Origin: Raillietiella orientalis
Lineage: Eukaryota
Length of the DNA stretch: 64,000 nt
Assembly: GCA_036172245.1 (NCBI GenBank)
Contig: JAYWIR010000053.1
Coordinates: forward strand, 372,001-436,000
Direction of reading: 5' to 3'
In this document: piece by piece, positions 1 through 64,000 of the stretch
How positions within the stretch are numbered: the first letter of the stretch is position 1
Layout: the number at the start of each line of letters is the position of its first letter
Notes under the pieces: model-generated
The model's input: the letters and a program-made list of their open reading frames with translations, nothing else
Told to the model about the DNA's origin: nothing
The model's database searches: none
Made by a program: the position numbers and the translations under genes

Positions 1-1780
1 TGACCGCCGTTTCGCTTGCATCGGCTAAGGAGCAGGTGCAGTGCGTAACGGGAACGGAATCGTCTCCCGCCGCGAGCGCGAAAAGTGAGCCGGCATCTAT
101 GGCCAAACAAATGAGGGGGGCGTCCGCCTCCTAGGACGGCGTCACCGACGCGGGATGGACTGGCGTCTCCAGGACGCCCAGAAAGGGGAAGAAGAAGGTT
201 GACCCTTCAATATTCCCCATCCTTAAGGTGGGTGGGAGGCAAAAGAGAAGCATGCCGAAGAAGGTGCGTACCTAGGTACGCAATACGACTGCTTGCTGTG
301 TCTCCGTCGCTTCGCGCGAGAAGGCGGCTGCGGAAGCCAAAGCTCAGGAAGCTGCGTTGGCGACAGCGACGACAACAGCGCGGGCAGGGCAAGCCTCCAC
401 CTGCCGAAACAAAAAGAGACTGGCAAAACGCCAGTCTCGCGCCAGGCACTCGGACTCCGAGGTGGAGTCCGAGTGCAACCAAATAAAGCGCGCATCCTGG
501 GGTGAGCCGGTAGCGTGCCGGGCTAAAGTGCTAAGGCACGAGCCTGTTCCCGGAGGCGGTTCCGGCTGCTGCACGGAGACCGAGGCGATGATCCTCGGCT
601 CACAGGACTCAGCTGGGCGCGATGTGGCGGCGAACCTGAGCGATTCCGCTTCCCAATCCGCTCTCCCACCCCCAGACTTCTCGCCGAACGGGGCGAGGAG
701 CACGCCGTCATGTCCGCAGCAGTGATGCGTGGACTCGCGTCCGCTCGTTGCGTCAGCGTAGCCTGTTGGAATGTCAACGGGCTAGTTGATGCTGACAAAA
801 GGCGGAAGGTAGCCAACGCTTTGCGCGCGTTCAATCTGGTGCTGCTGCAGGAGATACATAGCATCTTCGAACGGCAGGCATCGCATCTGGAAGAGCGCGC
901 GGGCGTCACGCTACACTGGCGGCAAGGCACAGCACACGTGCGGAGTCGCGTTTCTCGTCCTAGGCAGGGTGGCGGAGGCGGTGCGCAACGTTTGTTTCGT
1001 AGAGGAAGGTCGTGTGGGCCAACTTCTCCTCAAGTGGTCCGAATCGATCGACCTGGTCGTTACGAACATCAACGCGCCCAGTGGCGGCCGGCATTACGCG
1101 CAGCATCTTGCATTTCTGGGTGGCCTGCGCAGCCGCTGGCTCGCTGACTCCGGCCCTAACGTGGCGCACCTCCTTGCAGGACACTTCAACATCCACCTGC
1201 GAACAGAGGAGAGATGCCGCTTGAGGGAGAAGCAACTGGTGAGCGAGGTATGCGCGTCCGTGCGCGTACAAAACTTGCTTGCTGGTGAGCGCTGGATGGA
1301 GAGTTCGCCGGATTATGCGTTCCTCGATGAACACCTGCTCTCACGAGTAGGTCGGAAACGGCGCCTGCTGTCCGCGATTTCGCATCATCCGAGACTGGAG
1401 TTCAAGCTCCTGCCGCCTGGCAAAATTGCCTCCGATGAATGTTTGGAGGCTGCGGCCGACTGGCTTAGCAATTCGGAGGCGGCGGTGCATCTTCCCCAAC
1501 ACCTCCAGAGCTTCGCCATGCGTGTACTCGAGGACTGGGACGATCTCAAAAGATCGGTCCGCGATTTCTGTTGCCGGTTCCCCTTGCACCTGCTTCCCCA
1601 CGGCTTCGAAGAGGGTGTCGCGAACTGCAGATACTATCTGCAGGCGCGTACCTTCTCTTGATGCCCGGACGTCCGGCGTCCGGCGGAGTACAAGGCCAGA
1701 GATGAGCGCCAGGTTTGGCAGTCTGGAGCGGCTTGTCTGCTCCATGACGGTGGCCAGGAATGCTCGGCTGCAACCGAAGT
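1..1780 (+). mobile_element. Tx1/L1-like LINE fragment X: ORF1 tail (to 725) plus ORF2 APE endonuclease and linker, disrupted
   Basis: TGATG stop/start at 723-727; CWNVNGL, LLQEIH, TNINAP, AGHFN motifs; frameshift near 930 and stop at 1659-1661; ends at ECSAATE|V where the 3' terminus of B begins. Confidence 0.9.
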
Positions 1781-3946
1781 TTGTCATTCAAATGTGCCGG
1801 GGCATTTATTTTTCTAATTTTTTACAAAAATTAGATAATAGAGTCTTTAGAAAGATGTTTTCTGTGAAGAAACACTGGGTTCTCCCACCTTGCTTGACGT
1901 GTCGGTTGCCGGTGCATAGACCGGTTAGGTCCATTCCCGAGGCGCAGGGGAAGGGAAAACTAAAACAAAAACAAACAAATAGAAAGATAACGGGGAGGGA
2001 AACAGTTGTATGGGGAGAGATGGGGGGCAGGGAAGGGATCACTGGGCGCCTGGGTCGGTCCTTCGCATCCAGTTGAGGATGCAGTGAAGTTCAGTTTTTA
2101 TTCTGAAAGGTAGACGCCACCTTGTCGCCGTCTCTAAAGAGATCGTCGTCCAGTGGATGGCGTCCCTGCATCTTGGGCCTCTTCTCCTGGCGTGCCACCT
2201 TTGCACAATGCCGCGCACGCAGCAGAGGACAGCTAGAGACGCAGCGGGGCGCAGGACGTCACGCAGAAAGAGGCGACGCTAAATTTACTTAAAGTCGCCT
2301 ACTGGAAGATGGAGGATTGGGGCGATTCCACTCCAGAGTCTATCCAGGGCGACACACTCGAGAGTGAGATGCGGGAAGGTTTTTCTTTCTCCGCACTCGA
2401 CAGAGCGGGCATCCACATTCCCCAGTGTCCAGTGAGACAGGCGTGCTCTGCTTAACAGTCCCCAGTGCAGAAAAAGCAACGCCGTCTCCTGCCACTTCAA
2501 CGGAAGTGTGCCGCAATCCCAACACGCTGGGGGCAACTTCACCTCCTCCGGAGGTATCGCGAGCAGCACTCCCTAGCGCGCAAGTCCGTGAGGCGGGACG
2601 CTCGGGGTGGCAGCGTCCGTGAGCTCCCGAGTCGTCAACGCCTTTAAAGGTTTTTTCCTGCCTCGGATGAGGCAGGACACTTCCCACGATGCCTGCTCGT
2701 TAATGCTCTTAGTGTTTTTAAGGGAGGACAGAACGGGGGCAAGGGGGCTGAAAGAAGCCCACAGAAACTTCTGGGGCGTGTTGTTAATATCCTGCAGCGG
2801 CTGTCGACCGTACGGTCCTCGACGTAGCAGTTGTATTCCGCCTCGCTCGTGCCGTTGATCTTAGCCCACGCGGAAGCTGACTCCTGAAGCCAGGCAGTGC
2901 AGTTCGCGGGGAAGCAGGAGATCCAGGTATACTCCCTCATCAGGGCGACCATCTGTCGCAAATCGGGGCCACATTTGGAGAGGCTGCACTGGTAGGCCAC
3001 GAGGATGGAAGACAATCCTTCGCAGCCGGTCGCTCTTCTAGCGAGGAGCCTTGCCGGATCGTACCATGGCGTCATCCATAAGCTAGCCGCAAGGGCTAAC
3101 TTTCGACGTGTTGTTTGTAGTTGGATGCGCTCCAACGTAAGCAGGCCCAAGCCACCATCCCTGCGTGGAGCGCACAAGTCTTTCAATCGGACTCGCGAAC
3201 TCGCTGTTCTCCAAAGGGCAGTCCTCAAGTGGGCTTTGGTCCGTCTCTATATGATGGGAGAGGCGAAGCAAAAAAAAATTAAGGGGCGAAGGAGGATGGC
3301 CTCGAACGCGTTCCACACCGCGGCCCGCTCCTTCAAGTAAAACTTGCCGTTCCGGAACGGGCCGATCGCCTACTCCACCTGTTGGAGACGGTCTGACCAG
3401 GCTTCTGCAACGCAAAAGTCCCACAACGGAACGCCAAGGTACTCGAAGCACCTGCCCGTGGGGATCCCCAAGCGGATCCAGTCCGGCCGTCCGGCCCACG
3501 CCGCATTGTTTGAAAGTAGTGGTGATGTAGGAACGATTGTGGATTTCTCTCTGTTCACCTCGATGCCCGTCCCGTGGCGCAGCAACTCAAAGAAATAGTG
3601 TAGCGCCGACGTCGGAATGAACCCGGAGAGCAGGAGCAAAAGGTCGTCGGCGTAGGCCGACACGGCAGACGTGCCGGGACACGAGCTTGGCAGGGTTGCC
3701 AGTGTCTCCCTGTATGCCCTCAGCACCAGCTCGAAGTAGATGCTGAAGAGCATGGGGCTCAGACTGTCACCCTGCCTTATGCCACGCCGAACCGGCACGC
3801 CGAACACGTGCCGGCCGCTGAAATAAATATTGATGTACGCGAAGCGCCAGCAGGAGCGCAGGTAGGCCAAGAAGACGGCCGGAAATCCCAAGCGTTCCAG
3901 GAGTTCCCGAAGGAGCTCCTGGTCGACGCAGTCGAAAGCTTTACGT
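1781..3946 (-). mobile_element. LINE lineage B, 3' half (RT from RKAFD, thumb, C-terminal CCHC, 3' UTR), disrupted
   Basis: RKAFD, GIRQGDSLSP, AYADD, YLGVP, GGLGL, ECGERKTFPHLTLEC; 3' AATAAA and degenerate hairpin terminus at 1781-1810. Confidence 0.92.
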
Positions 3947-5190
3947 CGGCTAGAGCGGACGTGTTTCCTCGGTGCTCCTGTTACCGCAAACCGTCCCTAG
4001 GTGTAGGCTTCGTGTGTGGTGGTGGTCGATCAGGCAGCAATGCCTGACACGACCATCAGTGCGTGTCAGTCGGCGGTGGCAACGTCGCCTCTTGAAGGAA
4101 TGGAGTGCCAGGTGGCGGCGGAAACGTCGCCTTTAGAAAAGTTGGAGTGCCAGGGTACGGCGGCAACGTCCCCTTCAGTGGCAAAGGCGGTGAGGTCGTC
4201 CGCCCCCACAGAATGGGTCCCTGCTGCAGCGTGGGCGTGGAGCGCCGTTGTGTAGGCGCCATTGCCTGCAGCCGCGGCGCAATCATCTGCCTATGTGGAA
4301 GAGGAATATACCCCATTACTATTCTACAAGGTAGGAAATTTGTATCCTTCTGAGTGTGCGCGCGCCTTTTCGAAGGGGATGCGAGCTCTCGATGTTAAAG
4401 AGCAGGAGCTCTGCGCTATGACCATTCGTAGCGGGGGGCAGTACGTAGAGGTGATCTGCAAACATGCAGATCTGGCCCAACGTCTGCTCAAAACCCCAGT
4501 GGTAATGGGGACACGCAGGCTTTTTTTTATTTCGGCGGACCACAGTATGGTGGTCCACCTTTTAGGAGTTACCGCGCGGATGCGGAAAGAACAGTTACGC
4601 TTCGCGTTGGGAAAAGAAGGCACGGTCCATGCAGTATGGACCAACCCTAGTCCTTCCGAGGAATATACCGGAGTTCAGTGCGGACTCACGGCTGCCCGTG
4701 TAACCGTTCAGGATGGCTCTATTCTTCATCACAATCTGGTGGTCGGCGGTGAAAGCGTCGACCTGTGGAACGTGGGAAAGACAAAATACTGTGGCTTCTG
4801 CAACACGTCGGGACACCTCGAAAGGAGGTGCCCCAACGTACAGTGCCAGGTATGCGGGACAATGGGCCACACAAAAAAAGTTTTTCCGCAATCCGCTGTG
4901 CGCGTGGTTTCCGCGAGGAACAAAAAGAAACGCGCGCGGCTGCTACAGAAAAGGCTGGCGGAGAAGGCTGCCGCTCAAGCTGTGCCACCCACACCCCTGG
5001 TCCAGGCCGCAGTTGACACCACGGCAACGAATTCCGAAGAGATCGACAAAAGCGTTCAGGTGTCGGAATCGCAAGAAGCCACAGCGAAAAAGAAAAAGTC
5101 GAAGAAAGAACGACGAATTGAAAAAAAGCTCGCCTAGAAAAATAAAAAACAGAAGGATAGCGACAATTTAAAAGAATGCAGCGTCGTCGT
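3947..5190 (+). mobile_element. LINE lineage A, 5' end plus ORF1 (zinc knuckles), truncated
   Basis: 5' motif GCGGACGTGTTT at 3955-3966; CGFCNTSGHLERRC and CQVCGTMGH; internal stops at 4253 and 5135; homologous to 18906-20306. Confidence 0.9.
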
Positions 5191-7633
5191 TTATTACCCG
5201 GCTGCGCCGGGACGTTTATTATGATATCAACTGGGAACTGTGTTCCCAGGCAAGGGGAACAGAAAATGGGAAGTACATTTCCCGGAACGCAGTCCGGGCA
5301 CACTGAGAGCTCGGAACGGGAGGGGGTTAGACATGAAATCAATGAATTGGTTGGGAGGGCGGGGACAAAGCTATACAGTCTAACCTTTCCTATTCTCAGA
5401 GCCGGCGGTTAATGCCGCCGATCTCCATCCTCAGTTCTGTTCCAAGATGTGGCCACCCGTCAGCCATTTGCAGGTTGCAGGCTGCGGTGTAGGGGCCGAT
5501 GTTGGGACTCCTCGCATCTGTAATACGTGGCGGGCCCACACAATGGCGCACACGCAGCAGATGATTGCTACGACCGCTCCAAGAGAAAGTCCGCCACGCG
5601 TGTAGAAGCGGCGCATCCAATCCAGTGAGGTGTGTCCAGGGTGCAGGAGCGCTGAAGACAGCCGCTGCCACAGCTCCTGGAGGGCTCCGCACTCAAACAG
5701 CAAATGCGGAAGCGATTCCATCGCTCCGCATTTGGCACAGTTCGGGGACGCAACTCTCCCTGAAATCAGGTTCGCCCGCTGGTTGCAGTACAAACCCCAA
5801 TGCACCATCAGAGAAGCGTCCTGCGTCCGCCGAAGGGGGAAGAGAGTCGCGTCCAAACACGCAGAAGGGACCACAAGTTCATCGATGGGCACCCCGAGGA
5901 GCTCACTCCACCGGAGAAGCCCCTTTGCAAGAATGAGAGGTGTGGCAGCGTCTGCCACTTCGCAAGTCTGCCAGCCGCCCAGCAGTCGGGTTTCGCCTGC
6001 GATTTCGCAAGTGATCTCCCACCTCGCCGGCAGGTCACTGTCATCTGGCACCATCAGTGCACACAGTGCTTCGGCGAGTGTCGTAGCGGCTAGGTGTGTC
6101 CACTGGTCCTGGTCTTCCAGCACCTCCCCCATTTTACAGTATGGGGAAAGTTTCACGCAACGGAGTTCAAAACGCGACAAATCCTGTTGCGCTGCCCAGG
6201 ACGATAAGGCTTCCTGCCTCCAGGCGTTGAAGTTCGTCGGCCTGCAGAATATCCACTCATGCTTTCCCAGAAGCGTAGCGAGCTGCTTTGAAGGGAAGCC
6301 GAATCCTCTCTGGGCGCGCTCCGTGCGCAGATGCAACGAACGTAGTCCGTCGCCACCCGTCCTGCGCCGCAGCAGCAGCCGCGCTGTAGCACACCATGGA
6401 GAAGTCCAGAGCTGCGCACAAAGTGCCAGCATGCGGAACTGCACTAGCAGTCCGATCCGCTCCTGCGTCAGGATGCCCAATCCTGCGTCCCGTCGAGGAG
6501 CCGCCAAGTCCTTCAGGCGTATCCTGGACCTCGCCGGTCCCCACAGGGCGTCACGCAACAGGCGTAGCGCCCGGCGCTTAGCCGAGTAGGGAGGGGGACA
6601 AACAAAGAAGAGGGGACGGAGGAGGGGGCAAAAAAAATGTTCCACACGAAGGCCCGTTCCGATGGGGGAAACCTGCCGCCCTGGAGCGGGCCCAGAGCAG
6701 TCTTGGCCTTGTGAAGGCAGTGCGACCACGCTTCTCTTGGACAGAAGGCGACCAAGAAAACGCCGAGGTACTTCAAGCGCCTGCCCGTGGGGATCTTCAG
6801 GCCAATCCAGTCGGACTGCCGCTCCCACGAAAAGCCAACCGGTACAACGGTTGATTGCGTCCTGTTGATGCTCAGGCCCGCTCCCCGACGAATGAGCTCG
6901 AAGAACTTTTCGAACCTCGACGCCGGGGTGGACATGGGCAGCAGCAAGAGAAGTTCGTAAGCATAGGCGGCCACGGCCGGTGTTCCCGGGCAGGAGCTCG
7001 GCAGGTTGGCCAGCGTCAGCCTGTACGCCCTCAGCACCAACTCAAAGAAGATGCTGAAGAGCAGGGGGCTTAAGCTGTCTCCCTGCCTGATACCCCGCCG
7101 TATGGGAATGCCGTACACGTGGCGCTTGCTGAAATAGATACTGCATAACGCGTGGCGCCAGCAGGAGCGCAAGTAGGCTATAAGGTGCGTCGGGAGGCCT
7201 AGGCGTCCCAGAAGCTCCAGAAGGAGGTGCTAGTTTACTCTGTCGAACGCTTTGCAGAGATCGACGGCGACCGCTAAGGCTCCCGGCGTTCCATCGTGCT
7301 TTGAACACCGCCGCTTACCTTTGGCAGCGGCGATTTCGGCTGCCTGGCTCTGCTGCGCCACGCGCTGCTGCAACTCGAACCATATTCGCGCGAAGAAGAG
7401 ATTCGCGTCCATGGACCGACCCGGAACAGCATACGTCTGCTCCGGACTTACCAAGGACTCTGCGATTCTCCCCAGGCGCGCGACCCATAGCCTGGAGAAC
7501 AACTTTACGTCCGAATTTACCAATGTGATCGGACGCCAGTTGCTGAGGTGGCGCAAATCATTGTCTTTCGGCAGGAGCCGCACCTTTGCTGAGCGGAAAG
7601 AAGCGGGAACATCTCATGTCTCACGCATCAGCG
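5191..7633 (-). mobile_element. LINE lineage C, 3' part (RT plus C-terminal domain plus 3' UTR), disrupted
   Basis: NWRPITL, EQTYAVPGRS, VDLCKAFD, RQGDSLSP, mutated YAYE, CAKCGAMESLPHLLFEC; hairpin terminus at 5191-5220. Confidence 0.92.
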
Positions 7634-8745
7634 ACGGTCGCGTACGGACGTGCTTTTGCGTCGCTCCGTTGTAGATTGCTCTTGTGTGTTTTTGTTCTGC
7701 TGTGCTTCTGTGCTGCAATGGGAGCAAAGAAGAACATCAGCCGCAAGAAGGGAACGCCACCTGCTCCTGAGATGCCTGCTTCGGCTGCTAGCAAGGAGCC
7801 TCTGTCCTCGCCGACGGCGAGGACATTCGCCCAGGTCGCTGCTCTCGCGGCTACGATGGGACCTTCGCCCGACAGCCCTGAGCTTCAGGCGTATGTAGCA
7901 AATGGCTACACGCTTGCACTCAGGTGTAAGGTAAGTGTCCTTATGCCTGAGCGGGTTGGGCGCGAGTTTGGCCAGGAACTCCAACGGATTGGAGTTCAAA
8001 AAGGCCAACTGGAGTCCATCATTCCCATGAGTGGGTGCGGCTAATGAAAGGTGTCCAGTAAGGACGCTCTTCTTACGCAGCGTTTGCTACACACGCCGTT
8101 GCTCATTCGTGGGCAGGAAATACTCACTGTCACAACGGACCAGTCGTTCGTTGTCCGGCTCAGTGGAGTGTGTAAGGGCCTTTCGGACCGCCAGGTCGTG
8201 GAGGCCCTTGAAAAATTCGCTACCGTCCACGCGCATTGGAGGCTGCCAAACCCTGCTGAAGGGTTCGAAGACCACCACAGCGGGCTCGCGCAAGTGCGAG
8301 TGACGATGACGGATCGCCGTGCAATGCACACGCGACCGCAGGTGGATGGAATGACCGTCCGCCTGTGGTTTTCCGGGCAAACGCGTGTATGCGCGGAATG
8401 CGGACAGGAGAGTCATCGCATTACGAAGTGTTTCTCGGCCGCTTGCCGTTACTGCCAGGAGCACGGGCACACTAAAGTAACGTGCCCGGAGCTCCTTTTA
8501 AAAAACGAAAAGCGCAGGAACGAATCGCGTTCCGCATCGCGGAATAATCGCCGCGAATCAAGAGAAAGAAACATCAAAGCTTCGAAAAGCGTTGCGAAAA
8601 CCGCGACCACGGACGTGCAGAAAACTGTTTCTCCCCTCCACAAAGAAGGGGTGAAAAACAAAAAAACTCGTCGCGGCGAAGCCTCCGGCTATCGAACCGA
8701 AGGAAGCTCGCGAAGAATGCGACCGACTCGCGGGTTCTCCCGTTG
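7634..8745 (+). mobile_element. LINE lineage D, 5' end plus ORF1 (ATG 7718, one internal stop at 8042), truncated
   Basis: GTACGGACGTG at 7642-7652; CAECGQESHRITKC and CRYCQEHGHTKVTC; homologous to F ORF1. Confidence 0.88.
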
Positions 8746-10689
8746 CCCCAAAGGGCGACACGGAGGAGGTCCTTCGTTCGCTTGTTGACCCTCTCTGTGG
8801 GGGGGCAAACAAAAAGCAGGGAACGGAGGAGAGGAGTAGCGAACATGTTCCAAACCGCGGCCGTTCAGGCAAGAAAAACCTGCCGCCTCGGAACGGGCCG
8901 ATAGCCGTCTCTACTTTTTGAAAGCAGCCGGACCACGCTTCCGCAGGGGAGTAGTCCCCCAACGGCACACCAAGGTACTTGAAGTACCTCACCGTGGGGA
9001 TCCCGAAAGGGACCCAGTCCTGCTGCCCTGCCCACGCCGCATCAACTGGCATCACGGACGACTTCGCCCTGTTCACCGTAAGCCCGGTTCCTCGATTCAG
9101 CAGGTCGAAGAACTTCTCGACCGCCGAAGCCGGGGTGGACATAGGGAGCAGTAGCAGGAGGTCGTCCGCATATGCTGAAACCGCAGGCGTTCCGGCGCAT
9201 TCATGGGGCAGGTGCGCCAGAGTTTCCCTGTACGCTTTCAGTACCAACTCAAAGAAGGTACTGAAGAGCAAGGGGCTCAGGCTGTTTCCTTGCCAGATCC
9301 CAGGTCGCACCGGCACGCCGTGAACATTATGCCCGCTGAAAGTAACATTGGTTAGCGCATCGCGCCAGCTAGAGCGCAGATAGGCAAATAATGAGGCCGG
9401 GAAGCCCAAGCGTTCCAAATGCTCCAGCAGGAGATTCTGGTCGATGCTGTCGAATGCTTTACGCAAGTCGACAGCGACCGCAAGTGCTCTCTCCCCCATC
9501 CGACCATTCGTCGCATGACTGACGGACTCACCGGAACTCCCGGTGCGCATCAAGCCCCTTTCGTGTTGGAGCTCTAGCCAGGTGGATGCGTGGAACAGGT
9601 TCGCCTCCATGCTTCGCCCCGGAACAGCATATGTCTGCTCCGGGCTAATTATGGATTCTGCCACCTGCCTTAGACGCGAAGCCCATAGCCCGGCAACCAA
9701 CTTGGCGTGCGTATTCACAATCGTGATCGGACGCCAGTTGTTCAAATTCCTAAGGTCTCCCCCTTTCGGAAAGAGCCTCACTCTGGCTGACCGAAACGAG
9801 GCGGGAACATCGCCTTCGTCTCGGATCAGCCTTGTCAGCTGAAGCAGCAGGGGTTCCAGCTCTTCCGCGAAGCTCTGATAGAACTCGGCGGGCAAGCCGT
9901 CTTCCCCTGGAGCTTTCCGCAGCTTGAGCCTTTTGATACCGGCGAGAATTTCGCCGGTGGTAAACGGCTCATCGAGGCTTAACGACTCCTCCTCTCCTAT
10001 TGCCGCAGCACCATCCGGAAGCAAGAGCCGAGAGGCACCTTGATCCGGGGGCGCCCTGGCGTAAAGGGAGGAGTAATAGCTCCGCACGAGATGCCGTACC
10101 GACGCCGGGGACAAACATTCCCGGCCCTGGTCGTCCAGCAAGCTGGCCGACCCGGATTGCCAGGCTTGGCATTCGGCCCCGGCGCGGTACTCGGCCAGGC
10201 GATGGACATTAGGGGTTCGCTCGTACCTACGGGCCTGTAAATAGGCCCGATGGTTGCGAGGAATCTCGCCGAAACCGGAGGGCAGGCGGTCCGGGGGGAA
10301 CTGCTCGCAGAACTCCCGGACCGATTCCTTAAAAATGACCCAATCCTGAAGATTGCGGAGCATGACGCCTCTCAGGTATTTGCGAAGGTGTTCCTTCGCA
10401 CCTGAGAGTCGCGTCCAGTCTCCGGGTAGACGCCAGTCCCTGGATCGCGGTCCTTTGTCGCGAGGCCGCAGCTCGCAAATTAACCGGGAATGGTCCGACA
10501 ACGTTGACGCAACCCTCCCCCGTTTGCCGACCCGTGAACACAGGTCAGCGTCGTGGAAGACGTGGTCGATGCTGCGGACCATTCCCCTCTCACCCGCGAA
10601 CAAGTTGCGCGCACGCATGGCGGCGCACAACTCGTTCATCGCGTTCACTTGTGTTTCCGGCTCACCTGTTAGCAGGCGGAGATTGAAAT
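8746..10689 (-). mobile_element. LINE lineage E, ORF2 middle part (second half of endonuclease plus RT); continuation of 16596-18905
   Basis: FNLRLL, SIDH, SDH, KAPGEDG, NWRPIT, VDLRKAFD, AYADD, YLGVP; frame joins GDFN at 16596-16610 once F is removed; 3' end absent. Confidence 0.93.
10681..10689. repeat. Target-site duplication of F (GATTGAAAT), partner at 16596-16604
   Basis: Identical 9-mers abut both element termini. Confidence 0.93.
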
Positions 10690-11002
10690 TTATCACCCGG
10701 TCACGCCGGGGCGTTTATTAATAATAATAAACTGGTCAGGGACAATGTCCCCAACCAAGAGAACGACAGAGAACATAGAAAAATTACCGGCACGCAGGCC
10801 TGGTAAACAAACCGCTCGCAGCGTGGGGGGAATGAGGGGAAACAAACAAAAATCAAAAACTGGAGGGAAGGGAAAAGGGTTTTTGGTTAGGCTCCGTACT
10901 CACGGGGATTTATACGATGAGCACCTAAAATGTTCCGGAGCCTATGGGGACGCGGGTGTAAAAAGAAAATACAAATTTAGTTTATGGAGGGTAGGGCAAT
11001 GA

Positions 11003-14000
11003 TCACCGGGTTGGCCGCTGATGAGGGTGTGTAAACCGGAGGTGTATTGCGGCGAGATTCCTCTTTGTCTCCTCTGTCAAATGAGGCCATCTAGCGGATG
11101 CTCCCATGTAGAAGGATGCTTTGCTGATTACCTCTTGGTGCTGTCCGTTGATTACCAACGCCTGGCGGACGGAAACTATCGCGCGTATGCAACCGATGGT
11201 TGCAATCCTTGCGCTTAGTGACAGCCCGCTCGGCGTGAAGAATCGTCGCAGCAAGTCTCTTGCGGTGTCCACGAAATGCAATAGTGCTGTTGCCAGCCTA
11301 CGCCACAGTCCTTGTAGGACACCGCAGTCCAGAAGTAGGTGCGGAATCGACTCCGTCGATCCGCACCGAACGCAGTTCGCAGACGCAAGTCCCCCGGAGT
11401 CACGATGCCAACGCTCGTTGCACTGAAAACCCCAGTGAACGAAAAGCAGCACGGCTTGTTTCCAAGCAAGGGGGAGCAGCGAACTGTCCATACACTGTGG
11501 AGGGACTACAAGTTCTTCGGGGGTGACAGCAAGTTCTTCTGCCCACCGGAGGAGTTCCTTTGCAGTAACACGAGGAGTGGCGGCGTCCGCCAACTCACTT
11601 GTCTTCCAGGTGCCAAGGAGTTTGGTTCTTCCCGCTATCGTGCAGGAAACCTCCCACCTCGCCGGTTGGTAACTGTCGTTTTTTGCCCTGAGGGCAGACA
11701 GCGCTGCGGCAAGAGGCGTGGCAGCCAGGGTAGAAAACTTCACCTCGTCCTGCAGTACTTCTTCCAAGGATCGTGGAAAAAAATGGCGCAGGGGGCGAAG
11801 ATCTTCAGGGCGTATTCCTTGGAACGCCGCCCAGGATTCAACAGACTCCTGCCGCCAAGCTTCAAAGTTCATTGGGCGGCAGGAGATCCAAGAGTGTGCT
11901 TCCAGAAGTGCGGTCAACTGCCGCAATGGAAACCCGAACCCCCGCTTCCTGTATTGAGTGCCCGGCAAAAGCGAGAGAAATCCTCCGCTGCCGGCGCATC
12001 TCCGCAGGAGAATGCGAGCTGGCACACACAGGGGGGATGTCCATAGCTGGGCACACAGTGCCAGCAGTCGGAACTGCACCTGCAGTCCGATTCGCTCCAT
12101 TGTCAGGATACCCAAACCAGCATCCCGACGCGGAGCTGACAAATCTTTAAGGCGGATCCTGGATCTCGCCGGACCCCAGAGAGCGTTCCTGAGCAGGCGC
12201 TTAGCCCGCTGTTTTGCCGCATAGGGGGGTCCAAAACAAAAAACAGGGGACGGAGGAGGGGGGCCACAAAGGTGTTCCAAATAGTCGCCCGTTCCTGCAA
12301 GGTAAACTTGCCGTTAAAGAACGGGCTGATGGCCAACTCTGCTTTCTGAAGACAGTCCGCCCACGCTTCGGCTGCGCCGAAAGCGCCCAACGGAACGCCA
12401 AGGTACTTAAAGTACTCGCCCGTGGGGATCCCCAGGCGGATCCAGTCGGACTGCCCCTCCCACGACGTACCCACAGGAACGACCACGCTCTTCTCTCTGT
12501 TCACGCTCACGCCCGCTCCCCGACGAATCAGGTCGAAGAAATCCTCGACACTGGACGCCGGGGGGGACATGGGGAGCAGAAGAAGCAGGTCATCAGCGTA
12601 GGCGGCCACGGCAGGCGTTCCCGGGCAGGAGCTTGGCAAGTGAGACAGCGTCAGCCTGTATGCTCTTAGCACCAACTCAAAGAAGATGCTGAAGAGCAAC
12701 GGGCTTAAGCTGTCACCCTGTCGGATGCCCCTACGAACGGGAATACCATACACGCGGCAGCCGCTAAAAGTGATGCAGGTTAGCGCGTGGCGCCAGCACG
12801 CGCGCACATACAGCAGGAGTTGCGCCGGGAACCCAAGGCGTTCCATAAGCTCCAAAAGCAGCTTCTGGTTTACGCAGTCGAACGCCTTGTGGAGATCGAC
12901 CGCGACCGCCAAGGCACCTGGCGTTCCCTCCTGCCGTCGGCGCCTGTTCTTTTTGCCTGCGGCAGTGACTTTCGCAGCAGCTTGGCTTTGCTGCGCCACA
13001 ACTTCCTGCAGCTGCATCCATGTACGCGCGAAAAGGATGTTCGCCTCCATGGATCGTCCCGGAACCGCGTAGGTTTGTTCCGGGCTCACCACAGATTCCG
13101 CGATTCTTCCTAACCGCGCGACCCACAGCTTGGAAAACAACTTGACGTCCGAGTTCACCAAGGTGATCGGACGCCAGTTGTTAAGTTGGCGCAAGTCTCC
13201 GCCTTTCGGCAGGAGACGCACCTTCGCTGAGCGGAAGGAATCAGGGATATTCCCGGATTCACTCATCAGCGTCGCGAGTTTCAGCATCAAGGGAATGAGC
13301 TCCACTGCAAAGCACTGATAAAACTCTGCAGGGAGCCCATCCTCGCCTGGCGCCTTTCGTCTCTTCAGCCCAGCGATGGCGGACGAAAATTCATCCGCCG
13401 TGAAGGGCTCGTCGAGACGTTCGCGTTCCTCCTCGCCGACAACACGAACATCCTGAGACAGGAGTATCTCAGAAAGAATATCCTCCGTCGGGGATTCCGC
13501 GTAGAGCGAGGAGTAGTAGCGTCTCACAATGCGGCGTACTTCGGCTGGGGCCGAACATTCCTTGCCTTTGTCGTCCAACAGGCATGCTGCTCCGGACTGC
13601 CAGACCTGGCGCTCGGCCCTCGCCTTGTACTCTGCGAGACGCCCGACATCCGCACGTCTCGAAAACGTGCGGGCCTGCAGAAAGTCTCTACTGTTGGCCA
13701 CGCCCTCTCCGAAACCGCGTGGAAGCCGGTGCAAGGGGAATTGGCAGCAGAACTCGCGGACAGATCTTTTGAGATCGTCCCAGTCCGCAAGTTCTTGAAT
13801 GGCAAAGCCTCGGAGGTATCCACGTAGATGCTCCGCAGCCTCCGGTTGGCTAAGCCAATCCGCCTGCATCCTCCAGTTTTGCAACGGAGGCCCCCTGCCT
13901 GGCGGAAGGATCTCAAACTTCAACCTGTGGTGGTCAGAAAGCCTAGTCAACAATCTTCCTCTCCTGCCCACACGCGAATGCAGGTTTTCATCGAGGAAAA

Positions 14001-14595
14001 CGTGATCGAGCGATCTTTCCATTCCAGGTTCGCTGACCATCAAGTTGGCGGCGTGCACGGACGCGCACATCTCGATGGGCAGCGCGCGCTTCCTCGGGCG
14101 GCTCCAATCGTCGGAGAGCAGGCGGACGTTGAAGTCCCCAGCGACGAGGTGCGCCACTTGGAAACCGGAGTTGTTGAGCCAGTGGCTCTGCACCTCATCA
14201 AAGAAAGCTACTCTTTCTTCGAGGTAGCGAGAGCCACTCGGCGCGTAGACGTTCGTAACGACGAGATCGATGGACTCGGACCACTTGATGACAAGCTGGC
14301 CTATCCGTCCGTTGTCATCGAAACGAACACTACGCACCGCTTCCGCCATTTTTCCTCTTACGAGGAACGCGACCCCGCACGTGTGTGCGCCGCCGCACCG
14401 CCAATGTAGCGTTCCGCCAGCGCGCTCCTCGATTTCGGCTGCCTGCTCGTCGGAGATTACGTGAATCTCCTGCAGCAGCGCGAGGTCGAAGGGGCGCAGG
14501 GCGTTGGCTACTAATCGCCTCTTCTCGTCGTTCTGCAGTCCGTTCACGTTCCAACACGTTACGGACAGACGACGAGAAGACGCGATTCCCCGCAT
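11003..14595 (-). CDS. ORF2 protein (~1200 aa): APE endonuclease, RT, CCHC; single frameshift near 12230
   Basis: WNVNGL, QEIH, NVYAP, GDFN, LDH, SDH, QTYAVPGRS, KAFD, RQGDSLSP, YADD, CVRCGSTESIPHLLLDC; ORFs 12103-14595 and 11003-12280 join at a homopolymer-rich stretch. Confidence 0.9.
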
Positions 14596-16517
14596 TACTG
14601 CTGGGAAGGTGGCGGCTTTTTGCTCGCTTTATCCGGCGAGTAGACGGCGAGCAGCACGACTGGCAGGCGGGGACGGTCGCCACCGTCCTCTGTCGTGCTG
14701 CATGCATGTAATGCCTCCACGCCAGGCTGAACCCCGTCGGGTTTCGTGGAGACTTCGCGTTGCTTCGCGGCGAGCGTTGCCTGGCTGCCTACTTTTGATC
14801 GGCGCGCACACGCTTTCGAACGAGTTGTCCTCGTCTCGGTGATCGGAACGGCATCCATTTCGGAGTCCGACCGGCGCATGTTCGATCGGGTTTCGGCCTT
14901 CCGCGAAGCAGTGACAGGTTCTGCTGGATTGACAGCTGTCCTGTTGTCGTTTTCCGTCACCAGAGCATCGCTTTTGGTGACGGCTGCTTTCCCGGCGCGC
15001 GCGTTTTCAGCGTGCTCACGCGCAGCTGCACGAGGGACCTTTGCTGAAGTCTTCTTTACTTCATTACGGGTCCTCACTTCGCGTGGCGCCGTAAATGGAG
15101 ATTGTGCTCCATGGCCATCTTTGAAGCCATCCGCGTCTTTGGACGGGAGCACTTTCGATGGCTCCGACACGCTCGTCATGGACGCTGCTTTCGGAAGGGC
15201 TTTTAAGCCCTTCGTTGGCATGGCATCCGCGCCAGTCGAGAGCTTGCTCTCCGACTGCGACGGCGTGAGATTTTTCTCCGCTTTCGCGGTGTTGGATCGC
15301 GACGCGGATTTTTTTTTGCCGACTTTCGAAGTCGACACGGCACAAACCTTCTTACCCGATTTGGGCTTCTCAGCCACTGCAGGAGGTGAAGGAATGGATC
15401 TGACGGTACTGGAAGTGTCCTTACCGCCGTTGTCCATTGACGTCCCCGCCGGTTGCTCGAACTCCGAGAGAGCCGGGCGTGCTTGGGAAGGACAGCTATT
15501 GCGCCTAGGGGGACTTACCATTGCCCCGGATTCCCCGCACCCTTTCTTTTGCGGCTCCCCCGCCGCGAGAGGGGGTGCGCAGGGCTTCGCGTGCGAGGTT
15601 TCCTGCTGCTTTGGGGCGACATTCCGCCTCGCGTTTTTACCGAATTTCTGCCGTGGGGTCTCCAGGTTTTTCGCAGATTTTTTCTTTTTATCCGCGCTTT
15701 GTTTTTTAAAATGGAGCTCCGCGGCTGCCTTTTTTCGCAAAAGATCCGGGCAATTTTTTAATTGGTGCCCGGATAGTTTGCAATAACGGCATTTTGCAGA
15801 GGGGCATTTATCCAAACAATGCCCCTCCTTCCCGCATTGCTCGCACGTTTTTACTTTGCCCACGAACCACAGGTGAACGACCGTGTCTTTCACCTGCAGT
15901 TTGGTGGGCAGCAGACGGCGGTCCGGCATTGTAAGCCGGACTCCAGCGACTCCGCTGTGTATGGACGGGAAGTCCTTGAGGCTGCTACGCACCCTCCATA
16001 GCGCATGGACCGTGGCGAATTTCGCCAACGCGTTCCGAATATCAGTATCGGAGATTTCCGACTCGATGTCGAAAATCTCCACCACAAATGAGTCGTCCAT
16101 GGCGGTCGGGAAGACCTTCTGGCCACGGATCGACAACGGGGTGCGCAGCAAGCGTTGCACAAGTGCAGCGTCTTTGCAACGCACCTTGAAATAGCCCATG
16201 TCTTTTAAGGGCATAATGGCGAGAAGGTCCTCCTCCCGCACGCCAACACGGGTCAGTTCATCGTTGAACTGATTCCCGTCGCGCGCAGAAAGAAAACCAC
16301 TCACCTTATATCGGAGAGCAGGTCTATAGCCTTGGGCTACGTATGCCCGCAACTCCGACTCGTCGAGAGGTTTCCCTTTGACGGCTGCTGTGGCAGCAAC
16401 GTCAGCAAAACTCCTCTCCATTGGCGAGAAAGACGAAGTGGAGGCGGCCGTCGGTTCCGCGATTGCAGATCCAGATGCTGTTCCTCCAACTTCAGTAGCT
16501 TCAAGTTGGGTCGACAT
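14595..16517 (-). CDS. ORF1 protein (640 aa), two CCHC zinc knuckles and long low-complexity C-terminus
   Basis: Open frame from ATG 16517; CEQCGKEGHCLDKC and CRYCKLSGHQLKNC. Confidence 0.9.
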   Translation of the reverse strand: MSTQLEATEVGGTASGSAIAEPTAASTSSFSPMERSFADVAATAAVKGKPLDESELRAYVAQGYRPALRYKVSGFLSARDGNQFNDELTRVGVREEDLLAIMPLKDMGYFKVRCKDAALVQRLLRTPLSIRGQKVFPTAMDDSFVVEIFDIESEISDTDIRNALAKFATVHALWRVRSSLKDFPSIHSGVAGVRLTMPDRRLLPTKLQVKDTVVHLWFVGKVKTCEQCGKEGHCLDKCPSAKCRYCKLSGHQLKNCPDLLRKKAAAELHFKKQSADKKKKSAKNLETPRQKFGKNARRNVAPKQQETSHAKPCAPPLAAGEPQKKGCGESGAMVSPPRRNSCPSQARPALSEFEQPAGTSMDNGGKDTSSTVRSIPSPPAVAEKPKSGKKVCAVSTSKVGKKKSASRSNTAKAEKNLTPSQSESKLSTGADAMPTKGLKALPKAASMTSVSEPSKVLPSKDADGFKDGHGAQSPFTAPREVRTRNEVKKTSAKVPRAAAREHAENARAGKAAVTKSDALVTENDNRTAVNPAEPVTASRKAETRSNMRRSDSEMDAVPITETRTTRSKACARRSKVGSQATLAAKQREVSTKPDGVQPGVEALHACSTTEDGGDRPRLPVVLLAVYSPDKASKKPPPSQQ

Positions 16518-16595
16518 CGTCGTCAAAATGTACGACGCCAAGATGAAGCGGATGAAAGCACGGAGACGAGAGCGAAGAAAAACACGTCCGCACTC

Positions 16596-18905
16596 GATTG
16601 AAATCTCCCGCTATCAGGTGAGCCTTCCGCACGCTCGTGTTCGCCAGCCAGTCGCGCTTCAGGGATTCAAGCAGCCTGGTACGGTTGCTGTATCCCTTTT
16701 GACCGGTTGGGGCGTACACATTCGTAACGATCAGATCGATCGAGTCGGACCAGCCGAGAGTCAGCTGACCGACCCGACCGTCGTCATCGAAGCGCACGCC
16801 CTTCACGGCAGCGTCGATGGCCGGCTTCACGAAGAACGCGACCCCGCAGGTGTTGCGGATGCCGCATTGCCAGTACAGCCGACCCCCCGCGATCGTCTCG
16901 ATCTCCTGGACGTCTGCCGCGGTGATCACGTGGATCTCCTGCAACAGGGCCAGGTCGAACTCCCGCAGGGTGTCAGCTGTATCTCGCCTGTTACCGTCGT
17001 CGCGCAGCCCGTTGACATTCCAACAGGCCGCGCGAATCCGACGGCGACTGGCGAGCCCAGGTGTTACTCCTGGGAAGATGGCAGTGCGGCGTCCGCCACC
17101 TGCTGGGGCGGGACGCTAGGTGTAGCAGGGGGGTCAGGTGCTGAAAGCACCTGGTCCCCCTCCTCCATCGGTGCCGGCGCGTCGGCCGGATCACCCGCAG
17201 GTGGAGTCGCGCCTACCTGTTCGCCCTCCTCCATGGGGGCGGGCTGTTCAGGGTCGGCGCCTGCAGGGGGGACTTCACCCCCCTGTTCACCCTCCTCCAT
17301 GGGGGTGGCCGCATCGACGGCTTCCGAGCGTGGGAATTCCTCCTCCGAATTTCCCACGCTGGCGACGGCTTCCGTCTTCTCCTCCTCGCTGGTGGAGGGG
17401 AGGCGCCTCCTGGGCTTCTGGGACTTGCGTCCCGACTTCCTGGGGGGTGCCTCCGAGGAGGAGGATGTGCTTCCGGCCCCCAGGTCTAACTCACCTGTGG
17501 GGGCCTTCTTCGCCGGAGCCGGCCTTCGCACGGCCTTGCGCGAGGGGTTCTCACGCTCGGCCAGCGTGACCGCGAGCTCCTCCGCCGCCTGCGCGAACGC
17601 GGCGTCCGCGGCTTCGACCGCCGCTATGTCGCGCGGCTCACCCTCTGTGTAAACAGAGGGTTCGCCTTCGCGAGCCTCGGGCGCAGCGGAAACGGCAAGG
17701 GGAGGATCGACGCTCCGGGTGGCAATCTCGGGAACGACGATTCGTTCGAGTGCCACCGTGCACTCGCGCAGAGTTTTCGAGCGGGGACCGGGTTTTTTCG
17801 GCTTTCCGGCCGTCTTGCGCTCTTTGCTCTCCGCGGGTGGGAGTTTCCTTGGTTTTCTGGCCTCTACAAGCTGCCATCCCTCTTCGCCTTCCACCGTTTC
17901 AGAAGGTTTATCCTCCGGCTTACGCGCCGGAGGTTGAGGTGTTGGCAGCTTGTGTTGGCCCTTTTCCACTCTAGGTCTAGAGACCTTTGAAGCGCGTTTC
18001 CCCTGCGCTTTTTTCGCGGCAGGGGGAACCGGGGTGGGGCGTTTTGGGCACACGCGCCGAACGTGGCCCCGCTCCCCGCACAAATGGCATTGTATATTGG
18101 GACACCTTTTACGTAGGTGTCCCACGGTATCACAATGCCCGCAATACCGGGGCTTCCCTACATACCACAGGTCGACGTTTTCTTGCGCCACCTGTAGTTT
18201 GTGGGGAAGCCCACAATTCTCCCGTACGGTCACCCGCGCTGCAGCCTGCCCACCAAAAAGGCTATCGAAGCCGTCAAAAATGGAGGGTTTCGGCCACAGT
18301 GCGTGCACCTCACCGTACTTTCTTAATTCCTCACCAACCGCTGACCGCGTCATGCGGCTGGTGATGCCAGTCATGTGGACCACCACGGAGCGGTCCATAG
18401 ATACTGGCAGGATCTTGCGGCCGTCTACGTTCAGCGGCGCATGGATTAGGCGGTGAGCCAAGGTGACATCTTTGCAGACCACCTCGACCCGCTGCCCGCC
18501 GCTGAGGACGGAGAGGCCGTCCAGATCCTTCTCTGCAACATTCGCGTCCTTCAACGCTTTGCTGAATTCGCGCGCTGTCCGGCCGTCGAACAAGTGGCCT
18601 ACCTGGTAGACAAGCGATGGCTTGTACCCGGAGGCCTTGTATGCGGCCATCTCCGCCATGGCTTCTGCGCTGGACGCGGCCACCATGGCGCTCCATGTCC
18701 TCGGCGTGGCCGGGGATGATTCCGGGGCGGCTGCCCCTGCTCCAGTAGGCTGTGGGGGCGAACTAGCCTCCCCCACTCCCACCTCCATCGCGGTGTCCTC
18801 TGGCGTCGTGGCCATTGGACACCGACGATGTACACAAAACACCACACAGAAGAAAAAGCGCTTTCCTACTACTCTTGAAGAGTGAAGGAAAAACACGTCC
18901 TCCAA
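16596..18905 (-). mobile_element. LINE lineage E, 5' end, intact ORF1 and first half of endonuclease up to GDFN
   Basis: GGACGTGTTTTT at 18889-18900; CWNVNGL, QEIH, NVYAP, HLIAGDFN. Confidence 0.94.
17064..18815 (-). CDS. ORF1 protein (583 aa), two CCHC knuckles and three acidic PMEEG repeats
   Basis: Open frame from ATG 18815; CGHCDTVGHLRKRC, CHLCGERGHVRRVC. Confidence 0.9.
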   Translation of the reverse strand: MATTPEDTAMEVGVGEASSPPQPTGAGAAAPESSPATPRTWSAMVAASSAEAMAEMAAYKASGYKPSLVYQVGHLFDGRTAREFSKALKDANVAEKDLDGLSVLSGGQRVEVVCKDVTLAHRLIHAPLNVDGRKILPVSMDRSVVVHMTGITSRMTRSAVGEELRKYGEVHALWPKPSIFDGFDSLFGGQAAARVTVRENCGLPHKLQVAQENVDLWYVGKPRYCGHCDTVGHLRKRCPNIQCHLCGERGHVRRVCPKRPTPVPPAAKKAQGKRASKVSRPRVEKGQHKLPTPQPPARKPEDKPSETVEGEEGWQLVEARKPRKLPPAESKERKTAGKPKKPGPRSKTLRECTVALERIVVPEIATRSVDPPLAVSAAPEAREGEPSVYTEGEPRDIAAVEAADAAFAQAAEELAVTLAERENPSRKAVRRPAPAKKAPTGELDLGAGSTSSSSEAPPRKSGRKSQKPRRRLPSTSEEEKTEAVASVGNSEEEFPRSEAVDAATPMEEGEQGGEVPPAGADPEQPAPMEEGEQVGATPPAGDPADAPAPMEEGDQVLSAPDPPATPSVPPQQVADAALPSSQE

Positions 18906-20306
18906 CTGGCCTTGGAGGGTTCTGGCTGCAACGAAGCTGACAGCTCCTCCGCTGCTCGCGCGAAGGCTACGTCATCGATGGTGGTGTCGATGACGGACGC
19001 CGCCGCCGTCTCGCTCCCCTCGCTGTTGACTGTGTCAACAGAGGGGAGGTCGTCGGAAGCGGCGAGTTCTTTCCGGCAGCGTTCGGCAACATCGAGAGCG
19101 CGTTCGACAACGACGCTGCACTCTTTAATAATCGCGCTACCTTGCTCTTTCTTCTTCTGTTGGTAGGCGATTTTCTTTTCCATCCTCCTCTCCTTCTTTG
19201 ATTTTTTGGCCGTTCCCACTTGCCACCCAGTCTCCTGACCGGCTCCCTCAACTTTTTCGGCGTTGGTCGCCGGGGTCTCGGGTTCGGCCTGGGTCTTGGG
19301 CGCGGGTGGCACAGCCTTCGCGGCAGCTTTCGCCACCAGCCTTTTCTGCAGAAGCCGGGCGCGTTTTTTAAGGTTTCTCTTGGAAACCAACCGCACTGCT
19401 GCTTTAGGGCACACCTCCCTCGTGTGTCCCATGGTTCCGCATACTTGGCACTGCACATTGGGACACCTCTTTTCGAGGTGGCCCGACGTATTGCAGAAGC
19501 CACAGTATTTCGGCTTCCCCACATACCAGAGGTCGACGGTTTCGCCTTCGACCACCAGTTTGTGGGGAAGAGTGCAGCCCTCCCGAACGGTCACGCGCGC
19601 AGCAGTGAGGCCGTGTTGCAGCCCCGTGTAGTCCTCGAAAGGACTTACTTTCGTCCACTGCGCGTGGACCGTTCCGAACTGTTCCAAAGCGGCGCGAACC
19701 TGTTCTTTGCGCATTCGCGCGGTTACGCCTAACAGGTGGACCACCATGCTGCGGTCCGCCGTAGTGGGGAGGAGCCTGCGCGTCCCCATCACAACAGGGG
19801 TTTTAAGCAGTCGTTGGGCCAGCTCTGCATGTTTGCAGATGACCTCAACGTACTGACCCCCGCTGCGGATGGTCATAGCGCTAAGCTCCTCCTCTTTCAC
19901 ATCGAGAGCGCGCATGCCCTTCGAGAAGGCGCGCGCGCTCTCTAAAGAATATAAATTGCCTACCTTGTAGAACAATGAGGGGTTGTACCCCTCCTCTACA
20001 TAGTCCGACAATTCCGCCGCGGCTGCAGGCGATGGCGCCGACACAACGGCGCTCCACGCCCGCGCTGCAGCGGGGACCGATTCTGTGGGGGCGCATGCTT
20101 CCACCTCCATCGCCTCCGGGGGCGACGTTGTTGCCGCCCCCTGGCTCTCCATCGCCTCTGGGGGCGGCGTTGCCGATGCCTCCTGCCCATCCCTGGTGGT
20201 CGCGTCAGGCATCGCTGCCTGATCGACCACCGGACCACACGACGCTTGCACTGGGGGAGACTTCCTGGCACGAGGAGCACCGGGAAATCACGTCCACCCT
20301 GGAGCA
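18906..20306 (-). mobile_element. LINE lineage A (copy A'), 5' end plus open ORF1, truncated by E
   Basis: GTGGACGTGATTT at ~20285-20297; CGFCNTSGHLEKRC, CQVCGTMGHTREVC. Confidence 0.92.
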
Positions 20307-22385
20307 CGCAAGGCTTTCGATTGCGTAAATCAGGATCTCCTGCTGGAACTCCTTGGTCTCCCGGTGCACCTCGTGGCGTATTTGCGCGCTTGCTGGCGCC
20401 ACGCGCTCATTTCTATCTCTTTCAGCGGCTGCCACGTGTACGGCGTGCCGGTGCGGCGGGGCATCAGGCAGGGCGACAGGTTAAGCCCGTCGCTCTTCAG
20501 CATTTCCTTTGTGTTGGTGCTGAGGGCGTACAGGCTGACGCTGGCCAACCTGCCGAGCTTTTGAATAGGAACGCCGTCCGTGGCGGCCTATGCTGACGAC
20601 CTGCTTCTCCTCTTACCCATGACCACCCCGGCGTCCAGTCTCAAGGTTTTCTTCGAGCTGTTCCGCCGGGGAGCGGGCATGAGCGTAAACCGGAGCAAGA
20701 GCGTGGGCGTGGTCGTACCCATTGGTGCGGCGTGGGAGGGGCAGTCCGACTGGATCCTCCTGGGAATCCCGACCGCTTCGTCCACTTAATATCTGGGCGT
20801 TCCGCTGGGGAACATCAACCCAGTGCAAGTGTGGTCGGACTGCCTTCGGAAGGCTACGAGTGCGCTGAACCCGTTCCAGCATGGCAGGTTCCTCCTGTCG
20901 GAGCGGACCGTGATATGGAACACCTTCGTTGCCCCCCTCTTGCGCCTTCTGTTTTTTGTTTGCTCGCCCCGCTTCTCGACGAAGCTTCAGGCGCACAGCC
21001 TGTTGAGGAACGCTCTGTGGGCTCATGCGAGGTCCAGGATCCGCCTCAGAAACTTGGCGGCTCCGCGTCGGGGTGCTGGCTTAGGCATCCTGATGCTCGA
21101 GAGATTCGAGCTGCAGATGCAGCTTCGGATGTTGGCCCTGTGCGCCAACCTTTGGTCCACTCCGTGGTGCGCTCCTGCGCGCTTGCTCCTGCGGCGCTGC
21201 ACCGGCAGCGACGGACTTCTGTCGCTGCGTCCGCATACGGAGCGCCCCACGACAAGTTTCGGTTTCCCTTTGAAACCCCTCTAGCGGCTCCTGGCAGCCC
21301 AGGAATGGCTTTCCTGCCACCCAACGAACTTTCAAGCCTGTTGTCAGGAACCGCTGTATGGCTGGGCAAAGCACCAGGATGTTTCCCTCCTGGAACTCCG
21401 TTGCGTTCATCTCTTTTCGTACTGCAAGGTGGATGAGGTGTGCAGCAGCCAGGAGAAGTGGACCGGTTTGGCCCTCACCCCCCTCGCCGACGCACTGTCA
21501 GCCCTCAGAGCAAGAGATGACAGCTGCCAACCGGCGAGATGGGAGGTCGCCTGCACCATTGCAGGAACAACACGACCTATTGGCGGCTGGAGGACTTGCG
21601 AGCTCGCTGACGCCGCCACGCCTCGCCACATCTCGAAAAGACTCCTTCGGTGGAGTGAACACTTGAGTGTGCCTCCCGAAGAATTTCTGGTCCCTCCCTC
21701 CTGTTTGAACACTTCTGTGTTCCCCCTTTCGTGGAAGCAGGACGTCATCATGCTGGTGCATTGTGGTTTTCACTCCAACCAGCGGACGAACCTTGTTTCC
21801 GGAGGAGTTGTCTCCCCAAACTGTAAGCGGTACGAAGAAGTGGAAACGCTCCTGCACCTGCTACTGGACTGCGGTGCTCTCCTAGGACAGTGGCAGAGGC
21901 TGGCCTCAGCTCTCCTGCACCAGGAAGACGCCACAAGGGACTTGATGCGCCGCTTCTTCACGCCAGGCGGCCTGGTGCTGTCGTTGCAACCGTGTGTTGC
22001 ACCCGCGCCATCGACAAGGCTCACCGAGAGTTGGAGAAGCTGGCCATCGTTCGTCAGCCCACCGGATTAGCCAGCGCAAGCATGTCGTCGGCTGCCGAGT
22101 GGGCCCATCTTTCACAGGACGTAAGGAGAGAGATCGCCTTCATCCATCGCCGGTTTTGAAAGGAAGGAACGGACTTACCAAAGACCCCTGTCCCCTGCCC
22201 TCCATATTTTTATTTTTATTTTTTATGGTAGTGTATTTGTGGTCCTCTCCCTCCCGTTCCGGACTTCCAGCATACCGACCTGCGTGTCGGGGATCCCACC
22301 CCCTTCGTATCTTGTTTTCCCGTTTGTCCGGGAACTCTGTTCTCGGGTAGTTTGTAATAGACGCCCCGGCGCACCCGGGTGACAA
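20307..22385 (+). mobile_element. LINE lineage G, 3' half (RT from RKAFD to 3' terminus), disrupted
   Basis: RKAFDCVNQ, RQGDRLSP, AYADD, ETLLHLLLDC; terminus GCCCCGGCGCACCCGGGTGACAA at 22363-22385. Confidence 0.92.
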
Positions 22386-24412
22386 ACAGCCGACCCCCCG
22401 CGATCGTCTCGAACTCCTGGACGTCTGCCTCGGCGATCACGTGGATCTCTTCCAACAGGGCCAGGTCGAACTCCCACAGGGTGTCGGCCGTACCTCGCCT
22501 GTTACCGTCGTCGCGCAGCCCGTTGACATTCCAACAGGCCGCGCGAATCCGACGGCGACTGGCGAGCCCAGGTGTTACTCCTGGGAAGATGGCAGTGCGG
22601 CGTCCGCCACCTGCTAGGGCGGGACGCTAGGTGGAGGAGGAGGGTCAGGTGCTGAAGACACCTGGTCCCCCTTTTCCATAGGTAACGGCGCGTAGAGCGG
22701 GTCACCACAGGTGGGGTCGCGCCTACCTGTTCGCCCTCCTCCATGGGGGCGGGCTGTTTAGGGTCGGCGCCTGCAGGGGGGAGTTCACCCCCCTGTTCAC
22801 CCTCCTCCATGGGGATGGCCGGTTCGACGGCTTCCGAGCGTGGGAATTCCTCCTACGAACTTCCCACGCTGGCGACGGCTTCCGTCTTCTCCTCCTCGCT
22901 GGTGGAGGGGAGGCGCCCTCTGGGCTTCTGGGACTTGCGTCCCGACTTCCTGGGGGGTGCCTCCGAGGAGGAGGATGTACTTCCGGCCCCCAGGTCTAAC
23001 TCACCTGTGGGGACTTCTCCGCCGGAGCCGGCCTTCGCACGGCCTTGCGCGAGGGGTTCCCACGCTCCGCCAGCGTGACCGCGAGCTCCCCCGCCACCTG
23101 CACGAACGCGGCGTCCGCGGCTTTGACCGGCGCGTCGCGCGGCTCACCCTCTGTGTAAACAGAGGGTTCGCCGTCGTGAGCCTTGGGCGCGGCGGAAACG
23201 GCGAGAGGAGGCTCGTCGCTCCGGGTGGCAACCTCGGGAACGACGATGCGTTCTAGTGCCACCGTGCACTTGCGCAGAGTTTTCGAGCGCGAACCGGGTT
23301 TTTTCGGCTTACCGGCCGTCTTGCGCTCTTTGTTCTCAGCGGGTGGGAGTTTCTTTGGCTTTCTGGCCTCTACAAGCCGCCATCCCTCTTCGCCTCCCAC
23401 CGTTTCAGAAGGTTTATCCTCCGGCTTACGCGCCGGAGGTTGAGGTGTTGGCAGCTTGTGCTGGCCCTCTTCCGCTTTAGGTCTAGAGTCCTTTGAAGCG
23501 CGTTTCCACTGCGCTTTTTTGGCGGCAGGAGGAACCAAGGTGGGGCGCTTGAGGCACACGCACCGAACGTGACCTCGTTCTCCGCACAGGTGGCACTGTA
23601 TGTTCGGACACCTTTTGCGTAGGTGTCCTACTGTGTTACAGTGCCCACAGTAGCGGAGTTTTCCTACGTACCAGAGGTCTACGGCTTCCTGGCAGACCTC
23701 GAGCTTGTGAGGTAGCGCTCTACTCTCCTTCACGGTGACACACGCTGCGGCCTGGCCCCCGAAAACGACATTGTAGCCCTCAAAAATAGTAGCCTTTGGC
23801 CTCAGCTCGTGAACCTCCGAATTTTTTCAATTCCTCACCAACCGCAGACCGCGTCATGCGGCTGGTGATGCCGGTCCGATGTACCACTACGGTCCATCGT
23901 GACTGGCAGGATCTTGAGCCCATCCCTGTTCAGCGGGTTGGTGATCAGACTTTGGGCCAAGTAATGTCCTTACAGACAACCTCGACGCGCTGACCCCCGA
24001 TAAGCACGGAGAGGCCGTCACGATCCTTTGCGAAAATAGTGGCGTTCTGCCGCGCTTTCGTGAAGGCGCGTGCAGTTCGCCCATAGAAAAGGTTGCCTAC
24101 CTGGTAGAGTAGCTAGGGTTCATAACCCGCTGCCTTGTAGGCTTCCATCTCGGCCATGGCTTCTGCGCTAGGCGCGGCACCCATGGCGCTCCAACTCCTC
24201 GCCTTGGGTGGCGAGGGCGATTCCGGGGATGATGGCCCTGTTCCATTTGGCTGTGGGGGCGTACTAGCCTTCCCCACGCCTACTTCCATCGCGGTATTCT
24301 CTGGCATCGTAGCCATCGGACACCGGCGATGTGTGAAAACACGAACATTAGCAAAGAAACTCTCTCCACGCCTGGCTGACGGAGCGTGAAAAAAACACGT
24401 CCGTACTCGACG
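22386..24412 (-). mobile_element. LINE lineage E (copy E'), 5' end, disrupted ORF1 and start of endonuclease
   Basis: GAGTACGGACGTGTTTT near 24395-24410; closely similar to 16875-18860. Confidence 0.92.
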
Positions 24413-24414
24413 AG

Positions 24415-24880
24415 CGGTATCTGGGGACCAGGTCCGCAACGAAAGGTCGTATTTGTATGCCCGTGGTTACGCGATGAAATCAACGTCCGTCGCCTGGCAG
24501 AATACCGCATCGGGACAGAGAGCGAAGCCTGGGAATCCGGGTTGGCCAGCTTGCTGAACGACCAGTGCCGGGAACACTGATCCCCGGAGTCGGTACGGAA
24601 TCTCCTGTTGTGCTATTATTCCTCCCTTTACGCCAGACCCCCCCGGTACGAGACGATTTCCGGCACTTGCTTCCAGATGCTGCCCTTGTAATAGGTGACG
24701 AGGAGAAGTTGAGATTCGACGAGCCTTCTACCACCGGCGAAATTCTCGCCGGTAACCAAAGGCTCAACAGGCGTAAAGCTCCAAGGGAGGACGGCTTGAC
24801 TGCAAATTTCTTCCAGTGCTTAGCGGAAGAACTGGCACTCCCGGAGCTTCAGTTGACAAGACTGATACGAAAGGAAGGCT
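24415..24880 (+). mobile_element. Decayed ORF2 linker/pre-RT fragment (E-like)
   Basis: NVRRLAEYR, YYSSLYA, RKAPREDGL, LTRLIRKEG. Confidence 0.8.
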
Positions 24881-24921
24881 GTGGGCAGCCAAGCTAAACC
24901 ACAGGAGCAACGAAACGTTGA

Positions 24922-25520
24922 TGTTCACCCGGGTGAACCGGGACTTTTATTTTAAAAATTCCTACAAAGCAAAATTTCATGATAAAATCATTTGTTTTCA
25001 ATGTTTGGTTTTTCTTTCATTTTTCTGGTCGACACACATGACCAAACTGTCTTCGGGCACTTATCCTTACCAACCCGTAAGTCTATAAAGTTCCCTATTG
25101 GCGCACGGGATGCAAAAAAAACAAAAAATAAAATAAAATAAACAAAAAAACAAAAACGATGGGAGGCACAAAATTTCTTGGGTGGGGAGAAAAGGGAAGG
25201 GATCACAGTGCACCGTAGAAAGGGCTCTGTATCCGGGTTTGGATGCGAAGTGCCGACAAATTTTTGTGAAGTCGGCTCCGACGGGAAGACTTCTGCAAAG
25301 AGACGGTTGCTCAGTGATAGCATTGCAACATCTTCGTCCTCTCCTGGTTGCAGTCCACTTCTCTAGAATTCCGCGTAAGCAGCAGAGCACTGCTACACCT
25401 GCGGGGCTGAAATGTGTCTTGGAACTGGAGGCGTCTAAAAATGTTTTTTCGGTCGCCAATGCCGGAATGTGTAGGGCCGATGAGATTCTATCCCTTATCT
25501 GGCGGAGAGCAACACACTCC
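24922..25520 (-). mobile_element. LINE lineage H 3' fragment
   Basis: VLCCLRGILEKW; terminus GTCCCGGTTCACCCGGGTGAA on the - strand. Confidence 0.85.
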
Positions 25521-25900
25521 ACCATCTCTTTGCAGGAGGCGCCCCTTCAGTGCGTACTAAGAAAACTTCTGTTGGCACTTGGTGGCATCCATACCCGGAT
25601 GCAAAGGCTTCCCCACGGAGTACCGCGATCAGTTCTATTCCCTCCCCTTCCAGAAAGCATTGTCTTCCCAGTCATTTTCTTTTTTTTTTCCTCCCTATCT
25701 TTTTAGCCTTCCGAGCCAGTGGAGAGATCCTTACCTGCTTTAGGCTCGGTAAGGACAGGTGTTTAAAGACCTTCAGAACTCTGTTTGCTGAAACAAAAAA
25801 AAAAAAATCTTTATTGATTTTTTCAAAAGACAGAACGTTGTATGGAATTTTTATACATGGAAATTTCAATAATAAAAGCCCCGGATTACTCGAGTGAAGA
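25521..25900 (+). mobile_element. Short LINE lineage H 3' fragment
   Basis: H-type 3' UTR (GGTAAGGACAGGTG) and AATAAAAGCCCCGGATTACTCGAGTGAA. Confidence 0.82.
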
Positions 25901-26389
25901 TCCACGAAGATTTACTCGACGACGCTTGAACTAGATTATGAAAAACCCACGCAACTTGCTGTTGGCCCCTTCTACCTTTCCTCCTCCCTTGCTGCTCTTC
26001 CTCACGAACACTAGGGACTGAAACATTCGGGAACTGTTGGAGGTGTCCTGTTTCGTTGAAGGCACAAGGAAACTCTTAGAAGCGTGCACGATACAAGAGT
26101 TATTCGACGTTTCGTCTTCGAGCCCAAGTCTAAAACACTTCTGCATCGAAGCGAACTGCTCGGACCATGATCTTTTTGAGGACTGTGTCAAGATGATCTC
26201 GCGAAAATAATTTAAAAGGAGCGCATGTCAGATGCCGAAGACGAATCTAAACGAACAGTGATTTACTTCCTGCCTTCCCTTCCTACAATAAATGTTTCTT
26301 CTTTTTCAATTCTTTTCCTTTATTTGTGTATTTCTTTTTCCTTTTCTCTTGTCCTTCAAGATCAGCGTTGTGAAGAAAAATTTTATTAA

Positions 26390-28400
26390 TGAATACTTCG
26401 ACATATCCGGTTGTTAGACATCGTTTGGGGTTGAGCATTTCCAGCTCTTCTCGTAGGGCGGGCACTCTGTCCTGCACTACCAGATTTCGCGCTCGGCGCT
26501 CGCCTTTCACTCTGCAAGATGCTCGACGTCATGGATTCTGGAAACGGTCAGCGTCTGCAGAAATTCTCAATTGTTAGCTACGACTTCCCCGGAGCCGCGT
26601 GGAAGGCGATGCAAAGAGAACCGGCTGCAGAGCTCTCCGACAAATCTTTTGAAATGGTCACTGTGAGAATGTTTTTAGATTTCGAAGTCGCAAAGACGCT
26701 GACAAAGATGTTCAGCAGCTTCCCAATAGCTATGCAATTCCCTTTATAAGCTCCTGTTGTTTTACGGAGGCCTCTTGCCTATCATGAGAAGCTCGAATCT
26801 GTGCTGGTCCGACAGCTCAGGTGGTATTATTCCAGTCCTCTTAACGCGGGAATACAGGTTATAATCGAAGACCAAATGAACCAGCGATCTTTCCTTCCTA
26901 GGTTCCTGTCCTTGAAGTTGGTTGCGTGCACATACGCGCACATGTCGATGGCTAGCGAGCACACCCTTGAGGAGATGCAGTCGTCCGAAAGCAGGCAGAC
27001 TTTGAAGTCCCTCGCGAATATGCGCACCAATTATGGGCTGAAGATCTCCAGCCAGTGGCACTGCACTTTGCAAAAGAATGCTATCCTTTTGGCTAGACAG
27101 CTTACGCCACTCGGCTCCTAGACGTTCGTAGCGAGGAGATCGATTGACAAGAAACGTTTGACGACAGCTTGGTCCAATAGACTGGTCTTGTCGTAACGAA
27201 CGCCACGCATTGATTTCTCCAATTTGCCTCTTGCGAGGAACGCCACTGCATTTGACCGTGCGACTTCGCACCACAAAGGTGGCGTTCTTTCATCGCGTTC
27301 CTCGATTTCGGCAGGGTTTAGTATTAGTAGGGTTTTTTTTTGTAAAGTCGCCAGTTTATGGTGTTCATTTATGACTTCCGAAAGCTCATGTGGAGTCTAT
27401 TTCTTATGATTCTATGATTCTTGCCGGAGTTATATCAAAATTTGGAGGGTAGGGAATGGTGAAGTATAATTATGGAAGAGAAGAAGCACGAGCTTCAAGG
27501 AGTGAACGACGTTGCCTACTAGTCGCCTCTTTTCGGCGTCCTAAATTTCGTTCACGTTCAAGCAAGCAACATACTGATGCCGATAAGACGCATTTCCTCT
27601 TAAAAGTTCCGAGGAGATGTCAGCTTTTTACTAGTTTTATCCGTCAGAAGGACAGTGAGCAACACCACTGGTTGGACGGCAATTTCGTTCACGGCCGCCC
27701 TCGCTCTGCATGCAGCCGTGTAGCAACTCTGCAGTGCTTCCCTGAATCTTCTTCTTCACTTCCTCAGAAGCTGAGCACGGGCACCCTATTCACCTGCTTT
27801 CGTTTTCAAGGTCTTGTCCTGGTTCTTTATCCTGAGTGACTCTAGCAAATCTGCCGAAGGCGCAGACTTGTGGTAGGGCAAAAAGCAATCGATGGTCCCT
27901 CAATAGCAACTTGATGAAAGTCAGGAAAGACTGGCTCTTTGCCTTCAGAGAAAAACTGGCAGTGTTTGCTAGCTCCACGGCAGTCCTGACTTTGGGTACG
28001 TGATCACAGCGTCTCTTTTGGTGACGGTTGTTTCCCGGATGCGCGCGATTTCTATAGCGAATCGCCTTATCGCGTGAGGAACCTTCCCACGAGTCCTCAC
28101 CGCGCAACGCTTTTCCGGGAATCACGGAATGTAGTTTTCGAGCGCGTCTTGTAAGCTTTTAATTTCTGCTCTTTTCTACAACCGTGCGTTTTACTTTACC
28201 ATCGTCGGAGGCGATCGCGTATCACTACCCGACAACTTCCGAAGTTTCCACCACGGCCGACAAAGGCCCTGCCTTCGCAGCAGCTTCAAACGGCTTCTTC
28301 ATGGTCTCGTCGGCAACTGCCAATGCTCGTGCTCTCACTGTGTAGGTGTGGAACGGCTCTCAGCTGCGTGCCTGCGCGCGGTAACTGTTTTGGAGTTCCG
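26390..28400 (-). pseudogene. Heavily decayed LINE (endonuclease and ORF1 tail, F-like)
   Basis: FARDFKVCLLSDD, DMCAYVHATN, ELSDQHRFELL; boundaries approximate. Confidence 0.72.
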
Positions 28401-28439
28401 ACTTTCCAAGGTAAATTTTTCCTGCCTCCGTCGAGACAT

Positions 28440-29478
28440 AAACGCTAACCAGTACCTGCGGTAGATCGTTTTCAACCCACAAAAGCTTTTATGGACTTCA
28501 TTCACCCTCCTTGCACCGTGCTATCCTACCTCAAAGAAGCAAGGGACATAAAAGAGGAGGCATCCTGAGAAGTGTCCTACCTCATCGGATGCAGGAAAGA
28601 AATCATCAAGGCGTGGACGCCCGGGAACCAGCGAAAGCTGCAACACCGAGTGTCCCACCAAATGGAATTGGCGCTGGGACGAGCTGCTCGGTATTTCTAC
28701 GGAGAAGGTGAAGTGTCCCCCAACGTCTCGTGACTACGGCACCCTCTCCCTGCAGTGGTAGGAGACGGTGTAGCTTCTGCTCCATTGGGGACTTTGTGAG
28801 CAGAGAACTCCTTTCTCATGGTCCTCCGGGAGTATGGATTATAATTGTACATTGTACCAGGAATGGGAGACCTTTCCCTACTTAGTCATTAAGTGTTTTT
28901 CCCTGCGCCAGATGTAAAATCGACTCTTGTCGACCCTAAACATTCCGATTGGAGACCCGAAAAACATTTTCATACGCCTCCTGTTGCAAGAAGCCATGAC
29001 AGCCCCCGCATGTGTAGCGGTGCTCTGTTGCATACTTGGAATTTTGGACAAGTGGACTACAGCCAGGAGAGAACGAAGAAGTCGGAATGCCATCCACTGT
29101 GCAACCATCTCTTTGTAGAAGGCTTCTCGTTGGCGCCGACTTAACATTTGCCGGCACTTGTTCTCATCTAAACCCGGATGATGAGGCTCCCCACGGCGTA
29201 CCGTGATCCCTTTCCTTCCCTACCCACCCTATAGACATTGTCTCCCAAGCATTTTTTCTTTTTTTGGTTTCTTTGTTTTGTTTTGTTTTCTCTTTTCCCC
29301 GTTTTCTTCGTCAGTGGAGAGGACGTCATTGGCATACATTTCGGAAATGACAAGTGCTTAAGACAATAAGAACAGTGTGTTCTAAATGGAAAACAAGTGC
29401 AGACGACAGGACTTGATTATAAAATACTTAATTGTAAAAATTTTTAATAACAAAAGCTCCGGCTTACTCGGGTAAAAA
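28440..29478 (+). mobile_element. Decayed LINE 3' fragment (H/B-like)
   Basis: VLCCILGILDKW...RNAIH; terminus GCTCCGGCTTACTCGGGTAAAA. Confidence 0.8.
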
Positions 29479-29619
29479 TCCAAGGTGGATAGGATCTCTC
29501 CTTATTTAGCTTTCCTTTTCGGCCACTCAAGCGTGTAAGAATGGAACAGGCGCGCTTTGCGTCATCGTTATTGCTATTCTTTACATATTTTGTCACCGCC
29601 AATCACTCGGCCTTCATGA

Positions 29620-30200
29620 AGCGCGATGGCGCAAGTGTGGTCACTTGACCTCTGGCAAGAGCGCTTGCCATAGCCGCGAATTTCCCGAGATTCATTTTCT
29701 TGGGGCTTTCCTGCCACGAGAGGGGCTCTCGACGCTTGACGAGCGAAGTCTTTTGCTGTTTGTCAGCATTTGATTCCATTTTGGCTGGCTTCTACCGCAC
29801 CTTTTTTTTTCTTCTGCGGAGTTTTTTTTTACCGCGACCTTTTTCGCACGGCAAAGCGTTGAATCTGCCTTCTTGCTTGTGATTTCCATACAATTTCTTA
29901 CGTCGTTTCCGGATAACCTGTTGTATCGGAATTGACATAAAGGGCAATTTTTGGATTGGTGCCCTCGATCTCCACATTTTTCGTATGATGGAGTCTTAAA
30001 TGCTCATTACAGATGAACGAAAGTGTTTTTCACCTATGGCTTCGTAGGCAGAAGACGACACTCGGGCGTGATGGGCCGCACCGCATTGGTTCCGCTGTGA
30101 ATGGTCACGATGTCCTTTAAGGCGCTCCGAACCATCCATAGTGCCTGGACCTTGGCAAATCTCGCCAACGCGTTTCATATTTTGCGATCGAAAACCTTGA
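29620..30200 (-). pseudogene. Decayed ORF1 fragment (F-like)
   Basis: Remnant knuckles (GHQSKNC..., RYNRLSGNDVRNC) and similarity to 15700-16050. Confidence 0.65.
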
Positions 30201-30920
30201 GCTGCGAATATTCGGATTTTGAATAAATAATAACTACAATTGTTATACGATGAATACAAATCAACAGGAAAGCATTATAAATCACTTCGCAGAATACCGA
30301 ATGGTCATGAAATGTTGTGAACACAACGCTGAAAACTATTAGTTTCTCATGCTATTTGGAATTTTCAAGGGTTCAGTTGACACATTGAGCATGTTGTGGT
30401 GATTTGTCAGTACATCATCTGAAGTTCTCATCGCCAAACTAGTAATTATGAGTTCTGCGACTCTTATGTAGCCGCAGTTCGTATACTCTTAAAAGACAAA
30501 ACCGGAAGCTACAAGGACTTTATTCTACGCAGCAACTCAATCGCTGCGTCGTTTAATTAGTTTCTCCCTTCAACTTCACCGTCACAACTTTTCCTGCAGG
30601 CCAACTGCATCTCAGTCTGCCAGGTACTGGCTGAAGGTTACGGCCTCTATTCAATCTGAAAAATTTCTCAGGTTAATCTTGGGAATCCCATAATCTTCAG
30701 CGAAATCCCGAAATACATCCAATAGAGAGCTCACATGCAATTCTATGAGGATCTGTTACGATAGAATTTAGAAACAGTGTAAGAAATGAAGCCGAGACAC
30801 TCCCAAATAACCACAACCCCATTCAAGAGAAATTATGGGTGAACTGAGAAGGAACTAGCTCAGAAATCGAGTGCTTTCTTATGGAGAGAAATGCTTTCTT
30901 TGCTCACACATACCACAACT

Positions 30921-31423
30921 TCAACATGTGCAAGTACGATATTTGGTACGCAATGTCACACACCATGCGTCATAATGAATGGAAACATGAAATATAAACT
31001 CATAGCCCAAAATGCCACAAGCAAAGCATTTGGAGAACCAAGCTAGAATGTAGAAGAATACGTACGTTACAATTCTGTGTGGGTAGTTTACAGTACAAGA
31101 GTCTTCTGGACCATCAAAAAAAAAATTAATATACTCCGTTTCATAAGGTCCTTCCACCTAAAGGCATTATAATAACCAGTGGCTAAGTGCACTCCACTTA
31201 CCTCGATGTCCAGCAGACAACTATCCGCAGGACCAACAGCAAATTCATTAGTATATATCATTTCACACTTTGTAGCAGTGTTGTCGAAAAGTAGAACGCA
31301 AGGCCCTTCCAAACGCGTAAAGAATAGTAGATCCACTATGAGTCTATCGTTATTCAAAGTAACGTTTTTATTGACACAAGCGCAGTCAGTTGGGGTACTG
31401 CAGAACATACTAACAGTGGTCAT
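30921..31423 (-). other. Possible host exon or pseudogene fragment, unidentified Cys-containing protein
   Basis: Two overlapping ORFs (31088-31423, 30921-31157) preceded by an acceptor-like TTTTGTGTAG; no recognised family. Confidence 0.3.
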
Positions 31424-34095
31424 CTACACAAAATTAAATTTGGTGACATTTTAAAATACTTAAAAACTTTGGAGCAGAAAGGAGAACACCGACATGCACA
31501 ATTAGAGCATTAAATTTTTTTCATAGTAAAAATTTAACTTCAAATGCAACAAATACCCAGAAAAGCATGCAAAAAGCGAGAACAATTTACCCTTAAGAAA
31601 ACAAGAAGAAGAAATAGTTTCTCAGAGACTCAAGTTCAGTCGCCATACTACCCAAGAGCAATTACTTCAAGACAAAAAAAAAACAGTTGAAGACACCACT
31701 TCTTAAGCAACGGCAGAAGAACTTGAAAACAAAAAATGAAAACCATGCCAAAGAGAGCAACAGTGCCCATCTCCTGCTTCAGCAATCATCCTTACAACGA
31801 AGAACCAGATTCCCCAATGCATCCTGCCTCCGATAGGTCCACACAGAATGAGTCCGAATAACCAATGCCGCGCTCTCACGCAATGCACCAACGCATCTGA
31901 AGGAATAAGCAATTACGCAGACTGCAGACCTATAAAAGCCGTGGTCAACACTTGCAACGATATGACTCAAACTTGTGCAAAACACACAGCTTTCGAAAAC
32001 ATCCCACTCCAGTACACGTGATGCAAAGATCCAGGATTCCCAGCTGAAGGGGCGTTTGCTGCCAGACGGAGATGCAAAGCGAGTACAGAATCAAGACGAC
32101 AAGGTGCGTGCGGCTCGTCGAGAGATAGCTGTGATAGCAATTTACCAATTCATCAGGCCACACGGCGAAGAACTTTATGCTCCTACTCCAAACGTCTTGG
32201 CCGCTGAGTTCATGCAACGGTTCCCACTCACTAGACCTGCAAAGAGAGATCCGGATACTTGCTGAATGATATGCATGTCGAGACAGAAAGATATGGCAGC
32301 CTGACAAATCGTCCACAGCAAGAGGCGATGTTGAAAAGACAATGGGAGGCAATCGGAATTCGTATCAGTCTCTCTGCTTGAATCAGTTGCTACTCCCTGC
32401 AATATACTGTACAGTACGGCGCAAATGCAACTAGATGTCCTTCAGCTAAAACATCACGACAGATCCATCCAACACTCCTGACACTGATCTCTTTTACGTG
32501 CATCGTTCCGTGTTTCCAACGCAACTCACCCCACTATCCAGCAGATCGGCTACGATAGTGCTCACTTTCTCGCAAGAAAGGTAACGAGCGTACCGCTCTT
32601 AGCTCATAGAATCTTAGAAGTTGTTCCCACTGCCAGCATCGGCTGCGTGTACGCCATCGCCATATACATTTCCCGCGAGAAGAACGATATGTTTAGACGA
32701 TAGTGTAAGAACGATAGATTATTCAAAATACCGTTTAGATAGCCTGCCGGCTAGCCAAGGATACTTTGAGGAATTTTTTCTGCAGGTGAGGCAGTCTCGA
32801 GCAGAGTGGTTCTCCTGCAGAGATATTCATTGAAACATCAGCAGGAACATTAGCCATGAACCCGGCGCGCGTTTCACTCGCCTCCACTTCCTGTATAGTT
32901 TGCGAAACGGAAGAGCGATGTACTGCGCAGACTGAAGAGCATCGTCCAAGGTGTGACACGGTTGCATCCAGTTCAGAGACAGTCTCGGTTCTTACTGCGT
33001 CATTTGACTTTGTAAATTGAAAGTTTTCTGGATCAAACGAATATTCAGAAGAGCCCGATCCCAATAAGCAGACTGGAAAAAATCCCAAAGCACGACACGA
33101 GCGAGCGTCAGCACAAAGAGTTCAGGTGCAAAACGAGGTGCAAGAAGCAAACGAAAGGGTAAAGCAAAAGAAGATTCACGATAACGGATGGGTTCATCGT
33201 ACGAGAATGAAGAGAGGAAGGCAAAGTGTTCCTCAACACGGAAATAAGCAAGAAGCTCACAGCTACGATGCAGACCACTGTAACATAGAGCCGAAAGTGC
33301 CTGATGATGCTACCGCATCTACTTCGAACCATCGCTGCAGCGAAAAACAAAAAATGGCAACACTCATCGAAGAGAACGGATCCGAATCCAAGTGCCTTTT
33401 CCGGATACGCTATTAACTCTTCTACAGCTGAACTCTTGTGGGTCGACTGAAGCCGCTCATAGCATAGGAAGGCAGTTCCTCCGTGGAAACGGGTAATAAA
33501 CATTCAAATGAAAAGGAATTGATTGCAAAAGACATTTATGCAGCACGAAGACAGACTCTTCAGCTTCGACCATGAGGATTCAAGAGCAAAGACCTTGGAT
33601 TTCGGCAACGCGTGTTCATGAAAGGCTGATCTCGCAAGGACGCGGTGTGATGGCTCCTTAGTGATACGCTGCAATAAAACTCCAGATGCTATAAATACAC
33701 GTTTTTTGGAGTAAAATCCATGGGTTGGTTGCTCGAAGGGGCAGAAGCTTGAAGATTTTATTATCGCCGTTCTTTGTAAAGTAATATTTCTCTGTCGATA
33801 GATGCCTTAGAGTCTAGTCGGATAAAGTAGAAATTTCCGGGGATCTTACTTGGATCAGATTGACAATTTTCATCAAGCGTAACGAGTCAATGCAGTACGG
33901 ACGTGCTGATCCATGCGGTTCTGCTCACTGGTGCACAAAATGTGCAGAAAGCAGAAAACGCATTTTGGTGGAATGTCAACCCTCTCCGTCGTGATATTCC
34001 CTGTGCGAAACAATCGAAGGCAATTTGACCTTTTAGTAGGGAATTCCTATGCTTAAAGTCCATTGAATATTCTGCGAGATCAATTCACCTTACGC

Positions 34096-34590
34096 GATGG
34101 GAAGCATGCTGGTTACAAGAGCATCACTAACCAAATTGCAATCTGCGCGCTAAAAGCCATTAAGCAATCCTTCGGTGGACTGAGCCACTGACGCATCACA
34201 GATGCACTTTTCTCCAGTTGAGGTTCACCAGGGGAGGCTGCAACGATGAGCAGAGCAGCCAATGCTGAAGTCACGAAAGCTTTTTTTCGTTGCCTCTTTC
34301 GGTTTCACGGCACCTGCCAAAACTTGAAGGTTGTCTGGAATTAATTGAGTGCCTCCTTCAAGTTCAAATACAGAGATGCAAAAATTTTTGTGGACTGGAG
34401 CATCCGGAAGTTTACACATTTTGCACCACATTACGTAATTTTCATTCGATAAGTGGATTTTGGGATTTCGAAGTTGATTTTCTTCATGTTTTCTTGTGTA
34501 CCAGCAGTGTGCAAGAAAGTCGACTTTTCAGAATGGAAGAATGATGCATTCCTATCTTATTGTTCCCTTTTTAAAGATCTACCGCGGCCG
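34096..34590 (+). repeat. Diverged inverted repeat, left arm (partner 36840-37354)
   Basis: GATGGGAAGCATGCTG...CCAAATTGCAATCTGCG...GGACTGAGCCACTGAC recurs reverse-complemented at 37230-37354; weaker similarity continues inward. Confidence 0.85.
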
Positions 34591-36839
34591 TTTCTCAAAT
34601 CAAGAAATTGGGATGAAATGTTGCTTCACATCATAATTAACTGCACCAGGCCAAATTGCCTGTTCGCCAGGCGTTTCCTTGCGATCCTGAGAGGGATAAA
34701 AATGCTGCGGCGGATATAGCCATATGAATGAAGCAGAGGCCTCTGTGGGTAGAATCGTGTTTGCCACGAGATCTGTCACTGAGAAAGGGAATAGGTATGA
34801 CTGTGTCAGAATTCTGCTGCAGGTTCGAAGTTAGAATGCAAACATTTAGTTCATTCAAGAAACATCAAATGAAAAAAAATCAACAAGTGGTCCTCTAGAT
34901 AACCAGGAAGGAGAAGCACTGCAAATTGCATGCCTTTATTGTAGGTCCATCACAAGCCAGGGATCGTAAAAATGTGGGCGTACTGTATGACGTGGGAGAC
35001 GTAGGATATTTTTGGATGTGCTGACGCTCTTTATGGTGAACACGTGCATCCAAAAACACTGAAGACATTTTATGTAGCAGTTGCTACAGGGAGTACACCG
35101 AAAGGAAATGAAGGAGATTCGCAGTCGGAAAAAATCTGCGAACTGCGCCGGTGGGAATTAAGCATCAGAGTGCCCAATGCTGCAAGCGCACCACAATCAG
35201 CGACGACGATTGCCGCCTTTTTTCGAACGAGTAGACCCAGAAGAATAATGGAAACCCTTCCTCTGATCTCTTACTGAATTGTAATTCCAAATAAACAAAC
35301 CAAGTTTATTTTGAATCGATGGGAAGAAAAAAGGATTACGTTTGTTTGAGTTCTGTAAGGAAATGAAATGATGAAGAAAACTGGAGAATCGACTGTAAAG
35401 AGAAAGAGTAGGGAGTGTGGATCCCTTGAAAACTGATGGGTTGCGATCGTGGAATACAGAGAGCAGACAGCTGATTGCGGGCTGGCATTTCTTCAGAGAT
35501 TCTCTTTTAGGTAGAAAGATGTGGAAGCTCAGACTGTTGGAAGGCTGTTGGATTTTTTGTAGAAAGTGGAAAGGGACGGTATATGGAAGAAAGGTTTCAG
35601 TATGCAAGTGCGAATATTTGTTATTGAGAATAGATGTTCGATTGATTTCACGGAGTGAGTGGTGAGATACATTGGTGGTATCTTGAATCTGCTTTTTTGC
35701 GAGAGCCATTTGGTTATATGGGAGTGCAAGTAGTTCTTTCTTCAAGTTCCCAAATTGTCATTGCAATAGATGAATTCATAACGGTCATATGCTAGAGATG
35801 ATAATTTCTCGATTTCGAGGGGTGTGAACGCACCCCTCGAAATAGTTGGCGACACGCACCGAAAATAAGAAGGCAAACAGAATTGCTTGCTGCTCCTCGC
35901 CGTAGCAAGAAGCTGAGTTCGAATCACTTTCCACGGAAACAAGTGGACGTCTCAGACACTCGAACGATGCTAACCTTGGCGTCAAAGAAACGTGAAAGAA
36001 ATTCCAGGAGACCTTTAGCTTGAGTATCAACAAGCCTGCAGCGTGTCGTGATTAGCAAATGAGGAACATTTCTTTCTTATACCACAAGAGCAGCAACACA
36101 AGAAAAAGTAAGCACAAGGACTGAAAAACTCGAAAAAATCGGAGTACCGCGAGGGTTGCTTTGCTTGGATGAATGGCACCCCTGAATACATGGAACATTC
36201 GACGCCGTGCTTGCAGAATTCGCTACATGGAAACTGTAAAATGATGTGACCAACCGAAAGCAGCTCCCCTGCCGCGTAGCTGAAGATTTAAGTGAGCTGA
36301 TGGTGTGGACTGCCAAACGTCGGACGTTTCTTAAGTACGGCGAGTTGTCCGAATGGATTCTGTTCTGCATTTCCTCTTTCAAACAGGCCAAAATACAACA
36401 CTTTCATCTCAGAATAAATTTTGGGTGCTTCGTGCTAACTGTAATGAAAAAAGCAAAAGACATTTCATCACCAGATACACACACGCAAAAGAAGAAACGG
36501 AAAGATGAAACAAAGATCATTTACCATTCAGTTTAGAAAGGCAGCAAAGTTTGCGAACGTTTGCGGGAACACCGTTGTGTGAAAACAAAGTTTGGCAGAG
36601 ATCTGAACCTTTTGCATCAGATGGAGACAAGAAAGCAGTTTTAATCTAAACATTGCAAAAGAAGGTTAATATAGCACGTTTTGTGTTATATTCGAATGGT
36701 TCCAGGGAAACTCTTGTGCAGATCTAGTGAGCGATGCTGAGTTTGGAACAACAGGAATTTGCCGAGCAATTGTTTTCTCCTGCTAAAATCACTGCTTCGT
36801 TTGGACATTCCGTGGGAAAAACATTCTGCACATCGTACA

Positions 36840-37354
36840 GTGGCGGCGTTTGATCTTTGAAAAGCAAACCGTTGGGTAGCAATGCATCTTCATGACCTCA
36901 TGAAAAGTAGAATTCCCTGCTGGCTCCTGGCACATAGGAAAGCATGAAAGAAAATCAACTCCGAAACAAGTTCGAAACAGCACGAGCTTCAACCACTATT
37001 CAGATTAAAATCAACTGGTGACGTGGTGCAAAATATGGAAACTTCTGTAAGTTTCAGCCCACACGCCTATTCACATCTGTTCGTTTGAACTTGAAGGGGA
37101 CGCACGAAATCCCAAACAAACGTCAATTTTTGGCAGGTGACGTTATACCTGGAGTGACAACGGAACAAGGCTTTCGTGATTTCCATATTGGCTGCTTTTC
37201 TCATCGTTACCACCACAACTCGTAAATAGCAGCTGGAGGGGAGTGCACCTGTCATGAGTCAGTGGCTCAGTCCCCCGAGGGATTGCTAAATGGCTTTTAG
37301 CACGCAGATTGCAATTTGGTTAGAGATGCTCTTGTAAGCAGCATGCTTCCCATC
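36840..37354 (-). repeat. Diverged inverted repeat, right arm
   Basis: Reverse complement aligns with 34096-34590. Confidence 0.85.
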
Positions 37355-40039
37355 CTGTGATCTCTTCTTGCGCGTAATGTGTGTGGAAATCGTTAAAGGA
37401 AGTCGGTGGTTAAGCCGTTTGCAGTAATTGCGTAAAGTACTACGCCGTGTGGTCGCTTGAAATGGTTAATTGCAATTACTGCTTTCTTTAGACGCGCTGC
37501 ACGCAGCTTGTTTGGTCTTGCTTCTGCACCCTCTCTGATTCTCCATCTGGAAGCAAACTCCCCTACAGCTGGGAAACCTGCATCTTTGCATCACGTGTAC
37601 TGGGGTGTGATGATTTCGTAAGCTGTGGGTGTTGGACAAGTTTTGCTCTTGTCGCCACAGGTGTTGACCGCGGTTCTTATTGGTTTGCAGTCTACGGAAT
37701 TTCTTATTTCTGTAGAAGCTTTGGTGGAGTTTTGTAGAACGCGGAATTCGTTATTAGGTCTCATCCCGTGTGCAGTTATGGAAGGCAGGATGCTGTGGCG
37801 ATTCTTCTTCTCCTACGTAAGGGAATCCATCTGCATATCAGCGTTTCTCCTCTTAAATTCTGGTTCTTTCTGTTAGGGGCTATCTCATCTGGCGTACTTT
37901 TCATATTCATGGCTCAACTTATGGGAACCATTTTTTTTTTTTTTTTGGCTTGCAATTTCTTTTTTGAACCTGTTTGGACCGTCCAGGGGATCTTTGTCAT
38001 TCCACTGTGCCTGCACTGTCGGTCTTCTTGTGTTTCCTTGAAGATTGAAATTTGTTGCAGCGTGTTTCGATTGTGCCTTCATGCAGTTTACTTCATGTGT
38101 ACTGTTTTGGTGCTCAACGTACGGATCTGCTTAAGTGGCTCTATGAATTTTGTTGGATGTCCTATAGAATGGTTTGCTTTTTGTTGATATTTCTAGTCGA
38201 TTGATTTCTCCAAAGTAGATATTTTCACTTCACTCACTGAGCAATCTTTCATTTGTTGAATTTCGTGTTCTCCGCGATGTTCGATGTGTTTTCCCATCTC
38301 ATTGCAGTATGCAAGCAGTTCAATGTATTTGGAACGAACGACTATGTGCCGGATGGTGCTCGTTGTTCTCTTTGGAGAAATACGCTCGTTTTTTCGATTG
38401 TGCTATTTTCAAGAGCACTTGCCTTAGCGTGAAGGAGCATGCCAGTTGTATTGTGATGATTTCTTTGCTCTTTTCCTTTCTTGCATACTCTCTTTCTGAT
38501 TTTGCATTGGTTCTCGTAACACTTATGCGCACTTCGTTGTTGCTGATGCTGTCGTTTCTATTTTTCGTGAATGTTCGCAGTAATGTTTCAAGTCTTTTAT
38601 TGAGGGGAAAGATAGGAAGAGAGCTGGCTGTTTGACGACAGCGTCGAACTCCAGCCACGTCTCAATGAGGACAGATGGTGCTCAACCGAATCGAAGAGTT
38701 TACTGATCGGCATTGCGTGAGTGGCGTGCGGAAACCTTTTTCTTATAGCTGTGTCTACTGCTCAACCTACTTTTCTTGTGTACATTTGTTCCCGCATGCT
38801 TTCTTTCGAGTGTAAGGAAATTTTTCGCAGCTATTTTACGTCCCCGCGAAGCTTTGTACTCCATGTGTCCTTTCAGACGCTAAAGTGTCACCGAATCCTT
38901 TTTCTTCCAGACTGTGCTGTTCAGCTATGGTGCGCATCGCGCAGCATCTTCTAACAAGGGAAACATTACGATTCCGTTGGAGAGATCGCTCGCACGTGTC
39001 ATTGCCCTTGTGGACAAGACTGGGCCATGTTCTTCTGTTTTCAACAACAATTATGGAAATTGTCAAGTTTTGTTCACTAATTCGCGGGTTGCAGCGCCAC
39101 GTGGCTCGTGTTCCCTGTCTTTTACTGTAAGCGCAGGTTTGCAAGGTAATAGGACTTAGCAGAATTTCAGCTGCCAGACTTCCAAGGAACTATGAATGTG
39201 AAATTCTCTTTAAATGCATTCGACGGGGAATGCTTCCTACAGCCTACAGGAGGTGCATCTCGAAGGTTTGTTTCCATTCGATTCTTTGTGTGTGTTGAGA
39301 TGCGCTGCACTCTGAACTGCACTGTCGCTTTTTATTTTTGTTGATGAGAAATTTCTAGGAACGTGGAAAAGGGGGGTTTGATTTCGACTATTTGGAACTG
39401 TCTGCTTTGTCTTCTTTGAATCAGAAGGGGTGTGTAAACGTGCATGTTTCGAGAACAGTTGTTTCCATGTGTTACTATGTTCACAGTGGAAAAAGTTTCC
39501 TGAATATATTTGACATTCTTTTACTCTTTATTTCATCTCATGATGTTTCAGTTACACAAGAATACAAAAACTCACGATTATCATTAGGAAAGTTTGAATC
39601 CACGCATCCATCATGTGTGTGTTGCATCTTTTGATAACGTATTGTACTTTGTTCATGCTTCAGGCTAACCCCTGGAAAAAATCATGGAACTGTTCCCAGC
39701 AATCTGCAGTGTCGCTGGAACTCTGCCTCAAATAAGGACTTCGCAGTTATACTTTCGAGTCCGTGAGCAAACCATTCTCTCAGAGATTTAGAAAGGTTCG
39801 GTCACATCATTCACTGATGACAATAAAAAGTATTTGCACTTTATTTGAAACTACCTGAAGTACATTTTTCTTGCTTTCCAATATAAAGGACACTGAAGAT
39901 CTCAAATATTCGACGTAAGCAGAACAGAAGGCACGGGAATTTGGAATTGAAATATTTTCAGAAATTCATTCAAAGCATTACGAAAATTCTAGTCTCGGTT
40001 TTGAATTCCATGTGACCTAACGCCTGTAGTCTATATTTC

Positions 40040-40783
40040 ATTTTCTGTTCGGACTAGCGAATGTGTGGATTCCAGTTGTGCAGACTCTTGTGGAAGGGAA
40101 ATTTCTTCCCGCACCTTCTAATCGAGTGTGCGGCCCTCCTTCCAATGTCCAATCGAGCGTTGTCGAAAGTGTCCATTCCAGCTGGCCACAGAAACAGCAT
40201 TTCACGTGGCTCCCTGCTTCAAGACGCCTTGCCAGCAGTCTCGTGTATGGCACGTTTCTGTTTCGTGCGCGGAGTCCTGGATAAGTGGCCTGCGTTAGGC
40301 ATCGTCCGCAACATTCGGAATGCCATTCAGTGGGCAGCCATATCCATGGAAAAAAATTGCCCATGACACTGCCTTCAAACTCTAGCACCTGTACTTGTCC
40401 ACGTCTTGTCCGCCTCCGTCTTGCAGAAGACCATCCGTGGCGAGCAGTGATCACTTCTCTCCACCCATCGGAGAACACCGCTCTCTTAGTTTTCTTTGTT
40501 CCCTCTTGTTTTATTTGTGGGTTCTGTCTTCAACGGCTTTATATTTAACAAGGCGTCCTGCGTCAGGTGTCCTGGATTGGGAACGATTGTGTAGGTACGC
40601 TTCATTCTTTAATGTAGAGCGGAGTAGGCCTTACCGGCACTCAAGTCGGTAAACAAGTGCAAAACAATACGGAAATGTGTTCCGACAGGAACACAAAAAC
40701 AATGAAAAATCAATCGACTGCAATTAATAATTGTAATTTTGTTTTTTTAAATTGATAAAAGCCCCGGCTTACCCGGGTGAAAA
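40040..40783 (+). mobile_element. Decayed LINE 3' fragment (H-like)
   Basis: FPHLLIEC, FVRGVLDKW, RNAIQWAAIS; terminus GCCCCGGCTTACCCGGGTGAAAA at 40761-40783. Confidence 0.85.
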
Positions 40784-40813
40784 CATTCCTTAATGCTTCG
40801 CCAAACCTATATT

Positions 40814-41824
40814 GAGCGGATGCGTCTGCACCGCGCTACAGAGCAAAAATGGTGTCGGTGAACTTCTGTTTAGGTGTGTGTACGTGCATAGTGTTGCCTA
40901 TGTCCCATGAGAGCGATGCCTGTGGAAAACGCGATCGAAATTAGAGTAGGGAAGGCGAATCTTCTCTACAAGTGAAGGATGTGTAAGCGACCGTTCCTAC
41001 GGAATGCTCTTCGTGCTATTTGAGGGAGCTCTAGCAGAAGCCACCGCCTATAAGGCAACAAGCTGCATGTGGGCAATTATACACAAGGTAGGTGGCATGT
41101 ACTTGGAGACACATTACACGTGTTCACCAATGAACTCCAAAGATTAGAAGTTAAAGAAGAAGACTTTTAAGGTCTTACCGTGCAGAGTGGGTGTCAGCGC
41201 ATCAAGCAGAATTGCAAAGACGTAAGTGTGGTATAGCGCTTGCTAAGAACGCTATGTTGCTATGCCGACGCAACTACTTCCCTGTCACCGAAGAACGGCA
41301 AGTAGTGATCCGAATGACAGGCATCACTGGTCAGATGATTAAAAATGCAGTAAGAAAGAAACTCCAGCATCACGGGAACTTGCGCGCGCGTTGGAGCAAG
41401 TCCTACCACTTTGGGGAGTACGAAAAGCTTTTCAGAGTACCGTTCGCCGGGCTCGCAACCATCGAAAAAAACTCAAGGCTTTTCCAAAAGATCTAGTTGG
41501 GAAACAAGTCCGTGCATTTATCGTACGTGAAGAAGTCTGAGTAACGCGGGCACACTGATGCTACGGATTACTTAAAAAACTGGTGCCCGAAAATGCAGGG
41601 AAACCTTTGTCAAGAGAAGGGTCACAGGTCACATGCCTGGCGTTCTCCCAAAAAGAGAAGCCCAGGCTTTTTATTCTCAAACTATCAAACAGAAGTATCG
41701 CGAACAAAGTGCCGACAACGCCGGCGGAAGCCAAGACTGGCAGGTGGTGAAGACCCGAAACAACGTGCAGCGAGCCCAATAAAGGCGAAAAAACCTGTTT
41801 GCGCGCGACGACCACCTGAAGCTC
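40814..41824 (+). pseudogene. Decayed E-like ORF1 (resumes at 42383)
   Basis: VVIRMTGITGQM, knuckle remnants CPKMQGNLCQEKGH. Confidence 0.75.
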
Positions 41825-42382
41825 TCGTCGATCCTGAACATTCCGGTGGGCGACCCAAAACATCTATTCAGACGCCTCCTGACGCGAGACGGCTTGCCAG
41901 CCTCCGGGAGCGTAGCAGTGCTCTGCTGCATACGCGGTATCCTGGAGAAGTGGACCGCGTCTAGGAGAGGAAGGACCAGCCGGAATGCCATCCACTGGGC
42001 AGCGATCTCCTTGGAGAAAGCGTGCCGTTGGCGCCGACTTAATAAACATTTACCGGCACTTGTTGGCATCCGAAACCGGATGCAAAGGCCTCCTCACGGC
42101 GCACTGTGATCCCCTCCCTCCCTCCCCATCCCCAAAAAACATTGCCCTCCACAGGTTAATCTTTGTTTTTTTGTTTTATTTTTTATTTTCCCCGCTCCGA
42201 CGCTAGTGAGAAGGACCATATCAGCCTCCGAGTTGGTAAGGACAAGTGCAACAACACGACGATAAACTTCTGAATGTCCTAAATAGGAAAATTAACTTTG
42301 TTTAAAAATTTAGTCCTTATTATGAAATTTTTGTATTCTCAACAATTTTAATAATAAAAGCCCCGGCTTACCCGGGTGAAAA
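41825..42382 (+). mobile_element. 5'-truncated lineage H insertion with 14-bp TSD ACCACCTGAAGCTC (41811-41824 / 42383-42396)
   Basis: Identical 14-mers flank it; VLCCIRGILEKW; hairpin terminus. Confidence 0.93.
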
Positions 42383-42439
42383 ACCACCTGAAGCTCCGGG
42401 AATTACTGGTGAACCTCCAAGAAAGAGCGTGAGCAGGAC

Positions 42440-42614
42440 GAAATCCTCTCGCTGCAATGATGCCCTTCTTCATTAACCACTTGGACAGCAGCACCGCGGC
42501 TGCATGGGAAGTCATCACCGGAACAGATAAACAGAAAAGACTGGAGAAAAAGCTCGCGTACCGCAGCAAAAAGCAACTGGGCAGCAAGGAAAGAAAAAGA
42601 TGCAGCGTAGTCTT
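42440..42614 (+). pseudogene. Lineage A ORF1 fragment ending at KRCSVV
   Basis: KRLEKKLAYRSKKQ...RCSVV matches 5100-5190 and 19105-19200. Confidence 0.8.
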
Positions 42615-45600
42615 TTATCATGCGATTGCGCCGGGACGTTTATTGTTGAAAGCATTTTGTAACCGTGTTCCCATGCTAAAAGAACAGAATATGGGAGGAG
42701 GGTTCCCGACATGCAGGCCGAGCACACTGAGAGTTCGAAACGGTAAGGAGGGGAAAATAAATAAATAAATATGGTGGTAGGGTAGGGATAGGGGTCTGCA
42801 GTTCCAACCGTTCTTTGTCTCAGGATCGGCGGTGAATGATAGCAATCTCCGTCCTCACTTCTGCGTCAAGGTGATGCCACCCGGCCGTCAGTTGCATATT
42901 GCAGGATGCACTGTAGGGGACCGATGTTGGAACCGCTGCAACACGTGGCGGGCACTGACAATGGCTCCGACACAGCCCACAATTGCAAGGACCGCTCCCA
43001 GAGATAGACCGCCAAGCGTGAAGAAGCGGCGCATCCAGTCCATTGCCGTGTGTCCGGGGTGCAGGAGCGCTGAAGACAGCCTCCGCCACAGCTGCTGAAG
43101 GACACCTCATTCAAATAGCAGATGCGGAAGCGACTCCACCGCCCCGCATGTTGCACAGTTTGGGGACGCGACTTCTCCGGAAACCAGGTGCGCTCGCTGG
43201 TTGCAATACACAACCCTTTGCACCAGCAGAAAACCGTCCTGTTTCCACCAAAGGGGGAACACAGTCGCGTCCTAGCACGAAGAAGGGACCACAAATTCTT
43301 CGTAGGGCACCTCGAAGAGCTCGCTCCTCTGAAGAAGTCCCTTGGCACGAATACGAGGCGTGGCAGCGTCTGCCAGCTCTCAGGTACTCCAGCCGCCCAG
43401 AAGTCAAGTTTCGCCTGCGATAGCGCAAGCGACCTCCCACTTCGCCGGTAGGTCACTGTCGTCTCGAACCATGAGTGAATACAGTGCTTCCGCGAGGGGC
43501 GTAGCGGCTAGGCATGTCCATTGGTCCTGGTCTTCCAACATTTCCCCCAACTGACAGTATCGGGAAAGGTTCACGCAACGGAGTTTCAATCAGGAAACAT
43601 CCTGTTGCGCTGCCAGGGACGATGAGACTTCCTGCCTCCAGGCGTCAAGTTCCGTCGGCCGGCAGGAGATCCATGGATGCGTTCCCAGAAGCGAGGCAAA
43701 CTGCCTCACAGGGAAGCCGAAGGCTCTCATAGCGCGCTCGGTAAGCAGGTGCAGCGAACGCAGTCCGTCGCTACCCGTGCTGCGCCGCAGCAGCAGCCGC
43801 GCTTGAGCACACCAGGGAGTAGTCCAGAGCTGCGCACAAAGTGCCAGCATGCGGAACTGCACTAGCAGTCCGATCTGCTCCAGCATCAGAATGCCCAAGA
43901 CGGCAACCCGCCGAGGAGCTGCCAAGTCCTTGAGGCGGATCCTGGACCTCTCCGGTCTCCACAAGGCGTTCCTCAACAGGCGTTTCGTCAGACGCTTAAC
44001 CAAGTAGGAAGTGCGAAAAACAAAAAAGAGGGGACAGAGCAGGGGGACAACCAAAATGTTCCACACGAAGGCCCGTTCCGACAAGAAGAACCTTCCGCCT
44101 TGGAACGGACCCAGAGCGGTCTCGGCCTTGTAAGGGCAGTCCGACCACGCTTCTCCTGGACAGAAGGCGCCCAAGGGAACGCAAAGGTACTTCAAGCACC
44201 TGCTCGTGGGGGCCCCCAGGCGGATCTTGTGGGACTGCCTCCCACGTAGAGCCAACCGGTACAACGGTTGATTTTGTCCTCTTGACTCTCACGCCTCCTC
44301 TCCGTCGAACCAGGTTGAAGAAATCTTCGAAACTGGACGCCTGGGTGGACATGGGGAGCAGAAGAAGCATGTTATCTGCATAGGAGGCCACGGCAGGCGT
44401 TCCCGGGCAGGAGCTTGGCAAGTGAGAAAGCGTCAGACTGTACTCTCTCAGCACCAACTCAAAGATGCCAAAGAGCAACGGGCTTAAGCTATCACCTTGC
44501 CGGATGCCCCTACGCACGAGAATACCGTACACTCGGCAGCCGCAGAAAGTGATGCAGGTCAGCGCGTGGCGCCAGCAAGCGCGCAAGTAAAGCAGGAGTT
44601 GCGTCGGGAATCCAAGGCGTTCCATAAGCTCCAAGAGCAGCCTCTGGTTTACGAAGTCGTATGCCTGGTGGAAATCGACCGCGATCGCCAAGGCCCCTGA
44701 CGTTCCCTTCTGCCGTCGGCGCCTGTTCTTCGTGCCTGCGGCTACGACTTTCGCCGCAGCCAGGCTTTGCTGCGCCACGACTTCCTGTAGCTGCATCCAG
44801 GTACGCGCGAAAAGGATGTTCGCCTCCATGGATCGTACGGGAACCGCGTAGGTTTGTTCCGGGCTCACCACAGATTCCGCGATACTCCCTAACCGCGCAA
44901 TTCACAGCTTGAAAAACAACTTGAGTCCGAGTTCACCAAGGTGATCGGACGCCAGCTGTTAAGTTATCGCGAGTCTCCGCCTTTCGGCAGGAGACGCACC
45001 TTCGCTGAGCGGAAGGAATCCGAGACCTTCCTGGGTTCCCTCATCAGCGTCGCGAGTCTCAGCATCAAGGGGATGAGCTCCACTGCAAAGCACTGATGAA
45101 ACTCTGCAGGAAGCCCATCCTCGCCTGGCGCCTTTCGTCTCTTCAGCCCAGCGATGGCGGTCGAAAATTCATGCGCCGTCAAGGGCTCGTTGAGACGTTC
45201 GCGTTCCTCCTCGCCGACAACAGGAGCATCCTGCGACAGGAGTATCTCAGAGAGAATATCCTCCGTCGGGGATTCAGCGTACAGCGAGGAGTAGTAGCGT
45301 CTCACAATGCGGCGTATTTCGGCTGGGGCCGAACATTCCTGGCCCTTTTCATCCAACAGGCATGCTGCTCCGGACTGCCAGACCTGGCGCTCGGCCCTCG
45401 CCTTGTACTCCGCGAGACGCCCGACATCTGCACATTTGGAAAACGTGGAGGCCTGCAGAAATTCTCTGCTGCTGGCCATGCCTTCTCCGAAACCGCATGG
45501 AAGCCGGTGCAAGGGGAATTGCCAGTAGAACTCGCGAAAAGATCTTTTGAGATCGTCCCAGTCGGCGAGTTCTTGAATGGCGAAGCCTCGGAGGTGTTCA

Positions 45601-48357
45601 AGGAGATGCTCCGCAGCTTCCAGATGGCTAAGCCAATTCGCCTGCATCCTCCAGTTTTGCAACGGAGGTCCCTTGCCTGGCAAAAGGAGCTCAAACTTCA
45701 AACTGTGGTGGTCAGAAATCCCAGTCAACAGTCTTCCTCTCTTACCCACACGCGAATGCAGGTTTTCATCAAGGAAAACGTGTTTGAGCGATCTTTTTAT
45801 TCCAGGTTCGCTGACCATCAAGTTGGCGGCGTGCACCGACGCGCACATCTCGATGGGCAGCGCGCGCTCCCTGGGGCAGCTCCAATCGTCGGACAGCAGG
45901 CGGACGTCGAAGTCCCCGCGACGAGTTGCGCCACTTGAAGGCCGGAGTTGTTGATCCATAGAAAGCTACTCTTTCTTCGAGGTAGCGAGAGCCACTCAAC
46001 GCGTGGACGTTCGTAACGATGAGATCGATGGACTCGGATCACTTGATGACAAGTTGACCTACCCGTCCTTCGTCGTCGAAATGAAACCACGCACCGTTTC
46101 CGCCATTTTTCCTCTTACAAGGTACGCGACGCCGCACGTGTGGGCGTCGCAGCACCGCCAAAGTAACGTTCCGCCTGCGCCCTCTTCGATTTCGGCTGCC
46201 TGCTCGTCGGAGATTACGTAGATTTCCTGCAGGAGTACGAGGTTGAAGGGGTGAAAGGCGTTCGCTACTAATCACCTCTTCTCGCTGTTCTGCAGACCGT
46301 TCACGTTCCAACACGCGACGGAAAGACGACGAGAAGACGCGATTCCCAGCATCACGGCTGGGAACGCGGCGGCTTTTTGCTCTCTGAATCCGACAAGCGG
46401 ACGGCGAGCAGCACGCATGGCTGGAGGGCACGGTCGCCACCGGTCTCCAAGGTGCTACCGAGAGACGAGCGTTCCTTCCCGGGGACTAATTTTGCGCCCT
46501 CAAGGGAGTTCTCGGACGTTAGAGGGGCATTCTTTTCATGCATGTTTGCGGTTTCGTGCCGCAGATTTGCTTCCGCGCGAGTGATGCGTTTCTCGGCAGT
46601 ATGTTCCGACTTCGCTCGAGAGTAGGGCTGTCGAGGTTTGTTTTCACGATTCGTTGGTCGAGTGGAAGCTGCTGGACCTGCAGGATTTTTCCTTACCTTG
46701 CGTTGGCCTTTTTCTGCGCTTTGCGCAATTTGAGCCGTAGCTGGTTTTGCAAGGGTGACCTTCACGCAGGAATTTTTGGGGGGGCGTTTGTTCTTCTCTT
46801 TACCCAGAGAGACGGACGAGGGCAGCGGAGCATTCTTTGAAGGGTTCTTCTCTTCCTTTGGCTGCGGTCCACCACCGTCCATCCATCTTCGCAGTCTCGC
46901 GGCTCGTTCACGCCTTTGCAGGAGATTTCGATTTCATCGGCGAGCTCCTCAGGCGCTGTCTGCGCGCCGGCTTTAAGGGCTGACTCCGGCGATATCGCAG
47001 TCGCAGTTAAGGCATCGTTCTCCGAGGGGGAAGGCGGAGAGCTGCTGGTTGCTTGCGGCGCGCAAGTTCGCGACAGTTCATGATTTCCGGCTTTTACTGC
47101 CGGTCGGATGGCGTCCTCCTTCTTCCCTGGCTGCATAGCCATCGGAGAAAGGAGCGCAATCGGAGTAGCCGATATCCCGTTACTACGGTGCTTTCCTTTA
47201 AACCCCCCTGGCACCATAGTCGCGTCGGCCTTCGTGTTTCTCGACCGTTGCACCGCGATTTCGCCTTGTAACCCCGCGACAGTTGCTGGGCGTTCATTGC
47301 CCTTCCGTGCATTTATTTGCGGGGTCCGCGCGTCTCGCGATCGTCCGCGCATGGTTTCGCAGTTGAAGATCATGGTTCCTTCCTCGATTTTTCACGCGCT
47401 TGATTGCGATCATTGCTTTGCGCATTCCTGACGTCTTTCGCGGTCTTTTTCCTTTCCGCGGTCATTTTATGCCTCTGAAATTTAGCGGCCGCCTTCTTCC
47501 AATCATGTTCCGTACACTTGTTCAAAGCGTGCCCCGGTAACTTGCAGTATCGGCAGTTACCAGAGGAGCATTTTGCGGTCCGATGCCCCTCTTCATCGCA
47601 TTTCTCACACGTGCGAGGCCTTCCTGCATTCCAAAGGTGAACGATCGTGTCGTTCACCTTTAGCTTCGCGGGTAACGTTCCGCGGTCCGCCATGGTGATT
47701 CGAACTGCGGCGATTCCACCGTGCGGGGATGGAAAGTCCCTGAAGGGCTCCGAACCTTCCACAGCGCATGGACGATGCCGAACTTCGCCAACGCGTCTCT
47801 GAGATCGTGATCTGATATGTTCGACTCTACGTCGCACATTTCAATCACGAAGGAATGGTCCATGGGGGTTGGGAATACCTTCTTCCCACGGATAGATATC
47901 GGAGTGCGTAGCAAGCGCAGCACAAGTGCCGCGTCCTTGATTCGCAACTTGTAATAACCATTGCTCTTAATGGGCATAATGGCGAGAAGTTCTTCCTCCC
48001 GCACGCCTATTCGGGTCAATTCATCGTTGAATCGACCCACGTCGCGAGAAGAAAGACACTCGCTCACCTTATAACGGAGAGCGGGGATACAGCCCTGGGC
48101 TACGTCAGCCCGCCACTCCGTCTTTTCGGGGGGTCCCCCTTTGACGGCTGCTGCGGCAGCAACGTCAGCGAAACTTCTCGCCATTGGCGAGGCAGACGAA
48201 GAGGAGGCGGCCGTCGGTTCCGCGATTGCACATCCGGATGCTGTTCCTCCAACTTCAGCAGCTCCGGGGTTGGTCGACATCGTCGTCAGAATGCTCGACA
48301 CCAGGATGAAGCGAGTGAAAGCCCGGAGACGAGAGCGAGGAAAAACACGTCCGCACT
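42615..48357 (-). mobile_element. Full-length-sized but chimeric LINE (F-type 5' part, C-type 3' part), disrupted; ORF1 46352-48280, ORF2 42820-46352
   Basis: 5' AGTGCGGACGTGTTTT, TGATG at 46350-46354, all EN/RT motifs (YADN), 3' terminus at 42615-42645; no matching TSD. Confidence 0.92.
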
Positions 48358-48725
48358 GGTTGAAGTCTCCCGCTATCATTTGAGTCTTCCGCACATTCGT
48401 TTCCGCAAGCCTGTTGCGCATCGATGTTTCCAGGAACACTGTGCGTTCCCGGTACCCCTTTTTTCCGCTGGGGGCGTACACGTTTGTGACGATTAAGTCG
48501 ATCGACGCTGCACTGCGACGTCCGCCACCTGTTGCGACGGAACGCTAGGTGGAGGAGGGGGTGCTGAGGGCACCTGGTCCCCCTCCTCCATTGTTATCGG
48601 CGCGTTGGGCGGGTCTCTCGCAGATGGGGTCGCGCCTACCTTTCTGTTCTCCTCCATGGGAGCGGGCTGTTCAGGGTCGGCGACTGCAAGGCGGAATTCG
48701 CCCTCCTGCTCACCCTGATCCATTG
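48358..48725 (-). mobile_element. Lineage E remnant: ORF1 tail fused by deletion to endonuclease IDLIVTNVYAP...IAGDFN
   Basis: PMEE repeats; similarity to 16600-16740 and 17090-17300. Confidence 0.85.
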
Positions 48726-48764
48726 GGGTGAGCAGTTGGTGCGGCGTTTGCAGGGCAGAAGGAC

Positions 48765-50778
48765 TGGGTTCGGCGTGGCATAAGGCAGGGTGACAGTCTG
48801 AGCCCCCTGCTTTTCAGCATCTACTTCGAGCTGTTGCTGCGGACATACAGGGAGACTCTTGCAACCCTGCCGAGCTCGTGTCCCGGCACGCCTGCCCTGT
48901 CGGCCTACGCCAACGACCTTCTGCTCCTGCTCCCCGGGTCCACCCCTGCGTCCGCGCTCCAAGATTTCTTTGAGTTGCTGCGCCGCGGAACAGGCCTCGA
49001 CGTGAACAGAGAGAAATCTTCAATTGTTCCAAAATCACCACTGCTTTTTCACAATACGGCGTGGGCCGGACGTACGGACGGGATCCACTTGGGGATCCCC
49101 ACGGGCAGGTGCTTCAAGTACTTGGGCGTTCCGTTGGGGGACTTCTGAGCGGCAGAAGCCTTGTCCGACTGTTTCCAAAAGGTGGAGTTGGCGATCGGCC
49201 CCTTGCGGAACGACAAGTTGTACTTTCAAAAGCGGGCCGCGGTGTGGAACGCGTTCGCGGCCCCCTTCCTTCTCTCCTTACTTTTTGTTTGCCCCGCCCC
49301 TCCCATCATACAGACACGGACCAAAGCCCTCTTGAAGACCGCCCTTTGGGGCACAGCGAGGTCGCGAGTCCGATTGAAAGACTTGTGCACTCCACGCAGA
49401 AACGGTGGTTTGGGCCTCCTGACGAGGGAGCGCATGCAAAAAAAAATCAACCTTCGGAAGCTAGCCCTTGCGGCGAACTTATGGATGACGCCATGGTGCG
49501 AACCGTCACGACTCCTTGCCAGAAGAGTGACCGGCTGCGAAGGATTGTCCTCGATCTTCGTGGCCTACCAGCGCAGCCTCGGTAACAACTGTGGCTCTCA
49601 TCTGCGTCAGATAATCGCCCTGCTCATGGAGAATACCTGGATTTCCTGCCTTTCCGCGATCTGCACTGCCTTGCTTCAGGTGTCAGTCTCCGCGTGGGCT
49701 AAGATTAGCGGCACGAGCGAGGCGGAATACAACTGCCTACGCCGAGGACCGTACGCTCGACAGCCGCTGCAGGAGATTATCAACACTCCCCGGAAGTTTC
49801 TGTGGGCTTCTTTCACCCTCCTTGCCCCTGTTCTGTCCTCCATGAAAAACATGAGGAGCAGCAATGAGCGCACATCGTGAGAAGTGTCCTGCCTCATCCG
49901 AGGCAAGAGAAAACCTTTTAAGGCGTGGACGACTCGGGAGCTAACGGACGCTGCCACCCCGAGCGTCCCGCCTCACGGACGTGTGCGCTGTGGAGAGCTG
50001 CTCGGAATACCTCCGGAGGAGGTGAAGTGGCCCCAAGCGTGTTGGGATTGCGGCACACTTCCGTTAAAGTGGCAGGAGACGGCGTTTCTTTTTCTGCACT
50101 GGAGACTGTTAAGCAGAGCACGCCTGTCTCACTGGACACTGGGGAATGTGGATACCCGCTGTGTCGATTTCGGTGAAAGAGAAACCTTTCCGCATCTCAC
50201 CCTCGAGTGTGTCGCCCTGGTTGGACTCTGGAGTCGAATCGCCCCATTCTTCCATCTTCCAGTAAGCGACCCTAAGTAAATTTAGCGTCGCCTCTTTCTG
50301 CGTGACGGCCTGCGCCCCGCTGCGTCTCTAGCAGTCCTCTGCTGCGTGCGCGGAATCGTGCAAAGGTGGAACGCGTTAAGAAGAGGCCCAAGATGCAGGG
50401 ACGCCATCCACTGGACGACGAGCTCCTTGGAAACGGCGACAAGGTGGCGTCTACTAGCAATGACAAAAACGGAACTTGTCTGCATCCTGCAGAGGATGCG
50501 GAGGACCTACCCAGGCGCTCATTGATCCCCTCCCTGCCCTATACTTCCCCATATAACTATTCCCCCTCCCCGTTGTTTCCCTTTTTGTTACCTTGTTATT
50601 TATTTTCCCCCTCCCCCGCGCCTGGGGAGAGGACCTCGCCGGTCTAATGACCGGGTAGCGAGAATATTGCAGCGTAAGAGAACCGAGTGTTCCCTCACAA
50701 AAAACTTTTTTAAGGCTTTATTATCTGATTTTCGTCACCAATTAGAATAATAAATGCCACGGAATATCCCGGTGACAA
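48765..50778 (+). mobile_element. LINE lineage B (copy B'), 3' half, disrupted
   Basis: Closely similar to the reverse complement of 1781-3790; YAND; terminus AATAAATGCCACGGAATATCCCGGTGACAA. Confidence 0.92.
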
Positions 50779-52194
50779 ACTTCAACCTTTATCCCTTGGT
50801 GGAAATCGACATACATGCCTTTGATTGCGAATGAACGCCGAATACCGTGTACCAAGTTGGATCAAGGACTTGATCTTTTGATTATCGAAGTCCATGTAAC
50901 TCAAGACACGAGTCTAATGCTCACATGCACTTTTGCAAATCAAGAGACTCGTTCTGCTATACAGGGGATGCGTTGATTCATTTGCACACCTGCGTTCAGC
51001 TGTGCATATTGACGTGTGCACACGCTGGCGGTTTTTCCAATTTGGATACGATTAACCTGTCGGGATGCATTCTGACGAAAAATGCAGACTCACAACAGCA
51101 ACACATGGAATCCAGTTGGGCGATCTTCGCTAAGCATTCTCCAGCTGATGGAATGTTCGCGTCATCCGACGGGTGTCACGCTATGTGGAAGCTGCCTGAT
51201 CACAAACAGCATGGAGTGTCTGAACCGTTACTATGGAATAACATTTCTTCGTTAAAGCCTAGACGATCCGAGAAGTCACCTGCTCAGTTTCCTGGATCCC
51301 CTTTCCAGGCTTGTAGGCGGGTTGCGGGTGACTGACATTCGCGAATCAGCTGATTTCGCGATCAGCAAGATGACGGATCTCTCCGCTGTGCGCCTTTACC
51401 ACGAGTTTTTCCGTTTTCTTTGCAAAGTGGTTGCATTTTTCGCTCTTTCTTTCTATCTTTGTTCTTGGGAAGCCGCACCAATCCTGGAGTTAGTCTAATT
51501 TTTAACTGCAGCGTGCATCCCACTATCTTTCGGAATCGAACGGTAAAACAGTTATGAATTTGCATTCGTTCGGACGTGCCGCTGCAAAGGAGGGAACTTT
51601 GTGGAGGATTCACTTTCAATCATTACACAATTCCTCCATTCCAGGTTGAATTGAAGTGCATTAGGGAACAGCACAAATGGACATATTTCGAAATTCTGGA
51701 AGAACACTGCAAGCGTTTTGCAGTCAACATGCGTTCCCATGCTGCCACGCAACGAAACCTTCTCGTGGCAACTACGCAGCTAAACACTTCGTCGCGGCGT
51801 TCCAGCAGCCGCAAGCGCCCCTCATGGCGCGCCTGCGACCAGGCGATCCCACGTACGCGTTCGCGGTCGGCACGCGGTGGCGGGCGCCGTGCTTCGCGCT
51901 CGGCCGCCCACGGCTGACTGACATGCAGCGTCCGCGGATCGACGGCGGCTCGCGAGCGCGCAGGCGCGGATCGCCGCCCGCGCACCGCCGGTCGCGACAG
52001 CGCCATCTGCCCCCATCCGCTGCTGAACGTTGGTCTCGCTGCCGTGACGACACACATCATTGTTTCGTCGTCCGACATTCTATCGCCCGATCTCGGGTTC
52101 GAATTTTCCAGCATTCGAGAAACACTTTCAGTCGACGACGGACTGTGTTCTCTCTTGTCTCGCGTTCAGCACGTTTGCTCTTTTGGGAACGTTT
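50779..52194 (+). repeat. 1416-bp direct repeat, copy 1 (host-like DNA with CpG-rich end)
   Basis: Matches 59385-60800 at offset 8606; I saw only about 4 substitutions. Confidence 0.96.
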
Positions 52195-55100
52195 CCACTG
52201 CACGCCAGACGTACCATCGGACCCAGGGATCGACTCCAGCCTCCCGCAGTGAGTACCGCCGTCCATCACGACGTCAGACAGCAGCTGCGAGCGCGCGGCC
52301 TGTGGTCCTCTGGCCGCACTCGCTCGCGCATGCGTCCCGCGCGCCCCCGCTCATGGCGAACACGGCCGTGAGCGTTCGGCGGCGGCTCGCGGCAGCGCAC
52401 TGCGCCTGCGGGCAGGCCGCGTGCGGGCGCACGCGCTTCCGCGGCCATGCGACCTCGAAAGAAGCCAAACTTTCCGTGCAACGCTCGCTGCCTGCGCGAG
52501 GAAAATGGGAACACCCTACTCCACATGCGTGTTATCTGAACGCCCTGCGCGAACAAGAGGAGTGGTTTCATGTTTACCTGTCCGATTGTTTTTCCAGGCA
52601 TGCTTGACAAATTTGGTAATCCCACGAGGAGGAAGTGGACCAGGTTCCACCTTCGCCTCCTAATCCAGAACAGACGTTCCCTCCGCTGGTATTTCCGACA
52701 CCCCACGAAGTTGCACAGCGTAGTCGAAGTGCCCGAAGAAGAGCAAAGCGCGGAGCTGATAGTGCAGAAGCTTGCGGGATATGCCGTGTAGAAGGACCTG
52801 CATGTGCAGACAGCAGCAGGGCAGTCGGAGCAGCAGCAGCTGCTCTCTGGCGCCAGGGTCTCGCACGCTTGCCGGCCGGAGCACGACCACTACGGAGCGC
52901 ACCGGCGTCCATTGGGACGCTGCCCCTCGAAGAACGCATCCGCTCGTAGTATGGATGCCTCCTTCCGCATTCCTGGACAACTGTCGCACAGCTGGCGCCG
53001 CGCACTTCCTCTCCTGGCTGCGGCCTGCATGCTACCGTGTGAGAGTGATTCCCGAGGAGACCCTCAAACGCTACGCCATCCATGGGAAGGGAAATGTGGT
53101 TCTTTCTAATCCCCACTTTACTGCTGGTCTGCCATCTCAGTTTACTACTCCTTCGCCGCCAGCTTCGTTACCCCGTGGCATTTGTTCCCTTATTAAGGTT
53201 TGTGATTTGGTGGTATCGGAAAAAGCAACGGACTGGTCCTGCTGGCACGAGTGTCGTCCGCTCATCTTGTTCGTCCTCTGTTTCATGAGACGCCATTTGA
53301 GTTCAGTTCTCAATCCCGGATTCTGGAGTCGAGTGAGTTTGACGAAACCAAAGCTGCCGGCCAATCTTAAGAGAAATTCATATGTTCATTAATACGCAAA
53401 TAAACTTCAGCAGGAAACAAACATTATTATTTATCAACTAACACATAGCAGCAACATATTCAAGAATTGGCATTGACTTATACGTTGAAATTGCTGACAG
53501 ATAAAGGCCTATATGCTTTTTTTGGTCGTTGAGAACATGGCTGCACACATAGCAAACTAAAGATGATATTCACATGGGATACCTCAATTGTGAACACATA
53601 CATTCATCGTGGGCTCGCATTCCCGAAAGCAACGTCATTCCCCCATTTGCTCAAAAATTTTTTCCGCAGTTTTTGGAACGAAATTGGAAGATTTTTCTCT
53701 GCTTGTTCCATGAGTTTTCCGTTTCTCTCCTTTTCCCATAGATTCTTTACCATACTGGCATTCTGAAACACTGTACACATTCGCTCGCTTCATATACATT
53801 CTACTTACATGTACCAATATATATCTTTTTGTAAACACAAGTACATTTTATTGCAAGCAATGTACAAGGAACTTTAATGTTTGTGAGCTTCCTATACGTG
53901 TTAAACATATGCACATGGAACTACTTGTGTTCATAGGATGTAAATTCTTCATTACGGGTAGATGAATTGCTGATGAGCACGAGAGGACTTCCCTCTTCGC
54001 TGCCCATAACTTGTCGTCATGGGAAACTTCTTCAGCGTCGCAAACAACATTGCTGCAAGGAAGATCATCCCTCGGAACACAAGCTCGTTTCTAGAGCAGA
54101 GCACATCCTACCACACCTCGAGGACATCCCGACTGCGGATCGTCCGCAATTCAGCAAAGCCATTGAAAAGAGGTATCCAGCCTCCAGTTTTGCCACGCAG
54201 CAAAGAGAATTGCAGAATCGAGATTTCGGCCGGCAGATATAGTTTTCCGATGTGATTGCCTTAGGCATTGCGATCCGTGCAGTCCCACGCTACTGAACTC
54301 TGCCGACTGCGTGGCCACATCGCACAAGACGGAGGCAGCTGCTGGTCAAAGTGGTCATGCTCGTCCTTAGCCCACTGGGCTGTTACTCAATTGGGCGCGC
54401 ATACGAGGTAGGAAGCAGACGCTTCTTTCTATCCCGATGTGGCCTCTTCTTCTCCTCGTCCCTAGCTTTTTTCTCTCCCTCTTGGCAACGACTGGGTGCG
54501 CTTGGGGGATCGTTGGCTTCCAAGTCGGGAAAGTGCACTTTCCGCGCTTTCTTCCTACCTATGGGCTGCGGTCGGCGACTGCTTCCGTGATGGCATCTCG
54601 GAGGGCGCAGAGGAAAGTCCTTTGGCGGAAGGTAGTGAGTGAGCAAATCTTTCTTTATCCATTCTAGTTACGGAAAATGAGCAACGAATATCATGAGTCT
54701 TATTTTCAAAACATCCTTTCATCGCATAGCTTAAAAAGGAAGCCGCTTATTCCTTCCAGGAACATTATGCATACACCATGTGTTTTGTCATTTGCCTTTT
54801 GAAAGCTGCTCTTGGCTGGGATGTGTTGTATAAAGTTTCGCATCAAATGGAGAGAAAACATGACAAGATGCCTGCCTGTGTTTTCAGATTTACAATATCG
54901 GTAGGGGGTTTCGAAAGAGCCCAAAAATGTTCCTACTTACAGCAAGCAAACATGTGGAGACTGTTAAGAAACTTCTTAGGTAGATGAGAATTTTCCAAAG
55001 TAGATGAGCGGATAGAACCTTTAGGACATGAAGGTGCAGATGTACAGCTTCCCACGAGGCTTAGCACGATAATGAATTTTCTTTTAAGCAGGTGTCGAGT

Positions 55101-58100
55101 TTTCGGATTTGGCATATGCAGATTTATCAGGAAAGGCGACAGCTCAAACTCTCCAGGAACTCGTGGTGGCATACTTTCGAGCGGAACACCTCCGTTTTCC
55201 CGGTTTGCTGGGAACAAACGGATCATCTTTTTCCTCTCTTAACTGTCAGCATGGAAGGTTGAAGGTTTCATAACGGCGTCGATAGGAAACTAGCCAAGCA
55301 GACTCAGTGCTGCTTGCATCCAAGACACAAGCTGCTCCTGTGCGGCGGTGGGAATCCTTGAGCTGTTCTTCCTGAACAGAAACTGAAGGAACGCACTTCT
55401 AAAAAAACAAATGTTCAATGGAAATCTTTATGCTAATTTTCTTGACATGTTCATTCCGTGCGTATACGAATGGGAATACCAGAGATAGCGACATTCATTA
55501 CACTTGACGGAGTACCCAAAAATTTTACACCTTGGATTAGTTCCGAAAAAGGAAAGAAAACCTCCATTCCCGCGACACGTGTATGTATTCCCAATGTGTC
55601 GCTTTTTCTATGTTCCTTGAAAGATACTGAAACCAATATGTCCACACTTCTCCACGCGTGGAAAAGTCCGGCACCATTGGAAAGGCTGCACAGGATCATC
55701 TTCTAAAACAGGGAAGAGATCATTTTCGTGTGAGTTTGACCCTTGGGATACACGGCGCTCTCAGGGATATAAGGATTGATGGACTCGGGAAACGAAGTCG
55801 CGTAGGGAGTCGATTTGTCGGCGCCCTCTGCACGCGCCGCGAAAGGAATGTTCGATCCGTCGGGAATTGTGGTCGGGTGGCCATATCGGATCTGTCGGGA
55901 AGTGTGGCCAGGCGGCACTAAGCTATCCGCCAACTTCTGCGGAGCAACGCTGATCGAGGCGGTCACTCGCTCGCGCAGAGTTCGCTCGTGCGCCACGCCC
56001 CGTACGCAAAGGTCGCCGTTCCCAGCAGCCTCGCATTTCGCCACGCGCCTTCGATACGCCTTGCGGCCGTGCCAATCCTTCGAGTCTTCCGGGAGCGGAA
56101 GGAGGGTGGACTGCACATCGCACTGGCCGTTGTTTATTTCCAGATCGGAGCGCTGACTGTGGTCAACCAGAAATTGGCTTTACTTCCGCTACACGAGAGT
56201 TGTTTATTAAGGGTCATCCTCCCAGGGAATCCTTGCAGTGTCACCTTCGTTACACAGTGGTTCTCATAGAGAGGAAACCTGGTTCTCCCAAGTCATCTCC
56301 ACGTACCCGCAGATGCCTGCAACGTTCTCCTTGAATATTCAGTGGTAATGTGCTTTCTAGAAAGGACGTCTTGTGCACGGTTATGTGATGTCTTTCATAC
56401 TCTCACCGAATCAAATCATTTCGCACCATCCGTCATCCTCATGGATACTTCTGAACTTCGGATCTTTTTTCTCCGAAGCCTTTGTTCTTCTTTTTCGTGC
56501 ACTTCAGCAACGATCGTCACCATCGGCGACAGCGCTTTCCTTCGTGATGGAACAAACAAGCAACAGGTTGCCAGCAGATTCTCATCGAATAAAGGACGAG
56601 ATTGAGGAGCACACTGCCGTGCTCGATTTCCTCAAGGCAAATCGCGTCCTTCGAGAAGGAGCATCGAGGTGCTTCGGTTTCACAGATCCCTTATCATCAT
56701 CTCCACCGTTTTGGAAGGAAGTAGGCCTTGTGAAAAAGAGTTGATCTGGTGGTCTCTTGCAGCTACGCTATGATCGTCCGGTTCCTGCGTGCTTTCAGGT
56801 GTTCACTTGCTCTCACCCTCTCCGTGGATCAACATTGCACGTCCATCGTCTTCCCTCAAGGTGGATTCACTCGAGACGAATCGCAACTGCTGAAGCACTC
56901 TCTCTCTGATTTTCTTCCGAGAGAGTAAAAGCACTTATGCAGACTGCATTCTAACTTTGGGCACAACGCCACAGCCGAATCGTATATGGTCATCGAGACC
57001 GCAACCCGCATATGTCGATGTAAAAGTAAGGTTTTCGTCGATCAACCGTTTGCTGTCACGGCACACCAACACGCCGCATTCAAACAGTCTCTTCATCATT
57101 GATTCCAAATTTCTTCCCTCTTTCGTGCCACCAAGACTGTCCTTGATCCTCCGCTGTCGGAGAATGTGTGGACAAAGCATCTGATTGAGGTCACTCTTCA
57201 TGGTCAGATATTCCTTGCAACATGCTGTCCGTGATTCGTTTAGATAATGTAGCTGCTGGACATTTCTCCAGCGGGATGCCTCTGCCCGAGTTTCTGACTT
57301 CCATGGTGTTCCTACTTCCTTCCAGCAAATGCACGTGGTCGTTCCCAGGAAAGGTGTACCCTCGGGCACCCACGGTCAATTCACAGATCTCAACATCTCG
57401 TTTTCCATACTGAAGATCAACTCTCGCACGCTCTGCAAACAAGGTGTCTTGCGACTTTTGACTTCCAGCAATTCAATTTCGGCCTTTTACGGAAGTATTT
57501 CAAGGTTTTTTAGGAAATTGTGGACTCGAAGGAAACCGGAGAATTCCAATTCTAACCGGGGGTAGGTGAGCAATCAGCAGATTCAAATTTTTACGGCCTA
57601 GAAGGCGTTATGCGACGAGGCGAGGAATCCTCCCACAATCACAATAACCACAGATAAAGGAACCCTTCATTTCACCTCCAAACTCCGCGAGGTTGAGGTA
57701 TTTGGAACCACGATACTCACCACGATTCGAGTACTATTCCAGATTGAGGAGAACAAGATTGATTCACATTTCCTAGCACAACGCTGCGAAATCTTCGTTT
57801 CGTCTTCTAGCCAGGAGAACGGTGGCATCAACTTAAGAGGAATTTATTTCCACTTGTATCCCACGATATTCAACGTGCGGCAGAAGTGCATCCACATCTG
57901 CAGGGCAGCGATGCCGTTGCATGCTTCCCCTGCCAATTTTCCTACCAGTTGCTCCGCCCCTTGAAGTTGTGTGTGTATGACTCGTGACCCATGTAAACAC
58001 TCGTCTCCGTGGGGATCGAATAGCCACCACGATGTAGCCTAACGTCAATGTACGTTGGCACTGTGACTTGGCGATGTATTTTCCCTGTACAAAACTTGCT

Positions 58101-59384
58101 GCTCTTGCTCACGGTCACAAGCAGTGAGCATTGCCGTGTGAATCGCTGCAATTGACGCACGTCCGCAGGAAACGCGTTTCATGCTGTCCTAGAGAACAGC
58201 GGTTGCTGATTTGCCTTTGTGCGTGCTTTCTGCAATAGCCAAAGGTTACGTGAGGAACCCGAAAATGTCAACAAGAATTGCATACTTCCTGCACACATCC
58301 TTCGCTCCACGTTCCTCGCTTTTCAGACGTGAACTTTCCTGTGCACTCCATTGTCGCCTGCATGACCTCGTGTGCGCGAGAAACACACTCGGATGCATAC
58401 CTCCTCGAGATCAGGCGCTCTTCTGGGATGGGACGCTCCGCGGAGAGGAAGCAGCGGATGCAGAATCTGCTCTGCTCTGTCTTGCCTCTTCGGAGTAAAT
58501 GCAGGCGCTTTGGACTGTCTGGAGAAACAGGATGGTCAGTTGCTGCTCTGCAGGGTTCACTTGTTTCGCGATGCTCAAGACCGTTTCCGTCGGCAGCTAT
58601 CGTTTGCATTTTTCCGTGTGACGGAGGTGTCAAACCTCACTTTGCTTGGACGCCGAAGATGCAGGTGTTCTCTTGCAAAAGTGCAACCTCCCGACGGAGT
58701 TGGCTTCCAGAAGCACTCAACAGTTTGTTCGGTCACGAGCTCGGAAGCGATGTCTGAGTAAAGTGGTGCGCTCCCAGCATCAATTCGAAGTAGATGCTGT
58801 GGGAGTGTGGGATCAGGCTGTCGCGCCTCCCTATAACGCGGCGATCCGCCACCTCACACACGTGCCCTTCCTTTCACGACGGATCGCTCCACTTAACCAA
58901 GCAAGCGGCAGGCCGACAGGAAATCACTTGGAAGTTTTCACACGCAAGGACATGATGCGAACCAACTCCGCTCTCTCCTCGCACTTGTGTTGCTCTCCAG
59001 AAAGCCAGCAAGGAAGTACCAAGATGAAGAAGTGTGGATTTGAGGTGCTGCACAGAAAGAAAACGCAATCTTTTGGGTGCATGGAGACAACTCGGCAATT
59101 AAGGAACCTACCATCCCGAATGGTTCATCCAAGGTTCTTGCACGTTGGAACAAGATGTTCGCAAACTCGCCTGTGGACGTGAAGGGTCTCCCGGAGTGCT
59201 TGATATGCAGCATCCTCCCCTTCAAATGACACAAATTCAGCCTGATCGTGGGTGATAGCAGGCTACAGATGCCGATATGATTTCCGCTCATGGAAGATGT
59301 GAGCATCAGCCTATTATCATCAACTTGAATACATATGGACAAACAAATGTGTCAATACTGTAATGTCTCTTTCTTTCTCCCAGT

Positions 59385-60800
59385 ACTTCAACCTTTATCC
59401 CTTGGTGGAAATCGACATACATGCCTTTGATTGCGAATGAACGCCGAATACCGTGTACCAAGTTGGATCAAGGACTTGATCTTTTGATTATCGAAGTCCA
59501 TGTAACTCAAGACACGAGTCTAATGCTCACATGCACTTTTGCAAATCAAGAGGCTCGTTCTGCTATACAGGGGATGCGTTGATTCATTTGCACACCTGCG
59601 TTCAGCTGTGCATATTGACGTGTGCACACGCTGGCGGTTTTTCCAATTTGGATACGATTAACCTGTCGGGATGCATTCTGACGAAAAATGCAGACTCACA
59701 ACAGCAACACATGGAATCCAGTTGGGCGATCTTCGCTAAGCATTCTCCAGCTGATGGAATGTTCGCGTCATCCGACGGGTGTCACGCTATGTGGAAGCTG
59801 CCTGATCACAAACAGCATGAAGTGTCTGAACCGTTACTATGGAATAACATTTCTTCGTTAAAGCCTAGACGATCCGAGAAGTCACCTGCTCAGTTTCCTG
59901 GATCCCCTTTCCAGGCTTGTAGGCGGGTTGCGGGTGACTGACATTCGCGAATCAGCTGATTTCGCGATCAGCAAGATGACGGATCTCTCCGCTGTGCGCC
60001 TTTACCACGAGTTTTCCCGTTTTCTTTGCAAAGTGGTTGCATTTTTCGCTCTTTCTTTCTATCTTTGTTCTTGGGAAGCCGCACCAATCCTGGAGTTAGT
60101 CTAATTTTTAACTGCAGCGTGCATCCCACTATCTTTCGGAATCGAACGGTAAAACAGTTATGAATTTGCATTGGTTCGGACGTGCCGCTGCAAAGGAGGG
60201 AACTTTGTGGAGGATTCACTTTCAATCATTACACAATTCCTCCATTCCAGGTTGAATTGAAGTGCATTAGGGAACAGCACAAATGGACATATTTCGAAAT
60301 TCTGGAAGAACACTGCAAGCGTTTTGCAGTCAACATGCGTTCCCATGCTGCCACGCAACGAAACCTTCTCGTGGCAACTACGCAGCTAAACACTTCGTCG
60401 CGGCGTTCCAGCAGCCGCAAGCGCCCCTCATGGCGCGCCTGCGACCAGGCGATCCCACGTACGCGTTCGCGGTCGGCACGCGGTGGCGGGCGCCGTGCTT
60501 CGCGCTCGGCCGCCCACGGCTGACTGACATGCAGCGTCCGCGGATCGACGGCGGCTCGCGAGCGCGCAGGCGCGGATCGCCGCCCGCGCACCGCCGGTCG
60601 CGACAGCGCCATCTGCCCCCATCCGCTGCTGAACGTTGGTCTCGCTGCCGTGACGACACACATCATTGTTTCGTCGTCCGACATTCTATCGCCCGATCTC
60701 GGGTTCGAATTTTCCAGCATTCGAGAAACACTTTCAGTCGACGACGGACTGTGTTCTCTCTTGTCTCGCGTTCAGCACGTTTGCTCTTTTGGGAACGTTT
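59385..60800 (+). repeat. 1416-bp direct repeat, copy 2
   Basis: Near-identical to 50779-52194. Confidence 0.96.
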
Positions 60801-63800
60801 TCACGATCCCTCAAGCGCCTCCCGTCGTCTCCATCTGGCAGACAAAAAGTCTGGATACGAGAGGGAGTGGCCACATCGGGATAGTCAGAAGCGCGCTCAC
60901 TCTTTCACGCAGGTGAGAAACCCGGGCTAACGTTGCACGGGAGCGACGAACGAACCATCATCCAAGGCCATTGCTGTTCCGAATTTGAGGAACTCAGTTG
61001 CCTCGAGCATCGCTTCTTCCGGTATCTCTGACCAGGAAAACAAGAATGGAAGCCTGCATCTTGCGCGGGTGGAGCGGGCCAAAAATTGGGCATCCATGGA
61101 AACGGGCGAATCCGCGTTTCTTTGCTTTTCCTGTTTCAACTAATTACTAGTTCCCAGCAGATTGGGGTGGGTAGCGGGAGAAGGCATCGGCGATCGTAAT
61201 GCTTTCGCGAAAGTCCGGCGCCATCAGCAAGAAGGAGGGAGACGCGGTGCATCCGCTGCTAGGCGTGGACCAGAACGAAGAGGGAGCTGTCTCAACGTCA
61301 CCTGGAACGCACGGGAGCCGTTCGTCATGATGGCGAGGCGAGCGAGCTTCAGGCGAGTACCGCGGAATTCCTCCCGTGGTCACGATGTCGCGGGGTTGAG
61401 GCGTGAGTTACAAACCACCCGCTCCAACTCCACATCGCTTCCGTTCACACTTACAGTGACGTCACTCGAACAGCTGCTTTGCCCAACCTACTTGCAATCA
61501 TGGAATCTCAGAACGTGGGGACATTTCCCTGGCTTTCGAGACGAAGCTTTTCGAGAACCTTCGGCGTGCCGGTGTTCCCTCTGGTAGCTCTCTTCCAGGC
61601 CGCCTCCGGAGAGCGTCGGCCCCTCTCGGCGTGCTTTCTGAAACGTCGCCACCTGTGGTTTCCGTTTCCCACGTGGCGGGAAAGTTCGCGCCGTACACGC
61701 GGGGAAGCAAACGGTTTGGACTTGGGATATAGCTTCGAAAGCTTGTTTGCATGTTCCGAATCGGAATCTCCTCAGGAAGCTTAATCATCTCTAGGAGGTT
61801 TTTTATTAGTTGGACATTTCATGGATGCACAAAGAGGGATGGATTTGCGGCTTGAACATACATGATCGATTACATTGCGTACTTTGCAGAGCTTCCCAGA
61901 AAGGGAGAAACAAAGTGGCAATAAGAATACCGAATTCACAAATGCATTCAGAACAGCGGTTCGTGCATCGCCATAAGTACCTTTTGACCAATTCATTGAA
62001 GACATCTGGGAATAAAGGAGAAGGAAGACCGATGGAATGGAAGCACGAATGGAGATACCTTCAATGACATTAAGGCTATCGCAAAAGCGGCGATAGCACT
62101 TGGCATGTGAAACCCGTCTTCAATTAAAGTCAGCGAACGTGTGACATGACCGATGAGAAGTTTAGCAAAGTAAAACGGTGGAGTTTCAAGAACCTGAAAC
62201 AGAACACGACACCTGTTTCGAATATATCTACCTGCAATTTTCAGTGACTGTAATGTTTGGTCACTGAAAAACAGCATACAAAGAGCATTTCATTCTGCCC
62301 GATTCTGAGGGTTACCTGTTCATCGGAAGAAAGAGAAATTCTGAACGAAAACACTGCCACAGAGCGAGTGGAATTTGGATCTCTATAAAGAGATCTCGAA
62401 AAACGCCGACACCAAGGAAGCGTCTATCGACTGGACATTCAATTCGCTTGTGACTTCAGAAGATACTGGCTGGCAGGCAATGCAGAGAGGTAGCATGAAG
62501 AAAGAGAATCAGCTGGTCCCCATCAAGCACGTGATTCATGAGCCGCAGCAGACATACTGAATTTCTCTTCTTTCACAGTTCCCTGCTGTAGTGGGCTAAG
62601 AATCCCCTGATGACTCTTGATTTGACGATTTAACGAGCATGTGGTTTTTTCGCACACGTTCAACGTAAAAAGAACAGAAGCTAAATATACAATCATGAAG
62701 TATCCCTAATCTCTACCTATCTTTCTCTGGTTAAGAACGCAAGGCTTCTATGTAAGAGTTTCGAGAAGACAGTGAGGATCACCAAGATTTGGAAATTGTT
62801 CTGAACCTCACAGGAGGAGAATGGCATTACGTGCTGTATCGAGTATAGCTGGGAAAGGGGCAAAGCCTGATGTAGTTGCAGCTTCACTCTTAAGCGATGA
62901 AGCCCATCCTAGTGTAAAAGATAACAGAGGACAGTCACCCTCACTTTCCGCTAGTGGTCCTGGCAGTGTAGCTTCTTTTCTTTTTCGGAAGACAAGATTT
63001 GCATGGAGACGAATACCTACATAGAGAGAGAACGAAGAATTGCCTGGGAGGGTTAAAGCTGGCGGATGAATCGGTCACGCTGATTATGAACAGGTGTCTT
63101 CCGTTACTCACCCCTCCAGGCAGTGAGGTGAACAAACGGGCACAAGAAACTCTTGAGGACATGGTCCAGAAGAAAATCTTGGAATCGCTTTCAGATAGGG
63201 ATCCCTGAGAACACATGGCAGTCCATTGCTTTGAAAAAATTCCTAGGCACACCAAAGAGATACAGAAGTTGTAGATTAAAAGAAGAAAGGCTTCGAGGGG
63301 AAACGTGCTATAAATCCGCCTTCCAGAACGATTGAAGGCGTCACTTTCAGAAGAAATAGGAGAACATTTGCGTCCTTCGTGAGGGCATTGCAAAGAGAGC
63401 ACGCTCGGCAATCCCTGGCAGGAAAGCATCCCGATCAAGGAAGAGCCATGCTGAGCGTGAAACTGGGCAGCACCCTACGTTGCGAAACTTCCTCGGCAGC
63501 AGAAGAGGCTCGCGAACGAAGAGAAACATTCCGCAAATAGGCGGAGGAAGATTCGTTTGCTCCACGGGCAATTCCATTGCACATAATGGGCCGATCCCGG
63601 AAACAAGTCTCCGTGCGGTGCCAGCACAGTTCAGGAGGTAGACAGAGGAGCCACTAGCAACGGGAAGATGGCTAAGGCAATCAAACTCTCAGGTCTTCGT
63701 GGCGCTCAAACTATGCCATACTGAGAGGCTGGATCACTCAGCAGGAAAGCAACGCGCACCCGTGCCCTCATTCACACCAAAGTGAGACAGAACTTTTGCC

Positions 63801-64000
63801 ACGTGGGCTACGAAAGCGTCACAGAACCACCTGTGTCGCGGTACTTCCGTGTCGATCGTGTGCCACCATTTTAGCTTCAAGGGGAGTGTCTGAAGAAAAA
63901 TTAAAGTTTCACTCAACATTTCGTCTCCCAAGAAACCCTGCAGCTCTGAAAAGACATAGCGTTCGAGACAGAACAGCGAAAAAGGGAAGCTGATGGAAAA

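Follow-up and report, generated by a model that had tools for sequence, protein, structure and literature searches.

Base-exact junctions recur between sibling LINE lineages in a nested retrotransposon island of Raillietiella orientalis

Introduction

Why do the ends of LINEs in one genomic island of Raillietiella orientalis lie inside other LINEs, and why do several of them lie there at exactly the same base? Both questions are raised by the window analysed here, a stretch of 64,000 nt from contig JAYWIR010000053.1 (assembly GCA_036172245.1, positions 372,001 to 436,000 of the forward strand), for which an initial annotation had proposed LINE lineages that insert site-specifically into coding motifs of their siblings. 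Target-specific LINEs are known from microsatellites, telomeres, the genes for rRNA and snRNA and a small number of other transposon families, and Zepp nests into itself. The rDNA-specific R1 and R2 insert base-exactly into conserved multicopy sequence, R2 by means of a restriction-like endonuclease, while the nicks made by L1 fall at loose AT-rich sites and its copies end in poly(A). A network of LINEs inserting into coding sites of other LINEs was not described in the limited set of texts that we searched.

A nested island of L1/Tx1-like elements

The 50-kb nested island comprises positions 1-24,400 and 42,600-50,779 of the window and is made up of one L1/Tx1-like LINE family, with at least five lineages present together. 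GC content is ~58-62% in the island and 41-50% elsewhere, and none of 24 reading frames from the non-LINE parts of the window matched a Pfam family. ORF2 has the domain order APE endonuclease (EN), reverse transcriptase (RT) and C-terminal domain. A single 841-aa frame at 12103-14628 matched both Exo_endo_phos (E 4e-13, 50 bits, cut-off 24.5) and RVT_1 (E 1.4e-21, 77.6 bits, cut-off 29.6), with the EN N-terminal to the RT as in APE-type non-LTR retrotransposons. The best PDB match was human L1 ORF2p (8sxt and others; RT E 5.8e-48, EN E ~1e-5), which has the same domain order. Two CX2CX4HX4C (CCHC) knuckles are visible by eye in ORF1 translations; the zf-CCHC profile scored 18.5 bits, under its cut-off of 20.8, and matches to retroviral nucleocapsid structures were weak (E 0.015-0.1).

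The elements have a 5' head, GGACGTG, in common, and end in AATAAA, 3 nt, the hairpin CCCGG-N5-CCGGG and TGAYAAA. Six copies of the hairpin motif occur in the window (0.09 expected) and likewise six of GGACGTGNTTT (0.14 expected), with a seventh 5' end located at 3957. The 5-bp stem is invariant in the copies, so covariation is uninformative either way. No poly(A) tail, simple-repeat tail or A-run was found at the element 3' ends read. Hairpin and TGAYAAA ends, together with specific sites, distinguish the family from human L1; the lack of a poly(A) or microsatellite tail sets it against Tx1-clade LINEs as well. Among 43 protein database matches one was close (P0001, 61% identical, Y-like, from a 2.9-kb contig); the rest were at most 30% identical. 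For placing the RT relative to the Tx1 clade, the nearest database proteins were no more than 29% identical and mostly unnamed. Eight metagenome loci from an ORF2 alignment scan, all 27-28% identical, were rejected as members of the same family, and a look-up of ORF2 in the ESM Atlas returned generic EN/RT clusters only.

Termini and recurrent junctions

All seven recognisable 5' ends adjoin LINE coding sequence, and 8 of the 10 mapped 3' ends adjoin LINE sequence; of the remaining two, one lies in non-LINE DNA (50779) and one, at 40785, was assigned to neither class. The early impression that nearly every terminus lies inside another family member is thus borne out by 15 of 17 mapped termini (a decayed eleventh 3' end near 29480, with an unassigned flank, was left out of this count), and the copies are nested by insertion into existing ones, as in Zepp-like clusters.

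Three pairings that had been proposed to recur at an identical register proved base-exact when their junctions were read base by base. The first places lineage F in sense orientation at the EN motif GDFN. The full-length 5.9-kb element X (10690..16596, minus strand), whose ORF1 and ORF2 are open bar one frameshift, splits element Y into a 5' part that comprises the 5' end, an ORF1 bearing two CCHC knuckles, and the EN as far as GDFN (16597..18906, minus) and a 3' part running from GDFN via the RT to C-terminal ORF2 residue ~50 (8730..10689, minus) that lacks a 3' end of its own. The contiguous 5.7-kb element X2 (42613..48357, minus) has at its 5' flank the GDFN of Y3, a decayed Y-like fragment with the end of ORF1 and EN residues ~119-167 (48358..48730, minus). 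At both 5' ends (16596 and 48358) the junction comes after the GDFN codons in identical register, and the occupied hosts have 18 of the 20 bases upstream of the junction in common.

The second pairing places lineage A antisense at the RT motif RKAFD. Z2, with a full 5' end and ORF1 up to CSVV (3946..5188, plus), adjoins H2, which runs from RKAFD to the 3' end (1780..3945, minus; tail TGACAAA, decayed hairpin, RVT_1 E 2.8e-13). Z1, with a full 5' end and ORF1 (18907..20306, minus), stands in the same way to H1, again RKAFD to 3' end (20307..22386, plus; hairpin 22365-22379, tail TGACAAA). Both lineage A 5' ends (3946 and 20306) lie directly after the R codon and exactly 11 nt upstream of GGACGTG. 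The third pairing places lineage C antisense at CSVV of ORF1, with 3' ends directly after the fourth codon at 5189 and 42613. The former belongs to C1, which extends from ORF2 residue ~455 to the 3' end (5189..7639, minus; hairpin 5197-5211) and adjoins CSVV of Z2; the latter is the 3' end of X2 at Z3, an old, diverged ORF1 ending at CSVV (40901..42612, plus; CSVV at 42601-42612) that contains a 5'-truncated T element (41822-42384). The CSVV of Z1 (19109-19120) is intact and unoccupied.

A fourth recurrent junction is probable in two EN fragments, both cut at ORF2 residue 364 in the EN-RT linker by antisense 3' ends of the H or H-like type. E1 (695..1779, plus), which matches residues 2-364 of X ORF2 by tblastn, is interrupted by the 3' end of H2, and the older fragment E2 (26419..27627, minus) ends at the same column and adjoins H4, a decayed H-like 3' end that stops at 26418 (plus). 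The likeness of H4 to lineage H is confined to the last ~30 nt; a global alignment of H4 with H3 was discarded as evidence, being no better than shuffles (76 matches, shuffle mean 86).

Other contacts in the island are single. The 3' end of H1 cuts Y2 (22387..24408, minus), which retains a 5' end, ORF1 and ~74 N-terminal residues of ORF2. D1, with a full 5' end and ORF1 (7640..8720, plus), adjoins C1 antisense at ORF2 residue ~455, and its ORF1 breaks at 'REEC', no more than ~9 nt from the CSVV-equivalent position. Among the window termini, lineages Y, D and T have no exact recurrent site, the two 5' ends of lineage Y lying at unrelated places. The D1 5' junction and a 3' junction of a T element (T24942), both antisense near 'LTRLIR(D/K)EG', were considered as two ends of one site; this was rejected, given that they are ~20 bp apart, that 41 nt beside T24942 are unassigned and that ~0.45 such coincidences are expected by chance (our own arithmetic, not tool output).

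Independence of the paired events

Recurrence at one base could be inheritance, if a single ancestral nest per junction had been multiplied as dead DNA, through segmental duplication or through gene conversion between homologous hosts. The initial annotation had named such duplication of one nest as a scenario that would overturn it and had suggested comparing host and invader trees as well as dN/dS. The window does contain a recent segmental duplication of 99.6% identity and a clear recombinant, and pair A gives copying some room: in the 300 bp beside the junction, host (216/291) and invader (188/258) have equal identity, and dS is equal too (0.95 and 0.96), both values being near saturation.

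The trees, however, place the paired hosts in different lineages. The hosts of pair A, H1 and H2, have 55% identity to each other. H1 is closer to C1 and X (70%), in both of which RKAFD is uninterrupted, and H2 to H3 (87%). The host tree separates (Y,(H2,H3)) from (X,(H1,(C1,X2))) with support of 96-100, and a clade of H1 and H2 was rejected (p-AU 4.06e-07). In pair C, the sister of the occupied Z2 is Z1, in which the site is free (100/100); Z3 falls with Y and Y2, and joining Z2 and Z3 in one clade was rejected (p-AU 0.00063). For pair F, dS is 0.99 between hosts and 0.26 between invaders, and EN identity is 108/147 against 258/299 (Fisher p 0.0015); a second host segment (184/221) is near the invader value, and all host sequence taken together differs from the invader at p 0.024.

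Omega estimates point the same way. They were 0.31 (0.22-0.45) for the hosts of pair A and 0.20 (0.07-0.47) for those of pair F, and 0.155, 0.40 and 0.60 for the invaders A, C and F, respectively. With omega at 0.16-0.60 and upper confidence limits below 1 in every tested pair, hosts and invaders diverged under purifying selection; as an interrupted host cannot evolve under selection, the hosts must have diverged before being hit. Together with the different ages of X and X2 (see below), these results reject a duplicated ancestral nest, which we regard as highly improbable. Particular lineages have thus inserted repeatedly, independently and base-exactly at particular sites of others, a finding that is supported and at the same time thinly sampled, with two observations per junction type, all in one window.

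An insertion with target-site duplication and a recombinant

Element X gives the most direct view of an insertion. It is flanked by a target-site duplication of 8-9 bp (10681/2-10689 and 16596/7-16604) within the GDFN codons of Y, which read in frame as G-D-F-N-L-R again once the duplication is taken into account, and one read contig passes from 10680 directly to 16596 (9 ambiguous letters), corresponding to the empty X site. Target-primed insertion with a duplicated target is seen in X alone. X is free of stops over 1,948 codons, for which the probability at 3% neutral decay is 0.0016, while 4-5 stops and 7 indels fall in the ORF2 part that X2 has in common with X; X is younger than the decayed X2.

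X2 bears an F-type 5' junction and a C-type 3' junction in one contiguous element. From the 3' end to ~44285 it is C-like, and onward through the EN it is X-like (~90%), which identifies it by sequence as a recombinant of two lineages; its F-type and C-type junctions therefore do not represent two whole elements.

X is also the only element whose flanks come from one single target on both sides; in the others they are mismatched or missing, so that for most events just one end can be read. This pattern, and the join of D1 to Y, which lacks a 3' end and contains 9 unassignable bases, could suggest that the junctions are assembly mis-joins of repeats or template-switch chimeras of reverse transcription. 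Read evidence consists of short Logan contigs; one sequencing run contains the stretch (share 0.54), and two sister runs contain next to none of it. Most joints in these contigs represent cross-mapping of paralogous RT segments and were excluded, stretches lacking contig cover were not counted as evidence, the contigs bridge the X junctions by less than 31 nt, and none spans a junction by at least 31 nt on both sides. Mis-joins would nevertheless not hit a single base again in copies of 55-88% identity, antisense joins of a complete 5' or 3' terminus to an ORF cannot arise by homologous collapse, and X combines a clean target-site duplication with a contig of its empty site. An origin of the junctions as artefacts is accordingly very unlikely.

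Target words and specificity

The remaining alternative concerns what is recognised. Endonucleases might simply favour short common words, with insertions piling up in a heterochromatic or centromere-like island and most insertions lying elsewhere in the genome. Relatives would then not be targeted as such, and LINE coding motifs would be hit just for being what the island consists of. The 5'-truncated H-lineage copy H3 (48768..50779, plus) fits this idea, as its 3' end lies in non-LINE DNA before CTTCAACC, at GTA^CTTC; the same target stands empty in a paralogue at 59383..59389 (plus), at the edge of a 99.6% duplicate (59385-60804, equivalent to 50779-52198). In X, where the counterpart of the E1/E2 site is intact, the word is again GTA^CTTC. 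The F and H sites have A^YTTC in common, catalytic motifs account for just two of the four sites, and lineages Y, D and T have no recurrent site. The flank CTTCAAC of H3 was considered as a GDFN-like target as well and rejected in favour of the better-fitting H-lineage word.

Against this stand four exact coincidences among 17 termini, where ~0.01 are expected over ~12 kb of LINE on both strands (136 pairs of termini, ~12,000 positions x orientations; the same kind of arithmetic as above). Both copies of AGAYTTCAAY in the window are occupied, while 11 copies of GTACTTC are unoccupied, so this 7-mer alone defines no target, which implies recognition beyond 6-7 bp; the 18 of 20 bases common to the F hosts agree with this. 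We therefore consider a mere preference for short common words unlikely, if less so than copying or artefact. The recurrence of four junction types at one register in independent events is the sequence-specific insertion typical of the Tx1 clade.

Nevertheless, the case of H3 means that targeting looks driven by a DNA word and not by recognition of LINEs as such. The independent, base-exact hits on sibling lineages are supported, whereas a network aimed at relatives is not, H3 lying in non-LINE DNA at the short word GTA^CTTC. Similarly, a focus on catalytic-motif codons applies to GDFN and RKAFD and does not extend to CSVV, in the ORF1 tail, or to residue 364, in the EN-RT linker.

Probable nesting of word-specific lineages and comparison with known LINEs

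Word-specific LINE lineages that nest into sibling LINEs, in islands later reshuffled by recombination, are the probable explanation for this locus. Each lineage would insert by target-primed reverse transcription after its APE endonuclease has nicked a specific short word, and these words would lie in conserved coding stretches: GDFN in sense orientation for lineage F, and RKAFD (A), CSVV (C) and the residue 364 linker (H) in antisense. X-like EN domains would preferentially nick GGAGAYTTCAAY, and the nicks of the X EN are predicted to fall 8-9 bp apart on the two strands, flanking ATTTCAAT(C). Because the words belong to conserved coding sequence of other lineages, new copies would insert time and again at one and the same base of older relatives, and the island would grow by nesting; homologous copies would afterwards recombine ectopically and reshuffle the nest. 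We infer that the endonuclease sets the specificity; those of lineages A, C and H lie outside the window, so that no protein can be tied to a target. Conserved motifs might be used as a safe harbour that is abundant and changes slowly, and it may be speculated that each insertion knocks out a competitor lineage.

Base-exact sites in conserved multicopy sequence are also the hallmark of R1 and R2, whose target is a host gene and not, as here, a retrotransposon. Within the Tx1 clade, the available part of one study (PMC4494074) lists Tx1 in the Tx1D piggyBac element, Tx1-Mar in Mariner-N4_AMi, Tx1-8_Crp and Tx1-4_AMi in LTR retrotransposons and Tx1-9_AMi in Harbinger elements, and credits target specificity to the endonuclease. 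As far as that part goes, the Tx1 clade likewise has copies of APE-type LINEs at one position of another transposon family, sometimes in antisense. Unlike in those cases, the targets here are coding sequences of sibling lineages within one LINE family, and the lineages hit each other reciprocally, with Z copies in RTs of the C/X group and the H group and C copies in ORF1 of Z.

A further likeness, in architecture, is to Zepp and Zepp-like L1 elements of green algae, which, in the available portions of three reports (PMC8226300, PMC3446292, PMC9940879), form GC-rich nested clusters by insertion into existing copies (61% GC in Zepp, 53% in its genome). The present island is also a nested LINE cluster that is GC-richer than its surroundings. 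Zepp, by these portions, is a single family that targets its own copies, in arrays consisting mostly of 5'-truncated 3' ends, whereas in this window seven 5' ends are full-length and the lineages number at least five; neither base-exact motif sites nor multi-lineage cross-targeting is mentioned in those portions. Zepp-like centromeric L1 arrays are also characterised by one cluster per chromosome. The targeting of sibling LINE coding sites is thus a supported, if thinly sampled, new twist on the known target-specific LINEs.

If true, this would offer a compact setting in nature in which to study how APE endonucleases alter their specificity, whether transposons compete directly by insertional knock-out, and how LINE-only islands, which are candidate centromeres, grow without harm to genes; LINE islands of a similar kind mark centromeres in some algae. 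The four target words and the intact X with its endonuclease (EN at residues ~17-240 of the 12106-14628 frame) are concrete reagents for nicking assays. A more far-reaching version, which we put forward tentatively and hold to be rather doubtful, is a guild of sibling LINEs whose endonucleases have been retargeted to one another's codon blocks (GDFN, RKAFD, CSVV and the linker). Rivals would then be the main landing pad and be disabled on landing in a reciprocal network of parasites on parasites, hosts would escape by synonymous or near-synonymous changes of the site, and self-growing islands would be built as a by-product. The GDFN codons of X itself differ from the word that is hit by its lineage.

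Composition of the nest

Nearly all of positions 1-24,400 and 42,600-50,779 of the window consists of pieces of one LINE family, with a GC content of 56-62% compared to 41-50% between these blocks and ~47-54% beyond them. X (10690-16596, minus strand) is the most complete copy. It has an ORF1 frame of 671 codons with two apparent CCHC knuckles, a frame of 841 codons that encodes endonuclease (Exo_endo_phos, E 4e-13) and reverse transcriptase (RVT_1, E 1.4e-21) domains and, after one frameshift, a C-terminal frame of 436 codons. Human L1 ORF2p is the closest solved structure (E 5.8e-48), R2 proteins being much weaker matches. The family is hardly represented in public data: protein matches include one at 61% and are otherwise at or below 30%, and a metagenome scan returned only relatives at 27-28% identity. 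Elements begin with a 6-nt leader and GGACGTG followed by a T-rich stretch. Their 3' ends carry no poly(A) and read AATAAA, then three bases, CCCGG-N5-CCGGG and lastly TGAYAAA. Both terminal motifs occur well above chance (6 vs. 0.09 and 6 vs. 0.14 expected). A second, longer hairpin (GGGAAC..GUUCCC type) lies upstream of the terminal 5-bp hairpin in the 3' UTRs of X, C1 and H1 (10690-10760, 5189-5260 and 22316-22386, element strands); its conservation includes one or more paired changes, the fold of the X 3' end has a z of -4.4, and the structure may serve in recognition by the reverse transcriptase.

The first block comprises copies or fragments E1 (695-1779, +), H2 (1780-3945, -), Z2 (3946-5188, +), C1 (5189-7639, -), D1 (7640-8720, +), Y (8730-10689 and 16597-18906, -, split by X), Z1 (to 20306, -), H1 (20307-22386, +) and Y2 (22387-24408, -). 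E2 (26419-27627, -) and Z3 (40901-42612, +) lie among older, AT-richer relics, followed by X2 (42613-48357, -), Y3 (48358-48730, -) and H3 (48768-50779, +). All seven recognisable 5' ends adjoin LINE coding sequence. Of the ten mapped 3' ends, eight adjoin LINE sequence, one (H3) adjoins non-LINE DNA and one is ambiguous. Further, 41 nt at 24879-24919, between the tail of element T24942 and a Y-like ORF2 fragment, have no identified match; they could be filler DNA, or the lineage of T24942 may have an extended 3' tail. The AT-richer middle holds two inverted-repeat pairs (31790-32251/37359-37822 and 34096-34589/36842-37354; 73-76% identical) with no LINE likeness in tblastn and no Pfam domains in the frames there, and a lone 46-residue RT relic, 52% identical to H2, is surrounded by non-LINE DNA at 58727-58864 (-).

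X is a complete insertion flanked by an 8-9 bp duplication, and its excision in silico restores the in-frame G-D-F-N-L-R of Y. One read contig joins 10680 to 16596 with nine ambiguous letters, i.e. a Y-like endonuclease without X, although its shorter side spans just 30 nt. It comes from the only sequencing run in which the region is present.

Recurrent junctions and their independence

The three recurrent junctions described in the initial annotation were confirmed, with identical register within each pair. In lineage F, the X and X2 5' ends come after the codons for GDFN in endonucleases of the Y type, in sense orientation; those of Z2 and Z1 (lineage A) lie directly after the R codon of the RT motif RKAFD in antisense, exactly 11 nt before GGACGTG in both; and the 3' ends of C1 (lineage C) and X2 directly follow the fourth codon of CSVV in the ORF1 tail, also in antisense. 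A probable fourth junction is new here: the 3' ends of H2 and H4, a decayed H-like copy recognisable over its last ~30 nt only, lie in antisense after one and the same alignment column in E1 and E2, which are separate fragments of ORF2 (residue 364, in the EN-RT linker). By our own arithmetic, ~0.01 exact coincidences would be expected among 17 termini. The D1/Y join (8720-8730) lacks a 3' end and lies at, or up to ~9 nt from, the CSVV-equivalent position of D1. Nine bases foreign to both (8721-8729) separate D1 ORF1 'REEC' from an internal point of Y ORF2 (C-terminal residue ~50), where Y has no 3' end; a 3'-truncated insertion at a CSVV-like site or a later deletion is possible.

Duplication of one ancestral nest, the refuting case named in the initial annotation, could also generate such pairs, and for pair A, host and invader are indeed equally conserved in the 300 bp next to the junction (74% and 73% identical), as they are in dS (0.95 vs. 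0.96, both near saturation). The host trees argue against it. In pair A, H1 and H2, the two hosts, share 55% identity between RKAFD and the end of ORF2, while H1 shares 70% with C1, X and X2, all with RKAFD uninterrupted; (Y,(H2,H3)) is placed apart from (X,(H1,(C1,X2))) with support of 96-100, and an H1+H2 clade is rejected (p-AU 4.06e-07). In pair C, one host, Z2, has as its sister Z1, in which CSVV is unoccupied, while the other, Z3, groups with Y and Y2, and a Z2+Z3 clade is rejected (p-AU 0.00063). Omega, estimated with bootstrap intervals, is below 1 throughout (hosts A 0.31 and F 0.20; invaders A 0.155, C 0.40 and F 0.60), and as selection cannot act on a host once an insertion has split it, the hosts were still active lineages when they diverged, prior to each hit. 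In pair F, the host endonuclease flank is less similar than the invader (108/147 vs. 258/299 identical, p 0.0015; only p 0.024 when the second host segment, 184/221, is included), with a dS of 0.99 vs. 0.26. Moreover, the 1,948 codons of X are free of stops (P = 0.0016 under neutral decay of 3%) whereas X2 has four to five stops and seven indels in the part shared with X, and therefore the two F events differ in age.

Target words and known target-specific LINEs

The 3' end of H3 lies in non-LINE DNA, and a 99.6% identical paralogue (59385-60804) begins exactly at this junction, giving GTA^CTTC as the empty site. The E1/E2 site in the intact X homologue likewise reads GTA^CTTC in the invader's sense, the H1 target deduced from Y is GTA^C, and the F site is AGA^YTTCAAY. 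With H3 lodged in non-LINE DNA, what is targeted seems to be a DNA word, one that can occur outside LINEs as well. Eleven GTACTTC words remain free in the window whereas both AGAYTTCAAY words are occupied, so the target word must exceed 7 bp. The paralogue forms a direct duplicate of 1,420 bp with 50779-52198, whose left edge is exactly the H3 3' end; the two copies have unrelated sequences on their left, and thus the H3 insertion lacks its original 5' flank. The GDFN codons of X itself (14128-14142) differ from the occupied Y-type sites (16597-16611 and 48359-48373) in the base triplet preceding GAY and the base following AAY, which may reflect self-avoidance (n=1).

Passages of published work describe many Tx1-clade LINEs as target-specific, with targets including piggyBac, Mariner, Harbinger and LTR retrotransposons (PMC4494074), and Zepp clusters as arising by nested insertion into existing copies (PMC8226300, PMC3446292). 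Literature searches and the excerpts read did not yield an example in which multiple sibling lineages of LINEs hit each other's fixed coding sites. The elements here resemble LINEs of the L1/Tx1 group but lack poly(A), and within the literature covered they represent a previously undescribed variant of target-specific LINEs. All conclusions are drawn from one window, in which we regard site-specific insertion into sibling LINEs as rather likely. This recurrent insertion, as proposed initially, is supported; the proposed aim at catalytic motifs, which only two of the four sites match, is not supported, and the knock-out of competitors is speculation.

Origin of X2

As judged from sliding identity, X2 is evidently a recombinant. 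Across the initial 2.2 kb of ORF2 it shares ~84-94% identity with X, falling to 65-70% thereafter, where it matches C1 at 81-86%, and a single switch at X 12502-12504 (X2 44284-44286) fits 553 of 687 informative sites. Its flanks are F-type at the 5' and C-type at the 3' end. Most simply, an F copy occupying a GDFN site would have recombined unequally with a C copy occupying a CSVV site, the two lying on the same (minus) strand, and the DNA between them would have been lost. Such recombination would explain why the nest cannot be read as an orderly stack and why flanks are mismatched in most elements. X and X2 (compared at 15660-16346 vs. 47400-48103) are ~88% identical in the 5' UTR and ~90% in the first two-thirds of ORF2, while ORF1 reaches 41-61% only in its second half (columns 800-2000 of the alignment). 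On top of the F/C breakpoint, the ORF1 tail may thus have been swapped or have evolved very fast.

Follow-up and report, generated by a model that had tools for sequence, protein, structure and literature searches.

Recurrent antisense joints between LINE 5' ends and reverse transcriptase motif A in a nest of L1-like retrotransposons

Sequence-specific LINEs are known to insert into rDNA (the R1/R2 type), snRNA genes, telomeres, microsatellites and one DNA transposon, and the sites of homing endonucleases and introns lie in conserved gene segments. Copies of Zepp carry poly(A) tails. The 5' inversions of L1 are reportedly products of twin priming, a process that Ostertag and Kazazian are said to have described in 2001. 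In Xenopus laevis, the APE-type LINE Tx1L, of the Tx1 clade within the L1 group, has one integration site, which lies in the DNA transposon Tx1D (PMC1950540). A second source names 'transposons' among LINE targets and describes the multicopy-target strategy of sequence-specific LINEs (PMC4640811). For Zepp and ZeppL of green algae, nested insertion into existing copies is reported, with arrays made up mostly of tandem 3' ends (PMC8226300).

The locus described here, a stretch of 64,000 nucleotides from Raillietiella orientalis (hereafter the window), is best read as a nest of L1-like LINEs of the APE type, the younger ones sitting inside the older. Its resemblance to Tx1L, in being APE-type, of the L1 group and specific for a target in another mobile element, is a comparison at the level of the L1 group only; the site proposed here, in contrast to that of Tx1L, encodes a reverse transcriptase (RT) catalytic motif in related LINEs and would be entered in antisense, with predicted inactivation of the host copy. 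As in Zepp, members of one LINE family accumulate locally by inserting into one another. In this case, however, antisense insertions predominate (about 9 of 13 in the window by our count), full-length 5' ends are common, the 3' ends consist of a short stem followed by TGAYAAA with no poly(A) seen, and three lineages recur at single-base positions. With R1/R2 and homing systems the locus shares a multicopy target that is kept constant by selection on its product, but the target is a selfish element's own enzyme rather than a host gene, and there is no sign of removal by splicing. The head-to-head joints, in which a 5' segment faces a 5'-truncated 3' segment, recall L1 twin priming; they depart from it in that the lineages differ at one of them (J2, below), the breakpoint recurs and the outer ends coincide with termini of other elements.

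The true termini of the family are fixed by the TSD of one full-length LINE, E1 (10690-16595, minus strand; Pfam and TSD), in which ORF1 is followed by an ORF2 with EN, RT and C-terminal parts. The 9-bp TSD, ATTTCAATC, is found at 10681-10689 and 16596-16604 within the 'GDFN' codons of the EN of element X, and a contig of public run X1 (word share 0.07) joins 10680 to 16596 with 9 bases shared, thereby presenting the empty site. TSD and empty site together demonstrate that nesting is real for one lineage, that of E1. The E1 ORF2 (12106-14628) matches the Pfam families Exo_endo_phos (4e-13) and RVT_1 (1.4e-21); among solved structures, L1 ORF2p is the closest (5.8e-48), with R2 at 4e-16, and the C-terminal part has a weak match to zf-RVT that falls below the cut-off (E 0.0065). 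By its EN, RT and 9-bp TSD, E1, and with it the family as a whole, belongs to the APE-type non-LTR retrotransposons of the L1-like group. In an RT profile scan of metagenomes, at least 19 of 596 stretches among the matches listed are relatives, all of them distant (22-39%).

At the E1 5' terminus 6 nt precede GGACGTG, and X begins in the same way (leader 18906-18901, GGACGTG 18900-18894); a 6-nt leader plus GGACGTG is the true terminus of these elements. GGACGTG had been taken in the first-pass annotation for a mark of lineage A. It proved to be common property: 15 occurrences are present on both strands of the window, and 7 of them are the 5' ends of all ORF1 lineages. When five 3' ends were folded, the stem before TGAYAAA gave z values of +0.77 to -2.66, which as a set are indistinguishable from shuffles. 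The window has no Rfam match at gathering thresholds, so no known ribozyme or RNA element lies at the 5' ends.

Two joints, J1 and J2, bring a lineage A 5' end (A and A', respectively) head-to-head with the RT of another LINE (B and G, respectively). At J1, the minus-strand RT has its K codon at 3940-3942 and its R codon at 3943-3945; an 11-nt spacer, TCGGCTAGAGC (3946-3956, plus strand), separates the latter from the plus-strand GGACGTG of A at 3957-3963. At J2, CACGTCC, the complement of GGACGTG, occupies 20289-20295 and is followed by a spacer of 11 nt (20296-20306, minus strand) and by the plus-strand RT, with its R codon CGC at 20307-20309 and K from 20310. The RT similarity of both B and G ends exactly upstream of the R codon of RKAFD, and P0001, an intact RT from elsewhere, aligns to both starting at its residue 230. 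The first-pass annotation had described a host RT cut at the Arg codon of RKAFD, 11 nt from GGACGTG, so that the motif-A Asp is parted from YADD; the position is exact at J1 and J2, and YADD is indeed found downstream in B. A single blastn block runs through the junction (plus-strand 3632-5190 against 20611-19107, 73.1% over 1562 columns).

The two spacers have 5 of 11 bases in common. Because the TSD-defined end of E1 has 6 nt before GGACGTG, the 11 nt were read as leader plus extra bases, and the J1 spacer probably comprises about 5 extra bases and the ~6-nt leader of A. The 5 bases beside the R codon do not represent leftover L/D codons of the host, as they are matched in no intact copy. 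Another candidate cause, microhomology of the A leader to the AVAVD codons, was set aside, being by eye weak at J1 and absent at J2. The three intact RTs of the window (at 9460, 12888 and 7253) carry the motif AVAVDL[R/H/C]KAFD. Among the six RT copies that keep or should keep the motif-A region, X2, E1 and D are unoccupied with the motif intact, and in a fourth, E2, the motif-A sequence is degenerate. Lineage A is represented by two copies, both in this one 64-kb window, and both of their 5' ends (2 of 2) sit at the same base and in the same orientation, as those of a target-specific LINE do. For two independent 5' ends, we estimate the odds of meeting one phosphodiester and orientation in a ~6-kb element at about 1 in 10^4.

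The first host piece, B (1780-3945, minus strand), extends from the R codon of RKAFD via the C-terminal domain to its own 3' end (TGACAAA, 1780-1786), where it adjoins element H (plus strand, ORF2 aa ~364) at 1779. It matches RVT_1 in Pfam (E 2.8e-13) and, by tblastn, aa 581-803 and the C-terminal part of E1 ORF2; aligned with P0001 aa 230-584, it stays in one frame with 2 stops (361 codons). The second, G (20307-22386, plus strand; tblastn and trees), belongs to RT clade II, runs from the same codon to its own 3' end (TGACAAA, 22380-22386) and adjoins X' (minus strand, EN aa ~74) at 22387; aligned with P0001 aa 230-589, it also keeps one frame, with 3 stops (362 codons). In the RT-C tree, ((X2,(B,B2)),(E1,(G,(D,E2)))), all nodes have support of at least 99, and the AU test rejects a clade of B, B2 and G (p 2.5e-5, whole piece). 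The 330 nt beside the junction give the same split of B and G (support 99/98, AU p 0.016), so the earlier statement that the two hosts are different lineages is borne out right up to the joint.

The insert A (3957-5189, plus strand; tblastn with A' ORF1 aa 1-394, 67.8%) consists of the 5' UTR from GGACGTG and of an ORF1 with an RRM-like region and two CCHC knuckles, which has 4 stops in 409 codons and is cut at 'KECSVV' by the 3' end of D. The insert A' (18907-20295, minus strand) has its 5' UTR (GGACGTG at 20295-20289) and an open ORF1 (ORF 18872-20287, 472 codons, 0 stops), interrupted near aa 460, where X enters with its full-length 5' end. In the ORF1 tree A and A' are sisters (support 100/100), both in ORF1 clade I. 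They had been called close relatives; the sister relationship stands, whereas the closeness does not, given 71.5% amino acid identity and a dS of 0.81 (dN/dS 0.22, 389 codons). The dN/dS of B and G is 0.32 (213 codons) and that of B2 and G 0.34 (517 codons), values of 0.2-0.4 are obtained across all pairs, and dS between the B lineage and G is 0.93-1.6, versus the 0.81 of A and A'. These ratios indicate that the copies diverged as active lineages. Had one junction been formed and then decayed, dN/dS should approach 1 and stops should be numerous; the two joints are therefore not one duplicate in decay, in agreement with the original argument against a single duplicated joint. J1 and J2 combine an identical junction with mutually independent hosts and mutually independent inserts.

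Neither insert reaches its ORF2 or 3' end: D interrupts A at 5190, and X interrupts A' at 18906. Since the interruptions fall within ORF1 (5189 and 18907), no cognate ORF2 of A, TSD or 'VAVDL' half is visible. What adjoins each outer end is thus the terminus of another element (D with its 3' end, X with its 5' end), which indicates that A and A' were once longer and were themselves hit later. The 64-kb window holds no 3' end of A; neither the 9 family 3' ends retrieved by a pattern search of the window nor the 3' end of B2 adjoins an RT N-terminal half, and upstream of H (1-700) a search for the ORF2 of A met only a K/R-rich tail, with no A-specific match. As to relative age, the 3 stops of G versus none in A' make the host at J2 older than its insert; at the rate of G, the Poisson chance of 0 stops in A' is about 0.02-0.03 by our estimate. 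At J1, the stops (4 in A, 2 in B) give no sign that the insert is the younger of the two.

We regard it as moderately probable, judging from the sequence, that A represents a site-specific, antisense insertion into RT motif A of other LINE lineages. The first-pass annotation had implied as much, and its suggestion holds as the best reading, short of proof. The integration machinery of A would cut the RT gene of other LINEs at the motif-A codons, between VDL and RKAFD, and insert in antisense. Directly next to the Arg codon, the cut strand would then be linked through a few extra bases to the full-length 5' end of A, and the host copy would be killed by the splitting of its catalytic Asp from YADD. 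Specificity may reside in the A endonuclease or in its target-primed reverse transcription. The missing 'VAVDL' halves of B and G would once have lain beyond the 3' ends of A and A' and would have been lost from view via later insertions and a rearrangement at ~8726; the nest model does require one unexplained interior-to-interior breakpoint at that point, hiding all the complementary halves. If the reading is true, a LINE would target the active-site coding sequence of other LINEs, unlike the known specific targets, and direct interference competition would exist between retrotransposon lineages, which would account for deep LINE-in-LINE nests in some genomes. It would also provide a natural APE endonuclease with a defined target inside a protein-coding motif, and a test for the idea that mobile elements choose targets held constant by selection.

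Recurrence is also seen in two further lineages. D (5190-7639, minus strand), a clade-II LINE preserved from ORF2 aa ~453 to the 3' end, has its 3' end inserted antisense into A ORF1 and its other end head-to-head with the 5' end of F (7640). E2 (42613-48358, minus strand) is a mosaic LINE, with a 5' part that is ~90% E1-like and a 3' part that is 70-89% (mostly ~80%) D-like. On its 5' side it adjoins an X-like EN, interrupted at the GDFN site at which E1 also sits, and on its 3' side a piece of A-like ORF1 (~42384-42612, plus strand) that breaks off, like A itself, at KECSV. Lineage E thus has a fixed site, with E1 and E2 starting directly after the GDFN codons of an X-type EN, and so has lineage D, with D and E2 ending at one base (+/-1) of 'KECSV' in A-type ORF1s; in A' ORF1 the KECSV site is unoccupied. 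No target motif common to the three recurrent sites (motif A, GDFN and KECSV) was seen. A candidate fourth site at ORF2 aa ~364 (in H and in 26417-27627) was rejected, as there is no insertion at 26417 and the similarity merely fades. It is possible, and we propose it tentatively, that a guild of L1-like LINEs homes into each other's selectively frozen coding motifs, A into motif A, E into GDFN and D into KECSV. The elements of such a guild would serve one another as safe, self-renewing landing pads while disabling competitors, a form of retrotransposon hyperparasitism that follows the target logic of homing endonucleases.

An unlikely but coherent alternative is that each joint is a head-to-head dimer made in one integration by twin priming in trans. 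The two strands of a staggered break would each prime reverse transcription, one on an A RNA and the other on a B or G RNA; having copied the A RNA to its 5' end, the polymerase would switch to the 3' end of the growing B or G cDNA, adding a few untemplated bases, so that the RT piece would be a new 5'-truncated copy rather than a split old host. This process permits different lineages on the two sides, and it would yield what the joints display: a full-length 5' end on a 5'-truncated ORF2, outward 3' ends and ~5 extra bases. The similar decay of A and B at J1 speaks for it, as does the presence of four head-to-head joints in one window; the two besides J1 and J2, however, lie at different ORF2 positions (aa ~453 and ~303-327). 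It further demands that synthesis of the second cDNA end at one and the same base in B and G, two unrelated RT lineages, with no pause evident and with a microhomology between the A leader and AVAVD of 12/20 with two gaps at J1 and 7/21 at J2 (by eye). G has, moreover, decayed further than A', and on their outer sides A and A' border on termini of other elements, not on a common target.

Somewhat less probable still is twin priming in cis, by which A with B, and A' with G, would each be one element with its 5' part inverted and a large internal deletion. The head-to-head geometry fits, and, with the ORF1 of A and the RT of B both in clade I, those two could be cognate. In fact, 3 of the 4 head-to-head joints (A/B, F/D and X'/l) have ORF1 and RT sides of the same major clade, as 5' inversion of a single element predicts, although the chance of this is ~0.3. 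At J2, on the other hand, an ORF1 of clade I is joined to an RT of clade II, at variance with the single RNA that twin priming uses, and the colinear elements seen are concordant (X, I/I; E1, II/II); the mosaic E2 nevertheless makes a lineage of clade-I ORF1 and clade-II ORF2 conceivable. Further against this alternative, the B lineage and G exceed A and A' in dS (0.93-1.6 versus 0.81), the same breakpoint would have to arise in two events with at least 2.7 kb missing, the outer ends of the supposedly inverted arms adjoin the D 3' (5190) and X 5' (18906) termini without a TSD, and the stops in G but not in A' show that the arms are not of the same age at J2.

Very unlikely is one ancestral junction, copied as a segmental duplication or as a composite or 5'-transduced unit and overwritten on its RT side by later recombination: blastn aligns both loci straight through the joint, the window contains the recombinant E2 and the region is rich in diverged paralogous blocks, but dN/dS is 0.2-0.35 on both sides at a dS of 0.8-1.6 with largely open frames, neutral DNA at dS ~0.8 would by our estimate be only ~50% identical, B and G fall in different clades right to the joint and both run to complete 3' ends, unlike a transcribed 5' extension. 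On the evidence of dN/dS and the trees we rejected neutral segmental duplication, a composite or 5'-transduced unit, and gene conversion reaching as far as the joint.

Relatives of the locus were also sought elsewhere. A' ORF1 had no match at near lengths in a set of 5.8 billion proteins and no relative among metagenome contigs, and the ORF across J2 (19979-20593) was without a match in a protein search. The ORF across J1, searched against 1.84 billion representatives, gave 2 close matches among 5805 with E <= 0.001. Both, P0001 and P0044, are intact RTs reading AVDLRKAFD and hence add no further junction; they represent B-like and G-like RTs elsewhere that extend upstream of RKAFD. The part of run X1 that was listed (8 of 582 pieces, 15 of 31 joints and 6 of 347 loose ends) displays nothing at J1 or J2, a silence that carries no weight either way. 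Among the listed joints, those connecting 3942 to 9786 and 13040 with 20374 likewise have the RT continuing upstream of RKAFD.

LINE pieces densely fill two GC-rich blocks of the window (1-24 kb and 44-52 kb, 0.56-0.61 GC, with adjoining DNA at 0.43-0.51). One of these pieces, E1 (10690-16595, minus strand), is an essentially complete LINE of 5906 bp, whose ORF1 of 671 codons has two CCHC knuckles and whose ORF2 carries Exo_endo_phos (Pfam, 4e-13), RVT_1 (1.4e-21) and then a C-terminal part; the closest solved structure to ORF2 is L1 ORF2p (5.8e-48), with R2 at 4e-16. A 9-bp duplication (TSD), ATTTCAATC, lies on both sides of E1 within the 'GDFN' codons of an X-type LINE's EN (10681-16604). 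In a public sequencing run (X1), one contig passes directly from 10680 to 16596, the two sides having 9 bases in common, and so represents the E1 site in its empty state. Among the matches listed, X1 also carries E1 itself at ~99%, with 29 nt of X flank at either end. With its TSD and empty-site contig, E1 sets the true termini for the whole LINE family.

By this reference, the 5' end comprises six bases, GGACGTG and a T-run, and the 3' end a short stem (CCCGG...CCGGG) and then TGAYAAA, without poly(A); comparison with shuffles gave no distinction for folding of the stem. GGACGTG occurs 15 times in the window, and seven occurrences (3957, 7646, 16589, 18900, 20295, 24402 and 48352) are element starts, with ~6 variable bases ahead of the invariant GGACGTG and T-run. 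This 5' end is common to every ORF1 lineage, and the first-pass annotation was therefore wrong to take GGACGTG as lineage A's own mark. Nothing in Rfam matched at these ends; GGACGTG with its T-run may serve as an initiator or as a signal at the RNA 5' end.

At the junction of the ORF1-bearing copy A with the antisense RT piece B (J1), the plus strand reads ...GTCGAAAGCTTTACG / TCGGCTAGAGC / GGACGTG..., with the K codon of RKAFD at 3940-3942, the R codon at 3943-3945, an 11-nt spacer at 3946-3956 and GGACGTG at 3957-3963 (motif on plus). The junction of A' with the RT piece G (J2) is its mirror image: CACGTCC at 20289-20295, spacer at 20296-20306, R codon at 20307-20309 and K from 20310. Three intact RTs of the window read AVAVDL[R/H/C]KAFD here. 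RT similarity of B and G stops exactly upstream of the Arg codon, and the alignment of P0001, a related intact RT protein, to B and to G begins at P0001 residue 230. The earlier observation that both junctions fall at the same codon boundary is confirmed, its coordinates and 11-nt spacing are correct, and the cut does part the motif-A Asp from YADD. The two spacers have only 5/11 bases alike; because E1 has six bases ahead of GGACGTG, each spacer is probably made up of ~6 leader and ~5 extra bases. Public protein sets contain two proteins closely related to the family RT, P0001 and P0044, both continuous through AVDLRKAFD, and X1 includes, among the matches listed, B-like and G-like RTs continuing upstream of the joint; none of the matches listed for X1 lies at J1 or J2. 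The A-type ORF1 had no detectable relative in the protein set (near lengths) or in metagenome contigs.

In blastn, 3632-5190 aligns with 20611-19107 as one block spanning the joint (73.1%), so a duplicated junction had to be tested. A and A' differ with dS 0.81 and dN/dS 0.22 (389 codons), the A' reading frame being open through 472 codons, and B and G with dS 0.93 and dN/dS 0.32 (213 codons); B2, a close copy of B, differs from G with dS 1.6 and dN/dS 0.34 (517 codons). These low ratios indicate that both sides diverged mostly as working genes. The DNA tree of RT-C and the C-terminal region is ((X2,(B,B2)),(E1,(G,(D,E2 3' part)))), with all nodes at least 99, and the AU test on that region rejects a B+B2+G clade (p = 2.5e-5). 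When only the 330 nt adjoining the joint are used, B still groups with X2 and G with clade II, one of the two major clades of these LINEs (99/98), and B+G is again rejected (AU, p = 0.016); nothing thus points to common ancestral sequence that was replaced only farther from the joint. In the protein tree of ORF1, ((F,(E1,E2)),((A,A'),(X,X'))), A and A' are united at 100/100. Sister inserts in non-sister hosts, as the first-pass annotation had reasoned, are therefore supported.

We consider site-specific antisense insertion of lineage A into RT motif A the best explanation and, on balance, a probable one. Each head-to-head joint would then mark the antisense entry of a full-length element into the ORF2 of its host. 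The left half-nest comprises H(+) to 1779, B(-) 1780-3945, A(+) 3946-5189, D(-) 5190-7639 and F(+) from 7640 to ~8726; the right one comprises X(-) ~8727-18906 with E1 inside, A'(-) 18907-20306, G(+) 20307-22386, X'(-) 22387-24408 and l(+) from 24409 to ~24915. At 7639/7640 and 24408/24409, the full-length 5' ends of F and X' meet antisense ORF2 interiors (D at ~aa 453, l at ~aa 303-327), at positions other than RKAFD. At ~8726, F ORF1 (plus, ~aa 360) meets X ORF2 (minus, ~aa 870) interior-to-interior, neither being an element terminus; a deletion or rearrangement between two nests probably produced this joint. This event is the cost of the nested reading and would conceal every complementary half, and hence no 'VAVDL' half or TSD is visible for A. 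The B 3' end enters H directly after the codons ...QECSAATE of the EN-RT linker (1752-1786), where a GAATGC word is similar to the beginning of the 'KECSV' site in the ORF1 struck by D, but with different distances. B2 (48767-50783, ~85% to B) is cut at another RT position (~aa 631); a C-terminal fragment of an X-like ORF1, on the opposite strand, is 36 nt away, which makes this another non-terminal joint (48730-48767).

It is unlikely that two RNAs were copied off both strands of one break and linked by a template jump, as the second cDNA must then stop at the identical base in two unrelated RTs. Twin priming in cis, by which A+B and A'+G would each be a single element with an inverted 5' part, seems slightly less likely again. 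At J2 it would join A' of ORF1 clade I to G of RT clade II, whereas the visible colinear elements are concordant (X I/I, E1 II/II); the other three of the four head-to-head joints (A/B, F/D at 7639/7640 and X'/l at 24408/24409) do pair ORF1 and RT of the same major clade, and A at J1 is no less decayed than B. Synonymous divergence between the B lineage and G is, however, up to twice that of A and A', G has three stops in 362 codons against none in 472 for A', and the same breakpoint would be needed twice. Moreover, the 'inverted' arms end distally at exact termini of other elements, not at target DNA: the 3' end of D (TAATAAA) meets A at 5189/5190 and the 5' end of X (leader and GGACGTG) meets A' at 18906/18907, so A and A' were once longer elements, themselves later struck. 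The earlier argument against 5'-inverted copies of one element is thus supported at J2 by the clade mismatch and the stops, and at both junctions by the termini and the shared breakpoint; the clade evidence does not extend to J1, where both sides are of the same clade. A single duplicated junction, which the first-pass annotation had also argued against, is contradicted by the A/A' and B/G divergence and by the RT trees and AU tests.

Two further sites recur. The starts of E1 (10681-16604) and of its diverged relative E2 (48346-48505, in another X-type EN) directly follow GDFN codons, GGAGATTTCAATC / GAGTGC... and GGAGACTTCAAC / CAGTGC..., and the 3' ends of D (5171-5200) and E2 (42590-42625) meet two diverged A-type ORF1s in antisense at a single base position (+/-1) following 'KECSVV', a site unoccupied in A' (~19126). 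E2 (42613-48358) is a recombinant, ~90% E1-like until ~350 nt 3' of KAFD and 70-89% (mostly ~80%) D-like beyond, and its parts agree with its flanks, E1-type at 5' and D-type at 3'. With two copies per lineage, gene conversion or copied composites are possible explanations of both recurrences. The pairs concerned have also diverged under selection: dS is 0.48 and dN/dS 0.38 for D and the E2 3' part, and dN/dS is 0.36 for X and the X-like flank (100 codons) and 0.56 for E1 and the E2 5' part.

That APE LINEs can be sequence-specific is established; transposons are among the targets of such LINEs, the majority of which fall in the early-branching groups Tx1 and R1 (a passage of PMC4640811); Tx1L enters one site of the transposon Tx1D via a specific endonuclease (an excerpt of PMC1950540), and Zepp LINEs form clusters through nested insertion into existing copies (a passage of PMC8226300, citing earlier work). 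In contrast to known sequence-specific LINEs, the target here would be the codons for the active sites of enzymes that rival LINEs themselves encode, in antisense; a limited keyword-based literature search turned up no account of any LINE that targets another LINE's RT gene. If the GDFN and KECSV sites hold up, there would be a set of LINE lineages doing so to each other.

Unrelated to the LINEs, a direct repeat of 1420 bp (50779-52198 and 59385-60804, 99.6% identity) has ORFs with no Pfam match. A more AT-rich sister group has 3' ends at ~24916, 25905, 40790 and 42383, which read AATAAAAGCCCCGG...CCCGGGTGAAAA; an element of this group interrupts l at ~aa 470, antisense, and a short ORF1-only derivative may be present at ~40790-42383.

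Follow-up and report, generated by a model that had tools for sequence, protein, structure and literature searches.

In the window analysed here, a stretch of 64,000 nucleotides of the Raillietiella orientalis assembly GCA_036172245.1 (contig JAYWIR010000053.1, positions 372,001 to 436,000), the codons for the GDFN motif in the endonuclease active site of E-type LINEs are joined at the same base to full-length 5' ends of F-type elements at two junctions, both on the minus strand. The junctions lie at 16596/16595 (copy 1) and 48358/48357 (copy 2), the same base after the N codon being involved in both. We consider it probable that F is an L1-like lineage of APE-type LINEs that integrates sequence-specifically at the roughly 10-20 bp of E that encode GDFN, a reading that draws on two junctions in the window, one of them with both ends, and in which copy 2 needs an extra recombination step. 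That F had inserted twice at one position in the GDFN codons of E had been proposed in a sequence-only reading of this DNA, and both junctions confirm it.

The two E/F junctions

The conserved 5' terminus of the F copies begins with AGTGCGGACGTG. At junction 1 the minus strand reads GGAGATTTCAATC up to the final E base (16596), followed by an additional G at 16595 and by AGTGCGGACGTGTTTTTC, the F terminus, from 16594; at junction 2, GGAGACTTCAACC ends with the final E base at 48358 and AGTGCGGACGTGTTTTTC follows directly from 48357. The 18-nt F terminus has three occurrences in the window at up to three mismatches (0.04 expected), as has GGNGAYTTYAAY (0.25 expected), and F-type ends correspond to a conserved family terminus that is present at five full-length ends in the window. 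Both F-type 5' ends in the window are located at this base of E, although two cases are a weak test of recurrence. The two E-type GDFN sites in the window are both occupied, versus none of the four homologous sites in other lineages (F1, F2, A and L). F's own GDFN site reads GGGGACTTCAACG in F1 and GGGGACTTCGACG (GDFD) in F2, and the E site differs from F's own at two bases in a 24-nt core. With so few core bases different, strict specificity needs fine discrimination, since F should otherwise hit itself too; that the two-base difference might confer self-immunity on F is an idea suggested by comparing the sites.

Copy 1 is a clean insertion. F1 (10690..16595, minus strand) is a full-length F-type L1-like element with terminus, ORFs and 3' end, flanked by a perfect 9-bp target site duplication (TSD; 9/9), ATTTCAATC. 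The upstream copy of the TSD (16596..16604, minus) is the end of the E1 GDFN codons, directly 5' of F1, and at the downstream copy (10681..10689, minus) the E1 frame resumes (FN LRLL...), continuing past F1 with TCC GCC TGC TAA... read in frame as LRLL (GDFN/LRLL). The empty site was also found: one contig from sequencing run X1, at a depth of 8.6, omits exactly positions 10681-16595 (joint 10680 to 16596), and nine letters at the joint fit both sides, in agreement with the 9-bp TSD.

From its 5' end, F1 consists of the extra G at 16595, the conserved terminus (16577-16594), a 5'UTR of 77 nt, ORF1 (16517-14595) with two CCHC knuckles, ORF2 (14595-11003), which encodes an APE endonuclease, an RT and a Cys-rich C-terminus and whose start overlaps the ORF1 stop as TAATG, and a 3' end with a hairpin and a GATAA(A) tail, without poly(A). 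F1 contains no stops. A frameshift is seen near 12223 in the window, where an X1 contig carries an extra G behind that position; by frame arithmetic, this G unites the two pieces of F1 ORF2 into ~1208 codons, and the base at 12223 is probably a 1-base consensus error of the window. Since X1 depth over F1 ORF1 (bins 14818-16572) is that of one contig, the F lineage may be near single-copy, and a genome-wide census of it could stay small. Runs X2 and X3 yielded only one and nine short low-identity contigs, respectively, and were taken as a basis for nothing.

The element interrupted by F1 is found in two parts. The 5' part of E1 (16596..18907, minus) runs from the terminus AGTTGGAGGACGTG at 18907 through an open ORF1 (CCHC) and the N-terminus of the endonuclease to GDFN, and the 3' part (8561..10680, minus) covers the endonuclease C-terminus and the RT in an open frame of 718 aa, being cut off at about 8561, where it runs up against the opposite-strand element C2. 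E3, an E-type copy at 22386..24409 (minus) with the 5' terminus AGTACGGACGTG, is 86% (nt) like E1; the 3' end of element I cuts it off at endonuclease residue 81, and it therefore lacks the GDFN site.

Copy 2, in contrast to copy 1, is old and chimeric. It adjoins E' (48358..48730, minus), a diverged E-type fragment comprising the ORF1 tail and the endonuclease up to GDFN, which ends at the F2 junction and has an internal deletion of roughly 345 bp relative to E1. The F-type part of F2 (44290..48357, minus) is decayed and has the same 5' terminus as F1. Its ORF1 head is 73-74% (aa) and its EN/RT 86-94% (nt) like F1, and its ORF1 tail is unrelated; along the alignment, identity between F1 and F2 is 43-64% in the middle and tail of ORF1 and 86-94% between the start of ORF2 and about 12520/44300, which bears out the earlier claim of unrelated ORF1 tails with very similar EN/RT. 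The remainder of F2 (42613..44290, minus), with the RT C-terminus, the ORF2 C-terminus and the 3' end, is D-type: it is 76-86% like D but 55-73% like F1, a feature of the final third that the earlier reader had overlooked, and the switch from F-like to D-like sequence is sharp, at about 44284-44300. F2 carries at least 12 stops and at least four frame changes, and its 3' end shows a degenerate hairpin and GATAAAA. At the 3' junction GATAAAA is followed by GACTACGCTGCA, with E sequence absent, so that copy 2 has no TSD; the 3' third and the 3' junction belong to D's insertion site, and copy 2 contributes the 5' junction only. The most likely history is that recombination with a D-type insertion nearby removed its 3' half together with the E sequence that had lain downstream. 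The proposal that removal of F and one TSD restores HLIAGDFNLRLL is thus borne out by the TSD and the frame of copy 1, but it fails for copy 2, which has no E sequence on its 3' side.

Independence of the insertions and alternative explanations

The divergence between copies bears on whether one junction was duplicated. Over residues 1-700 of ORF2, F1 and F2 show a dS of 0.26 and an omega of 0.50 (p = 6e-7 against neutrality), and at the C-terminus a dS of 1.2 and an omega of 0.27; for the endonucleases of E1 and E', compared over 49 codons only, dS is about 1 and omega 0.20 (binomial p = 2e-4 to 7e-4). Insert and target have therefore each diverged under purifying selection (omega 0.2-0.5). 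These values do not fit a single ancestral F insertion whose E::F composite was later duplicated, be it segmentally, by gene conversion between E copies or by retrotransposition of a read-through transcript promoted by E, given that neutral decay predicts an omega near 1. Such a duplication would also predict equal divergence of flank and insert; near the junction the flank is more diverged, with 73% identity vs 86% in the insert and a synonymous difference of about 0.55 vs 0.22 in the F EN/RT. In addition, a neutral change of 10% per copy would have destroyed the frames that are open in F1 and E1 (the stops are in F2), the ORF1 tails of F1 and F2 are unalignable, and copy 1 has a perfect TSD of its own. 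On the other hand, the junction sequence is near-identical across 30 nt, the loci align through the junction at 76% (15721-16743 vs 47485-48505), copy 2 is without a TSD of its own and the nest is visibly rearranged at other places. On balance, we regard a duplicated composite as quite unlikely. The view that the junctions derive from separate F-type insertions, and not from one duplicated junction, holds as judged from these alignments, and omega, flank divergence and stop counts agree with the earlier argument against the decay of one duplicate.

A coincidence, or a weak hot spot created by a short motif or DNA structure around TTCAAY and noticed by luck among many inspected junctions, is unlikely. 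It would be in line with the heterogeneous flanks at the 3' ends of other lineages (nine hairpin-bearing ends), with the two different sites used by E-type 5' ends, and with the location of all insertions here within other elements, which makes for a small target space. Yet we estimate the chance of a second hit at the same base at ~1 in 10,000 (for a target of ~6 kb in either orientation), similar coincidences occur twice more in the window with other lineage pairs, and the four non-E GDFN sites are empty though they share TTCRAC, as well as TCCGCCTGCT downstream in the case of F1 and F2. Still less probable is that the junctions result from template switching, two-template 'twin priming' or ectopic recombination and are not primary insertions, which we consider very unlikely. 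While F2 is a demonstrable chimera whose breakpoint is sharp, and such processes could account for four head-to-head pairs in the window in which a full-length 5' end faces an opposite-strand element broken in ORF2 (B/C1, D/C2, I/H and J/E3), the perfect TSD and exact in-frame E sequence of copy 1 are the signature of ordinary target-primed insertion. Moreover, the GDFN codons of E meet the true 5' terminus of F, not its homologous GDFN codons, which argues against homologous recombination, and microhomology is absent save for a possible single base. An assembly artefact of this repeat-rich region is highly improbable. The window does contain at least one probable 1-base consensus error, the one at 12223, and among the X1 contigs listed none bridges the F1 junctions by 31 letters (their reach being 30, and 19 into E), but X1 contigs of 99% identity cross both F1 junctions by those 30 and 19 letters; many of the flanking positions differ between the two junctions, so that these are not copies of one misjoin, which, furthermore, would not produce a TSD and a consistent frame.

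Under sequence-specific integration of F into E, and by analogy with Tx1L, R1 and TRAS, the endonuclease of F would nick the antisense strand at the 5' (upstream) border of (A)TTTCAATC, and the released 3' end would prime reverse transcription from the 3' hairpin and GATAA(A) tail of F. The sense strand would be cut 9 bp downstream, right past the base that follows the N codon. Such staggered cuts would yield the 9-bp duplication and a full-length F in the orientation of E, splitting the endonuclease active site of the latter. Specificity would be supplied by F's own endonuclease; we infer this, along with the order of the nicks and their exact positions, from the analogous elements.

Further recurrent sites and the composition of the nest

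Two more sites recur in the same window. Element D (5190..7641, minus) extends from RT residue 453 of ORF2 to its true 3' end, which adjoins, antisense, the codons ...KECSVV of C1; likewise, the 3' end of F2 adjoins, antisense, a C/H-type ORF1 fragment ending in ...KRCSVV (42384..42612, plus). Both D-type 3' ends (D and F2) are therefore found antisense after the ORF1 codons ECSV(V), with flanks 56-65% and inserts 72-86% identical. The third site concerns C1 itself (3952..5189, plus), which runs from a C/H-type 5' terminus through the 5'UTR into ORF1 as far as ECSVV. Its 5' end adjoins B (1780-3951, minus), antisense, at the codons of RT motif A. Element H (18908..20300, minus), with a C/H-type 5' terminus and an ORF1 that is intact at ECSVV (19108) and contains E1 within its tail, meets I (20301-22385, plus) with its 5' end at that same codon of RT motif A. 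Both C/H-type 5' ends thus lie antisense at RT motif A, each at a distance of 9 nt from residue 581 of the RT, in B and I respectively. C1 and H have a dS of 0.99 and an omega of 0.22, the corresponding values for B and I being about 1-1.9 and 0.32-0.37, and no microhomology was seen that could have caused the shared break at RT motif A. The 3' flank of B', which continues directly into an LTR element, is uninformative on recurrence.

The reuse of one sister-lineage site by D-type and by C/H-type elements suggests that targeting is a general habit of this guild. The habit is not universal: among E-type elements, which are the closest relatives to offer two informative 5' ends, E1 lies in sense orientation in the ORF1 tail of H and E3 in antisense orientation within ORF2 of a different element, so that the two do not share a site. 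It is possible, although we hold it as a tentative view, that each lineage of the guild has an endonuclease for one conserved coding motif of another, F for GDFN of E, C/H for RT motif A of B and I (antisense) and D for ECSVV of C/H (antisense), and that mutual parasitism and disabling both create and renew a self-contained, GC-rich nest, possibly centromere-like as in the case of Zepp. If so, targets in catalytic codons would mirror those of homing endonucleases, since mutating away would kill the competitor.

The window contains at least six diverged lineages (pairwise dS about 1 or more) and six full-length 5' ends, in both orientations; the elements are nested in one another and form a local GC peak. 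In all nine hairpin-bearing 3' ends, (G/A)A(T/C)AAA comes after a GC hairpin, without poly(A), unlike the poly(A) or A-rich 3' tail typical of L1/Tx1-type LINEs. An 'onion' model, by which the left and the right half of the nest belong to the same interrupted elements, was rejected for the D/E3 layer, D being 55% (aa) identical to the RT of E1.

Affinities of the elements and relation to known systems

LINEs specific for host multicopy genes, for repeats or for a DNA transposon (Tx1L) are already known, as are self-nesting clusters (Zepp, Cnl1). In Xenopus laevis, Tx1L (and Tx2L) are described as APE-type LINEs of the L1 superfamily that use one site inside the DNA transposon Tx1D, the specificity of Tx1L residing in the endonuclease itself (PMC1919474, PMC6719617), and the APE-type endonucleases of Tx1L, TRAS1 and R1Bm are described as recognising about 10 bp around the cut (PMC1919474). 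F, with its L1-like ORF2, would resemble Tx1L as an APE-type LINE that targets a specific sequence in another transposable element; its target, however, is not a DNA transposon but a motif within the coding sequence of a sister LINE from its own family, and its specificity is judged from two junctions.

Accounts of Zepp (Chlorella, Coccomyxa) and ZeppL (Chlamydomonas) present them as L1 LINEs in nested clusters formed by insertion into existing copies, with a GC content of 61% in Zepp clusters vs 53% in the genome (PMC3446292, PMC8226300); the Zepp arrays are reported to consist for the most part of 5'-truncated 3' ends from a single family that has inserted into its own copies (PMC8226300, PMC3446292). 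Compared by description, our window is likewise nested and GC-rich (56-62% in the nest vs 41-50% elsewhere), but it has several diverged lineages and full-length copies in both orientations, without poly(A), and each lineage appears to have an exact site in another lineage. Cnl1 of Cryptococcus, a non-LTR element, is described as preferring insertion in itself, which gives nested arrays (PMC9942834); in contrast to this tandem, subtelomeric self-targeting, F crosses lineages into the codons of a catalytic motif. R1, R2, TRAS/SART, Utopia and further LINEs specific for multicopy genes are described as inserting at one precise position of a conserved multicopy sequence, a constrained target for which escape by mutation is difficult (PMC4640811). 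These elements hit host RNA genes or repeats; F would instead hit the active site of a competitor element. R2 and Utopia have a restriction-like endonuclease, not one of APE type.

A narrow literature search found no published LINE that targets the catalytic codons of a sister LINE. If the proposed targeting by F is correct, one retrotransposon lineage would here directly exploit and inactivate a competing one, and the targeting would offer a concrete, sequence-level mechanism for the formation of multi-lineage nested LINE clusters. It would also imply naturally occurring APE-type endonucleases whose recognition sites are long and distinct (the window has three candidates), of practical interest for site-directed integration, and would make it a testable question whether the two-base difference protects F from itself.

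Searches for relatives gave few informative matches. In the protein database, F1 ORF2 had 43 hits, among them one unnamed JGI fragment of 61% identity, all others being at most 30% identical, and for a 204-aa read-through ORF of the E endonuclease and the F 5'UTR none of 859 candidates scored. A metagenome scan with the 5' terminus motif returned 52 loci, none with a tblastn match to six E/F proteins, so that all 52 are taken as chance hits, and none of 17 pattern matches was confirmed in a search of genome contigs with F1 ORF2. No Rfam family reached the gathering score over the window, with only three weak matches to miRNA models around the junction (E 0.29-1.2), and the scan thus points to neither an HDV-like nor any other known ribozyme at the 5' end of F. 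No Pfam family was found in 30 ORFs from the non-LINE parts of the window, and the protein atlas contained generic APE+RT clusters only. F1 ORF2 itself matches the profiles Exo_endo_phos (4e-13, residues 26-233) and RVT_1 (1.4e-21, residues 474-746), and among relatives of solved structure the closest to it is human L1 ORF2p (E = 5.8e-48), the best R2 protein reaching 4e-16; matches to L1-EN chains in its endonuclease region score 6e-6 to 8e-5. By these scores the ORF2 of F is closer to L1 ORF2p than to R2-type proteins and can be described as L1-like. There are weak matches to zf-RVT (E = 0.0065) and zf-CCHC (E = 0.0021) under the curated cut-offs, and CX2CX4HX4C motifs are visible in the translations.

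Junctions of lineage F with the GDFN codons of lineage E

Two copies of F, an L1-like LINE lineage, adjoin with their 5' ends the codons for GDFN, the catalytic motif of the APE endonuclease, in copies of the sister lineage E, and all features bearing on these junctions lie on the minus strand. At the first junction (16596|16595) GGAGATTTCAATC is followed by a single G and AGTGCGGACGTGTTTTTC, and at the second (48358|48357) GGAGACTTCAACC is directly joined to AGTGCGGACGTGTTTTTC. The extra G may be untemplated or cap-derived, as we presume from L1 studies. In the alignment both breaks fall after the same base, the first one past the Asn codon, in agreement with the sequence-only reading, which had put the two insertions at one position. 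With up to 3 mismatches allowed, the window contains the 18-nt F terminus three times (0.04 expected from shuffling); GGNGAYTTYAAY also occurs three times (0.25 expected), at the two junction sites and at the own site of the first F copy (F1). Both E-type GDFN sites counted in the window carry F (2/2), and none of the four homologous sites of other lineages there is interrupted (those of F1, of the second copy F2, and of elements A, at 692-1787, and L, at about 26.4-27.6 kb). E3 (22386-24409), the third copy of E, is broken off before the site and was left out of the count. The site in E and that of F itself differ at two of 24 core bases, GGA versus GGG and C versus G at the sense-strand cut; only the latter, the last base of the target-site duplication (TSD), had been pointed out before. 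Downstream of the core, TCCGCCTGCT is identical in both. These two differences might shield F from inserting into its own copies, as had been speculated for the latter.

F1 (10690-16595) is a complete element, with a conserved terminus, a 77-nt leader, an ORF1 with two CCHC knuckles, an ORF2 encoding an APE-type endonuclease (Exo_endo_phos, 4e-13), a reverse transcriptase (RT; RVT_1, 1.4e-21) and a Cys-rich tail, and a 3' end in which GATAA(A) follows a GC hairpin. The domain order and the closest solved relative, human L1 ORF2p (E = 5.8e-48, versus 4e-16 for R2 proteins), support at the sequence level the assignment of F to the L1 superfamily, whose poly(A) is absent from the 3' end of F. The start of ORF2 overlaps the ORF1 stop in TAATG (14593-14597, minus), which suggests termination-reinitiation coupling; the host copy, E1, lacks both an overlap of this type and an initial Met in its ORF2 frame. 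F1 ORF2 contains a single frameshift in the window sequence. A contig from sequencing run X1, 99% identical to the window, has an extra G behind 12223 that, by frame arithmetic, would fuse both pieces into about 1208 codons; therefore F1 is probably intact, and the frameshift probably stems from an error in the consensus or from variation among copies.

E1 (16596-18907 and 8561-10680) flanks F1 on both sides. Its terminus (18907), an open ORF1 and the N-terminal part of the endonuclease as far as GDFN lie 5' of F1, and past a second copy of ATTTCAATC (10681-10689), 3' of F1, it resumes in frame as LRLL and continues through the remainder of the endonuclease and the RT in a 718-aa open frame. 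The prediction that removing F and one TSD restores E in frame thus holds for F1; it fails for F2, whose 3' end shows neither E sequence nor a TSD. The empty E1 site is represented in run X1 by one contig that links 10680 to 16596, with 9 letters matching both sides, a shorter side of 30 letters and the stretch between marked as not known; its depth is 8.6, versus about 15-19 for the F1 contigs. X1 contigs cross the two F1 junctions by just 30 and 19 letters, both below the threshold of 31. Depth over F1 ORF1 (bins 14818-16572) equals that of one contig, so this sublineage may be near single-copy, contigs being no proof of absence. At 8560/8561 the E1 RT meets the opposite-strand ORF1 of another element, C2; both are broken there and neither shows a true end, a rearrangement that took away the 3' end of E1.

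Separate insertions and the mosaic structure of F2

F2 (42613-48357) lies downstream of the fragment E' (48358-48730). Residues 1-700 of ORF2 gave a dS of 0.26 and an omega of 0.50 between F1 and F2 (p = 6e-7 against neutrality), and the C-terminal third a dS of 1.2 and an omega of 0.27, while the E1 and E' endonucleases gave a dS of about 1 and an omega of 0.20 (binomial p = 2e-4 to 7e-4; 49 alignable codons). Junction-side identity was 73% over the adjoining 150 nt of E, compared with 86% over the first 300 nt of F, which argues against a duplicated composite, for which equal values are expected. Frames are open in F1 and E1, whereas those of F2 are disrupted by at least 12 in-frame stops and four or more frame changes, so that their ages differ. 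On these four counts, selection on inserts and on targets, unequal divergence and age, the sequences indicate that the two junctions are separate events, and the proposal of separate F insertions rather than decay of one duplicate is sustained in its core, with n = 2. Compared with E1 and E3, E' has an internal deletion of about 345 bp (removing the last part of ORF1 together with endonuclease residues 1-124) at 48505-48510, corresponding to 16743-17081 in E1, just upstream of the F2 junction.

A four-way alignment showed F2 to share 86-94% identity with F1 between the start of ORF2 and about 44300, and 55-73% beyond, so the very similar endonuclease and RT noted earlier apply to the first of these stretches. 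Beyond about 44300, F2 is instead 76-86% like element D (5190-7641, minus), with a D/F2 omega of 0.41 (p = 2e-7). Among the 704 sites that distinguish F1 from D and at which F2 agrees with either, one breakpoint at 44284-44286 accounts for 561. F2 is a chimera, F1-like upstream and D-like downstream of a sharp breakpoint at about 44284-44300.

The 3' ends of D and F2 both adjoin, antisense, the codons ...(K/R)(E/R)CSVV in ORF1 of the C/H type, to which elements C1 and H belong. D does so at C1, which ends at 5189 (5183-5220), and the D-type part of F2 at a fragment at 42384-42612 (42605-42644, minus); in H (19095-19150) the site is uninterrupted at 19108. Flanks are 56-65% identical; for the inserts the value is 72% in the 3'UTR, and 76-86% across the coding part. 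The two hosts are, as judged from their sequences, very diverged. The simplest account of F2 would be recombination, in the RT region, between an F-type insertion in E' and a neighbouring D-type insertion in C/H-type ORF1, with deletion of the intervening DNA; this would explain both the mosaic and the absent TSD. The breakpoint also suggests an alternative, an active mosaic lineage.

Apparent site specificity within the nest

C1 (3952, plus) and H (20300, minus) form another recurrent junction: their 5' ends, both full-length, adjoin opposite-strand elements, B (1780-3951; junction 3940-3965) and I (20301-22385; junction 20290-20315), respectively. B and I both align to F1 ORF2 from residue 581, 8-9 nt off the junction, which places the break immediately ahead of (R/H)KAFD in RT motif A. 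With a dS of 0.99 and an omega of 0.22 for C1/H, and of about 1-1.9 and 0.32-0.37 for B/I, these appear as old partners evolving separately, deeply diverged under purifying selection. Both-strand priming on two RNAs, considered for the head-to-head pairs (B|C1, D|C2, I|H, J|E3), fails to explain the common codon-exact break. Since H has the motif A junction yet an empty ECSVV site, the two junction types are separable events. There is a hint here of a three-site guild, several coexisting lineages each having its own site in one another.

Against a general rule of site specificity count two E-type 5' ends at unrelated sites, that of E1 in the ORF1 tail of H (sense) and that of E3 in ORF2 of another element (antisense). 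The flanks of the nine hairpin-bearing 3' ends in the window are also varied. These ends share AATAAA, a CCCGG...CCGGG hairpin and a (G/A)A(T/C)AAA-like tail without poly(A) (1780-1810, 5190-5220, 10690-10719, 22356-22385, 24915-24951, 25871-25900, 40754-40783, 42353-42383 and 42613-42644); four of them are AT-rich upstream, and by composition these four elements look like short, possibly non-autonomous riders on the 3' structure. A conserved 5' terminus, AG..(C/T)GGACGTG and then a T-run, is common to at least six elements, the seven full-length ones listed (3952, 7640, 16594, 18907, 20300, 24407 and 48357) representing at least five lineages; the C2 end (7640/7642) starts GCGTACGGACGTG, a loose fit to AG. 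This shared terminus probably acts either in transcription, as an initiator or internal-promoter element, or as a signal for processing; Rfam gave no match to it, and no known ribozyme was found at the 5' end of F.

Proposed insertion mechanism and comparable elements

F insertion in E is full-length and in the same orientation, with a 9-bp TSD at F1, and falls at the same junction base in two independent events. By analogy with Tx1L, TRAS1 and R1Bm, in which the APE domain recognises about 10 bp surrounding the cut (excerpts of PMC1919474), the F endonuclease would nick, on the antisense strand, the upstream (5') edge of (A)TTTCAATC, this nick would prime reverse transcription from the F hairpin and tail, and the sense strand would be cut 9 bp downstream.

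In the portions of the literature consulted, Tx1 is described as preferring another transposable element, Tx1D, as its target (PMC6719617, PMC1919474), Zepp/ZeppL as inserting into existing copies in clusters that form GC peaks (PMC8226300, PMC3446292) and Cnl1 as nesting into existing copies (PMC9942834); target-specific LINE groups are reviewed in PMC4640811. The likeness is one of insertion habit for Tx1, of habit and GC-rich composition for Zepp/ZeppL, and of nesting for Cnl1; unlike in these, the target here lies in a sister LINE, in the sequence coding for its catalytic motif. That F is a target-specific APE LINE in a nested LINE cluster seems to us reasonably probable, though well short of secure, with two cases (n = 2), a complete insertion and a 5' junction.

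A metagenome scan with the 5' terminus motif gave 0/52 related loci, a search of genome contigs with F1 ORF2 gave nothing related, and the protein collection yielded only one related fragment (61%). The nest of related non-LTR retrotransposons occupies the first 27 kb of the window and 42-51 kb, with a GC content of 56-62%, versus 41-50% around it. At 50779-60804, two direct repeats of 1420 bp lie 8606 bp apart; with 99.65% identity, they resemble the LTRs of a young LTR retrotransposon, and the start of this putative element coincides exactly with the 3' tail of LINE copy B'.
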